Positions 1 to 64,000 of a stretch of 64,000 bases of DNA are shown here, one piece after another (within the stretch, counting starts at the first letter, position 1; every line of letters begins with the position of its first letter). The notes under the pieces are model-generated. The model saw nothing but the letters and a program-made list of their open reading frames with translations, did no database searches and was not told the DNA's origin. The position numbers were made by a program, and so were the translations under genes. This DNA is from Ginglymostoma cirratum (taxonomy: Eukaryota): assembly GCA_024137785.1 (NCBI GenBank), contig JAHRHZ010000067.1, forward strand, positions 4,311,281 through 4,375,280, written 5' to 3'.

Positions 1-929
1 GGCAATGCAGTCTGTATTTAGCAGTAAAAATTATTCACTAAAGGTGGCTGTATTTTTGTCAGTTCTGTTTAAGGGTCTAGCAAAATAGAGCAACTGATTC
101 AATCTTGTCCACATTGAGTAGTTCTGTTTTTTAGTAGCAGACATTTGAATTATGGTACTGACTGCATTTAAGACAGCTATGTTAAAAATTTTAACTTTGT
201 GGTATGATGGAACATACCATTAGTTTTCATCATAACTCATAGGAATTATCCCAAAAATACAGTCTCAAACACAGACCAAGTTTGCGAAGGAAGGTGTAAA
301 TTAGTGTGACTTCTGTGGATTTCAAGACAATAATTGGTGTGTGCTAGGAAGAATTTCATTTACATTTAAAAGCAATCAGCAAAACAAATATTACATAGCA
401 CTCACTACTATTACTTTTTAAATCACACTTACAGGTGATTACACTACACGAGAGGCTCATAAAAAATCACTGTACCCCTTACAGAGAAACAGAATAATTT
501 TACATACTGCAAATTGTGGTTCACTGTTGCATTTTGTAATGTACACATATACAGTTTGGCAAAAAAAAACTGGTTTAGTTTTGTTCTCATTGTTGACTGC
601 ATTCTTCATCTGTCTTTGGGTTGGAGAGTGGATGTTGCGTGATACACACATTTCTATCATAGCAACTTTTTTTCAGATATTAGCATTATAAAATTTGATC
701 CTGTAGAACAGAGAGCATTGAATTTTGATTGTTATAAAACTCATGAATTTTTAAAATTTCTGTACATAGTTTAAGTTGCATTTATATGTTTTAAATGTAA
801 TAAAAGTTAGAAGGAAACTTGCAATGTGTGTTTTTACATTTAGGAATTCTGACTTCAGCTGTAAATAGTTCATTTTCATCTCACAAGCTAACCTACATTA
901 TGGGACTTTCATATATGAAGTAACACTTA

Positions 930-1425
930 TTAGAATTGGATTTTATTGTCACATTCAAGTATGGGGATACATGAGTACAGTGAAAAGTGTACAAAGTCAC
1001 CATTTCTGGTGCCATCTTAGGTACAGTGGTGCCCAGGTACAAAATCTTAGATATAGGTTTGAGAAATAAAGTTAAAGTTCAGCATCATAGTCTTTCTAAA
1101 GCAGGGAAGGATTTAAAAAAAAGTAGCAGATGGTGTAAACAAGTCCATGCTGGGCTTCAACTTGGGTCCACACTGGGCTCTACTGCACTGGGCTTCACCT
1201 CAACAATGGGAGTTGGTGCTGGGCTTCACCTTGAGGCCGGAAGGCAGCACTGGGCTTCACCTTGAGGCCGGGAGGCTGTGCTGGGCTTCACCTTGAGGCC
1301 GGGAGGCTGTGCTGGGCTTCACCTTGAAGCCGGGAGGCTGCACTGGGCTTCACCTTGAGGCCGGGAGGCTGCACTGGGCTTCGCCTCGAGTCCATGCTTG
1401 TCGTTTGTCGCGAACCGAGAGCAGG
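930..1425 (-). mobile_element. L2/Rex-tailed non-autonomous retroelement fragment containing a minisatellite
   Basis: Reverse complement of a ttttcactgtactc...tgtgacaataaaa-type LINE tail at about 935-990. A similar tail appears on + at about 6970-7025. Confidence 0.45.
1142..1398. repeat. 31-bp GC-rich minisatellite, about 8 copies (ctgggcttcaccttgaggccgggaggctgtg)
   Basis: Directly visible tandem repeat; outer copies degenerate. Confidence 0.9.
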
Positions 1426-1431
1426 TGCTCT

Positions 1432-2055
1432 ACAACACCTTCCAGTCGCGAACTACTTCAACTCCCCCTCCCACTCCTTGGACGACATGTCCACCCTGGG
1501 CCTCCTCCAGTGTCACAATGACACCACCCGGAAATTGAAGGAACAGCACCTCATATTCCGCCTTGGGAGCCTACAACCCAATGGTCTCAATGTGGACTTT
1601 ACTAGCTTCAAAATCTCCCCACCCATGACCAACACTCCCTGTCATCCTCGCATCCTTGACCTGTCCGTCTTCACTCTCACCTTTCTGCTCCTGCCACCTC
1701 ACTGACCAACCCTCACCATTGCCCACCTGCACTCACCCATCACCATCCCACCTACTTCTCATCCCCGCCTCCTTGACTTGTCCATCTTCTCTCCCACCTC
1801 ACTAACCAACCCTCACCACTGCCTACCTGCACTCACCTATCACCACCTCACCTATCACCACCCCACCTACATTCCCCAGCCCCACCCCTCCTCTATTTAT
1901 TTCACAGCTCCCTACCCCTCCCCCATTTCTGAAGAAGGGTCCCAACCTGAAACGTCAGCTTTACTGTTCCTCTGATGCTGCCTCGTCTGCTGTGTTCCTC
2001 CAGCTCCACACTGTGTTATCTCAGACTCCAGCATCAGCAGTTCTTCCTATCTCTA
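1432..2055 (+). mobile_element. 5'-truncated Penelope-like retroelement (GIY-YIG C-terminus, 3' UTR/pLTR with hammerhead core)
   Basis: Encodes PVANYFNSPSHSLDDMSTLGLLQCHNDTTRKLKEQHLIFRLGSLQPNGLNVDF, resembling a PLE endonuclease end. A C-rich UTR follows, then CTGAAGAagggtcccaacctGAAACGTC at 1929-1956 and the tail ...ccagcatcagcagttc. Confidence 0.8.
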
Positions 2056-2349
2056 CTTCTAGGTATTGTCATTTTTTTCCCCAGTTGTTCAGTTGCACCT
2101 ATCAAAATGTGAGCCCTCAGGTTTGGCTTCATAAGAAAACAGTATTATCCTCACAAGTATTGCTTGTGCTCAATAGTATATTCTAATGCTGAATATGTTT
2201 CAATCCAAAAATTTCATTGTAGTAGCCATTGAATTTTCTTTCCTCATTCATACTCAATTTTTGAACTTCATCTCAAATTATTGATCTTGTGGTAGTGGGA
2301 CAAAATCTATAAGCTGCCATTCAGTAGTTCATACACCTAGACATTTAGC

Positions 2350-2510
2350 TATCAGGACAGTGGTAACACTGTTACTTCTGAGTTCAAGATGAAATGTTCA
2401 GGCCTCACTCTAGGACTTGAGCACAATAATGTAGGCTTACACTCCAGTACAGAACTGAGAGAGTACTGCATTGTTGGAGATGTGAACTTTTGGATGAGAT
2501 GTTAAATGCT
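2350..2510 (+). mobile_element. tRNA-derived DeuSINE (SacSINE-like) fragment
   Basis: gacttgagcacaataatgtaggcttacactccagtacagaactgagagagtactgcattgttggagatgtgaacttttggatgagatgttaaa resembles the shark SINE body and Deu domain as I recall it. Confidence 0.55.
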
Positions 2511-3393
2511 GTTTTTCAGTCTGTCCAGGAAGTTATTTGTAGGTGTTGCTGCCTGTTAGGTGTTTCAGTCATGATATCTCAGATGCAATCATACTGAAGG
2601 CAAGAAAATTCAGATCCTATTAGTCCTCCACGTCTATCTTGCAGTTAGTGCACTGACACTGACTCCAACCTTCTGGACTTCAAAGGCAGCATTTTCTCGT
2701 GTGATGACTTCTAAGTATCAGTCCAATGCTTTCTGGATTGCTCAGAAAGGAACTTTTCATGGTTTGATGACCCAAGGTACATAAGAGAATATTTGCTGAG
2801 TCACAACTAAATTGACAGGCTACGTGCGCGTTACTGTTGAGTTATGGATTGGCCTAACGACAAAACCCATTGTCTTTCACAGCCCTCTCTAATTTATATT
2901 TCTATACGGAAATATTCATGTGTTTGTTACAGCTACTATTTCTAGAGTGATTTCCAGGAGTATTACGAAGGGATTATTTTGATTCAGTCAACTAGCTTTT
3001 TCGTCACACAGATTGATTGGGTTAATCAGAGCAGTCCATGTTTAAAATACAAAACAAATTAAATAGGCAAAGCACTATGGCACAAAATCTCAAACAGATT
3101 TATAAAACTACACTACTATTTAATTTAATGTTGCTTTAAAATAGTAGGATTAAAAGAATGTAATACTTGTCTCTAGTGAGCTAATTTCTGGTTTCATGCT
3201 CCACTGGAGATCCTTACTGGAAATATGATTTCAACAATTCTGGCACGTTTAGATTGAAGATCTAAAACAAATTATATGCAACACACACCCAAATTTAATG
3301 TTGTGCACTCTTAGTGAAAGTTACGTGGTGGGAACACAAAATTGGAAAGATTCGAAAGGAACGGAAGAGAAAGATTCACCAAACTTCTAATAA

Positions 3394-3407
3394 CCAGCAG
3401 ATGGCGG
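3394..3407 (+). promoter_or_regulatory. Candidate CTCF binding site
   Basis: CCAGCAGATGGCGG matches the core consensus CCASYAGRKGGCRS, in otherwise AT-rich DNA. Confidence 0.4.
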
Positions 3408-4743
3408 CCTAGTCGCAGCAAAAGAGTGAATAGTCCTCAAACATATTGTTGACCTTTTTGAGTATTTACAGTGTTTCTGTTTAATTTCACATTCTGAATG
3501 TTTTTAATCGACTTTATAATTAATATGGGTCTTGATACCTGATACACTTCTTGTGGGTTCAGAGATCTCATACTGGATGATTAATTTTTAGCATAATTTA
3601 TTCCAGAATAAAAGCAAACAAAACTTTTAAGAATGACCTTTGATTCTATCTTTGGGTCCTTCCTATTCATTTACAATTGCCTCCTCAATAATAGTATCAG
3701 CAGATTTTTTTGTTGTTTCCTCGTTACAGTCAATTCACAGTTTAACATTTGGAGTAATTCTGGTATTTGAAACTGGGATACTAGCTAGGTGGCATGACCT
3801 GTGCAAAAACAGAAAGAGATATATTTTCCTCCTTGTCCACTGTGCAACCCCATTCCTCCATATGCCAAGTGACCAAAAAAAGTACATGGCACAGATATTT
3901 ACGGATAAATCACATCGTGCATCGTAACATTTATGTACCTCTGTACATGTACCCTGACTTATTGCTGGCACTTTCGCTGATTTCCTCAAAATTCAGAGAG
4001 TTGAGTACAATAAAGACTGACACTTCAGTGCAGACCTTTGAAAATATTGACTGAGACTTTGGAGCAGCAACAGAGTAAGGATGCTGAAGGGAACTATGGA
4101 TGGGCAATAAATGCTGGCCAGCCAGCACATCCAACAAAATGAATTTTTTAAAATGCTTATAACTGACTGTGACATAGGTTTTGTTGAGAAATCTTGTAAT
4201 GTCTCTGATGAAAATTACAGCTCCAGTTCCATTCAGTAGTGCAGCAACTGATTCAGCAATCTTTACTGGGCATTAACAACTTGAAGCAGCGGTGAAGTCA
4301 TCAGATGATCTAAACACCTGAAAATGTTAAAATATTTTCACAAATAATCTCATCCCTTAAATCAGAAACACAAAGCACTGAAATAAAAAGTTTTAGAGCA
4401 AATTACATATCGGCACATATAAGTGCGGTGAGGATAGAAGATAAAACATTCTAAATAAAATGTTTAATTTTAAGCTTTAGAAAAGAATTCACTTTATCAG
4501 TCCATGAATATAAAATTATTTTTTCTGAAATTCTGTACATCAAATTTTATTCATTTTTAAAAACTTAGTTACGTCTGATTGAACAAGATGTAACTTTTTA
4601 TAGATTTCTACTTAAATCATTCGAAGCAGAACCTTGGAGGGGTTGGGGTGATGCAGTGTGTATGTCACAGCCCATGTTGGAGCTCTAAGGGACAAACTGT
4701 AATCCTAGGATATCCTCATTAATCACATCTAACCTTGAGATTG

Positions 4744-4927
4744 AATTAGAGGAGTAGGAAAGTTGACTTTTCAGATCGGGACCCTTTTCCTGAAGAAGCC
4801 ATTGCTGAAGAAGGGTTCTGACCTGAAACGTCAACTTTCCTGCTCCTATGATGCTGCCTGGCCCACTGTGTTCCTCCACCTCCACGCTGTGTTATCTTTG
4901 ACTCCAGCATCTGCAGTTCTTGCGAGC
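4744..4927 (+). mobile_element. Short Penelope-derived hammerhead element with partial 5' inversion, 16-bp TSD
   Basis: TSD tctaaccttgagattg at 4728-4743 and 4928-4943. Core CTGAAGAagggttctgacctGAAACGTC at 4805-4832. Partial inverted copy at about 4750-4790. Confidence 0.85.
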
Positions 4928-5454
4928 TCTAACCTTGAGATTGCATCTGTTTCAGAGGGATGATCATTGCATAAAGTTCTAAAAGAGTTAATATGGAATG
5001 CCCTAAGCACCATCCGTTATGATGTCATATGGACTTGCAGGAAGAATGGGATCTCAAAACCTAATATCCAGGACAGAGAGTGTATTTATCATCAAAGTAA
5101 CCTGTAATTAGGTGCTAACATGTAATAAACTCCTACTTATTTAATACAAGAGCCTGTTTTAGTAAGACTAGTAAATTGTTTCTTCTACCACAGTCGACCA
5201 AACAGGCTCCGGAGTTCCCTTCGAGAATGGTAGCACTAAACATGCCAATTGGAGGCGTAGACTCTATTTGAGTGTACTTGCAACAAACTCTTAATTCCAT
5301 ATTAGTTGTATTGTGCAACTTATGAGCATTGATGTCGTGGACCGTATGAATAGCCACAGGAAGAATGGTTGTGTTTGTATACTTGTAATGTGTAAAATAA
5401 ATAAATATAAATGTGTTTAAAGATTGGCTTCTAGGTATTTTTTAATCAGCCTGC

Positions 5455-5550
5455 TCAAGGATGTTTTATGGCACATCTCTGGAGCAGGTGGGACTTGAAC
5501 TCATGGTTAAGAGTTAGGGGACACTGCCATTGCGCCATAAGTGCCCTCTT
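5455..5550 (-). mobile_element. Short tRNA-derived SINE (related copies at about 15290-15385 +, 43430-43530 -, 49640-49710 +)
   Basis: Shared B-box-like gttcaagtcccacc and ...gtgtccct... head. Confidence 0.55.
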
Positions 5551-6508
5551 GGCTTCGGTTCTACGCTACAGTACATGGCTTTCTGGAGGAGGAGAGCTGT
5601 TTAGCATTTATCCCACCAACATAATTAAAATTGTAGTTGGTTAATTTGCAGGTTCTTGCTAAGACTAGTCAGTGTCCAAAAGTACTTGAGGTACTTCTCT
5701 CAGTCAATTAATTTCTGGGGTCACGAAAAATGAAATAACTGCAAACATTTTGCAGAATCCATTGATAGCTTGAGGTACAATGCAGTTCACTCATATCTAG
5801 GTATGAATCAATACACATGTGCTCTTAAATTGCAATACACAGCTGGTGGTGAAAGGTCAATTTGTGATCACTTGTGAACACTAAACTAATTTTAAATTCT
5901 GTCCAGACCCTTGGAAACTGGAAACAAGATGGCAGCAGAGTGGGGCTCCTTAACCGGAGCTCGTCCACTCCAACCACTTTCCTTCTTTCTTTTCTCGTCT
6001 GTCTTGTTTTTGTTTTCTTTCCCTTACTTACTTCTTGTCCTGAGCTCGGATGGTAGCAGCAGCAGCAAGAGCCCAGCACGGACCTCGAGTGGGCCCAGCG
6101 CGAACGTCGAGTGAGCACTTTTCCAGGTCGAGCACAGGAGCTAGCATTTCAATCAGCAGTTGCTACATCGGTGGAGGAAACGTTGGTGAGGTAGGCCCCT
6201 GGGTGAAAGATTGCACCTGAGGATAAGCAGCTTAATCATTGGTTTGGTCCGGTGCTGGCAGCGGCAAAGTGGTGACGGAAGGGCATCACAGCAACACCAG
6301 CAAGATGGGCCCAGTGGCGAACGATGTGACTCGGACGTTGTTTGGTCTGGTGCAGGCTGCAGCGAGGTGCGGTGGAGAATTGGCCCAGCAGCAAGAACTA
6401 GCACCTGAGGCTCAGCGACTAGCATGTCGGTTGGGTCCGGAACAGATGGCAGCAAAAGCAGTGGGGGGCGGGGGATGGTGGCACAAAACTGGCTCAGGGC
6501 TGATGGAC

Positions 6509-6660
6509 ATAACACAGTGTGAAGCTGGAGGAACACAGCAGGCCAGGCAGCATCAGAGGAGCAGTAAAGTTGACGTTTCAGGTCGGGACCCCTCATCAGA
6601 AATCTGAATTTCAGACCTTGATGCCATGTCTGACTCCAGCATGGGCAGTTCTTACTATCT
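6509..6660. mobile_element. Short Penelope-derived hammerhead element (inverted 5' part)
   Basis: Imperfect TSD ctcagggctgatggac 6493-6508 / ctcaggactgagggac 6661-6676. Minus-strand core CTGATGAggggtcccgacctGAAACGTC at 6599-6572. Confidence 0.8.
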
Positions 6661-6692
6661 CTCAGGACTGAGGGACTCCCTTTAATCGATAT

Positions 6693-6900
6693 AAAAACCG
6701 AAAGAACTGCAGATGCTGTAAATCAGGAACAAAAACAGAAGTTACTGGAAATAATCAGCAGGTCTGGCAGCATCTATGAAGAAAAAAAATTAGAACTTGA
6801 GGAAGGGCCACCGGACCCTAAATGTTAACTCTGATTTGTTTTTTCTGCACAGATGCTGCCAGACCTGCTGAACTTTTCCAGCAACTTGTGTTTTTGTTCT
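6693..6900 (-). mobile_element. Fold-back Penelope-derived element (same subfamily as 56884-57103)
   Basis: Arms gaacaaaaacagaagttactggaaataatcagcaggtctggcagcatct / agatgctgccagacctgctgaacttttccagcaacttgtgtttttgttc. Decayed core tgaggaagggccaccggaccctaaatgtt. Confidence 0.8.
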
Positions 6901-7108
6901 CTTTCAGCTATATCTTTCTTTCCTTATTCTTAAATTATTCAAAATAGCGCCGAATCGTGGCGAAAAGTGAAAGCTTTTCACTGTATTCTTACTGTAAAAT
7001 ACACATGACAACAAAATCATTCAAGCCATGTTGGTGGGAAAGGGAGGGAGGGAGAACCATTTGCACAGCCAGTATTGGAGCAGTAAGGCGAGCAGGGGGC
7101 GGGATTAC

Positions 7109-7180
7109 CTGTGAACTCTGACACTGCATTGGCGGAGACCGCTGTCCATCATACTGTGTGATGGCGGACGCCATCTTGCG
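7109..7180 (-). other. Candidate first exon of a divergent minus-strand gene (by synteny probably an ACACA 5' exon)
   Basis: Minus strand reads CAAGATGGCGTCC...GAGTTCACAG|gtaatc, a strong donor at 7109/7108. ACACA is head-to-head with TADA2A in mammals, but no ACACA coding sequence is present in this window. Confidence 0.5.
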
Positions 7181-7363
7181 GGCGGGCCGTTGGAGTGAGT
7201 TGGGGAATGAAATGGCGGCAGGCGGACAGTAGCCCGGCGATGGGTAGAAGGAGCAGTCTTTTAGCCCAACAAAAAGTCGTCGGTGCTGGGTCGTCGCTGC
7301 GGTTTAATTCAGTCTGACTTAATTTTGTTTCCGTTTTCGCTCGTCGGCGCCGCTTTGTGAAGC

Positions 7364-7388
7364 ATGGATCGGCTGGCGCCCTTCGGCA
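7364..7388 (+). CDS. TADA2A: TADA2A coding exon 1 (MDRLAPFG-S)
   Basis: agcATGGATCGGCTGGCGCCCTTCGGCA|gtgagt, 25 nt, phase 1, inside the CpG island. Confidence 0.9.
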
Positions 7389-10300
7389 GTGAGTAGCCCC
7401 CCCCGCCCTGTGTCTCACCCTCGGGGGATGGAGGGGGTGTGGATGGCTGATAACCGGAGGATCGGGGCTCTCCTCGGGCTTGTAGCTGCAGCGTTTACCA
7501 TGAGCCGGCAATTGAATCGGACTCGCGCTTGGGCGAGAAATTTGCTTCTCAATAAAAGCTCCTCTTCCAATCTCTTTTTTTTCCCCCGCCCCCACCAAAC
7601 ATCTAATGCTAAAAGAACATCCAGATGTCTTTGCCTGAAATAAATCTGTAGCCACAGTGATGTGCCGTGCTTTTTAATGTATGGATCACTGTTTCCGAGG
7701 CGACTTTCTCCCCCCGTCACCTTCCTTTTCTAAAACAAAACACAGCGTCTGAGAGCTCAGACTCGCAGATAAACCGTGCCAAGCCAACCTTTTTCAGACT
7801 GAATTTAATCCCTCTAGATCCTCGCTCCAACTCACTTGTCTGTGTGTGCCTCAAACTGGGGTGTCAGTGGAGGATTTGTGTTTAGTCAAGAGAATATGCC
7901 ACGTGTGTTGTGTATTAGCTCTCCCTCGCTTCTGATGGCCACCGAGCGAAGTGCAGGCAAGCTGTGTGACCTGAGCTGCAACAGACCCAGGCAAGGTTGG
8001 TTCATGTCAACTGGGACAACAAGGACCTCGGTTGAATTGGGCTGCTCGTCGAGAAGCGTCGTCCATCGTTTTAGTTGCTGGCCTTTTTAAACTTTTCGTT
8101 TTGCCCTTTCCTCTGGTGTCCGTAATATTTCAACAGCACCCCAAAACAAATCTTATAAGTCTGAGAAATGCAAAGTACCCTGAAAATGATCAGCAAGTCA
8201 GCCCATCACTGCGATAAGAAAAAAGTTTGTGCATTTCTTTAGACCTTTAGTGAGTACAGGATGTATCAAAGTTTCTTGTGGATGCAAACATCTAGCCACT
8301 AACGCTTCCTACCTTACTCCTGTGTCTGTATCTTTACTTTTGTCTGTGTGCAATTTTATGTAAGTCTTATTGTGAAATAAAATTACTGAAACACAAAAGC
8401 AGGAAAAAGCTGCAAAGACAGACGAGTAAATGCATGGGAGGAGGTTATATATGGTTTCTAGTATTTCTGTTTTATATTTCAGTATTTTGCCTCCATGAAA
8501 GAACTGTCGGGGAAAGCAGTCCAATTCTTAACAATTTCCTTAACTCACCAAAGTAAAATCTAGATGTAAAAGCACGTTTATCTAGCAGTTTCCTATTATG
8601 CAACCAGAGCACCACTCCAACACGTATTACACCAGGGTGGGTTGCTGAGGCATTAAAAGATTATATGAAAGGGGAAAGGAAATAAAAACACTCGCTGCAA
8701 ACTGGTGTCTTGTCCTGTTGTATTTCTTCTCCCCTTCCACCATGCCACATCTATCCAGTCAAAAAAACATGTTACTTCTAATTTTTGTCAAATGAGGGGC
8801 ATTTTTGTCTTCAGATTTTCTCTATTTCCTCCTAGAATTAATGTGAAAATATTTCAAAACCTTCCAAAAACTAATGCTCCATATGTCCAAAGAACCTTTT
8901 GAAAGTCACGTTCTTTACCTCTAGGTTTTTAAACAGCATTTTCCATTATTCCCCATAGCTTCATGCAAAAAAAAATTAAATCATGGAGTACTTCATATAT
9001 GCTGTGTACAAAAGCAAAATTCTGCCAATATCAGTAATCTGAGATTAAGAATGTGCTGGAAATTCTCAGCAGGTTAGGCAGCATCTGCGGGCATTGAAGT
9101 AGTTAGTGCTACAGGTCTCTAACGTTTCATGAGAACTGGAAAAGAAGTTACAAATTTTACTGGGATTTAAGCAAGTACATTGGTCAGGAAAGGAGATTAC
9201 AATGAAAGGGAAGTTCTTATAGTGTGGAATACAGGAGTGCTAAAATGATTGATCTTTTGGCATTTAATTATTCTTGCCTTCTGCCCAATTAACAAAGTTT
9301 TTTTTTCTGTTCTTTCCCTTTCCCCAATTTCCCCACCCCTCTACTTTCTGGCGTGTTGCATCTGTAACGTTTTCCATTTTTGTTGACAGATAATCAAACT
9401 AAAATCTTAATTTTCTCTCGCAACATCCTGCCTGACCGGCTGAGTACTTCTGGCATTTTCTTTTCCATGTCACGCACTTGTCTGTAATGACCCATTTCCT
9501 GATCGGAATCTCTATATAGGGAGCAAAAATGTTTGTATAAATAAAGTATATGCATATAATAGTGCTGTTACTAATCCAGTTGTCATGTTTCATGTTATGT
9601 TTCTCAATTTTTAAAAATTACTTTGAATCATTGTTTTAACACAAGACTCATGTATCTGATTTTTCATTGATGCTTTGAAATTATTTTATTCAAACTGTTG
9701 CTACCATTGCTGCATTGCTTTTCGTTGCCAGTACTGCAACCTAGTGTTGTACAGCTAAAAGTGTTTCTTTCAGAGACAAATCAAAGTTTGAAAAGCTAAC
9801 GTCCATATACAAGCTGCTGTGTGGTTTTCTTATGGTTGGTATGGCAATCTCATGTTCACGTTGAGAATTACCTAAAATATATGAGAAGTGGTTTGTAAGT
9901 AGTTGTTGGACTGGCTCTGATGGTTGCATAAAAATGTAGCAGTTCCACTGTTACAGATAGCACAAGGTGATTTGTTGTATGAATATTTACTGTAACATTA
10001 AATCTATGCATACTATTTGGAAATATCACTTGCTGAATTGCCTTGATCTGACTTTATTTCAGGTGACCCCTTTGATCAACCACCATGTCGTGGATGTTCC
10101 TCTTATCTAATGGAACCCTACATAAAGTGTGCAGACTGTGGACCTCCTCCACTACTTATATGTTTACAGGTACACTACCATTAATTGAGCTTATAAGAGA
10201 TTGAAGGTAATACATTTGTCTTCCATGCTTACATTTCATACCCTATGATTGCAGGGTTTGATTGCAGGTTCAGCAATAATCCTACGTGCAGATATTAAAG

Positions 10301-13300
10301 TTGAAACTAATACAAATAGTTAAGATTTTGAGAAAGGTGATGTTTCATTGATTTACATCAGGAAAATCAATCCCACAATATGAACTAGGCTATGCGATCA
10401 TGTGATTTGTTATTTTTCTTATTCCCTGCTGCTCCCAGTCAGCAATTATGTTTTTTAGTATAATAATTAAGCATTTGGGGGTGCCCTCTCTGCTGTTTGA
10501 AGTCATACTTAGCACAAGGAAAGATAGTTGTGGATGTTAGAAGTCAATAATCCCTGTTCTGAGATATCACTGCAAGAGTTCCTCAGGATAGTATCACGAG
10601 CCTTACCACCTTCAGCTACTTCATCAATTACCTTCCCTCCATCGTAGGGTCAGAACTGGGGATGTTTCCACGATGTTCAGCATCATTTGTGACAACTCAT
10701 ATTGAAGCAACGTATATTCTTATGAAACAAGAACTGGACAATATTCAGGCTTACAGTAACAAGTAACAGTTGCACCGGATGATGACTATAATGCTTTGAG
10801 AGAATCTAGCCATCTTCCCTTGATGGTCATTGGCAGTGCTTTCACAAAATACCCTATTATTAACATCCTGATGTTACCATTGACCAGAAACAGAACGGAA
10901 CCAGCCATATAAATATTGTGCCCTCAAAACGAGGTCAGAGGCTTGGGAATTCTGCAATGATAACTTGCCTCCTGACTGTGCTAAGCTTGTCCTGCACTCA
11001 CAGTACACAAGTCAAGAATGTTATGGAGCTCCCTACACTTGCTTGGATAAGTGCAACTCCAGCAATACTCAAGAAGCTCGACGTTATTCATCCGAAGCAC
11101 TCTGATTGGTATTTTGTTCACCGTCTTAACCAATTAATGCCCTTTACCACCAATGCACAGTGGCATCACCTTATGCCATCCATGAGACATCTTGCAGCAA
11201 TTCACCATAGCTCCTTTGACAATGACCTCTACCATCTTCGAGGACAAGAGCAACAGATGCATGGAGACACTACCACATGCGTTCCCCTCCAATCCATACC
11301 TCATTCTAACTTGGGATTATATTGCTGTTCTTTCACCATCACTGGGTCAAAGTCAGAAACTCCCTTCCTAAAAGCACTGTGGCTATATCTACCCACCATG
11401 GACTATGGTGATTCAAGAAGGCTGATTATTACCACTTTTTCAAGGCAATTAGGTGTGGACTGTAGATCCAAGCCCAGCCATTGATGCCTATGCCCAGTGA
11501 ATAATATATTTTTAAAGAAAAAAGTTTGGTCTGCAAATTTGAATAACTGCAAGCTTCATTTTCTGATTTTACAAGTCCGATCACTAATTCATTCGCCTTA
11601 CTGCCGAGTTGACTAAATCTGAAGTTTGGCTTTCCGAACCCGCATCACCAACCCTTTAGATCCATTTAGTAATTTAGCTCTAATAAAAATGGTGGCAGAT
11701 TAAAGCTAATTCAAAAACAATCAAGTCATTTATTATTTGTTTTACTGACAAAACAGAAAATCGTTGTAGGTCATTAATCATTTTAAACATGTTCAGTTCT
11801 TTGATTCTTCTGCAGTTTCGTGTCTGAACTTAAAAAGTCATTTTTACCCTCTTTTGACGTCAAATTTTGTGCTTGAATTTTTCTGAAATACTAGCTAACC
11901 ATCTCAAGATTGAGTTTTTTTTAATTTCTTTGATGGGATGAGCGCTTTGCTAGCAAGAACAGCAATTGTCCATTCCTGAGTTCTCTCTTTGAGAGAGAGC
12001 AGTGGTAAGCTTCCATCTGAACCACTGCAATCCATTTTGTGTAGATATGCCCATCGTGTTGTCAGGGAGGGATTTGCAGGATTTTGAACCAGTAACAGGA
12101 AAAGATAATCAGGATGTCTTTAAGGGGAACTTGCAAGTGGGATGTACTGGTGCAACTGATGCTTTTGGTTTTCTAAGTAGTGGAGGTTGTAGGTTTAGAA
12201 AGTGCCAACAAAGGGGCTTTGGGGAATAGCTGCAGTACAGCTTGTTATATCGTACACACTGCTGCCACTGGAGACAAAGAGTGAATACATAGGGTGCTGA
12301 ATGGGTTGCCAATCAAGCAGGCTGCTTTGAACTAAATAATGTATAGTTTGTGATAGTTCTTCATTGTTCTTGGAAATGCATTAACCCAGGACGGGGAGAG
12401 ATTTTCTTTACACTTCTGAGCTGTGTCTTGAGTTGGTGGACAAGTTCTGGGGAGTCTGGGGGTTAATTATTCACCACAGAATTCCCAGCCTCTGATCTGT
12501 TCTAGCATCCAGTGTTTAATCTGGCTGGTCCCGTCAAATGACATTGTGATAATATTAAGCCGTAAAATGCGTAACTGGTTCGTATTGAAAAACACTAAAA
12601 GTTGTGGGTTATGCATCAGTTTGGAAGGTTTGGTTACAATTGGTACTATTGGAGAACAAAAAAAAAGTAGATTCTGAAGAAATATTCAAGTTATTTTAAC
12701 CAAATAAATTTTGATCTTACTGCTTGATAAGATCATTGTGCTGAAGGCTACTTTGGCATATTTAAGGGGAAGAACAGTATTTTAAGATATTTTTGTCCTT
12801 TTCGTTTTGTAGTGCTTTACTAGAGGGTTTGAATACAAGAAGCATGAAAGTGACCACAGTTATGAAATAATGGTGAGTACAGAGATTTTTAAAGTTCTCT
12901 TCTAAATAGGTAGCCAGATAAAGAATTTATTTTGTAGTTAAGAAAGTTCTGATCACTCATTATTGTTAGTTATAATTGTTTATCCAGTTCTGCATGTGGT
13001 GTGCATATATTTAAATAATTTCAGTTATGGCTTGTAGTTCAATGTATCTGACATTAAAGGTAAACATATTATTTTCAGCTTCAGTTGCCAATGCACATCA
13101 ACCTCCACCAATTCCACCCTGTATTAAGACAACATGCAATGAAGAAGGAACAGCAGAAAACCCATTCCTGTTCAAACTTAGTCAGTGAAATTGTAGAGCA
13201 GACATATAATTATATGAAAGCTGGAGAACTCGTGGTATTGGAAAAGAATGTTAACATTCTTGTTATGATGTATAGCAATATTACATAAGGATATTTAGAG

Positions 13301-16300
13301 TGTTAGGGAGCTCTCGGTCAGCTGTCATCAGTAGTTGACAAACCAATATCCTTCATGCAGGTTGAGCGTTGTGTATAAAAAGAAATAATACCAAGAAGAG
13401 AAGACCAAGTAATCTGTTTCTTTCAGGATGTTATTATATATTTATCAAAATAAGTTATACCAAGGTTATTGAGCAAATAGATTGAATAAATATGTTTATT
13501 TCAGGTTGAGTTTCTGAGACTAAATTTTTAGCCAACCCTGGGGTGAGGAAGGTGAGGTGGTTGACTTTTATGTGAGTAATCGTTTTAAAAGTCTGAACCT
13601 CTCACATCATCTTGCTATTGTGGAGCTGTTAAGTCAGAAGTTGTTCTCAATAACTCCACCCTCAGAGTAGGCAAAAAGACCCAAAATGTTCTTCTATTGC
13701 TGAATCTTAATTATAAATAATATTCTCCATAGATGTTGAATGTGTACTCAACATTAATCGAATTTACTCAAAAACAAAAGCCATGAAGAATAAGTCGCAC
13801 TGTTCTGCAAATCTGCTTATCTGCACGCTATCACTGCATCTGTTTGCTTATTGTGAATCTAATCTTTGCTTATCTGCAGTTTTAAAGAGAAAAAAATGAG
13901 GAAAAGCTTTCTTCCTGGAGTAAAATTGTGCACCACGCGTGTCATGTGTTGTGTATGCAAAGTTAATTATTTGTGCTGTTTACAAAACACACTAGTTGCA
14001 ACCTTCCCTGGGAACACATCATTGGTGAACTGCTCGGAATTGCTATTCAAATTTATGCATTTTAGCTCAATTTTTTTGAAAAGTACTACTCTGTAGCAGT
14101 GTATGCACTAAGAATGTGGAAATCCATAAAATTCAGCCTGCTCCTCATTTTCAGAGCCAAGTAATATATCCAAGCCTGCTTTGTGCATGGCAACATTGTA
14201 AGGATCAGCTTCAGCAGTTGTTGTATTCACCAACATCATTCCTTAAGTGATCATCTTTGCTATCAGATATATTGGATATTTCACATTTGTTGAATTATTT
14301 TGTGACAATCTACATTTTAATTTCATCTCTGGCCTTTGTATGCCGTTCACACAGGGTTAGCAATACATCCATATGCTGCCTTCATTGATGGAAGTCTTCT
14401 CCAGTCTTCTAGTTATTCTGTTTTTTTCTCTCGTGCTGTCCTTGATGGCTTAATAGGCAAGACTGGACAAAACCGATTAGAGCACCAGGAATCGCTGCAA
14501 TATCACTTTGTCCTATCTAAGTTCAGGAACAACAGTGTGTGATTGAAAATGTGCCAAATGAGAAGACTTTATTCCTTTACTTTTCCTCCTTGGAAGCTTA
14601 GACTTTTCTCAACCGTGTTTTCAAATCGCTTTCATCTATCAATCCTTTATTGTGGTTGTGAATGATTACTCATTTTGGAAATTGTTGTTTTGGGAGGTTT
14701 TTTTTCCCTTGAATATAACCACTGTCTTAAACTTTGTCCCATCAGACATTGATAATGATGATATACTCTTTTTGTGGCCAGTTTTCTCTCTAGCTTTGCT
14801 GAACATCTGATGGACTGGCTTGTCAAAATTCATGGGAACCTAATCCATGTCCCCAATACAGACCAATCTGTATCCATTGCGTTGTCACCGTTTGATTATA
14901 GACTCCCATTAAATGTAACACTGTCATCAAGCTCTGCTGGGAGACACTGTGTAATCTTTGTCTTCTGTCACAGTACAAAATTGATTTACCACCCAGGGCT
15001 GGTTTTGAAATCACCAGAGCTTAATTTTCTTCTTTATTTCAGGACAAGAATTGGATAGATCCTTACAAAACAGATTCATTCTTGTAATTGTCATTGATAA
15101 TGTTTGCAACTTCAACTCCCAGCTGCTAGGCCTTCCTCTCTTTGTTTGTTTATTCTTAGGCATGTTTGAATCGGACTGTTAATTTTCCTCTTCAGAGAAA
15201 GCAGATTGGCAGAGCACAGCATACACAATGAGGTGTCCTTTGACATTACATGTTGATATTCACAAGCAGCAAAAGCTGAAAATCTGCTGCCATTGGTGTC
15301 CCTACTTCTGAGCGGGGGGCCCAGATTCAAGTCCCACCTGTTTTAGAGCTGTGTAATAATATCTCCGAACAGGTTGATTAAAATTGGCTGATTTTGTTAA
15401 TGAACAGGTTTACACTAGGGTACAGTGGACCACAGCAGTGAGTGAGTGGCAAGTATGAAGAATTTGGATTTTTTGGCCTGGGGTTGATTTATACACACGA
15501 TACATGAAAAGTAAGTGTGGTTTTGAACAAAAATTGTTTTTTGTTTGTACACAAGATTAACATTTACCGGAGAATATGCAGCACCCTCAGTTCCAGGCAG
15601 GTGTAGATCAAATGTGATGTGCAAAGGTTTCCCCAGTTTAAAATAGAAATTCTATTCTTCTACTTAAAAGTTTGGAATTCATTAAATATAGTGATGGCTA
15701 TAAATCACATTTTCTTTTTCTTTCCATGACTTATATGCAGACGTCTGATTTTCCCATTTTGGATCCAAACTGGACTGCTCAGGAAGAAATGGCATTACTT
15801 GAGGCAGTGATGGACTGTGGTTTTGGAAACTGGTAATACAAGTTATTTTTTGTTTGCAATTCAAGTATTAGCTCTCTCGTTCCAGCAATCTTTCACAAAA
15901 ATGTGTTATATGCTAAAATTTCCCCTCCTCTTATAGTCATCCTGAATGATTTTTTGTTGCTTTCTGTTACTAAGCTAAAGGCATTCAGATGCAATTCCTG
16001 TTCTCTCTTGTCATCTCCTTGGCCAAAATCCTGCTTACATCCTGGAACTGGTTGCTGTTTCAGTTTTATTCTTCTTTCATCTCACCGCCAATCCATCCAC
16101 GTTACCTCCTCCCAAGTTCAGTCCATAACATTGGGGGTTCCCAACCGTTCCAGTATCAAGGCACACCAGCTGCATAACCAAATGGATTTCCCTACTGCAT
16201 ATACACGGTGTCAAATGGCAGCAGATACTCCCTTTGATAATAGACACTGAGGCTCCAGAGCAGATCAAAAGTAGGACCAAAAAAATTTCAGGGCACATCT

Positions 16301-19300
16301 CTTACCTTGTCGTGACACACTGGTTGAAAACCACTGCATAAGATCCAGCTCTTGCACTTTTAAACGTCTGGTACCAGGCCAGATTATTACAGTTACCCAT
16401 CCTTGCCTTCTATGAAGTTGCAATTTATGAGCTCTTCTCTGCTCTTCCTGTCCAAAGACCCTGTTGTTACCCTCTAGGTGCACACTGATGCCTCCCAGAT
16501 CTTAACTGAACCTTTACATTAGGATTCTGATTCTCCCGTAATAATTAAACAGTTCAAGCCACAGGCAAAGTCTTTGCAGTGAGTACTGTGATGCAATATC
16601 CAAACTCAGTCACTGACATTATCAGTCACACTGTCTCTATTGCCCCTTGATGTTCTTGGTTGGTGAACGACCAAGTTCAGTCATAGTCCTGCCAATCTTT
16701 GCGTAATGAACCTTCAAGAAAGTGGGTTTCTGATTCTCCGCCTAGATATTTTTGAGATGCTTAAAGGTAAAGTTGCCATAGGACCATTGGACTGCTCTCT
16801 CAGAGGAAACGACTGGTGATGGTTTAACCCGAGGATCACCACGTCTCAGGTTTGTGGAGAGGTTGAGAAGGGGAGTCCTTCATGGTAATCTCAGCTGGTG
16901 CAGGAATTGAACCCATGCTGTTGGCTTCACTCTTCATCACAGACCAGCCACCCAACCAACTGAGCTAACTCACCCCTGTGAGATGTTTACTGGTAAATTG
17001 TCAGACAGGAATTCCTATAGCACCAAAATATTGATTTTAGCAGGCCATCAAGCACTTAAGCTTCTGATGTTTAAAGTAAAAAATTGCAATGAACTATAAT
17101 AAGAAAGTTGAATCTTTACTTGTCATATTTATTTTGGCCTTTATGAATGCATGTAATGTATGTAAGCAAGACTGTTTGGTATTTTATTGAAGAATTTACA
17201 AATATTAAGATGTGGCATACCATCTTGCACAGAACATACAACACAGCAACATTCGGTGCAGCAGGTCCATGCCCAGATGAGTGCCTTGCTACTTTCTTTC
17301 GTCTCATCCTATAAACATTTTTTTCAGTTCTAAGGGGTTGTCCCTTCACTCTGAGATGTGCCCACTGGTCTCTCATACTAATGGAAACATCTTCTCCACA
17401 TCCACTCTATCTAGGAGTCTCCGTATTCTGTAAGTTTGAGGATGTAGACATGCTCGCTGAGCCAGTGGCTTTGGTCGCAAATGTTTTATCACCCTGCTAC
17501 ATAACATCGTCAGTGCACCTCCGGTGAAGCGAGTGTTCTGTCCCACTTGTTACTTATATGCCTCAGTTTTCTAACCAGAACTCCGTCAACAAACACATTG
17601 AATTAGATCCTGTGTACAAACCATTGAGAAACAGAACTGGAAATAGTACCAAATACCCCAACAAACTGAGGCATATAAATAACAAGCAGGACAGAAAACC
17701 AGCTCCTTACCAGAGTCACCCTGACAACGTTACCTAGCAGGGTGATGAAACGTTTGCAACCAAACCCACTGACTCGGCGAGCATGACTACAACCTCATCC
17801 ACAACCCGAGCTACAAATCTTGTCGAAAACTTTAAATTCTGTAAGTTTCAACGCGAGTCCCCCTCCCTATCCTTCTAAATTCTATTGAGTACAGACTCAA
17901 AGTCCTCAACCGCTCCTCATATGACAAGCCCTTCATCCCCAGAATCATTCTTGTAACCCCCTCTGGAGGCCTGCACATCCTTCCTTTGATACAGGGCCCA
18001 AAATTGCTCCCAATACTCCAGATGCAGTCTGACAAGAGCCAAATACAGCCTCAGTACTACATCCCTGCTCTTGTATTCTAGCCCTCTTGAAATGATTGCC
18101 AACATTTAACTTGCCTTCCTTACTGTCAACAGAACCTGGATGTTAACCTTAAGAGAATGTTAAACTAGGACTCCCAGGTCCCTTTCTGCTTCAGATTTTC
18201 ACAGCCTTTCTCCAGTTAGAAAATAGTCTGCACCTCTGTACTTCCTACCAATGTGAATAACCTCACACTTCTCCACATTATATTCCATTTGCCACTTACT
18301 TGACCACTGTTCTAGCCTATCCAGTCCTTCCATAGTCTCTCCACCTCCTCATCACTCCTGTCCCTACGCATATCTTTGTGTCATCTGCAAACTTAGCAAC
18401 AATGCCCTCTGTTCTTTTGTCCAGATCATTGATATATAACATGAATAGTTTTGGTTCCAACATAGACCCTGGCAGAACTCCACTAGTCTCTGGGTGCCAT
18501 CCTGAAAAAGACCCCTTTATCCCCAGTCTCTGTCTTCTGCCTGTCAGCCAGTCCTCTATCCATGCCAGTACCTTGCCCCAACATCATGAACTCTTATTTT
18601 GCAGCCTCCTGTGCAGCACCTTATCAGAGGCTTTCTGGAAATCCCAATACATCATGTCCACTTGTTCTCCTTTGTCTAACATGTTTGTTACCTGCACTTC
18701 AAAGTACTCTGCAATCTCATCCTTAATAGTGGGCTCTAAAATCTTACCAACAACTGAGGTCAAGCTAACCAGCCTATAATTTCCTGTCTCTGTCTTAAAC
18801 ATTTGACTGTTTTCCAGTCCTCTGGGACTCTCACTGACTCCGATTCCTGAAAGATCACCACCATAGCCTGTACACCCTCCTTCAGGACTGTGGTGTGCAG
18901 TCTATCAGTCCAGATGATTTATCCCCCTTCAGATCTTTCAGTTTTCCCAGCGTGTTTTCCTCACCTCTGACCCCTGAGTTTCTCAAAGTTCTGGTATGCT
19001 ACTGTTGTCATCTACATTGAAGACTGATGCAGAGTACTTAGTCAGTTCCTCCGCCATATCTTTGTTCCCCATTACTACTTTTCTAGCCTCATTTTCCAGA
19101 AACTCAGTGTCCAGTCTTGCTTCCCTCTTACCTCTTATTTATCTTGAAAAACTCTTGCAATCTTCTTTTATATTGCCAGCTAGCTCAACCTCATATTTCA
19201 TCTTCTCCCACTTATTGCTTTTTCAGTTATCCTGTGCTGATTTTTAAAGGCTTCCCAATCCTCTGTCTTCCCACTAATTTTCACCACATCGTACGTTTTG

Positions 19301-22300
19301 TCATTTGCTTTTATGCTGTCACTGACTTCTCTTGTCAGCCATGGTTGCTTCATCCTCCCATTAGTATGAATTTATTCTGTGCCTCTCGAATTATCCCTAT
19401 GGTTGCTTTTACACCATCATCCCTCTGAGGTTCCCCTTCAAATTAACTCTGGCCAGCTCCTCCCTCATGTCTTTGTAGTTACCTTTACTCGATTGTAAAA
19501 CAGTTACATTTGATTCAAGCTTCTCCCTCTGAAACTGCAGGGTGAATGCCATCATATTATGGTCACTACGACCTAGGGGGTTCCTTTATCTTGAGTTCCC
19601 TAATCAAGCCTGCTTTATTACACATCGCCAAATCTAGAATTGTCTGTTCCCTTGTGGGCTGTACAATAAGCTGCTCCAGAAATATCACCTAGACCTTCCA
19701 CAAATTTCTTTTCTTGAGATCCACAACAAGTTGATTTTCCCAGTCCACCTGCATACTGAAGTCCCCCATGATTGTTGGTGATTCGTCACATGCTAGCTGC
19801 AGCAGTAACTTTGGGTCAAAATGGGTCAGGACTTCTGTGTTTAATAAAGCCTGTTTGCGTATTTAAAGGCTCTTTCACATTGACCTTCCCATTTCCAATT
19901 CTTCTATTGGCATAATAAATAGTGCAATGGCTTGAGAATGGTTGCAAGATTTGAGGCAAACCTATTACAGTAATTTAGCAAGCCCAGAAACAATCATAGT
20001 TGGTTTACATTTTTAGGTGCTGGTGCCTCAGTTACGGTTTTTGAAGGTAACTTCTGTAGTCCCTTAACATCAATGACTTAGCCTAAATATTTAATACAGA
20101 ATTTTAAAAACTCACGTTTGTCTTTCCTTATTCTTAGGCTATAATCTTCAAGTCTCTGCACAGTAACATCTAAATTGTGGAGATGCTCTCTTTCATTTCT
20201 CTCTCTGACTAAAATACAATCCAGGTAATATTAGACTCCTCCCAATCCAGTCAAAACCTGCACCATGGCATATTGGAATAATACTGGTGCAAGAATGATT
20301 CCAAATGGAAGTCTCTTGTATTTGAGTAGTCCTTTATATGTTATGATCATCAAGTATATATGTGACTGAGGACCTACATTCATCTGGAGATAGGTTTGAC
20401 TAAGGTCAATTTTAGTGAAATGTTGACCTCCAGCTTGTACCAAATGGATCATTGGTTAAAGGCAAAGGTTTATGCTCCGCATACAACACCACATTAACAG
20501 TGACTTTAAAATCATCGCAATCCATCCTTCTGCATCACTGGTAGAATAAGTATGCCCAGTCACTTAAATGTATGGGTTCAGTGAGTCCTGTCTTGACCGA
20601 CCTCTTTAATTCTGCCTCGATCTTTGGTCTCATCTAGCCTTATAACATTTTGCTTGATTCTCATCCTTGATTTTCAACTTAACAGATATTTTCCATGCAT
20701 CACAGATCCCCATGGAAAACATTGATAAATTTCTTTGGAATTTGTGATAGATCAGTTTCAAAAGCAATTTGCTTCAGCCCAGTTTGAGTTTATTTTCTTG
20801 AGCCACGTTCTTCCCATGAAAGCTGGAAAATTTCTTTCAGTAATGTGTGAGGACAGATCTTCACATTGACCGTATAACTGAATATTCACATTGATACGAT
20901 CAATTAAAGGCATACTTCTTATGTGCACATTCTTAGTACAATGTTTGAGGGTTGCAGCACATTGTAACTCATTGCTTCTGATACATATTTTCAGGTATCA
21001 ATGAAACCACCCCCATTCATACCAGTTTGCCATTCAGCAAGGAAACAATTCAATATCTTTCCTAATCAACCTGCACAGGGTTTTTATTACGTCCTTCTGG
21101 AACAGGTGCAACTCAAACCCAGGCGTCCTGTGTGACTCGATATCAGTTGATGTCAGCAATAGCCAATGTGTTTAATAATAGCTGCTCTTTGGACTGCGAG
21201 TCCGGGCTTTTCTCATGCCCGTTTTATATGTGTAGACTTTCTTGCTACTCTTCAGTTTTTATACTTTTGCTATATATTGTTCATGTTTCTTCCTTAAACA
21301 CACTCGATCATTGTGCCCTTTTTTGCCACAGTTTCTGCATACACCTTTTTACCAGCAATTTGCTGCTGCATAAATATTTTTCCACAAAGATGGAAGTTTT
21401 GAGCTTGCATTAGTTATCGTCTCTAAGCCACAGTTTTGTGAACTCTTATGCTCAAGCTTAGCTGTTGAGCTTCCTTGGTTGCTAGTTCCATCGAGACTGC
21501 TATTTCCAGTGCTTTCTTTATATCTTAAATTTCTTTCTGTCAGTAATGTCTCCTGCATTTGTTTAACATGTAAACCACACACCAGTCTAGCTCTGATAAC
21601 ATAATTTAGATCATCTCTAAATTGTAGCATTCTGCTAACAGCTTTAATATTGCTGCAATCTGGAAGGATAGATTCACCATCATGATGGTTGCTTTTGTGG
21701 AATCTGAATCTTTCAGCAGCAGTCACCAATGGTTTTAGTGAAAAATGGCTCTGCAGGGTTCTTAACATTTCTTTATAAGTTTTGGATCCTGGCCACTGTA
21801 GTTTGACGAGACTCCTCAGGAGGCATAGCAAACCTACCCCCACCCCCCTTCCAACCCCCAATAATACTCAGGAACACAGAGATGACTGTAACTACTTCAG
21901 TTTGAACAAAATAATGGATACTCTCTGTGTCGGAATTCAGCTGTCTGTATTTTCATCATTTGGGAACATAGGAATTAGGAGTGGGAGTAGGCAGTTTAGC
22001 CCTCACAAGATCACTCTGCCATTTAACATAGTCATTGGCTGATCTTATCCTGGCCTCAACTCCACTTTCTTGCCTGCTTCCCAAAGCCCTTTATCCCACT
22101 TTTTATCAGATACACGTCTATTTTTCTCCTTAAGCCTGTTGATTGATTCTGCCTTCACTGCACTCTGGGGCAGTAAATTGCACAGGTTCATAACTGTTTG
22201 AGAGAAGTAGTTCATCTTCATCTCAGTTTTGAACATAACCTCCTCTCACTTTACTTTTATGACCTCTCGTTTGAGACCGTCTCATAAGGGGGAACATTGC

Positions 22301-25300
22301 TCAATGTCCACCCTCTTAATCCCTTTTAGCATCTTGTATATCTCAGTCAGATCCTCCCCTCATTTTTCTGACGTCCAGCAAGTACAACCCAAGCTATTGA
22401 GCAACACCTCGTACAACATCCTTTCATCCCTGGAATCAACCTCATGAACCTCCTCTGAACTGCCTCCAGTGCCACCACATTCTTCTTCAAGTAAGGAGAC
22501 CAAAACTGGACAGACTATTCAGGTGTATTCTCACTGACATCGTATGTAATTGTAATAATATTTCTTTTCTGAAGTGTTAACAGCAGGAGCTTTATTAAGG
22601 AGATGTTTACTCTACAGGTAGCAGTGTTAGACTAAACGGCTTCCTGCCCAAAATGGCCAATGACATCATTATGACATCTCGTGATTGGATTCTTAAAATG
22701 ACAGTCCACCACACTTGTATAAGTACGGTCCTACAGAGCCAACCTTTTTGGGTTTTTTTTGAAACAGGGTATTCCTGAGGTTTCTTATTTCTTTTAGAGG
22801 CTACACCTCTAGCTCTAAATATTTCCCTCTGTATAGGACGCTCGTTAGTCACGTGTTTCTTCAGGGTGGAGCATGTAGCAAGGTTCTTCTGCACTGTTCA
22901 CCTCTTTCCTTAGGTTTTTTTTTAATGCCTATACCTGCAGAAATGGCATCTTTTGATTTCTTTCTACTTTTTATTGAAGTTCCTCTGAGATCTGCAGTGA
23001 GGGTCACAGTTCTTCATTTTTGATAAATCAGTTGACTAACCAAATGGAAATTGAAGCAGATCCCACTTTCATCACCAGTTTTCTTCTGTTACATTTCAGG
23101 AGGCTGAACTGTTATCGGCAGGAGCTTCGTTGAGGAGATGTTTACTATAGAGGTAGCAAATTTAGACTGAACAGTTTCCTGCCTGAAATGGCCAATAACG
23201 TCATGACCTCTCGTGATTGGACTCTTAAAGTGACAGTCTATCAAGCTTTCAGAATTACATAAATAGGGACACAGAGGAAATGACAGAGGTTGAAAGGCTA
23301 GGATTTTCCATTGTGTCTAATTACAATTGGTGGTACAGAGGCAATTGCTCTCTAACAGTATACTTCCTATAAAAGACCTTTATCCAGGTTGGTTGTCCAT
23401 GTCCCAGTGAAGACAATGTTTCAACGAAGGAGTACTTATAGTAGTTCTTTGCCTGCCTACTCTGGGATTGGTGTTCCCTCTGAGAAGTCATCTGAATTAT
23501 CAGCAGCTCTGGTAGAGATAGTCTCGGGGAGAATAATATGTGGCAGTAAATAAATAGAGCTCTAAGAAAATCTAGATTTTCCTTCAGTAGATCTTTCACT
23601 ATCTGAGCCATTATTCTGCCTCTCCATTAGACTGAGAGTCTCTGGGTGAACCTGTGGAGGAAGTGGCGTGGTGGTGGTAGATTGCGGAGAAGCGTATGGT
23701 TATCAGCAGAGGGATTCCATGTCCATATTTGACTGGATACTGTGAGACTTCAGGAGTTCCAGAGTCAATGCTGAGGACTCCCAGGCAACTCCCTCCGAAA
23801 TGTATCACTATGCCGCCACCTCTACTAGGGCCTGTACTGCTGGTAGAACAAGATATACTCAGGCTTGTTGATGGTGGTGTCTGGGACATTGCATTCCATT
23901 AGTATGATTCTGGCAGGCTGTTTCTAGTCTGTGAGTCAGTTCTCCCAGTTTGTTCTCCAAATGTTTCTAAGGGAGACTTTGGCTGTGTTTGCCATTGTCA
24001 TTTCCAGAGCCTAAGTTGATGTCGGGTGGTCTGTCCAGTTTCATTTGTTCATTGAGATCTTGTAGCATTTGATGCACTGAGTGGCTGAGTAGGTCATATA
24101 TCAGTGGGCAGATAAGAATTAACCACATCACCATTGATTGAGGGTCAATTGTAGGTCTGGTTATCTTCTCTAAGAGGCATTAGTGAGCTAGATATCAGTT
24201 TTTCCAACAATCGATAATGGTTTCATGGCCATTATTTGACTTTTAATTCCAGATTTTAATGGTGGGATTTGAACCTGGATCTCTAGAGCGTTCTGATCAT
24301 TGTTCAAGTCAAGTGTGTTTCCGTTTAATTGTTTGCCACAGGAAAGATGCTGTGAAACTTGAAAGGGTTCAGAAAAGATTACCAAGTATGTTGCCAGGGC
24401 TGGAGGGTTTAAGCTATAGGGAGAGGTTGAATAGACTGGGGCTGTTTTCCCTGGAGTGTCGAGGCTGCGGGGCGACGTTGTAGAGGCTTATGAAATCATG
24501 AGGGGCATGGATTAGGTAAATAGATCTTTCACTATCTGAGCCATTATTCTGCCTCTCCATTAGACTGAGAGTCTCTGGGTGAACCTGTGGAGGAAGTGGG
24601 GTGGTGGTGGTAGATTGCGGAGCTTTTCCCCGGGGTGGGGACTCCAAAACTACAGGGCATTGGTTTAAGGTGAGTGGGGAAAGATTTAAACGAGACCTAA
24701 GGGGCAACTTTTCCACACAGTGGATGGTTTTTCTATGGAATGAGCTGCCAGAGGAAGTGGTGTTGGTTGGTACAATTACAGCATTTAAGAGGCAAAGGAA
24801 TGGGTCTGTGAATAGGAAGGGTTTCAAGGGATATGGGCCAAATGCTGGCAGATGGGACGAGATTTATTTACGATATCTGGTCAACGTGGACAAGTTGGAC
24901 CAAAGGGTCTGTTTCTGTGCTGTATATGACTCTAAAAACACTCAAGCAGTGATTGACAACTTAGTAGAGAGTTAGCTGTAGAATGAATACTGATTATATG
25001 AACCTTCAAAGTTTCTTGTTGTAAACTTAAGTTCAGGTGACCACAACCTCATCCCTTCCTGAATGGGCCACAATTCAAAATGGCCCAAAATGTAGTACAC
25101 ATGCAGCAGGTTATGCTGCAAGAGGCTATAAAGGTGTGGCAGATGAGATGAATAATTCATACTGAAAAGGCTGTGGTTAATATTAATTGCTGTGACAGAG
25201 AGAGTTTTCTTCTCTATGTCTGGCTATGCATTGTGCCATTACTGGATACTCAAAGGATTCTTGGATTTGTCCACATCATGACATCTTTTGCATTGATTAC

Positions 25301-28300
25301 AAAAATAAATCCAGAAGCAAAAGATTCACTGATAACAAAGATGTGCAAAATTCAGTTCGGATCTAAAGCTGATTTTCCTCAGGCTTTAATTTTTGTGCCT
25401 GTTCCTCAATGCTGTCAACTCCTTGCTATTTCAAAAATCTTTCTACTTCCACTTTTAAGTTCTTTCAAATCTAGTCTCCACGGCTCTGTGGGGGAGAGAT
25501 TTCCGGACACTTACTACCCTCAGAAGAAATTCCTTCACGTCTGAATTTTTAATGAATGTCCACTTACTCTGTAACTATATCTCTAGTTTGAGATTCCCAC
25601 ACTAGTGGAGATATCTTATCCATATCTATTCTGTCAACTTGCCTCAGAATCGTGTATCTTTCAATAAACTCACCCCTCATTCTTCTAAACTCGTAAGAAT
25701 AACCTGTTTAGCTATTCTTGATATGTCAACCTCTTTATCTGAGGGACCAGTCTAATAAATCTAAAGGGTTGGTTCTTAAACATTGAAAGTGCTATAATTG
25801 CTGCAAATTTAAAATTCTAACTTGAGTTTTCTGATGAAGTGTTTATAATGAATTTGCCATGTTATAGAAAGAAGAAGTTTTGAAACACAGTTGCTCTGTT
25901 TTCCTTTTTTGTAAAGTTCTAGTTGTATTGTTTTGGTCAGGGATCTGGGGCCTGGAAGAGAAGAAAAACACCAACTGAAAAACACTTTTTATACATGCAC
26001 TGATTTTTCTGAATGAAAAACACTTTTTATACGTGCACTGATTTTTCTCAAAGTTAGTACACAGAGGTTTCCACTTGTCTTTTCTCATCCCATCAAAAAT
26101 ATCCTATTACAAACTTGTAACCATTCAAAATCTAATCATGTAATAATTATAATGTGCTGTTTGTAATGGTCAGATGTAGTATACAAATAAATGTATTATC
26201 CACCAGCCATCTTGTCAACGCACCTGTTACAGCATATTCTTGACTAGGATTTAATTTGCTGGAATGTATACTGCAGATTGCTGGAAGATATATTTAAGTT
26301 TATAGTGCATGCATACAGAATTTTTGCTTGTGCTGACAAAGAAATTAACTTGATTAAAATGTCAAGTGTCCATTATGAATATTAGATTTACTATTGAACA
26401 CATTGGATTTGATTGAGAGTCAATGCTTTATTGACTTTTTTAAATGTATATGCAGGTAGCCGGTCTTCTTTTAAAATGGATGGGTTATAATGTTTTTGTC
26501 CAGAAGTTAAAACTCTTGTGAGATGAAAAGGCAGCTGATCTTCACCTAAACCCATACCTCCTCCACCCAGAACACCAAAACCAAGGGCAAGGAGCTCATG
26601 GACTTTTTTTGTCACAAAAGTCAATACCATCTGTTCAGCTGCCTCTGTTACTTCCCTCCATTTGCTTTATTAACTGGAAAACATATCCTCTAAGGTTCCC
26701 AGTTTCCTTAATCTGAACTTTCATCTTTCTCTAGATTCTCCCTCACCTGCCATTGTGCTTCTTTTGACCTCTCCTTGTCAATGAAGATTCATTTCCTTCC
26801 CTGAACTCCATTCCCTCCAAACTGTTGATCACCTTTCTGTTTCACCTTTCCTGTTGATTAATTTTTCCTGACCCCCATATTAACAGATGTTTTAAACAGT
26901 TCAATCCTTCAAATACTTTTCTACCTCTCTTGAAATATCGAATCAAAACCAGCAAATTACTTATAATGATTTTGCCCCATTCCTGCACCTGCATCCTTAG
27001 GCTATTTCAAAGATTTCTCCAAGACCCCATTCTTGTTCTTAACTGTACACTACTCATTGGAGACCTAATTGGAAAATATTGTCAGTTTCCACATGTTCTC
27101 TGACCTTGAGCCCTATCCCACCACTGCTGTCGACCCTACCAGTGCCTCTGGTTTGTGAAATTGATCTTCTTAAATTTTCTCGTGGGATGTTGGTGTTGCT
27201 GGCTGGCCAGTACCAACTGCCCATCCCTAATTGCCCTTTAGAAGGCAGTGGTGAGCTATCTTCTTGAACCGCTGCAGTTCATATGGCATAGATAGACCCA
27301 CAATGCCCTGGGGGTGTGTGAAATTCCAGGATTTTGACCCGGCAACAGTGATATATTTCCAGGGCAAGGTGATGAGTGATTTGGAGGGAAACTTGCAGGT
27401 GATGGTAGTCCCATGTATCTGCTGCCCTTGTCATTCTAGATGCAAGTAGTCGTGGATTTGGACGGTGCTGGCTAAGGAACTTGTTTAGCATGCAATGTTG
27501 AATAAGAAGAGAATCCCTCCAACCGAATATTGGAAAGGCCAACACCATAGTTTTCTTCTGTCCACAAACTGTATTCCATAGTAATTGTTTCCTTACCCTC
27601 CTTGGGACATATCTGAAACTGAGTTTCAGTTTTAAAGTTTCCACCGTTGTTTTCATATTCCTTCAAGGACGTGCCTTGCTCATTCTTTGAACCTTCACCA
27701 GTCCCACATGGGTATGTGATCTCTGAGCCTTTCTCGCATCTTGTGCATATCTTTGATTTTGATTACTGTAGAATTAGTAATCATGTTTTCAACTCCTTGA
27801 ACCGAGCCTCTGAAATCCACACACTGAACTTCTCCCCTCTGCCCCTACTTCTTTAACATGCTCCTTAAATCCTGCCGACTTTGACACAGCTTTTGGTCAT
27901 CTTTCTGATATCTCCTTCTATGGTGCAATGCCAGCATTGATTGGTAACAGAATTGGGAAGCATCTTGGGATATTTTTTATTTTAAAGGCACCATTTAAAT
28001 GCAAGTTGTTGCCAAACTTGCATATAGGATCGTAGGAAACCAGTTATTTTTTGATGTAACTTATGCATGTTTAAAATTTTTTGATCTTTTGTGCTGGTTC
28101 AGCAGATTGCACCAAAGTCGGGGTAGAAACAAACTGTAACCTTGTTCTTTGTGGTTCATTGTTGAGCTATGAAGGACATCTGCCCAGTACCATAGTGGAG
28201 AAATGTGTAGCAACCTATTAACTATAGTTTAAAACAGTTCCAAAATATTCCCTTTTTGAAGGCAAGATGTAGCCAACCAGATGCGTACAAAATCGAAGGA

Positions 28301-31300
28301 AGATTGTGAGAAGCACTACATGAAACATTTTGTCAACAATCCGCTGTTTTCTTCTACATTACTGAGTTTGAAGCAGCCTGAAGAAACCAAAGACCTTGAT
28401 ACAGCAATCACATTTAGAGGTGAGCATTTGTTAAATTTGAGATACTAGAATTTCAGATCCTAACTGGAAAACAATTCCCCAGTGACTGAACTATGAAAGT
28501 GCATATGGTTACGGGACTTACCGTGATGGTTCAGCTATATTGACCAGGGAGATCTTCAGCTTCTGCTGAGTTAGTGTTTTGTTTTCATAGCCAGTAGAAA
28601 TTAATGCAGTGGCTTTGATGTTTAGGCCATTGAACACAGCTAGTTTGTCGATCTTCTTTGTCACGTGGTGGGGGGATGGGGAATCAAGTCAAGTTTAGAC
28701 TTGTTTGGGCTCAATTGCAATGGCCATTGAGTTGAATAGCTTTTGCTATTCAGTGTCCATCTGTGATCATCATGCATTGAAGTCCTAGTCGTCAAAGAAA
28801 AGCTGCTGGAGGATAATATACAACTGTTCAATACCTTGTAATCTTGTACCAGAATAGGTCTTAGTTAAATGGACTTCTATTGGAGATTTTTTTTAAAAAT
28901 GCAATTTGAAATAAAAGACAAAATGCTGGAAATGTGCAGAAGGTCGATCAACATCTAAAAGGGAAAATTAGATAATTTTTTGGGGGCTGAACCTTCCATC
29001 ATAAAACACTGCTTGGGTTTCCTGGAGCTGGAAAGAATCTTATGTTGCCATCTTCTTGCATTAAGAACTAATTTTTGGTCTTCCACTTCAAATGCAATTC
29101 CACTGCCGTAAAACAGACCTTGCTTTTCCCAATTAATTGCAGCTTGTGATGATCCGCCCAGACCAACGTTTGATTCTGCAGTGTCAAGAGATATGGCAGG
29201 ATATATGCCAGCACGAGCAGACTTTGTTGAAGTAAGTTGTCTGTTCTACTTAGATTGTAGAACAAATTCATGAATCAATTGTTAAAAGATTAGACCAAAT
29301 GTAACCATTTGTAAATAATAGAAAAACAGAAGCAAAACCCAGAGACTGATTTGAATGTGAACAAGTAATTGAGGCACGTGGCATAAATGCATTTAATGGA
29401 TAACACCAGGGTCGAGTCATGGAGATGTACAGCATGGTCTAACTCGTCCATGCAGACCAAATATTCTAAGTAAACTTAGTCCCATTTGTCAGCATTTGGC
29501 TGATACCCCTCTATTCCTAGCAATATCCTATTGATATCCCATTCCAGATGTCTTTTAAATGTTGAAATTGGACCAGCGTCCACCCCCTGCTCTGGCAGCT
29601 CATTCCATCCACACACCATCCTCTGTGTGAAAACGTTGCCCCTTAGGTTCCTTTTAAATCTTTCCCCTATCACCTTAAACCCAGATCCTCTAATTTTGGA
29701 CTCCACTACCCTGGAAAAAAGACCTTGGCTATTCACCCTATTCGTGCCCAACATGTTTTATAAACCTCTGTCAGGTCACCCTTTAGTCTCCTACACTTCA
29801 GGGAAAATAGGCCCAGGCTATTCAGTCTCTCCCTATAGCTCAAATTCTCCAACCCTGGCAATTTCCTTGTAAATCTTTTCTGAACCCTCCCAAGTTTCAC
29901 AACATGTTTCCTGTACTTGCAAAGTTCTCTTGTTTCAATTATGTAAAGCTAGAGGTTTGGAAAAGCTTGTGTCCATAGCAGTGACCTCATCACTGACTAA
30001 AGCCTAATTTAGAGAGACCCAAGATCTCTGAATGTATGTAAACAAACAAAAGCAGAGCAATTATATCCGATTCCTCTGTTCCACAAGATACAAGTAAATT
30101 TCTAAGAGGCAAAAGACTTGAACATGCTTAAACTAGGTGGGATGTGAAGTGAGTAGAATATTTCCATTTTTAAATAAGCTATCCCCTACCTGTGGAGGGC
30201 CTTAAACCATGTTTGGCCCATAGACATCGGTTTTAGTAAGTTGACACCACAGTAGGGTTTGAATATCTTGTAGGAACTTCTTATATATCTTAGTGTAGCC
30301 AGTTTTTCTTTTGGGTGTAGAGGGGGTGGTACTAAAGGAAAGTAAGTTAATAACAAGTATGTGAAAAGTCACATCCGACACATCTCTTAATGGCTGCCGC
30401 CCTGTGACACACTGTTTATGTTATTGAGCTAGTAATCCAGAGGCCTGAACTAATATTCTGAAGAAGTGATTTCATATTGCACCATGACGATGGGCGAATT
30501 TAAATTCAGTTAATTAAATAAATCTGTAAATAAACGCTTGCATCAATAATTCTGAATGTGAAACTAGAAGAGTGTCATAAAAATCGTAATTGATTTACCA
30601 ATGTCTTTAGGCCCGAAACAGGTCTGACTGATAGGTGATCCAAACCTACTGCCTTCTAAAGTGGCTTCGCAAGCTACTCAGTTCACACAGTTACACCTTC
30701 TCAAGCCCAGTTTGGGAGGAGCAGAACTGACAGAGGTCTTGTCAGTGATGCCCACAACCTGAATTAAAAGCATAAATAACAACACAGACAAGTTAGGCCT
30801 ACTTAAAATTATGAGAGAGTTGCTAACTGTTTGTGCTGTATAATTTATATAATGTCATTCTACAAATGACTGATTTTACACAATCACGAAATACTGACTT
30901 TAGTCTTGCAAGTAAAAAGGCTTTCTGTGGTGATGACTATCAACACCCATTGTACTCTTGCATCTTAATAATGTTAGTTTTAAAATAGCTAGAAGTTAAT
31001 TAGAGAGGTTTTGTTTGATTGTTAGCTAGTTGGCTGATTTTGTTTCTGTATTAATACTTAGTTTACACTCAATTTTTTTCCCTCCACTGTCCCCACCAAA
31101 AATGATTTGCTGTTGAGTGCAGTGTAGCATTTTGTCGTACAGCAGTGCCCCATTTTAACATTTGCAGTGCAGTGCTAAATTATGCCAGTATCTTTGATAT
31201 TGACAGTTATAGGGATACGGTTGACACCCAGGGAGACATGCTAGGGTATTGAAGAATCAAGCTAACAGCATTGATCACAAATGCCTGTAGATCATGGAAT

Positions 31301-34300
31301 TATGGATTTACCTTCTTGTATATTTGCTGTTCCGCAGGTTTTTGCAGCTGGCCGGTTGCCTGGAACTGAAAGTTGCAGCAATTACTCTCTGCTTTTCACA
31401 TTACTTTTTTGTTGAAAGATCTAAAAATATTTGAGCAATATTAAAATTAATATTTTTGATACAGGAATTTGACAATTACGCAGAATGGGATTTGAGGGAT
31501 ATTGATTTTGTAGAAGATGACTCTGATATTTTGCATGGTAAGTTCTTTGATTGATAAAATTCTTTCGTTAGCCTTGTAAACCCCATCAAACAGTATTCCT
31601 TCTTGCAAATAGAATCTTCTAATTCTGCTTTGTACAAAGCAAACTGCTAGTTGCTGTCCATTATGATAACATGCTGTTGTAAGGTAGTCATTTTGTCTAA
31701 GTTAGTCCAGAAATCTTTTGTGTTACTGTTGGATTTAATTTGCAGGCCCCCTGTATTACAAACAAAATGTGTATGGTTACTGAAGAATTATGAAAATGGT
31801 GATGTTTCTTTGCATCAGAGCCATTTACTGGTCACCGAGTATAATTTCCCCTTATGGTGATGCAGTGTGATGTAATGCCAATCCAACACATCTGCTTTGT
31901 GACTCCTTATCCTAGAGCATATTGAAATGGCTTTACCCAAAAATGTCTTTAATGAAAACTGCATAGAAGGCAGCATTTCACTGTTGATGTCATCTGTTGG
32001 TTTATTTTGTAATTCAGTGTTTCATTCTTCATCTGATAATTAGATGTTGGTATTTCCTTAGGTAACCCCTGCATCATTTTAATATTTTTTGCACGTTGTT
32101 TGAACAGCTTTGAAACTTGCAGTAGTTGATATCTATTATTCCAGATTAAAAGAGAGACAACGAAGAAAAAAGTAAGTTACTCCTGATTTTTTTAAAATTA
32201 GTTTTCATACGCAGTTCGCTTTTCTGTTTTCTTTTAACTCTGAAAATAAGTTGCTGTTTCATATCCCTCGGTTTATTTCTGATGAAGGGTCTAGGCCCGA
32301 AACGTCAAGCTTTCCTGCTCCTATGATGCTGCTTGGCCTGCTGTGTTCATCCAGCTCCACACCTTGTTATCTCGGATTCTCCAGCATCTGCAGTACCTAT
32401 TATCCCTCATAGGGAAGTCTTGCTAGGTTAGGTTTTCCAGTAATGTAAACATGTAAACTAACCATGATAGTTTACCACAACTGTGGTATAGCCACAGTCT
32501 TCATTATCTACCAAAGCCATTAAATGTTTATAACAGAAACGGAAACAGAGGTCCTTTGACTTAGAATTAATCATTCTAGACAGAAAGATAACAAGCTGTA
32601 AAATTGATTTCTAGTCCATGAAAGCCCGAGTCGACTTTACAGTGTTGACAACAAGAATTTGATGTTTTATCTTTTCATTTTACTGTCTACAGTTAAATCA
32701 CATTTAACATTTTTGAAAAGTAAATTGTTGAGTAATTGGTGGCAGTGTGTTTGTCAAAATGAACAAAACAGCTTGTGCTGCAGTTAACTAATTTTATTTT
32801 TCTACCAGTGTCACCTCCCTATCTATGTCCACCAACTGCTTGCAACCTACTTCTGAATTGCATCATTTAGAAATAAATATGTGGCTTCAGGACATTCCAG
32901 ATTACTTAAGAGCAAATTAAGTGTGTCTGAAATATTGTAATATACATGAAAATATTTGAAGGGATGGCCAACACTGATCAAATGTGATGCACTCTACCTA
33001 TATTGTTCCATCTGGTTTAATGCTTTGTACTGCTGTTTTCTCAATGTGAAATTAGTGCACTTAATTCCTGAACTTCTCCTCCAGTATGCTCAGAACTGAC
33101 ATTTTCAGAGCATCCACATAAACAGTTACGTGGTGTCATTTGGTTTTAACAATAGCCGTATCCTGCTGCATGACATTTAAACATAACATAAACTGATTTC
33201 TGGAGATTATTTTTCCCAAGCAGCAAATTGTATTCTGCTTGAAATTCATGGGACTCAGTTTGGAATGTTGCATGGGATTACTTAATAGCTGTGGAATAGG
33301 CTATCCATTTTCTGTTCAAATCATCAGATGATCTGTCCTCATACCCCACCTCCCCAAGCAGTGTAGTAAAGTTAATATCTCTATACAGCGCCACCTTGCT
33401 ATGTTATAGCTGTAAGAATCTGTATTTCTCCACCCTATGATTCAACACAGCTGCAGAACATTCTAACACTATACAAAGGCCAATTTTCATATAAGGTCGC
33501 TTGTGGTGTATTTGAATTGACTCAAATATCAGTGAAATAGTGAGATTTGTTTACATCCATATTTTCCCACCCTTGTAATCCTTTGTGATGCAGTGTTACT
33601 GTCTTAATGTATTCAGCTTATTTTTAATAGTTATAAATGTTATAAAGGACACTTCCATCATTAAAACCTATGATACTATGTATTCATCTAGAAGTGATCT
33701 GATTTACCCAATAATTTAGAAAATAATTTGTGACAGGAGAATCTTACTCTCTCCACAGAATTTTGAGAGACCACGGCCTGATCAACCTCAGAAAATTTCA
33801 AAGTAAGTATGAACCATGTCTAGTATGCCAAAGGAACGCAAGTTTGTAATGGTACAGGTCTCGCTGGGAGTTGTCATGCAGAACTGAACCTTTTCAAAGG
33901 TTTCCTTCTTCAGACCGTGTAATATAATATTAATTACAGGTGTCTACGCTGTCAGTGCAGAAGCATATCAAGTGTTAGTGATGCACTTACTGCTGCTGCT
34001 AAGTATTTTCTTGCTTCTAGTAGATTGTGATGGATTTAAGTTTTTGAGCCCAACTTGTGAATGCATATTCTATGCAGTGTACTTTGTATTATGTTGCATT
34101 ATTAATTGTACTTAAAGGAATAATTCCATTATTGTGTGGAAAATTAGTGTGCAAATTTGCACTGAAATAAAGTTGTCAAATTTATTGCAGCCTGATCCTT
34201 TTATGCATACCTCTATTTATCCTTTGACCTGATAATTCCTGTAGACATAGACCTGGCAAGAAGGGCTGTAGCTTTAAACATTTGCTTTCAAAGGCCATTT

Positions 34301-37300
34301 TACATGTTTTTGAAGTAAGTAAGGCATATGAAATGTTAGCTTTATAACCAACATGCAAATTCTGTAAAATTGCATTATACTATCTGCTTCTGACTTTTTA
34401 AGTTGCTGCCTTTGCTTTGCATATTTTATTTTGCATCAGCCTGAAGAAATAATAGCAGATTTACTGGAAATGTAAATCTTCAGGACATCAACAAATAGCT
34501 AATCTGTACCTATCTCTCAATTACTTAGATGATTAGCAGCCACTTTATAGTTACTACTAGTGCCACGTGTATGGAACTGAGATTATCATGTCTAAACTAC
34601 TACTGATTACTACTTTAACCGATGTCAGTGAATTGTACCACCAAACTGGTAAAATAGCAGTAATTATTTGCACCATCCAACATTTCAATTAATATTGTAC
34701 AGAAGTGCTTACTATTTTGATGTTGTATCACTTAGAGGGATTGGACTATAACTTTATATGTAACTACCCGATGAATTTACAAAGGTCTCTCTTAAGTCAA
34801 ACTTCCATATTCAAAGCAGTGGGTTTGCAATTTGAAGAACATTTGTAGTTGGTTTTGAAGTAGTCATTCGGATGAGCGTTTTTTTGTAGTCTGTCTGTGT
34901 TCTGTCCTACCTTATCCCACCTGCTGCTGAAATTCTCATCAGTAACTATTCCTATACAGTTTCTGGTCAGCTTTTCATCCTGCACAGTCTGAACAACAGT
35001 TCATTAAAATTTCTACTACCCATATCCTGTGGTACACCAAGGTCCGTTCACCCATCTCTCCTATTTTTGCTGACCTGTATTTTTTTCTCCACGCTCCAAC
35101 ACTTTCAATTAAAATGGCTTTTCTATTCCTAGTTCTGTAGCTTCCGTCAGCCCTAAGACCCCCTCCACCTTACCATTTGTCAGCTGTGTCTTCGGTCCTT
35201 CCCCCAGTTTCCGCTGCCTATCTACCTTCCTTTTCCTTAAAACCCATCACTTTGACCAAGATTTTGGTCACCCCTTCCAGTATCTGATTCTTTGACTTGG
35301 CACTTATTCTGTTTTGACTATGCACTTGAAACACGTTAAGACATTTTTCTATATTAAAGGTGCTGTATAAACATAAATTATTGAGCACGAGCCAATCATT
35401 AGACCACTTTCCCATTTTATCCCGATTTGGTTACATTCATTAATTTAACTCTTCAATAATAAAGTGTGCAAACAGGGAAGCTGAAGCATACACAGATTTT
35501 AGTGGTACTGATGTCAGTAGTAATGAGAGAGGAATACAAGTGTTTGGTAATCAATTGAAATGAGAATTCTTTTTTTTGAAAGCCAGTAATGGTGCTCAAG
35601 CTTTATGTAAGTCGTGTGTTAGGAGAGTGAGTCGCTGAGCTAAAAATGGTTTAGAAGCTATTGTCAATAGAAAGCCAGCACAATACAAATTGGATATCAG
35701 TTTTCTTTTCACATTCCGTCACTGTGATTTTTAGAGTATTTAGTCTTTTGTATATTTTAAAAGTATATATACTTTTAAAAATTAGAAATAAATACATAGC
35801 TGGGTCAGCTGCTGTAAAGAAGAGACAAGGGCTGACATAGGGGTGTGTACCCTTCAGAATGTCATATCCTGTCTTTCTGTTTACAGATGTTGATTGAACA
35901 ATACATAATTAATGTAATTAATACTCACCTAGGTTCCTACTTGGCTTTCGCTCACTCAGTAACAGCAGAAACTGAGATCAGATTAAATTAAAAACAACAA
36001 ACAGATAAATTACAGTTCATTAGCATTGCAATAAGATGAACGTTGCAGTTACACCTCAGTGCAAACCCGATCACTTTCAGGATTCGGTATTGCTCTGCAG
36101 CAATGAATTCAAGTTGCAGGATCCTCTCTACATTGTAACATTTAAGTACCAGAAAAAATCCTAAAACTATCAGAAAATAATGATAAACATATTTAAAATA
36201 AATTGGGAAAATTGTATATAATAGAAAACTGTGTTGAATTTCATTGCCAATTTTAAAAGATTCTAATTGCTTCCCGTGAATTTATTTCCTATCTGATATA
36301 ATTGGAGAATGTCAGTTTATTCATTTAAAGAACTTCGTGCTTTAACATTAGAATTCAAGATTATCTAGTTGACTCAGTATTTAATGAAGTGTAATGTAAA
36401 TATGAGCATATTCAGGTCTGAGTTGAAGAATCTCTTAATGTTATTGTTGGATGGAATAAGAAAGATCCTATTGAGAATGGGAGAGTGAAGTCAAAGAGAG
36501 ACAGTGTTGACTAGAATTAGGGTAAAAATGCATTGATGGGCAAATGGTGGGTTGGGAGAAGTGGGGAGAGAGAGATAGAAAGAGAGAAGGTCCTTTGTGG
36601 GTGGATTGCAACAGTTTCCATATGACCATTGTATGGCAGAGCCTGACATCAATACCTATAGTTCTAAATGTTACCAACCATGTTGCTGCTTGTCTTAGCC
36701 TTGTAGTGAAAATCTTTTGAATAAAGGACATCTGTGAGAAATGGTATCAAGAGCGCAAGACATGTATGATTAGATGTGATAGAAAGAAAACAATTAAAAG
36801 CATTTGAAGCTGAAAAAGGAGATAACAAGGTGTAGAGCTGGTTGAACACGGCAGGCCAAGCAGCATCGGAGGAGCAGGAAAGCTGACGTGTTCATCCAAC
36901 TCTACACCTTGTTATCTCAGATTCCCCAGCATCTGCAGTTCCTACCATCTCTGAAACTGAAAAAAGGCAGAAGCAAAGTTTCTGATTTGTACAGCCAGAG
37001 AAAGAAAAAAAAATAATCTTTAGACAAAGAGAGAGAAGACCGGGGAGAAAGTTACACTAGGAGAAATTAATTTTGTTTATAAATTGCCCTTGATCAGAGT
37101 GAAAAGTCATGAAGTAGTATTAAAAAAATTTTTTGCTTAGTAATAATTCATTCAACAATTAATTTGCTATCTAAACTGCTGACAGTTCACTGAACCCATT
37201 GAAACCCGTTAATGGTATATCACTGCCATGAGTCTCTATCCAGGAAATGCGCCGTTGGAATGTCTAGAAATTATAAGTGCATGACAACAAACAAAAGCAT

Positions 37301-40300
37301 TGGACATTAAAATGAAGTTTAACCAGGAGTAATTGCAGTTGCACCTTGTAACAGTTGTAAAAATACATTCAAAAATGTCCTCTTATAAAATTGCAGTTCT
37401 TGAACGACGATATCCTAAAGAAGTTCAGGACCTCTACGAAGCTATGAGACATTTTGCAAGACTACTGGGACCTACAGAACATGACAAATTTATTGAAAGC
37501 CATACATGTATGTAACATTCATATGATTTCCTTTGTTCTCACAGTAATTACAGCCTTTTAAAATTAACATGACAACCATGTGTACCCACTCCTCAGTGAA
37601 AAGCAATGGAAGGTGCTATCTACAGTGCTATCACGCTGCTCTAGCTTAGTAGTAATCTGTTCACTCATTCAGTTCAAGTTCTGTAACAGCCGCTCTGCTC
37701 CTTATTTCAGTACAACCTTCGTTTAGATATGGGCAAAAAACGCTGAATTCCAGAGGTGAGATGAGAGTAACTGCTCTTGACATCAAGACAGCATTTCACT
37801 GAGTATGGCATCACAGAACCCTAGCAAAACTGGGGCCAGTGTGAATTGGTGCAGACTAGTTAGCACAAAGGAGGTTGGTTGTGGGAGATCAGTTATCTCT
37901 ACTCCAGGAATCTTTGCAGTAGCTCCTCAGGATAGTGTCCTAGGCCCAACCATCTTCAGCTGCACCTCATATGACTGGTGTTGAACATTGCACATTTGTG
38001 ACTCCTCAGATACTGAAGCAATCAACGTCCAAATGCAACAGGACCTGGAAAGTGGCAAGTAACATATGTACCACAAAATGCCAGGCAATTGACTTACCCA
38101 ACAAGAGAGAATCTAACCACTGCCTCTTGATACCGTTACCAAAGTCCCCCCCCATTATCAGCATCCTGGAAGCTACCATTTATCAGAAATCAAATCGAAC
38201 GGTCCACATAAATACTGTGGAGACACAAGGTCAGAGGCTAGGACTCCTGCAGCGAGTAACTCATCACTTTCATGGAAGCCTGCAGTTCAAACAACATTCA
38301 AGAAACTTGACATTATCAAGGCCAAAGCAGGCTGCTTGATTGGCACCACATCTACAAACATTTTTTTCCCTCTGCCACTGGCACACTACAGAAACTCACC
38401 AAGGCTCCTTAGATAGCATCTTCCAAATCTATGAACCTACCACCTAGCAGGATGAGGGCAGCAAATATATGGGATCACCACCAATTCCAAGTTTCCCTCC
38501 ATGCCATTCACCATCCTGACAAGGCAATGTATTGCTTATTGCCTTGAATGACAACATCATTGGCCAAAATAGCAATCATTTAATTCCTTGACTTAAAAAG
38601 ATTTTTTAAAATTTATCATTATTTCTGCTTTTGTTTACTATCTTGAATATCTGAAAAATAGCGATCTCTGGCATTTAAATTCCTTAACATGCTCATCATA
38701 ACTTTGTTATTCAAATATCAAAATTCAAAACTCTCAGCCACTTCTTTAGAATTATTTTGTTTTTGAATCTCCAAATACCACGTTTTGAGTGTAAGGGGTA
38801 CAGTTGTGAAAATTCAATTAAAAATTATCCTTCTACCAATATTTATTTCTCATAGTGGATTTTGAACTTCGGAAAGAGATCAAACGATTGCAAGAATACA
38901 GACGGGCAGGAATCTTCACGTTCCGTGGTGAGTTGTTTGGATATGTTATTAAATAAGTATGCTTTCTCTTAAGTTCATAAATGTCAAAGCAGCAGGTCAG
39001 ACAAATGTTCTGAGAGAGAAAGCTATACTGTATTATGAAAATGAATGCTACAGTATCTGAACCCATTAACGTATGAAGAAAAAGCCTTAGTGTACATATG
39101 CTGTTGTGATTTTTATATATCCTCAATAAAGTTTTATGAATCAAATTTTAATTCTGAGGAACAGCATTGTCAAAATAGCTTTGAACTTTAGAAAAGAGGG
39201 AAGAAGTACTTAGCATTGCTCTCATGCAAGCAAAATTTTTTTTATCAAGGCGCTGAGTACTTTCTGATTGTTACTGATGCAGTCATTCCAGCTCATAACC
39301 AAGAGCTTTTATGTTTCCAAATCTACTTCCATCCGGTTCAAAAAGAAAATAAAATCTTACCTATTTTGTTTGAAGAATAATGTGGAGGAAAGTGTGGAGA
39401 TTTATTCTGAGAGACTGTTAGCTCATCTGTATGCACCTTATTAACCACTTCCATGACTTTTTTTCTTGTAACCTTTCTTTTATGAAATATTTTGCGGACA
39501 TTGAAATGGCGTCAGGAACACTAGTGCCGGACGCAGGACTCCGCTAAGCAAGAGAGACGATTTGCTTCAGGGGACAAAGTTTGTAGGAACCACAGGAATG
39601 GCCCTGCATGTGTAAGATGCATGGTCAATGTGAGATCAGATCCAGTGCTGAAGTTCAGTTAGGGTGCGACAGTCCTGAACAAGCACGTGGACCATGTGAA
39701 GCTGCAAACTTGCAAACGGTGTACGAGCAAAACGTGCCTGGCTCCTTGACTGCCTTTCTGACTGCACCAGAACCTGTGGGTTTTCCCTCTCTGTCAAGCA
39801 TTGAATATACCTTGGAATCTGAGATGGACACAGCGGATGTCAATGCCTTTGCTGCCTGAAGAGGAGAATGAATTTCTTCAGAGCTCCAGGTGCAAGAGGC
39901 GAGAGACCATGCGTTACACGCCACCCGAATCAGAGGCTGAGTTGGAGGAACCTGACCCTGTGCGAAAACACCCCAGGAGGAGCTACAAAAAAATGAACTG
40001 GCCTATGTCCTCGGACTCAAAGTGGGATGGATATAGTGATTGTAACAAGGTCAGCCAGGTGGACCTCATAGAATACGAATTCCCTGATTGGGGGGTGTTA
40101 ATCTGGTCCAACCAGGGGGCCCTGGCTGACAAATGTAAACAGGAGTTTCAGAGGTACTTTTCACTCTGAGGAAACTGGATCAGTGTCACAGATTCTCCAC
40201 TGAAATAACTCCACAGAGGCTGGTATCCCATCACCAAGTCATTCTTTTGCACGTGGAGAGTCCTTAACACTGATCCAACTTCCTCAAAGCCAGCTCTGAG

Positions 40301-43300
40301 TGAACAGAGCCTCTAATAGCCCTGTTTATATCTGTCACCCAGGGCTCCCTGATTGGGACTGTTAATCTGGTCCACCCTAGCTGACCTTCTTACAATCACT
40401 ACAGACATCAGAAGCCCAACTGAATCCAAAAGATATCCCGTCAAATGGTACTTCTTGTGTTCTGAGCAGAGGCAGTGTCTTGTTCATACATTGCAGTCAA
40501 TGGATTACATCACTTCTAATGGATTTCCATTTCATCAAATAATACCTTCTAATCAGTTTTGTGAATTAACTGGCTGGTAACAAAGTGAAATATACTTTTA
40601 GTTCTTGTTTCGTTTTTGTCATCTTGGGCAACTTAATTTACGGAACTGCACTCAATGGTTAATTGGTTATATTAATAGTTAATTAGCCCTGGTGTGTGGT
40701 TTAATGATAAAACAATTGGAATGAAGTGTAATTCATTCGGAGAATTTCTTTTATCTCTACTCTTTCTTTCACTTGTCTTCTCCGTTCTTACAGCTGGGCT
40801 TGATAATCAGTTAGTGTTGGGTTTTTTTTGTTTTATTGGTGAAGACCAAATGGTGGGTTTTAAAGAGATGTCAGATGTTGAAAATTTTAAAAATCTCACC
40901 CTAACTCCAACCATCCATTTCTGTCATGGCAGTTTAAATTCTTTGAGTTTGAGATCAGACCTACCTGGTATGTAGCCTATCTTGAGGTTGGAAATCTGTT
41001 ATATAGATATATATATAGATATATATATATAGATACATTTTAGGAGGTTAAAACTTCAGCATTTGGAGAAACTCTTGTCTTGGGATTCTCCATTGAAAAC
41101 TCTGGACCCATACTCCCTCTCAGCCTATGCAGCCAATCCTGTTAATATCCAGGCCCAAGTAGCAGTGTGTATGGAATGCCTGAGGAAGTGCACAGTTTTA
41201 AAAATTGCAGGAATCAGATGATGGACAAATTGGACGAGAAATTGAGGGAAACAAACATTCGTGACTACAGGATAGCTGGATGTTAAATGGGTCTGACTGA
41301 ATTTCTCTACAGAGAGCTGATGTGGATTTGATGCTCTGATTTGTCTCCTCCTTTGGTGCCTATGAGTTTTATCTTGCTGTTTAAATCGTTATTTGTATCC
41401 TCTAGTTACGTAGTGTGAAAATGAATCAGTAAAAATCACAATTAAGTTGCTGCAAAGAATGTCTAGAGCAACTTCCATTATTTAAATTTGATAAATAATA
41501 TTATTACAGGTATGATATGTACTAAGAATGTAGTTTGTATTTTGTGAAATTACTTTTTAGTCTTACAAATTGGATTTATTAACAGTTGTTTGTAACAGTA
41601 CCCCCTGTTACATCATCTTAGAACACTGTAAAGAAATGTTGTGTTGGAGAAGGTGCTGGAATATTTTTTATTCTAGAATGTTCCTATTTCTCATGGTGCT
41701 TTGATCGCATCTTGTATAGGCGCCAAAGTATATGACTGTTTGAAGGTGCATCGTGAGGAAGAACGTCTAAAACGCAACATGCTCACAGATGTTCTTCAGT
41801 GTCTACAGGATTCTAACGCCTGCCAGCAGTGGTTACACAAACAAGCAGCAATGTGAGTGCTCTTGGACTGAAATGCCCAGAACTTTATTTACACGTGATT
41901 TTATCACTGTTTGATCTTTTTTTCTCTTGGTGGGAGAGTTGAAAATTATTTTGCTGGGAGAGTCCTGATGATTCCAACAAAGATTAATTTGAGGATGGAT
42001 TCAGGATTCTGACTTCCGATCTATCCATAGTGTAATGCAAGACACTGAGTTTCTATTGCATGGTAAAATAGCGTGAGATCCTATTTTGTGCATGAAAAGT
42101 GAGAGAGAGAGAGAAATAATACTGTCACTTAGGTTTTTAGCACGTTAAATCACCTGGTGGTGTAACAATCGGTCCAATCCTTTTATACCAAATTTAACAT
42201 CTGAATTCCCGTTCACAAGCTGGACCATTTCAGATTACTTTTTCCAATTTATGATGATGCTTGTTGACCAACTGAGGCGTGATGCTGTGAATCAGTTGAT
42301 TCCTTCCACTTCGATGTACATACTGGCTATCTCCAAAGGCTTAACACTCCAATTCTGATATATCCAGTAAAAATGTGTTTGTCACTAAATCTGGCACCAC
42401 ACAAATGTCCTGACTTTCAAATCATTCAGTTTGCGCCCTGTGTAGTTACACCCTTTCAGAAACAAAATCCGCCTTGGCTCAAGTCGCATTTAAATGGAGT
42501 CAGGCTAACACTGCATATGCAGCTCATGTAACTTGTAATTAAAATATTCATACATGAATTAAACGCAGAAAAATGCAAATTATGTTCTGATATATGAAAT
42601 TTCTTCCTACTTTATTGTCTTTGAATTCTTTCCTTTCCCTTACGGGATTGTCGCCTCATGACATTTTTGTTGCATTGGGATGTATTTGCGCACCAGTACC
42701 AGGAAAGTTTTTTTTATTGTTGAAAGTATAAACAGAACTTCAATGATGAACTTACATCTATTAATACAAAATCCATTCTGCAAATGTAATGAAGAAAATG
42801 ATTTTCATTTAGGTGCTACAGATGTCCTGTAGTGAAAATAGTCATTCAAACATCTTGGTAGACAGAGGGGGGAATAAGAACCAACCAGAACTCAATAAGC
42901 CTGCATGCAACTCTTGGCACATTAAAACAATTCCTTCTTTCATCTAAGACACTTACATTTAATTATACTGTACTCTACACATTTATGTAAGTATTATTTC
43001 TTTGGAAGCTGAAGTAGAAAGTATATCAACCACAGGTGGAGGAAAACAGAGGGAGAATGGTTATAACATTCAAGGCTGTGGTCCAAGTTCTGGAAAGTGA
43101 ACACGTATATTTGGTTTTGTTCGTGTAAACTTAATGAGCTGAATGGCCTCCTGTACTGCATGGTTCTATGATTACGCCACAGAAGGAGGGGATTTCGCCC
43201 ACCAAGCCCATGCGAGGTGTATGGAAAGCAGTCCTGTCAGTCCCATTCCCTCGCTGTCACCCCATAGCTCTGCATGTTTATTTCCCTTGAGTACTCATTG

Positions 43301-46300
43301 AGATCATTTGGACAGCAAGTTCCATTACAGTTCACTGCATAGAAAAGTTCTTCCTCATCTGTATCTTTTACCTAAAACCTTATATCTACCTTTCCTAGTC
43401 TTTATAGATACTTTCTGGATCAACACGTTTAGAACTGTTATTGCACACTTCTGGATTAGATGGGACTTGAACCTGGGCTTCCTAGCTCAGAGATAGGGAC
43501 ATTACCACTGTGCCACAATATATCCTCTTAGTGCTTGTATCATTAGATAATGTGAATAGTTTTTCTTACTCTACCTTACATAAGCCTGTCATAATTTTGT
43601 ACACCTTGCTCATATTTTCCCTCAGCCTTCTTAACTCTTAGGAAAGCAGTCTCAGCTTCTTTAGCTAAACCTTGTAGCTAAATCCCCTCATCCAAAGAAC
43701 CATTCTGGTAAATCTCAAATTCACCATCTCAAAGGTCTTCGTGTCTTTCTTAAAGTGTACTGAACAGAACTGGATGCAATTTTTGAGTTGTGGCCTCAAC
43801 AGAGCTTTCTAAAGGTTCAGCAAAACTTAACTGCTTTTGTAATCAGTGTTTTAATTTATGCAGCCCAAGATCCCACATGCTGTGTTAACAATGTTCTCAA
43901 TATGTCCTGCTAGCCTTGGTCCATATATGAATCCCTGCTTCACTCTATTCCTGCATACTTTTTAGAATATTGCTTTTAAGTATATGTTGACTCTCCCTGT
44001 ACCATCTGCCAAAATAAATCTCATTCAGCATGCACTTTCAGAAATCTTGTATATCATACCTATTGTTTGATTTTGTTTTATTTATTTCTTTAGAAGATTT
44101 GGAGGAGTGGTGCAGTTGTATACAGAAGGTACATAGTCTATTTTAGGGTTCTGTTCATACAGCACATATTTTCTAGCTAAAATACTTCATGTTTACTGTT
44201 AAATAAAATCAAAATTCCTAATAAGCCACTGACCAAGTTGTAATTGTCTGTTGCTCATACCCTACCAAACCTTCACTTACGCTCACACCCTGGCGCACAC
44301 AGCAGACAGCTTTCTAAATGTTTACTGCTGAGACAATATCTTTTAATTTTTAATGACAGACAATAATCTAGACGAAGAGCATAGATTTGTTTTTCTGCTC
44401 AGTTGTTTTTTTCTTTCATTTAATCAGCATATCATCCATATCAAAAAAGGTCACCACTTTGATTTACTAGGTTAGTTTCCATGTTCTGAAAATGCACTAA
44501 TGTGTATTTCTTCTTTACCTTTCAGTGATTCAGGATTAAACCCTGTGGCACTCGTCATTCCAACTGCAGGTAAGTAGCTGCTGATCATGGCTGAGAAGTG
44601 CAGAAGGTTCTTCCTAACTTGATCAGGTACTAGAGACACTTACAGCACAGAGGGAGGCCCTTCAGTCTGACAAACCATGCTGGCTCCCCTTGGAACAATC
44701 CAATTAGTCCCGCTGTCCAGCTCAGGCCCAATATTCTTGCACATTTACTTCCTTCAGCTACTCATTCATTTTCCTTTTAAATCATTTATCATTTCTGCTT
44801 CCTCCACCACGTGTGGCAGCAAGTCCAGGTCATTGTCACTCACTGCATTTAAAAATATATACTGTTCCTCACATTGGCCCTGCATTTCTTGCCCAAAATC
44901 TTTATCTTATAGTCATAGACATAGCGGTCTATAGCTCAGAAGAAGGCCTTTCAGCCCATCAAGCCTACATCAATCAAAAACAGCCATCTAACTATTCTAA
45001 TCCCATTTTCCAACACTTGGCCCATAGCCTTGTATGCCTTGGCATTGCAAGTGTACATCTAAATATTTTTTCAGTGTTATGAGGGTTTCCATCTCTACCA
45101 TCCTTATAGGGAGTGAGTTCAGCTTCCCATTACCCCCGGTCAAAAATACATTTCCTCACGTCCCCTCTCAGCCTTCTGCCCCTTATCTTAATTCTGTGCC
45201 TTTGGCCATTTATCCCTCCACAAGGGACAAAGTTTCTTCTTGTCTACCTTGTCCACACCCAACCTTATTTTAGATATTTCAACCAAGTCTCTCCTCTGCT
45301 CCAAGGAAAACATCTCCTGTCCAATATCTTTTAATAACTAAGACTCTCTGGCCCAGGCAAAATCCTGGTAAATCTCTTCTGCACCCTTTCCCTCCTATAA
45401 TATGGATTCCGGAACTGCACACAGTACTTAAGCTGTGGTCCAACCAACATTTCATACAGTTCCAGAGTCCGTCCCTGCTCTTAAAGTCTACACCTCACCA
45501 GTAAAGGCAACTATCCCATATTCTTTCTTAACCACTTTACCCACCCCACCCTACTACCTTAGTCTTTGTACCATCAGCTAATGGGAAGAATTTTCTGCAG
45601 CTGTCTTATCTAAGCCTGTCATAACCTTGTACACCTCTGTTAAGTCTCCCCAAAATCAGCTATGCCTCAAAAAAAAAAGCAACCACATCATTTTAAGCCT
45701 AATCTAAAATACTCCATCCCTGGAATTATTCCAGTATATCAATTATGCACCAACTCAAAGATCTTAACATCTTCTTTATATGACCAGAAAACAAACTTGA
45801 AACATTGATATACACGAACCCTCAGGTCCCTCTAATCTTGCACATTCTTTAGAATTGTGCTATTAAATCTGTATTGCCTCTCTTCGTTCTGCAGAAATGC
45901 ACCACCGAACATACCGTTTAATTTTTGTGGGTCAAGTTAATTAATTAAGTTCCACCTCCCACTTGTTTGCCGATTCATCTAGTATATCTGTGTCCTGTTG
46001 CTGGCAATTCATATCATCCTCGCTTCTCCAACTTTGGTATCATCACCAAATTTTGAAGTTTTCCTCTTTTGTCGAAGGTAATTATATATAGCAAAAAAAA
46101 ATAGTCTTGGGACTGACCCTTGGGGACCACAACTATCCACCATTCCCCCATCAAAAAGCAACCATCTACCATGACTTGCTGCTTTGTCTTCCAGCATGAT
46201 AGCAGTGTTGTGTGCCATACACAAGATGCACTACAGCAACTTAACGAGGCTCCTTCCACAACACCTTCCAAACCCACAACAAATACCATCTACAAAGGCA

Positions 46301-48986
46301 AGAAATGCATAGGAGCACAACCACCTGCAAGTTCCCCTCCAAGCCACATACCCTTCTGACTTTGAAGTATATCGCTGTTCCTTTGCTGTCAGTAGGTGAA
46401 AATCCTGAAACTTTATTTCTAGTATTGCGGCATACCTGTGTCATGTAGGCTGAAGTGGTTCGAGAAGGTCATAATTCAGGATGAGCAATGACTGCATCTT
46501 GTGACAAAGTTTTTGAAAGCCAGTTTGTTTTCATTTGCACACTTGCTGTCATATTTCATAAGCCTTAATTTTATTAACCAGCATTTCATCTTGTATCATT
46601 TCACTACAAAGTTTGACCAACTCAATATATTAACAATTTGCTTTTTTAGAATAGAAGAGGTTAGACCGCCAGAATGAACCAATATATTTTTCTTCTTCTG
46701 GTTTGTACATAATTGAAATTGTTCCTACGACTTGCATAGTATCAAGACGAAGTTAAATTGATACAATAAATTTACAAGCACAGGCGCACAGAAATTGTAC
46801 ATATTCTGTTCAAAAACAAACTGGCACTTATTCTTTTCAGAATATATTGTGAATAAGGACTAATCTCATTTGTTTTACTCTTTCTAATTTTGGAATTTTG
46901 AATGTACAGGAATTTCTTGATTTTAGTGCTTATATATTTGAAAATCCTATTACTCTCCAGTCGGATGTGCAAATTATATCTTGATGTTTTTCTGTGCCTT
47001 CTTCATGAGAGAAATGTGCATTCCTGTACAATTTGTTGATTGTTAAAAGAATTGCCAACTGTGAAAGCAGTAACTCATGTATCAGTGTGACTTGTAATCT
47101 TAACTTTTACGTACCTATCATTGAGTTTGGAAAATACCATTGGCAGCATTGTCAAACCAGTTTTAAAAAATGAATTTTTAAGCAACAGATCACTCTTTTC
47201 CTGGTACTTTTTTTTTTCATTTTGTGATGCAGGCAACATTTGTTTACTTCAAACAAGTGCTTTTTCTCGTTTGAATTTGTGTTTGAACGAACTTTACTGT
47301 GAAAGAATATTTTTTATCAAAACTCCGTAGCCCTTTCTTGTAACAGTCAGCTTCATCATGAATGCAAAACTAATGCACAAGTAAAACATTGTCAAAGCTG
47401 GGAATCTGAAATAAATAAAATGCTGGAGTCATTCAGCTTGTGCAAGATATGTCATTGACTTATCATTATCTTCAGGTTGTCTGTCGCTGCACCCAGTTCT
47501 TTTCAAAATCGTCATCTGTTGACACCATTTTATTTAAATTTATGAGTTAGGTTCAGCAGACTCCCTGTTCCAGAAGGGAAATATACTTGAAGTATGCATG
47601 AATCAGAATTAGTGTTACAGTGGAGTAATCCTGTTTCCAATGTGGGTATCTTTGAGCTCATCTTTCCAGTGGAGATGCTGAATTTCCTAAGATTGTTTAC
47701 TATTTGGTTAAACTGTTTCACTTGAATGTTACCTTCATTTACCAATAGTCTGTCTAATTGAATTTGCTGTCTTAATTATTATAATTCTTGTGCTCTATTT
47801 TTATCCCTACTGTTCTCCACGATCTTTAATGTCAGCAAGTTCGGTCATCAAGAGTATGAACAACAGGATGGCAATGTTTGTCATTTCAGGATCCTACTCA
47901 GCACTCACCCAATTTTCCCGTCAATCTGAATTTGCCTCTGGCAATAAAGTTCTTGTTTTCCACTTATTAATGAATTCCTGATCCAATCCCAACTACCATG
48001 GATTCCTGTAGTTTTAAATTTACTCATTATCTTAGAGGAAGAAAGGTGATTGAACAACAGGAGCATAAGTCCCACCCTTTGTTTTGAATGCTCGTTAACT
48101 TTCAGCAGAGTTTCACATGGCTTTTTATTCTCGCTTTTGTAATAGCGGTGATTAATTCAGAGTAATTTATTGTCTATGAAGCACTTTGAAATATTTAAGA
48201 TAGATTATCAAAGTAATAAGAACGTGTGCACTCAGTAATTCTGAAATGGTTTTCCAGCAGGTGTAGCTTCAGCAGAATAGAAAAGTAGGAAATGCTCCTT
48301 TTGATGTACTGATTTAATGATTTTGTGTCCCTTTCTCATTATGGATGGAGCAGGTAGGAGAAATGCACCCCCACTGAACCTCACGGGTCTTCCTGGAACA
48401 GAGAAGCTCAATGATAAGGAAAAAGAGGTACATGCATTGGTCTACTTTCTTGAGATTTTGCAATCCTAATTATAAATTAACCCTTCACTTCATGGGTCTG
48501 AGGGGGGAGTTATTTAATTAGTTCCAAACAAAAGGCTACCATTTAACCTTCCTTTTTTTGACATCTTCTGCAATTCCGTTCCATTTTGGCAGCAGTAATG
48601 AAAAAACAAACTTCAACATTATTTATGATAATGGAAAACACTGGAAATGCAACATTCAGGAGATAGACAGATGGAATGTTTATCAAATAGCAAGGAGGGC
48701 TCTTCCTATAATCACAAGATCTATATGTAGAACTTTAATATATGATAAATGTGTTTGAATAACATTCTTTATGGATCTTTTCTGCCCACCTATCTCATAG
48801 CTGTGCCAGATGGTACGATTGGTCCCGGGAGCATATTTGGAATACAAGTCGGCTTTAATGAATGAGAGCAGCAGGTTAGGTGGCCTGAAACTAGCCCAGG
48901 CAAGGACTCTCATTAAAATAGATGTGAATAAAACCAGAAAAATCTACGATTTCCTGATACAAGAAGGATATATTACTAAAGCTTAA
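7364..48986 (+). CDS. TADA2A: Transcriptional adaptor 2-alpha (Ada2a), complete spliced CDS, 15 coding exons, 443 aa
   Basis: Manual splicing: 7364-7388, 10063-10169, 12813-12872, 15741-15832, 28262-28419, 29143-29231, 31465-31537, 32108-32171, 33759-33802, 37397-37507, 38856-38927, 41720-41852, 44526-44569, 48354-48427, 48801-48986. Total 1332 nt, all GT-AG, phases consistent. Translation MDRLAPFGSDPFDQPPCRGCSSYLMEPYIKCADC...WTAQEEMALLEAVMDCGFGNWQDVANQM...IKIDVNKTRKIYDFLIQEGYITKA* matches vertebrate TADA2A as I recall it (ZZ finger, SANT, SWIRM). Confidence 0.97.
9010..9465. mobile_element. Old, decayed fold-back Penelope-derived element
   Basis: Left arm tgctggaaattctcagcaggttaggcagcatctg; right arm cctgcctgaccggctgagtacttctggcatttt. 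Confidence 0.5.
10063..10169 (+). CDS. TADA2A: TADA2A coding exon 2 (ZZ zinc finger: DPFDQPPCRGCSSYLMEPYIKCADCGPPPLLICLQ)
   Basis: tttatttcag|GTGAC...TTACAG|gtacac. Confidence 0.97.
10490..11505 (+). mobile_element. CR1/L2-group LINE 3' fragment (decayed RT plus tail); related copies at about 11925-12535 (-), 23380-24200 (-), 37720-38560 (+), 46150-46500 (+)
   Basis: gagttcctcaggatagt...ccttcagctacttcatcaattaccttccc reads as a decayed (G)VPQ(G)S..P..FS.FINDLP RT motif. The frames are broken. Confidence 0.7.
12813..12872 (+). CDS. TADA2A: TADA2A coding exon 3 (CFTRGFEYKKHESDHSYEIM)
   Basis: ttttgtag|TGC...ATAATG|gtgagt. Confidence 0.97.
15741..15832 (+). CDS. TADA2A: TADA2A coding exon 4 (start of SANT: TSDFPILDPNWTAQEEMALLEAVMDCGFGN-W)
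   Basis: atatgcag|ACG...AACTG|gtaata. Confidence 0.97.
16770..16978 (-). mobile_element. tRNA-derived SINE (related head at about 60555-60620 +)
   Basis: Minus strand has gttagctcagttgg (A box) and gggttcaattcc (B box), followed by a non-tRNA body. Confidence 0.6.
17228..19772 (-). mobile_element. CR1 LINE (ORF2 RT fragment to 3' end), interrupted by a Penelope insertion
   Basis: ORF pieces GNYRLVSLTSVVGKILE..., DMMYWDFQKASDKVLH, GLEYKSRDVVLRLYLALVRLHLEY, GLSYEERLRTL. Confidence 0.9.
17438..17835 (+). mobile_element. Penelope-like element end with inverted 5' pLTR, 13-bp TSD
   Basis: TSD attctgtaagttt at 17425-17437 and 17836-17848. Inverted arms at about 17438-17570 and 17663-17797. The middle encodes NQNSVNKHIELDPVYKPLR, resembling a GIY-YIG C-terminus. 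Confidence 0.8.
19775..21960 (-). mobile_element. Decayed Gypsy (Ty3) LTR retrotransposon gag-pol fragment
   Basis: Gag PGSKTYKEMLRTLQSHFSLKPLVTAAERFRFHK; RT GGQHFTKIDLSQTYLQ...YKRLPFGI; downstream FLGLLNY and VLTHFDPKLLLQLACD. Many stops and frameshifts. Confidence 0.88.
21965..22560 (-). mobile_element. CR1 LINE 3' fragment
   Basis: ORF FKTEMKMNYFSQTVMNLCNLLPQ and a typical CR1 3' tail. Confidence 0.8.
22569..23259 (-). mobile_element. Internally deleted Gypsy LTR element (LTR-PBS-short internal-LTR)
   Basis: Direct repeats at 22569-22706 and 23104-23238. Minus-strand TGGTGATGAAAGTGGGAT at 23077-23060 resembles a tRNA-Ser(GCT) PBS. A pol-end-like YPV..PKRLAL* precedes the second repeat. 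Confidence 0.6.
23588..24622 (+). repeat. 102-bp near-identical direct duplication (23588-23689 and 24521-24622)
   Basis: tagatctttcactatctgagcc...gtagattgcggag; I count one mismatch. Confidence 0.92.
24290..24935 (+). mobile_element. CR1 LINE 3' fragment
   Basis: RKDAVKLERVQKR...GLSYRERLNRLGLFSLE; GERFKRDLRGNFSTQ. Confidence 0.85.
25976..26048. repeat. 38-bp tandem duplication (tgaaaaacactttttatacrtgcactgatttttct)
   Basis: Two adjacent copies are visible. Confidence 0.8.
28262..28419 (+). CDS. TADA2A: TADA2A coding exon 5 (QDVANQMRTKSKEDCEKHYMKHFVNNPLF...TAITFR)
   Basis: ccctttttgaag|GCAAGAT...TTTAGAG|gtgagc. Confidence 0.96.
29143..29231 (+). CDS. TADA2A: TADA2A coding exon 6 (CDDPPRPTFDSAVSRDMAGYMPARADFVE)
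   Basis: aattgcag|CTTGT...GTTGAA|gtaagt. Confidence 0.97.
29415..29915 (-). mobile_element. CR1 LINE 3' fragment
   Basis: ORF GERFKRNLRGNVFTQRMVCGWNELPE. Confidence 0.85.
31465..31537 (+). CDS. TADA2A: TADA2A coding exon 7 (EFDNYAEWDLRDIDFVEDDSDILH)
   Basis: tttgatacag|GAATTT...CATG|gtaagt. Confidence 0.97.
32108..32171 (+). CDS. TADA2A: TADA2A coding exon 8 (LKLAVVDIYYSRLKERQRRK)
   Basis: ttgaacag|CTTTG...AAAAA|gtaagt. Confidence 0.96.
32270..32400 (+). mobile_element. Short Penelope-derived element with intact minimal hammerhead core, 8-bp TSD
   Basis: TSD tatccctc at 32262-32269 and 32401-32408. Core CTGATGAagggtctaggcccGAAACGTC at 32279-32306. Confidence 0.85.
32276..32309 (+). ncRNA. 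Minimal type-I hammerhead ribozyme motif (PLE type)
   Basis: CUGAUGA, extra A, stem II GGGU-CUAG-GCCC, GAAAC-GUC cleavage triplet. Stem III is reduced to the palindrome ACGU. Stem I is short (uuu/aag). Confidence 0.65.
33759..33802 (+). CDS. TADA2A: TADA2A coding exon 9 (ILRDHGLINLRKFQ)
   Basis: ctctccacag|AATT...CAAA|gtaagt. Confidence 0.96.
36820..36950. mobile_element. Short Penelope-derived fold-back element, hammerhead core deleted
   Basis: gagataacaaggtgtagagctggttgaacac ... gtgttcatccaactctacaccttgttatctc inverted arms. Imperfect TSD tgaagctgaaaaagg / tgaaactgaaaaaagg. Confidence 0.75.
37397..37507 (+). CDS. TADA2A: TADA2A coding exon 10 (LERRYPKEVQDLYEAMRHFARLLGPTEHDKFIESHT)
   Basis: aattgcag|TTCTT...ACAT|gtatgt; lies within supplied ORF 37333..37515. 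Confidence 0.96.
38856..38927 (+). CDS. TADA2A: TADA2A coding exon 11 (DFELRKEIKRLQEYRRAGIFTFR)
   Basis: tttctcatag|TGGAT...CCGTG|gtgagt. Confidence 0.96.
39490..40200 (+). mobile_element. Gypsy 3' fragment (integrase C-terminal region, purine tract, truncated 3' LTR 40032-40200)
   Basis: Decayed ...QERRFASGDKV..RNHRNGP...VLNKHVDHVK, then the purine-rich aaagtgggatgga, then an LTR beginning tatagtgattgtaac. Confidence 0.65.
40201..40403 (-). mobile_element. Solo LTR of the same family in inverted orientation
   Basis: Minus strand runs TGtagtgattgtaagaaggtcagc...ggagttatttCA and is homologous to 40032-40200. Confidence 0.7.
41000..41035. repeat. (TA)n/atatagat microsatellite
   Basis: tatatagatatatatatagatatatatatatagata. 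Confidence 0.85.
41720..41852 (+). CDS. TADA2A: TADA2A coding exon 12 (AKVYDCLKVHREEERLKRNMLTDVLQCLQDSNACQQWLHKQAA)
   Basis: cttgtatag|GCGCC...GCAAT|gtgagt. Confidence 0.96.
43050..44000 (-). mobile_element. Decayed CR1 fragments with a nested SINE
   Basis: CR1 3' motifs (ccattctggtaaatctc, cagaactggatgcaat). Confidence 0.6.
44526..44569 (+). CDS. TADA2A: TADA2A coding exon 13 (DSGLNPVALVIPTA)
   Basis: cctttcag|TGATT...TGCAG|gtaagt. Confidence 0.93.
44630..46150 (-). mobile_element. Stacked decayed CR1 fragments
   Basis: CR1 tails and an RT piece GPQGSVPRLFFFAIY..SKFGDDTKVG (ORF 46009..46224). Confidence 0.7.
48354..48427 (+). CDS. TADA2A: TADA2A coding exon 14 (RRNAPPLNLTGLPGTEKLNDKEKE)
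   Basis: ggagcag|GTAGG...AAAGAG|gtacat. Confidence 0.95.
48801..48986 (+). CDS. TADA2A: TADA2A last coding exon (SWIRM C-terminus LCQMVRLVPGAYLEYK...EGYITKA*)
   Basis: tctcatag|CTGTGC...GCTTAA, stop codon at 48984-48986. Confidence 0.97.
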   Translation: MCQMVRLVPGAYLEYKSALMNESSRLGGLKLAQARTLIKIDVNKTRKIYDFLIQEGYITKA

Positions 48987-49272
48987 ACGTGCAACCCGAA
49001 GCTGATGTTCAGCAGTGCTGTCACTAAGCAACCTTTGAAAATAGCAGACTGTCACCTGGCAACCTCATATTTCTTTTGTTGGTGATGTACAGAGTGAAAA
49101 AGGAAAATCATGTATCTTTATTTATTCTCTTTTTGTAAAAGATTGAAATTGCTCACTGATTCTGAATCTTTTATGGTTTGGTGACTAGTGGTGTGAAGTC
49201 AGTATAATATACAGCTTTTTTGTAATTGTTTGTGTAAAGATGTACATTTAAACTTTTTTATTATAAAATCTG

Positions 49273-49381
49273 ATTAAATTTTCTTAAGTGTTTAGATCTT
49301 TGTGGACCATTTCTTGTATTGACAAAGCTATCTCACATCACAAAGACATGGCTTGGTGTAAAATAAATGATACAAAATAAA
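49273..49381 (+). terminator. Candidate TADA2A polyadenylation signals
   Basis: ATTAAA 49273-49278, AATAAA 49362-49367 and AATAAA 49376-49381, after a U-rich 3' UTR. Which one is used cannot be determined. Confidence 0.5.
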
Positions 49382-50329
49382 TCAATTCAGCATTGATGAG
49401 GGACAGTGAATTGTTTCACAAAATTAAGAATTAAGGTTTTCTGATTCAAAGCACTGACCATACGTTTGAATATTTCACTAATGTTTAGATTTTGCAACTA
49501 ATCAAAGATATAAACTGGGGCAATACCATGTTTGAATACTTGCACTCATTGCCAGCGTAGAGAGTCATTGATTTGTCTGCAATTAGCTTGGCCCAAAGGT
49601 TTAGGAACACATCATGAACATCTCTCCCTGGCATCATAAAAGATCCAGGTTCAAGTCCCACCCTCCCCTGAAGCCTGCCATAACATGTCTGTGCACATCA
49701 ATTTAAAATAGTACATAAAATACCAAGGATGACCAATGCAAAATTAAATAATTAATGATTTTGATCACAAGATTCCATTGTACCCAAAAAAAGTTATCTT
49801 ATAATAAAGAAGTGCATAAGATGACTGAAAGAAAATCTAGTGGCCTTAAATTATTAATCCCAATTCTGTTTTTTTTTTCGGCTCATGAACTCCCAATTTC
49901 CCACCTGTAGCACAAAAAATTTAATTCATTTCCTCAAGTGTCTTCCTTTGCCCTCCTGACCCAATTCTACTTAGGATGATATGCAGATGCTTTAAAAATA
50001 TTTGATGCCTGTACTACAAAGCAGCTTTGCATTGCAATTTGTTTTATTTTGCAGCATTCCAATGTTTGGCACTCTAGCTATCTATGTGCTACCTATGCTG
50101 AAGGATGACTTTTTGTCAATGCTGTATGTAAGCTGCATCATAGAAATTCTTATTTTTGCCCCCACCACAGTGGATATTTGGAATAGCCACCTCAACCAAG
50201 TAATAGTTGATATGGATTCAATTGGCACGTTGTAGAAGTATCAATACCTTTAAATATAGATTGAAGCTTATAAAAAGATCAGCAATATTGCTCCATTTTC
50301 TTTTATGAGATATGCTTTTTTTTCATCTA

Positions 50330-53300
50330 CATAAGAAATAGGGACATGAGTAGGTTGTTTGGCCCCTCGAATCTGTTATGCCATTCAGTAGGATCATGGC
50401 TGAGCAGGCACTCGTCATGTCTACTTTCCTACCTTTTTTCCCATAACCTTTAATTCCCCTGCTGATCAAGAATCTATCTATCTAAGCTTTAAATATACAC
50501 AAGGATTCTGCCCTTATTGCAGTCTGTGGCAAGGAGTTCCAAAGACACAACCCTCAGAGAGAAGAAATTCTTCCTGATCTCAGTCTTAGCTTGATGCCCC
50601 TTAATTCTGTGACTTGTACCCTCTGGTCCATGAAGGGACACATTGTGTCAGCGTTTACCCTGTCAAGCCCTTTAAGAATCTGTTGGATTTTCCTTAAGAG
50701 ATGGTTCCAGGAGAAATGGGATCGAGATCAAAAGATTTTTGGCCCATCGAGTCTGCTCTTCAATCATTACTGATATGTTTCTCAAATCCGGTCTGTCTTC
50801 TCCCCATAGCACATGATTCCATTACCAATCAAGAATCTATCTCTTAAATAAACTTAATGACTTTGCCTCCACTTCACTCTTGAGTCTGTGCCCTCGGGTT
50901 GTAGGCTTTCCTGCTAGTAGAAACATCTCCACGTCCACTATATCCAGGTTTCTCAGTACTCTCTAAGTTTCAAATGAGATTCTTGCCCCACCCCTCAATT
51001 CTTCTAAAGTCCATTGAGTACAGACATGACAAGCCCTTTATCACTGAGATAATTCTCATAAACCTCCTCTGGACCCACTCCAAGGCAAGCACATTCTTTA
51101 GATACGGGGCCTAAAACTGCTCTCAAAATTCCAAATGCAGTTTGACCAGAGTCATATACAGCCTCAGGAGTACATCTCTGCTTTTGTATTCTAGCCCACT
51201 CAAAATGAATGGTAACATTGAATTTGCCTTCCCAAATGCCAACTGAACAGCATGTTAATGTTAAGAGAGTCCTGAACTAGAACTCGCAAGTCCCATTGTG
51301 ATTCAGATTTCTGATTCCTTTTCCTATTTAGAGAATAGTCTTTGCCTCTAAACTTCTTACCAAAGTGCATTATGTAATGCTTTCCCACGTTGTATTCCAT
51401 CTGGTACTCCATTGCACACTCTCCTAACCTGTCCAAGTTGCAGCCCCCTGCCCTTTCCTTAACATTACCTGCCTCTTCACCTATCTTTGTGTTAGCAGCA
51501 ATGTTCTCAGTTCCTTTGTGCAGATTGTTATTGTGAGTAGTTGTGGTCCCAACATGGATCCCTGTGGAATTACACAAGTCACTGGTTGCCACCCTGAAAA
51601 AGACTGTATTATCCCTACTGTCTGCCTTCTGCCAGTCAGCCAATCTCTATCCATGATAGTACCTTGCCCCTAACACCATGGGCTTTTATTTAACGTCCCC
51701 TTGGCAGTGGCATCTTGTCAAGATATTACATCCACTGGCTCTCCTTTGTCTAACTTGGTCGTTACCTCAAAGAATTTGAATAAATTTGTTGACGTAATGT
51801 CCACTTGACGAAGCCATGCCAACTTAGCCCTCATTTTCCATGCACTTCAAAGTACTTTGGAATCTCATCCTTAATAATGGACTCTTAAAATCTTACCAAC
51901 TACCAAGGTCAGGCTAATTGGCCTGTAGTTCTCTGTCTTGTTTCCCTCCCTTCTTAAACAGTGCTATTAAATTAGCCATTTTCCAGTCCACTGGGACCCT
52001 CCTGACAGTGATTCCTGAAAGACTACCTCCAATGCCACTACAATCTCCTTCAGAACCCTTGGGTGTAGTGCATCTGGTCTGAGTGATTTATTCAGTCTCC
52101 CCAGCAGCTGCTTAGTGATGGTCAGTACACTCACCTCTGCCCCCTGACTGTCTTGAAGTTCTGGAATGCTATTGGTATCTTCCACCCTGATAACTGATGC
52201 AAAATACCTATTCAGTGCCTGTGCCATAACTACGTCTCCAGCCTCATTTTCCATCAGCCCGATGTTCACTCTTGCCTGTCTTTTAGATATGTAAAAAAAG
52301 TCTCAGAATCTTCTTTTATACTGTACTAGTTAGCTTGCTCATATTTCATCATCTCCCCCTTATTGGTTTTTTTAGATGTCCTCTGCTGATTTTTAAAGGT
52401 TTTCCAAACCTCTGGCTTCCCACTAATCTTCGCCACATTATATGCTTTTTAGTTGCTTTTATGCTGTCACTGATTTCCCTTGTCAGCCATGGTTGCCCCA
52501 TCCTCCCCTTAGTATGTTTCTTCTTCCTTGGGGTGAATGTCTGGGATATGCAGAGAGGTCTGGGTGTGCAAGTCCACAGATCACTGAAGGTGGCAGCGAA
52601 GGTAAATAAGGTAGTAAAAACAAGGCTTATGGCATGTTTGCCTTCATTAGAAAGGACGTTGAGTGTAAGGGTAGGCAAGTTATGCTGCAGCCTTATAGAA
52701 CTTTAGTTAGGCCACTCTTGGAATATAGCGTACAGTTCTGGTAACCACACTACCAGCAGAATGTCGATGCTTTGGAGAGGGTACAGAAAAAGTTGTCTGG
52801 TATAGGGGATTTTAGCTATGAAGAAAGGTTGGCCAGACTAGATTTGTTTTCACTGGAACACTAGTATTATTATTTGTTCATTGCTGTGCCTATTGAATTA
52901 CCCCCAGAAACTCCTGCCATTGCTGCTTCACCATCTTCCTTGCTAGGCTTCCCTTCTATTCAGCTCTGGCTAGCTCCTCCCTCTGATCTTTGTAGTTGCA
53001 GATTGTAATACCACTTCATCTGATTCCAGCTTCTCCCTCTCAAACTGCACAATGAATTCTATCACATTATGTCACTGTCCCCTAGAGGTTCCTTCACCTT
53101 AAGCCCCTAATCAGGTTTTCTTCAATATACATCATCAAATCCGGAATTTCCTGTTCCGTAGAGGGCTCTACCATAGGTTGCTCCAAAAAACCTCATTGTA
53201 GACATTCCACAAATTCCTTTTCTTTAGATCTGCTCGCAACCTGATTTGTATATTGAAGTTCTCTATGATTAAAGTAATAGTGCCTTTCTTACATGCCTTT

Positions 53301-55250
53301 TCCATCTCCTGGTTTATTTTCTGCCCCACATCCTGACTACTGCTAGGAGGCATGTACATAATTCCCATCAGGGTCTTTCTTCCTTTGTGGTTCCTCAACT
53401 CTACCCACACAAACTCTATGCTTTCCAACCCTATATCACTTCTTGCTATCGGTTTAATTTCAGCTCTCATTCACAAGACCATCCTGCCTCCATTGCCCAC
53501 CTGCCTATTCTTTCAATTGGATGAATATCCTGGGATATTTAGTTCCCATTCCTGATCCCCTTGCAGCCATGACTTTGTGATACCCACAGCATCATATCTG
53601 CCAATTTAAATCTGCATGACATTTACCTTGTTTTGTAGACTGCATGCATTCAAATAAAACATATTCAATCCTGCAGTGACTGCCCACTTCTCACAGTAGT
53701 CCCCTTACTTGTTGTGCCTGAAGATAGAATTCTAACTCTTCATATTCTCTGACCTATTACTTGTTCTGGAAACTTTAATAACCTCTGCTGAGCTGTCCCC
53801 ACACACACTCCCCTTTAACTTCCATAATTTTCCACTAAACTGAACCCACACACGCTAGTTTGCTCACAGCCCTCTCCACGGCCCTAGTTATGTGATTCAG
53901 CACGGCTCAGTTGGAGCCCAACCTATCGGAACAGCTCCCTCCTTCCCCAGCACTGCTGCCAATGTCCCTTGAATTTGAACCCGTTTCTCCCACATCAATC
54001 TCTGAGCCATGCATTTACCTCTTTAATTTTGTTGACCCTGTGCCACTTTGCTTGTGGCTCAGATAGTAATTCAGCAATTACAAAGTGTGGAGCTAGAGGA
54101 ACACAGCAGGCCAGGCAGCATCAGAGGAACAGGAAAGCTGACGTTTCAGGTCAGGACCCTTTTTCAGAAATCTTTGTTATCTCTGACTTCAGTATCTGCA
54201 GTTCTTGCTATCTCAATTCAGCAATTACTACCTTTTTTGCTCTGCTTTCTAATTTAGCCCCCTAGCTGCTCATATTCCCTCAGCAGAACCTCCTGCCTGT
54301 TTTTACCTATAGCACTAGTACCTATGCGGACCACAAAAACTAGATCTTTCCCCTCCCGCTCCCAAGTTCCTCTACAGCCCAGCCTTCAGGACACTCGATA
54401 CTGGCTACACAGAACAATGTCTATTCCCCTGACTTATACCATCCCCAATTACAACTATATTTCTCTTTTCTGCTCCCCCACTTGAATGGCTCTCTGTACC
54501 ATGGAGATATGGTCAGTTTGCTCATCCTCCCTACAGTCCCCACTCTCATCCACACCAGGAGCAAAAAGCTCAAACCTGTTAGGCAAGCTTAAGGGCTGAG
54601 GTTCCTTCAATCCTATCCCTGGATCCCTGGATCTGCCTCACTGGTGGTCACACCCTCCTGACCACTGACCGAATTCAAGCAAGTTAATCTAAGAAGTGTG
54701 ACTGCCTCCTAAGATGCAACATCCGGGTAACTCTCCCCCTCCCTGATGTGTTGCAGACTCCAGCTCATCAACTCCGAGCTGAAGTTCCTCAAGCAACCAA
54801 CACTTGCTACAACTGTGGCCACTATGAGCTTACATGGGGTCCGTCAGCTCCCACATCATGAAATTTCAACACATCACCTGGCCCAGCATTTCTATTTTAA
54901 TTAATTAGAATTTAATTTGATTTTTAAAAATTTCAGACCGGTCTTTTATTTTGTAGCCTGTAAATGTTTCTTCTAATTACCTTCAGTCTAGAAGCAACTT
55001 ATAATAGATAGTCGAATTAGCAGCTATCACCAACCATTGAACTTAAGGTTTATCTGTGATGTCATTTTTTTGAGCTGGGCCTCTAATCCTGGGTTTCAAT
55101 TTATCCTGTTAAAAAAAAACCTTGCAAACTATGAGACAAAAAAGCAAATAAAAACACCTCTTTCTCACCGCACCGAATTTCTATGTTGCCTCCAAATTCC
55201 CCAAGCTATATATTTATTTGGGCTGTGTCTCACTCCGGATGTGATCTTTC
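50330..55250 (-). mobile_element. Near full-length decayed CR1 LINE (ORF1 start about 54889, endonuclease, RT, 3' end), preceded by a separate CR1 3' end, with nested inserts
   Basis: ORF1-like MLGQVMC*NFMMWELTD...CSKCWLLEELQLGVDELES. Endonuclease ESIEFVWVELRNHKGRKTLMGIMYMPP. RT KSLRPDALHPRVLKE and MEYNVGKHYIMHFG. Nested + strand CR1 at about 52540-52860 and PLE insert at 54082-54214. Confidence 0.88.
54082..54214. mobile_element. Short Penelope-derived hammerhead element, 14-bp TSD
   Basis: TSD aattcagcaattac at 54068-54081 and 54215-54228. Minus-strand core CTGAAAAagggtcctgacctGAAACGTC (G8 mutated) at 54167-54140. Confidence 0.85.
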
Positions 55251-56883
55251 CTTCTTGATCTTGTCAGGCTTAATTACAAAGGGTTGGGCAGGAACTTTGG
55301 AACAAATAAATCTAAGATATTGTGGAAAAAAGACACTGTCAAACCCCATACTCCTCAGTTAAACATAAGGCTTTATTTAAATTTAAACCAAACATATTGA
55401 CTCTTCTTGCATATAATATTAGGTAATGTTCCCCTCACACTTGTATTTCTTTTGAATGTCCTGATGAATATAAAATTAAAAGTTCGACAAAATATCTTTT
55501 TGTTTTCAGCAATACTCAAGTTTGTACGATTGTAAAATTAAAGTGTTATGACCATATATGCACCTTGTTTGGGTGGGACTAAATTAATTTTTAAAAATAC
55601 CATTCTCGCTTCAAGTGTTGTTCTTTTTAGCCATTCCTAAATGAAGGCCAGGCAGAATAAATTGAATACCGTCAATGGGATAAGGAAACCTCTCACTGTT
55701 AAACTCCACTCATTCTACAGAATTTTCCACATATGATGATCTCACCTCTTACTGCCAGCACAAGAGACTCGTCCTGTTATAATGTACAATATGTACTGTA
55801 GCAATATATAATGCAGCTTCTTTAAGACTTTTTAAACACTCATGGTCGAAACTCATTTACTTTTCCAGAAATCTTTTCAAAATTTTTCAAACCTTAGTCA
55901 AATATTCTCTCAGTTTGCATCAGGCCATGCATGAAATAAGCAGCACCTTGCCCTTTTTATTCTTGCTACACAGATAATTAAGATTTGCTTTGTCTTCCAG
56001 GTTGGAAGGAGGGTAATCTGTTGTTGGGAGGGGGGAGAAACAAAGTTTAATTTTCTTTTCCCATTTGTTCCTCTGCCATATTAAGAGAACAATGCTTTAG
56101 CATAGGTTAGGTGACAAAGTAGGTTAGGAAACAAACTCACTGGGAAATATTTTCCACAGGACCTGTCTCTAAAGGTTAACACATATCTAGGGTGTAGCGG
56201 TGTTCTTGCTTGCAAGAAAGAAAGCATTTGTCTTTTTTGAGTTCAATATCCATAGTTAGAAGCAAGTGAAATGGGAAATGTCTGACTTGACTTTCATAAA
56301 GAAAGCTGTAGGTGTTGTGGGGTGAATGCCCCTAATACTGGTGCACTTCCCCACGATAGGGGTAAATTAATGGAAGGAAAATACCTTGGAGTTACACAAC
56401 CGCTCTGCAGATGGTGAACTAGTGTAGCTGATAAAAGAAGTTTGCAATGCAAGGGTCAAAACTAAAACATGTCTCCAATTCAAAGAAAGCATTCTGTTTT
56501 GGATGTTGATATTTTAAGCAACTTACTGTTTGTCTCTGAAACAGTGTGTTCTTTTCATTGTGTCTGGACTGTTTAATAATTTCCAGACGTTTAATTAGTT
56601 TGAAGAGATGCTTTTTTTGTGAATACAGCTAATTGTTCAAATCATGTTAATCCAGCAATAATTCTCCTGGGTCTAGAAACTGAACACACATTTTGCAAAG
56701 CTTTTGATGACACTGGAACCAGTAGATCCATCAAAGTATTTTCAACAGGAGGATCCTGTCCACTATTAAACTTCCAGAATAACTAGTAAATGAAATCTTC
56801 AAATGAAACATGTACAAATTCAACTGAAGGACACATAAATCAGACTTTGAAATGATTGACAGACTAATAACATATATTCAACA

Positions 56884-57103
56884 TGAACAAAAACAAAGTT
56901 TCTGGAAAAGCTCAGCAGGTCTGGCAGCATCTGTGGAGGAGAAAAACCGAGTTAACGTTTCGGGTCCGGTGACCCTTCCTCAGAACCGGACCTGAAACGT
57001 TAACTCTGTTTTCTCCTCTACAGATGCTGCCAGACCTGCTGAGCTTTTCCAGCAACTTTGTTTTTGTTCCTGATTTACAGCATCCGCAGTTCTTTTGGTT
57101 TTT
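56884..57103 (+). mobile_element. Young fold-back Penelope-derived element with hammerhead core
   Basis: About 85-bp inverted arms at 56885-56970 and 56985-57069. TSD atatattcaaca 56872-56883 / atatattcgaca 57104-57115. Minus-strand core CTGAGGAagggtcaccggacccGAAACGTT at 56983-56954. Confidence 0.88.
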
Positions 57104-58699
57104 ATATATTCGACAAGGTTCACTCTAGGCGGTAATTGCAGACTTTTTTTATGGATGCATGTTGTTGGTCAATGTATTAATTTTCATGAGCAAAGCTTCA
57201 ATCCTACAAAACTCAGTGTGGAGTAGAACAGTATCTGCACTATATTGAAGCCACAAAAGGAGTGTTGTCAGCATTCCAGAAAAGCCAGTTGTTTGCCCCT
57301 TTTCCAAATGAGGAATCAAAACACAGATTCCAGAAAGTTGACACAATTATGAAAGCCAATTCTTGGTTCAGATGACTCAATTACCAGTACTGAGGCATAT
57401 CACTGCCATCTGGAATAAAAACAGAAAACATATGAAATAAAGAGTAGATCAACTTTATCTGTGGAGAGGGAAGCAGTTAATATTACAGGTCATTGGCCTT
57501 CCATAGTCAATCTATCCAGTGTCATTGACCTGAAGCCTGTTTCCCTATTGATCGATACTGCTTGATCTGCGTAGGCCCAACGTTTTCTGTTACCAATTCG
57601 ATCTAATTTGGTTTAGACCATGCACCTTACAGTGAAGTTGCTCATGATAGAAGTCAAAGGAAAACATTTCTTTTTTGTGATTTTGAGTCCCTGTTTTGTA
57701 TGTTATACATTCTTTATAGCACCCCCAGAAATACTGTCTGTCATCCAAATACCAACAGACGCAAATTACTGCTGATAAGCAGTTTGATATTCCTCAACTG
57801 GGTGTTACCAGATGGAGTCATAGAGTCATGGAATAGCACAGCACAGAAGGAGATCATTCAGCCTGTCATGTCTATGCCCACAATTTTGAAGAGCGACCCT
57901 GTTAGTCTTGTCTCCCACTGTTTCCCCAATTCCTCCTCCTATATTAATTCAGTTCACTTTTTACAGCTACAATTTAAACTTTGACCACCACTAGCAGCCA
58001 ATGCTTATTTGTCTCAAACACTTATTGCATAACAGATTTTTCCGCATCACACCTTTAGTACTTTCATCATTTGACTTAAATCATTGTCCTCAGGCCATCG
58101 CCCTTTCAACCACTGGAAACAGTTCCTCTCACTCCACCTAAACCCTTCATGATTTTAAACTTCTCTATTAGACCTCCTCTTAGACTTCACCATTCTAAGG
58201 AGTATAGTCTCAGCTTCTCCACTTAACTCTAGCCCTCACCCATGGAATCATTCCAGTAAATTCTTTTCTCTATCCTCTCCAAAGCTTTTACATACTTTCT
58301 AAAATGTAGTGCCAACGTCTTCGATCAAGTTGGACGTAACTTGCTGCCTTTTGTCGTCTTCACCTACAAGAAGTAAGTCAAGTGTGCCATGCTGAGTTAT
58401 GTTATCCTGTCACATCCAGCTACAACATGTATCACATATCTCTGTTCTTATACCTCTTTAAAATGGTACTTTTTTGTCCCTCAGATTCATTAACTTTTCC
58501 TTATTGAGAGATGCTTCAGGTCTAAGCCTACATTTAAAATTCACAGAGTAAATTTTATCTGTGCTTCACCCAGTGCAACAGATGAACTAGAGTAACTAAA
58601 TTCCAGCTTCTCTTTATGGGAATGTAAATCAGGGTGACATCATTTAAAATATTAATATCACCTTTAGACTTTTCTTTACTCTCTGGAATCCACGCATAA

Positions 58700-59000
58700 A
58701 GTAACAAGGGTCTTTTCCCTCGGGTGGGGGAGTTCAAAACTAGGGGGCATATTTTTAAAGCAAGAGGAGAAAGATTTAAAAAGGACATGAAAGGCAACTT
58801 TTTTACAGAGATTGGTTTGTGTGTGAAATGAACTTCCAGAGGAAATGATGGATGCAAATACAGTTACAATGTTTAAAAGACATTTGGATAAGTTCATGAA
58901 CAGGAAAGGTTTGGAGAGATATGGACTAGGTGCAGGTAGATGGGAGTAGTTTAGTTTGGAAACATGGTCACTGTGGACTGGTTGGGTCGAAGAGTCTGTA
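58700..59000 (+). mobile_element. CR1 LINE 3' end
   Basis: ggagaaagatttaaaaaggacatgaaaggcaactttttt...ggactggttgggtcgaagagtctg. Confidence 0.8.
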
Positions 59001-59002
59001 TC

Positions 59003-59530
59003 CATAGAAACATAGAAAATGGTGCAGGAGTAGGCCACATGGCCCTTCGAGCCTGCAACACCATTGAATATGATGATGGCTGATCATGCAATTTCAGTAT
59101 CCAAATCCCGCTTTCTCTCCAGACCCCTTGATCCCTTTACTAGCAAGGGCCACATCCAGCTCCATCTTGAACATGTCTAACAAACTGGCCCTAATAGCTT
59201 TCTGTGGTAGAGAATTCCACAGGTCACAACTCTGAGTGAAGAAATTCCTCCTCATCTCAATCTTGAATGCCTTACCTCTTATTCTTAGACTGTGACTCAT
59301 AGTTCTGGACTTCCCCAACACTCTTCCCACATCTATGCTGTCCAGTCCCATCAGGACTTTATGTGTTTCTGTGGGATACCCTTCATTCTTCTAAATTCCA
59401 GCGAGTACAGGCCCAGTTAATCCAGGATAACAAGCGTGGGGCTGGATGAACACAGCAGGTCAAGCAGCATCATAGGAGCAGGAAAACTTGACGTTTCGGG
59501 CCTAAACCCCATCCAGTCCTTCTTTGCACG
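59003..59530 (-). mobile_element. CR1 LINE 3' end with (catagaaa)n tail, interrupted by a PLE-derived insert at 59426-59510 (6-bp TSD atccag)
   Basis: ORF GKAFKIEMRRNFFTQSCDLWNSLPQ. The insert carries gacgtttcgggcctaaaccc, a truncated hammerhead on the minus strand. Confidence 0.8.
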
Positions 59531-60120
59531 GTGTACAACTTAATGACTCAATAAATACTTTCTGTTAATAAGAACATTTACACTAGTCATCTGTAACTTA
59601 CCTTTCTTGTGCACTTTTTAAAAATGCCAGTAATGCTTATTTGCTTGCAAGATCCAACGTTGCTTTGCAGAATATGCAGTCAGATGGGAGAGGGCTTGAA
59701 TGAACTTGCTCATTGATTCATTAACCTTTTCATTGTTGAGAAACATTTCAGCTCTGTGTGTATTTTGAAGTGGCATCCCCAAAGTTTCCTATGAACCTCT
59801 TAACATCTCCTTTCCAAAGCAGAACAAGAAATGTATATAGATTGAAAGAATTCTAATTAAAGAAATATATTCGTTTTTTCTGCTACTTAGATATGCAAGC
59901 AACAAGAGATAGATAAATGTGCAACTTAATTAATTTTCTATCATAACCTTCTGCCCTGCCAATACTTATCAATGTTTTTACTCTCAATTACTTGCTTATT
60001 CTATCATTATGTCCTATACACACTTCAAGTTTCCACAATTACTTCGTGTAATTACTTCCTCCAAATAGGTTTTCTGTTAAGTTGTTGTGGAAATAAGTGG
60101 GCAAAAATATCAGTTATCTG

Positions 60121-60368
60121 AGAAACAGAAATTCCTGGAGAAACTCAGCAGGGCTGGCAGCATCTGTGGAGAGAAAGCATAGTCAATATTTCGAATCCAG
60201 TGACCCTTCTTCAGAACTGAAGTTCTGAACTCCAGTTCCGAAGAAGGGTCGCTGGACTCGAAATGTTTAACCCTGTTTTTCTCTCCACTGCTGCTGCCAG
60301 ACTGACTGAGTTTCTCCAGCAATTTCTGTTTCTGTTTCAGATTTCCAGCATCCTCAGTTCTTTGCTTT
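60121..60368 (+). mobile_element. Fold-back Penelope-derived element with two divergent, decayed hammerhead cores
   Basis: Arms gaaacagaaattcctggagaaactcagcagggctggcagc / gctgccagactgactgagtttctccagcaatttctgtttc. Cores CTGAAGAagggtcactggattcGAAATATT (-) and CCGAAGAagggtcgctggactcGAAATGTT (+). Confidence 0.8.
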
Positions 60369-60819
60369 ATTCAATTATTTTTCTGGTTTGGTTTTTGTAT
60401 TCAGACTATAATTGGGAAGTTGATGTTAGATCGCAGCTGTGTAGGATAGAGGCTGGGTACATTCTTAGAGATTTACAATCAGATTTTTTTTTGCCTTAAT
60501 GCATGATAACATTACACAGCTTAATTCGAGCATGGTAGTATACATCGGAAATCGGTTAGCTCAAGTGGCTAGCACGTGGCTCAGAATCCCAACGACCCAG
60601 GTTCAATTCCAATTCTAGCCGAGATAGATTTGGGAGCTGCATCCTTACCCTACTCCTGAGTAGTGGCAAACAAACTGCCAGGGAAATGGCTCATGATAAA
60701 GCATCAGCACACAATGAGCCAAGAATTGGCACTGACCCCTTCCTCAACCTGATTATCATGGAGTAAATAAGACCAGAAATATTGAGACCAATTTTTGCAT
60801 ACGATATTGAACAATGTGG

Positions 60820-61530
60820 TGGAGATCATGAGGACGTGACTGAGTGTCTGGAGAATTGGAGAAAATTTCTGAAAGGTAGGACTTTGAGGATCAGTCAACT
60901 AAAGAGTCAGCCTCCGGGCTGTCTGTTTGAAAGCAGGGCAGGCGAGCAGCATAAATGTGTAAAGAATTTGGGTGGAGAAAATGAGCAGTTTCCCAGTTAT
61001 CGGGATCAGGGATAGCAGGAGATGAAACTGTCGAAATAGAGTAATTTCAAGAAGTTCAGTGGAGTGTTTTGTGTTAGAACAACATTGCTGAAGCTGATAG
61101 GAAGAGTCTGCAAGACACTTGTTAGACCAACTTTGTTACATAGTGAAGAAACTTGGACAACATCCAGAACAGTGTTATCATGACTAGCCAGTAATTGAGA
61201 TATGAACGCTGACAGTGATGAGATAGGACGTATCAGCAACCAGACAGCAGGGAGTCAGTGAAGATTGTGGGATCATCAAAGAAAATATTGAGAAAAGATG
61301 GAAATGTTATAGTAATCTGTTAGGGAGGGAGAGTGAGGAAACATAGTAAGGTGTGTGATGGAGATGGCACTGCCAGGGAAGGAGGAGTAGAGGACATCTT
61401 AAGATCAGATGAAAGATCCAATGGCAAGAGACACAATGGGTTGGAAGAGGAGGATGACTGAAAGAAGGAGCTGGACAAGGATGATTAATTAGTGTTGTGA
61501 CAAGCTCAAGTAATATGGGATGACCTGAAA
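60820..61530 (+). mobile_element. Decayed RTE-clade LINE fragment
   Basis: LENWRKFLKGRTLRIS...; KFSGVFCVR..LKLIGRVCKTLVRPTLLHSEETW resembles the RTE post-RT motif (VRP.LLYG.ETW). Confidence 0.6.
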
Positions 61531-61689
61531 GAAAGAGTTTCAGACCCAGTATGTTGTGATTAGCTTTATGATTTATGCTGTGTAAAAAGAAGGGGCAGTT
61601 TCTTCATATATCTTATGACAACTTAGAATTTTAATGAATCATTAGTGTGTTGTTCAGGGATACAGGGAATATTCTTGGTGCACAGGGCT

Positions 61690-62190
61690 GCAAAAATTCT
61701 CAATCCAGCTTTACTTTGTTCCATGATCGCACTAGACAGGATATAGAGGTATTTTGCAGTTGTCACTAGGAATGAGAAATTTTAGAAAAGATGCAAGTTT
61801 GGCAGGCTGCAAGACATTTGGACCAGAGGAGAATGAGGGAAAATATAATTACAGCGTGTAACATTGTGAGGGACCGGGAGAGTGAATAGAAATCTCCTAT
61901 TTCCTTAAAAGAGAAATCAATAACGGGGCGGGTGGGGGTTTAGATTTTAAATAATTGGCAGGAGGATTACAGAGAAGTTAAGGATAACTTTGTTCACTCA
62001 GATTAAGGGCCTAGAACTCACAGTTTAGAAGAGGTGAACAAGTTCCTTCCTGTGTTTAAAAAATACTTGGGTATGCACTTGAAGTCCTGTGGCTTACAGG
62101 GCAGCAGCCTAAGAACTGAGCTGTAAGATTAGGCCAGAGATTTCTTGTTCAGCCAACAGAGACACGATGGGCCAAATGGCCTTTATTGCA
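61690..62190 (+). mobile_element. Decayed CR1 3' fragment
   Basis: gataactttgttcactcag...gacacgatgggccaaatggcct, a CR1-type tail. Confidence 0.55.
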
Positions 62191-62752
62191 TTTCTGTGCT
62201 CAGTACTGTAACTGGAATGTCATTTAGACCACATACTGCAGGTTTTCATGGAACAGTCCTGCTGTATTTACAAAATTCAATATGGTAGGAATTTGAAATA
62301 AATAGCAAATGGTTGTAATGCACAATCGGTCAGCTTCAGCAAGAGAACAATGCATTATTCTTCTGGCCATGACTCTGGCTAAAATATTAACCTGCCTTTT
62401 CATTTGGCTGACCTGTGTGCATGCATCATTGTATTTCTGTGGTCATATATTCCTTCACAATGTTTGTTAACTTTTTTTTAGCTACAGAAGGGGGATTGCT
62501 GTAATGAATCGACACAGAACATTTAGAATGAGTGAGCCACAAAATGAAGTGCAACTTCTATTTGTTGCTGCACAGAATTATTCTGCTAGTGGTGGCCTTG
62601 TTACATAACCTGTGGCTGAGCCTTTTTACTGACAATCAGGCAGATAAACATGTTTCATCTGCAGCTATGAATCATTTCCACAATCCTTGCCAATCAACAA
62701 GTTTGGCTTCTGCCAAAAGATATTTGAAGGAGAAGCCAGCTGCCTGCTCCTT

Positions 62753-63273
62753 ACACCAAACAGAAACACCAAACAGGTACATGAACCAGAAACATCAAAC
62801 AGGTACACCAAACAGGAACACCAAACAGGTACACCAAACAGGAACACCAAACAGGTACACCAAANNNNNNNNNNCCAAACAGGTACACCAAACAGGTACA
62901 CCAAACAGAAACACCAAACAGCTACCCCAAACAGAAACACCAAACAGGAACACCAAACAGGTACACCAAACAGGAACACCAAACAGCTACCCCAAACAGA
63001 AACATCAAACAGGTACACCAAACAGAAACACCAAACAGAAACACCAAACAGGTACACCAAACAGGTCCACCAAACAGAAACACCAAACAGAAACACCAAA
63101 CAGGTACACCAAACAGGTCCACCAAACAGAAACACCAAACAGCTACCCCAAACAGAGACACCAAACAGAAACACCAAACAGGTACACCAAACAGGTACAC
63201 CAAACAGAAACACCAAACAGGTACACCAAACAGGTACACCAAACAGAAACACCAAACAGGTCCACCAAACAGG
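62753..63273. repeat. 13-bp minisatellite (caccaaacagNNa)n containing a 10-N assembly gap at 62865-62874
   Basis: About 40 units are visible; true length is unknown because of the gap. Confidence 0.95.
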
Positions 63274-64000
63274 CAATTGCTGCATCAGAGCTCCCAAGTT
63301 GTTTTAGATTTGCTGAGGAATATTTATCATTTTTATTTTGTTGCATCAGTTAAATAAAGAAACATTCTCATGTCGCTTTGAAATATTCAACCCATGGTCT
63401 GCCTGTTTGCTGATTGGTTCTGTGGGTGTCTTGTACTTGATGTCTTGTAATATTAGTTTCAACTTACCACTGCCTGCAGGACCTCTTGCATTGTGATGTG
63501 ATTTTGGTTGGTTGCACAACACATAAGCAAACCTGACTATAGGTCAGGAACAATTACTGTGATAGAACATATCATGCAAAGCTAGCTAAAAGAGACCCTA
63601 CATACAGTGTATTACTCTGATTTTCATGCAGCTTCATGTAATATTGCTTGAAAGCATATATTATGCATTAACATAGCAACACACTGTCCTGGCATGTGCC
63701 CCTGGCTGTACCCTGCTAAAATACTCCAAATTAAACATTAGAAGAAAAATTACCTAAAAATGGGAAAAGAAAGTGCTGCCCAGTTAACCGAATGAATGTA
63801 GAAAAATGTAAAATACATTTATATAGTAACAATATAACTTTAATAATATAATTTATAGTATTTATAAAATACATTTCCAAGTCCCTTGGAACCTCTGCAA
63901 TAACATCTCTCTGACCACAGGTTTAAGGGTTAGGGGGAGAAAAGCAACACTTCAGCCCTCTGCCTCAGGTCTGATTAATCTTCTAGAGATCCTGTTGTAT

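What the first reader, a model, noticed from the sequence alone, without database searches (positions are those of the whole stretch)
1929..60368. Dispersed family of tiny, often fold-back, hammerhead-ribozyme-bearing retroelements
Seen in sequence: at least nine related inserts: 1432-2055, 4744-4927, 6509-6660, 6693-6900, 32270-32400, 36820-36950, 54082-54214, 56884-57103, 59426-59510 and 60121-60368, plus older relics near 9010, 28910, 35780, 57415 and 62290. Most share CTGAnGA-(A/G)-GGGT..stem II..-GAAACGT(C/T) and a common 3' end (...cagcatc(t/c)gcagttc...). Several have 6-16 bp target-site duplications. Established: this is the hammerhead catalytic core, and Penelope-like elements (PLEs) carry minimal hammerheads whose stem III is a short palindrome (here ACGU) thought to pair in dimers. 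Inference: these are either non-coding elements that are little more than ribozyme plus terminal repeat, mobilised in trans by a PLE, or extreme 5'-truncation products of one. Two subfamilies differ in stem II and cleavage triplet (GUC vs GUU). Roughly one copy per 5 kb would make this a very abundant ribozyme-motif family if the density holds genome-wide.
Basis: partly seen in the sequence, partly recalled or inferred. Interest (0 to 1): 0.78.

Follow-up and report, generated by a model that had tools for sequence, protein, structure and literature searches.

The report
Penelope leader copies inserted back-to-back
These short repeats, about one every 5 kb, are end-pieces of known Penelope-type jumping genes in a likely shark genome; most short copies start at one spot just before a small ribozyme motif, likely the capped start of the element's RNA, and the hairpin-shaped ones were likely copied from two separate RNA molecules, which hints at how this poorly understood family inserts itself.

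Summary
Real. All ten named inserts and two of five relics are terminal units (pLTR) of Neptune-type Penelope-like elements carrying minimal hammerheads. Young full-length elements (1,049-codon RT + GIY-YIG frame) exist in this genome. One tight motif has 55,078 matches (control 0); density is about one insert per 4.7 kb.

The inserts are neither random stumps nor mainly a separate family. In 92 young arms, 37 begin 1-6 nt before the CUGA box and 1 in the 13 nt upstream; full-length elements begin there too. The site follows a TATA-like box and initiator and often carries an extra G (12/14 vs 7/41), so it is likely the capped RNA start. Fold-backs pair one short end with one tailed end (20/20). 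Arms overlap and differ at subfamily-marking sites (10/82 vs 38/1,738), which suggests two RNA templates.

Stems co-vary between families. No sharp pile-up at the cleavage site was found, and cleavage is untested. Six of ten window inserts keep a full core.

This is a known kind of element with useful mechanistic detail. The scan found these families and the fixed start before, in this and other genomes.

The parts
1398..2054 (+). 5'-truncated family-A1 Penelope copy: 38-bp inverted piece (1398-1435), end of GIY-YIG frame, 3' UTR, terminal unit with tail (-526..+125; C3 of the hammerhead = position 0)
   Evidence: (63% aa to full-length frame residues 950-1043)
1894..1900 (+). TATA-like box TATTTAT, 31 nt before the inferred RNA start
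   Evidence: same spacing in family A2, TATAAA in family B; promoter function inferred
1923..1929 (+). Initiator-like CCATTTC; inferred starts at 1924/1925, which are also the 5' strand of hammerhead stem I
   Evidence: initiator consensus recalled
1925..1960 (+). Minimal hammerhead, core intact, GUC triplet, stem II closing pair decayed to G-U
4744..4927 (.). A1 fold-back: minus arm -2..+47, plus arm -6..+125; 16-bp TSD at 4728/4928; core at 4805 intact but stem I 5' strand lost
6509..6660 (.). A1 fold-back: minus arm -4..+94 (core intact at 6599), plus arm is the tail +85..+126; 16-bp TSD with 2 mismatches at 6493/6661
6690..6899 (.). Family-B fold-back: tailed minus arm from +44, short plus arm +1..+98; core broken; no TSD found
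9048..9458 (.). Old head-to-head relic: minus arm 9048-9138 and plus arm 9401-9458
   Evidence: E 1e-6 and 0.007
28921..28997 (-). Old single-arm relic
   Evidence: E 2e-4
32275..32408 (+). Young family-A2 solo unit, -4..+126, hammerhead fully intact; 8-bp TSD at 32262/32401
36819..36952 (.). Family-A fold-back without CUGA box: minus arm about +23..+93, plus arm +58..+125; 15-bp TSD with 2 mismatches
54082..54214 (.). A1 fold-back: minus arm -4..+86 (G8 changed to A), plus arm is the tail +82..+124; 14-bp TSD at 54068/54215
56882..57104 (.). Family-B fold-back: minus arm -3..+101 with fully intact GUU hammerhead (56983), tailed plus arm +13..+133; TSD 8 bp exact, 14 bp with 2 mismatches
59422..59509 (-). 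Young A2 single short arm, +8..about +95, no CUGA box; no convincing TSD
60121..60368 (.). B-related fold-back with both arms starting at the inferred RNA start (-6 and -5); minus-arm core intact with AUAU palindrome, plus-arm core broken

Best explanation
The inserts are solo and back-to-back copies of the first 95-135 nt of Penelope-like (Neptune-type) elements, likely made when the element's reverse transcriptase starts inside the 5' leader of its own capped RNA and runs off the front end. Steps. (1) Shown: autonomous elements with the same terminal unit exist. (2) Shown: short and full-length copies share a sharp 5' edge 3-6 nt before the hammerhead CUGA box, about 30 nt after a TATA-like box, often with an extra G. 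Inferred: this is a capped Pol II start driven by the 3' end of an upstream tandem copy, so the 5' strand of hammerhead stem I is the first 4 nt of the RNA. (3) Shown: 3' ends fall in two clusters about 35 nt apart. Inferred: these are the two internal RT start sites shown in vitro for the anole element. (4) Shown: fold-backs pair one short with one tailed arm inside one 13-19 bp TSD, and the arms overlap and sometimes carry different subfamily alleles. Inferred: both strands of the staggered cut are extended, one from each site, often on two different RNAs, and the cDNAs are joined head to head. (5) Inferred: short copies lack the TATA box and are mostly dead ends. The hammerhead was selected in the master elements, decays in the copies, and would cleave only as a dimer or with protein help.
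For: Full-length frame with RVT_1 and GIY-YIG above Pfam cut-offs. Family B also has its own ORF (58.6% aa). Of 25 ORF-start loci, 8 begin at -3..-6 and 2 carry an inverted arm ending there; 6 extend upstream as partial tandems. Of 92 readable arms picked only for not extending to -21/-20, 37 start at -6..-1 and 1 at -19..-7. Extra G in 12/14 at -5/-4 vs 7/41 downstream, p=7.5e-6; an overlapping set gave 17/25 vs 22/103. An extra G marks mRNA caps in full-length L1 insertions (PMC11702581, passage). Family B 5' ends also cluster at -6..-1 (by eye). 3' ends: 58 at +80..100, 33 at +124..137, none between, one longer. Pairs: 20/20 short/tail, 19/20 with TSD. Arms overlap by 10 nt or more in 39/40 pairs. 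Arms differ at 10/82 non-CpG diagnostic sites vs 38/1,738 elsewhere, p=3e-5; two pairs show linked switches. Anole PLE extends both strands from two internal sites and is predicted to be a dimer (PMC11167929).
Against: No RNA 5' end was observed: the poly(A) run is unstranded and showed no pile-up of starts, and 87% of laid reads run on into unrelated sequence. 24 of 33 informative pairs show no allele difference, and mismatch is lower than under random pairing (19/144 vs 50 expected), so one RNA used twice or later gene conversion remains possible. 54 of 92 arms begin downstream of the edge (+1..+38). The commonest edge class (-3, 15 arms) mostly has extra T, not G. One complex seam recurs at four loci, which a pure by-product model does not predict. 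Sampling for searches covers only the first two contigs and one young subfamily.
Confidence: 0.75

Rival explanations
1. Fold-backs come from one template: self-priming or snap-back on a single RNA or cDNA (as proposed for rotifer PLEs), or L1-type twin priming, with later conversion explaining arm differences. The rest of the best explanation is unchanged.
For: 24 of 33 informative pairs have matching alleles. Some seams sit on the AAGCTT palindrome. Window inserts 6509 and 54082 have nearly non-overlapping arms (5-10 nt overlap). PMC3846280 (passages) argues for self-priming on an antisense template.
Against: Most arms overlap by 20-100 nt, and 3 of 20 pairs have both arms reaching the RNA start, unlike L1 twin priming with 1-10 bp overlaps (PMC11702581, passage). 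Both outer ends sit at the two fixed 3' sites. Arm mismatches are about fivefold enriched at subfamily sites.
Confidence: 0.14
2. A separate non-autonomous (SINE- or retrozyme-like) family of short ribozyme elements is transcribed on its own and mobilised in trans.
For: Fixed 5' and 3' ends and own TSDs. One 44-nt complex seam occurs at four separate loci on three contigs, three of them with their own readable TSD. PLE-derived non-autonomous retrozymes exist in vertebrates (bioRxiv 2026.07.22.740005).
Against: The same start is used by ORF-bearing elements. Short copies carry the same alleles as the young full-length unit and lack the TATA box. Of 16 seams listed, most occur once. Copies are dispersed, not tandem. 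Many tailed ends run a few bases into the ORF start.
Confidence: 0.06
3. The inserts are extreme random 5' truncations of copies primed at the 3' terminal unit.
For: About 45% of young arms do extend upstream, with scattered 5' ends. Window insert 1398-2054 is of this kind.
Against: 37 arms in 6 nt vs 1 arm in the 13 nt upstream, plus the extra G.
Confidence: 0.03
4. Hammerhead self-cleavage makes the 5' ends of the short copies.
For: A step at the scissile bond in family A2: 1,010 matches for junctions at +28 (27 of 30 checked are true junctions) vs 253 at +27. By eye, 40 of 100 junctions fall at +28..37 vs 15 at +16..27. Two of 25 full-length loci start at +28.
Against: The main edge is about 32 nt upstream of the cleavage site. 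Only 4 of 100 junctions are at +28 and the hump centres on +33..37 (by eye); 1 of 92. The +29 control is confounded by another subfamily. Family B shows no hump at its own site (1 of 100 listed). No read ends there. As a minor class I give it about 0.25.
Confidence: 0.02

Closest known systems
Insertions of endonuclease-bearing Penelope-like elements, Neptune clade (PMC8557442, PMC3846280, PMC2377424)
   Same: Single RT + GIY-YIG frame, Zn-finger-like linker, partial tandems, inverted 5'-truncated copy, 30-40 bp tail at one end only, TSDs, solo pLTRs, transcription from the upstream copy's 3' end.
   Different: Here about half of young arms are reduced to the leader alone, with a sharp start and extra G. 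The promoter looks TATA/initiator-type and upstream, whereas the D. virilis promoter is described as internal and TATA-less. Those papers ascribe solo pLTRs to recombination or deletion, and inversions to self-priming.
Minimal type I hammerheads of metazoan PLEs (Cervera and De la Pena 2014, PMC4209133)
   Same: CUGANGA and GAAA boxes, extra base between 9 and 10.1, G10.1-C11.1, palindromic 15.2-16.2, short helix I, mostly single dispersed motifs.
   Different: Helix II is 4-5 bp. At least 55,078 exact motifs against 4,000-9,000 reported for coelacanth and Xenopus. The short helix I is explained here by the RNA likely starting there.
Poseidon of Anolis carolinensis, PAc (PMC11167929)
   Same: Two adjacent internal RT start sites bounding the tail; both strands extended; hammerhead near the ORF start.
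   Different: Different clade. That work is in vitro and does not, in the parts read, describe head-to-head products from two RNAs or a capped start at the ribozyme.
Non-LTR retrozymes of vertebrates (bioRxiv 10.64898/2026.07.22.740005)
   Same: Non-coding, hammerhead-bearing, pLTR-related.
   Different: Retrozymes are defined by head-to-tail arrays; these are dispersed singles or head-to-head pairs with TSDs.
LINE-1 twin priming and cap-derived G (PMC11702581)
   Same: Both DNA ends prime; TSD preserved; extra G at full-length 5' junctions.
   Different: L1 arms come from one RNA and barely overlap; here arms overlap widely and start at two fixed sites.

Membership tests
EN+ Penelope-like element | One ORF with RT and C-terminal GIY-YIG endonuclease linked to this terminal unit | tested here: met
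   L068, 1,049 codons; RVT_1 32.6 bits and GIY-YIG 23.4 bits, both above cut-off; window 1367-1648 matches its C-terminus
EN+ Penelope-like element | pLTRs from partial tandems; inverted 5' copy | tested here: met
EN+ Penelope-like element | 30-40 bp tail at one end only | tested here: met
   20 of 20 pairs short/tail; clusters near +93 and +127
EN+ Penelope-like element | Target-site duplication | tested here: met
   19 of 20 pairs and 24 of 67 singles; 6 of 10 window inserts
EN+ Penelope-like element | Retained spliceosomal intron (some PLEs) | not tested
   No spliced joint among the 15 joints shown; not pursued
Neptune clade | CX2-5CxxC Zn-finger-like linker between RT and EN | tested here: met
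   C-x4-C-x2-C read directly in the L068 translation; motif as given in PMC8557442. Nematis shares it
Neptune clade | RT phylogeny groups with Neptune | not tested
   No reference RT set was available; Repbase and Dfam could not be searched
Minimal type I hammerhead | Core boxes, bulge, G10.1-C11.1, palindromic helix III, NUH | tested here: met
   175 distinct motifs in fetched DNA; 6 of 10 window inserts keep the core
Minimal type I hammerhead | Covariation in stems I and II | tested here: met
   Between families only: pair 2.3-1.3 is U-G in A2 and G-C in B; 2.1-1.1 and 2.2-1.2 become A-U and C-G in a third family (4 copies). Family A1 has a U-C mismatch at 2.3-1.3. Few independent lineages; no formal statistic
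Minimal type I hammerhead | Self-cleavage as a dimer | not testable with these tools
   Monomer folds form stem II only; genomic footprint inconclusive
Rfam hammerhead families | Covariance-model hit | tested here: not met
   No hammerhead family at E<=5; the motif lacks helix III and loop 1
Non-LTR retrozyme | Head-to-tail arrays of hammerhead-bearing units | tested here: not met
   Window copies are dispersed or head-to-head; arrays elsewhere in the genome were not searched
Independent non-autonomous family | Own boundaries and diagnostic sequence distinct from the autonomous partner | tested here: not met
   Start shared with full-length elements; one recurrent seam is an exception

The most novel reading that the evidence does not exclude
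The Penelope protein works as a dimer carrying two capped RNAs whose very first nucleotides form the hammerheads. The ACGU palindromes would pair the two RNA 5' ends, giving the ribozyme its dimer partner in trans and holding the two cDNA ends together. This would explain head-to-head fold-backs, the one-sided tail and protein-assisted cleavage at once, with cleavage acting as self-decapping of a 32-nt leader. Roughly a million genomic copies would be a record of it.
Probability: 0.2. Interest if true: 0.78.

Novelty: new member of a known kind. Interest (0 to 1): 0.42.

Why it matters
How PLEs make inverted pLTRs, solo pLTRs and one-sided tails is an open question; published proposals include self-priming on antisense RNA and endonuclease-mediated resolution. 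This genome gives tens of thousands of near-identical young junctions. They point to a capped start at the ribozyme's first base pair and to two RNA templates per insertion, both testable with the existing in vitro PLE assay. It is also one of the densest ribozyme-motif families among the papers read. The element class itself is known, and most copies are decayed by-products.

Tried and rejected
Rfam scan: only chance miRNA-hairpin hits.

Pfam on the 58-aa window peptide: nothing; longer pieces were needed.

In vivo cleavage footprint: suggested by two loci, then tested with five pattern counts. No sharp peak was found, the +29 control was confounded, and family B did not replicate it, so it is not claimed.

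Monomer folding: z-scores -1.2 to +0.3, stem II only, uninformative.

RNA: no listed holder is on record as RNA. Two raw-read runs under the same species label were laid; one gave 32,667 unstranded reads without start or end pile-ups, the other 9 reads.

A 'fold-back of a fold-back' reading of doubled seams was dropped, because the doubles flank runs of N and may be assembly effects.

Relics at 35780, 57415 and 62290 were not detected.

Lunse et al. 2017 could not be opened and is known only through the review passage. The held supplements of PMC11167929 contained none of five terms, so its Fig. S2 coverage plots were not seen and may already show the 5' edge.
Full report
Numbering: C3 of the hammerhead (the C of CTGA) is position 0. 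Expected cleavage is between +27 and +28 in family A, and between +29 and +30 in family B.

OBSERVATION. The ten named inserts are present. A profile trained on other loci finds their arms and two relics (9050 with a partner at 9401; 28921); the reversed window gives nothing below E=2, and relics at 35780, 57415 and 62290 are not found. Seven inserts are head-to-head pairs. Six have clear TSDs. Eight of 17 arms start at -6..-2. Six inserts keep the whole catalytic core, but only 32279 and 56983 match the young form. Rfam reports no hammerhead.

IDENTITY. The genome is 4.36 Gb, and the closest proteins are from a shark and rays, so a cartilaginous fish is inferred. Insert 1398-2054 encodes the end of a GIY-YIG domain. 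A protein search and 20 fetched regions gave young copies 97-99% alike with variable 5' truncation. L068 has a 1,049-codon frame with RVT_1 and GIY-YIG above Pfam cut-offs and a C-x4-C-x2-C linker, the Neptune/Nematis mark given in PMC8557442 (passages). No RT tree was built. Family B has its own ORF, 58.6% identical over 288 residues.

ABUNDANCE. One tight motif has 55,078 exact matches; the reversed control has 0. Sixty evenly spaced 10-kb stretches held 65 clusters in 302,525 readable bases, one per 4.7 kb. That extrapolates to about 0.9 million insertions if the readable half is representative.

5' ENDS. Of 25 loci chosen for the ORF start, 8 begin at -3..-6, 2 carry an inverted arm ending at -3/-4, 6 extend upstream, 2 begin at +28, 4 begin later, and 3 are unreadable upstream. 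For one young subfamily, 16,663 arms lack the upstream CC at -21/-20 and 22,690 have it, 91 of the first 100 truly extending (by eye). So roughly half begin inside the terminal unit (inference). I fetched 90 loci for the first listed sites. Of 92 readable arms, 1 starts at -19..-7, 37 at -6..-1, 27 at +1..9, 13 at +10..15, 2 at +16..27, 10 at +28..37, 1 at +38, and 1 is a longer copy with an internal deletion. A G precedes 12 of 14 starts at -5/-4 against 7 of 41 downstream starts (p=7.5e-6). The 15 starts at -3 mostly have extra T instead. An extra G is the mark of a copied mRNA cap in L1 (PMC11702581, passage). A TATA-like box lies about 30 nt upstream and an initiator-like motif (consensus recalled) covers the site in A1, A2 and B. 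Family B arms also cluster at -6..-1 (by eye). I infer a capped Pol II start, driven by the 3' end of an upstream tandem copy as described for Penelope (PMC2377424, passages). RNA data did not show it.

3' ENDS AND FOLD-BACKS. 3' ends are bimodal: 58 at +80..100, 33 at +124..137, none between, one at +264. This matches the tail and the two internal RT start sites of the anole element, which extends both strands (PMC11167929, main text parts 1-2). All 20 pairs in this sample join one short and one tailed arm; 19 have a TSD, 18 of them 13-19 bp. Over all loci, 40 pairs were found (two loci counted twice across N runs): 37 short/tail, and 39 overlapping by 10 nt or more. In the 37 pairs without N at an outer end, arms differ at 10 of 82 non-CpG subfamily sites against 38 of 1,738 other sites (p=3e-5). 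Nine of 33 informative pairs differ, two by linked changes. Twenty-four do not differ, and the rate is below random pairing. Two RNA templates per insertion is the simplest reading; later gene conversion is not excluded.

RIBOZYME. The motif has the features of the PLE minimal hammerhead (PMC4209133, parts 1-2 read). Among 175 motifs, stem I pair 2.3-1.3 is U-G in A2 and G-C in B, and a third family has A-U and C-G where A and B have U-A. A1 has a mismatch at 2.3-1.3. The stem I 5' strand coincides with the inferred first four nucleotides of the RNA. Cleavage would remove a 32-nt capped leader (inference). A genomic footprint was sought: 1,010 junction matches at +28 vs 253 at +27 (27 of 30 checked were true junctions, about 6 on a palindrome). 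But only 4 of 100 listed junctions were at +28, with a hump at +33..37 (by eye); the +29 control was confounded; and family B showed none. It is not established. Published activity of such motifs is low, dimer-dependent or protein-assisted (PMC4209133; PMC11167929; PMC6765202, passages), and 8 of 9 frog retrozyme dimers did not cleave (bioRxiv 2026.07.22.740005, parts 1-3).

AGAINST A PURE BY-PRODUCT MODEL. One 44-nt seam occurs five times at four loci on three contigs, three with their own readable TSD. This may be a stereotyped RT error or rare re-mobilisation of a fold-back unit.

NOVELTY. Inverted pLTRs, one-sided tails, solo pLTRs and dispersed minimal hammerheads are published (PMC8557442, PMC3846280, passages). 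Searches listed no paper whose title or opening abstract describes a cap-marked start at the PLE hammerhead or two-template head-to-head insertion. Subscription papers, Repbase, Dfam and the anole paper's supplementary figures were not seen. Earlier scan notes report the same families and fixed start; they are unchecked notes and are not counted as support.

VERDICT. New member of a known kind; interest 0.42, for the mechanistic read-out rather than the element.

Noticed in passing
L311-L315 (G000 C1, C77, C218): An identical 44-nt seam (both arms ending in six T, with a 10-nt inverted piece between) occurs at four independent insertions; a second seam is shared by L110 and L113.
   Followed up: partly
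L035:3103, L161:4954, L171:3480 and 3167: A third minimal-hammerhead family with an 18-nt stem II region and A-U/C-G stem I pairs; not seen in the window; its ORF was not sought.
   Followed up: no
window 57004-57026 (family B, about +33..+54): A pyrimidine tract followed by CAG then ATG, with a branch-point-like TTAAC at the cleavage site; looks like a 3' splice site (consensus recalled).
   Followed up: no
L098:1380-1421 and window 32282: In family A2 the hammerhead core CUGAUGA holds an AUG 7-8 nt from the inferred cap that opens a 14-codon upstream frame; the first in-frame ATG of the long ORF is at about +166.
   Followed up: no
L098 joint 1783 to 1372 in run X15: 45 RNA reads join ORF sequence to position -5 with a single G between, probably one transcribed genomic junction carrying the extra G.
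   Followed up: no
window 1398-1435: A 38-bp inverted piece contiguous with the 5' end of the long copy, an L1-like inversion without overlap.
   Followed up: partly
window 1183-1399 and 62717-63360: Tandem repeats with 31-nt and 13-nt units.
   Followed up: no
window 17981-19561 and 51094-53071; 24338-24817, 29435-29914, 58702-58811: Old dispersed repeats 70-89% alike whose translations resemble CR1/L2-type LINE proteins (resemblance recalled, not tested).
   Followed up: no
window 21349-21867, minus strand: A broken frame resembling an LTR-retrotransposon gag (recalled, not tested).
   Followed up: no
window 6001-8000: G+C rises to 51% against about 39% around it; possibly a CpG-island-like region.
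   Followed up: no
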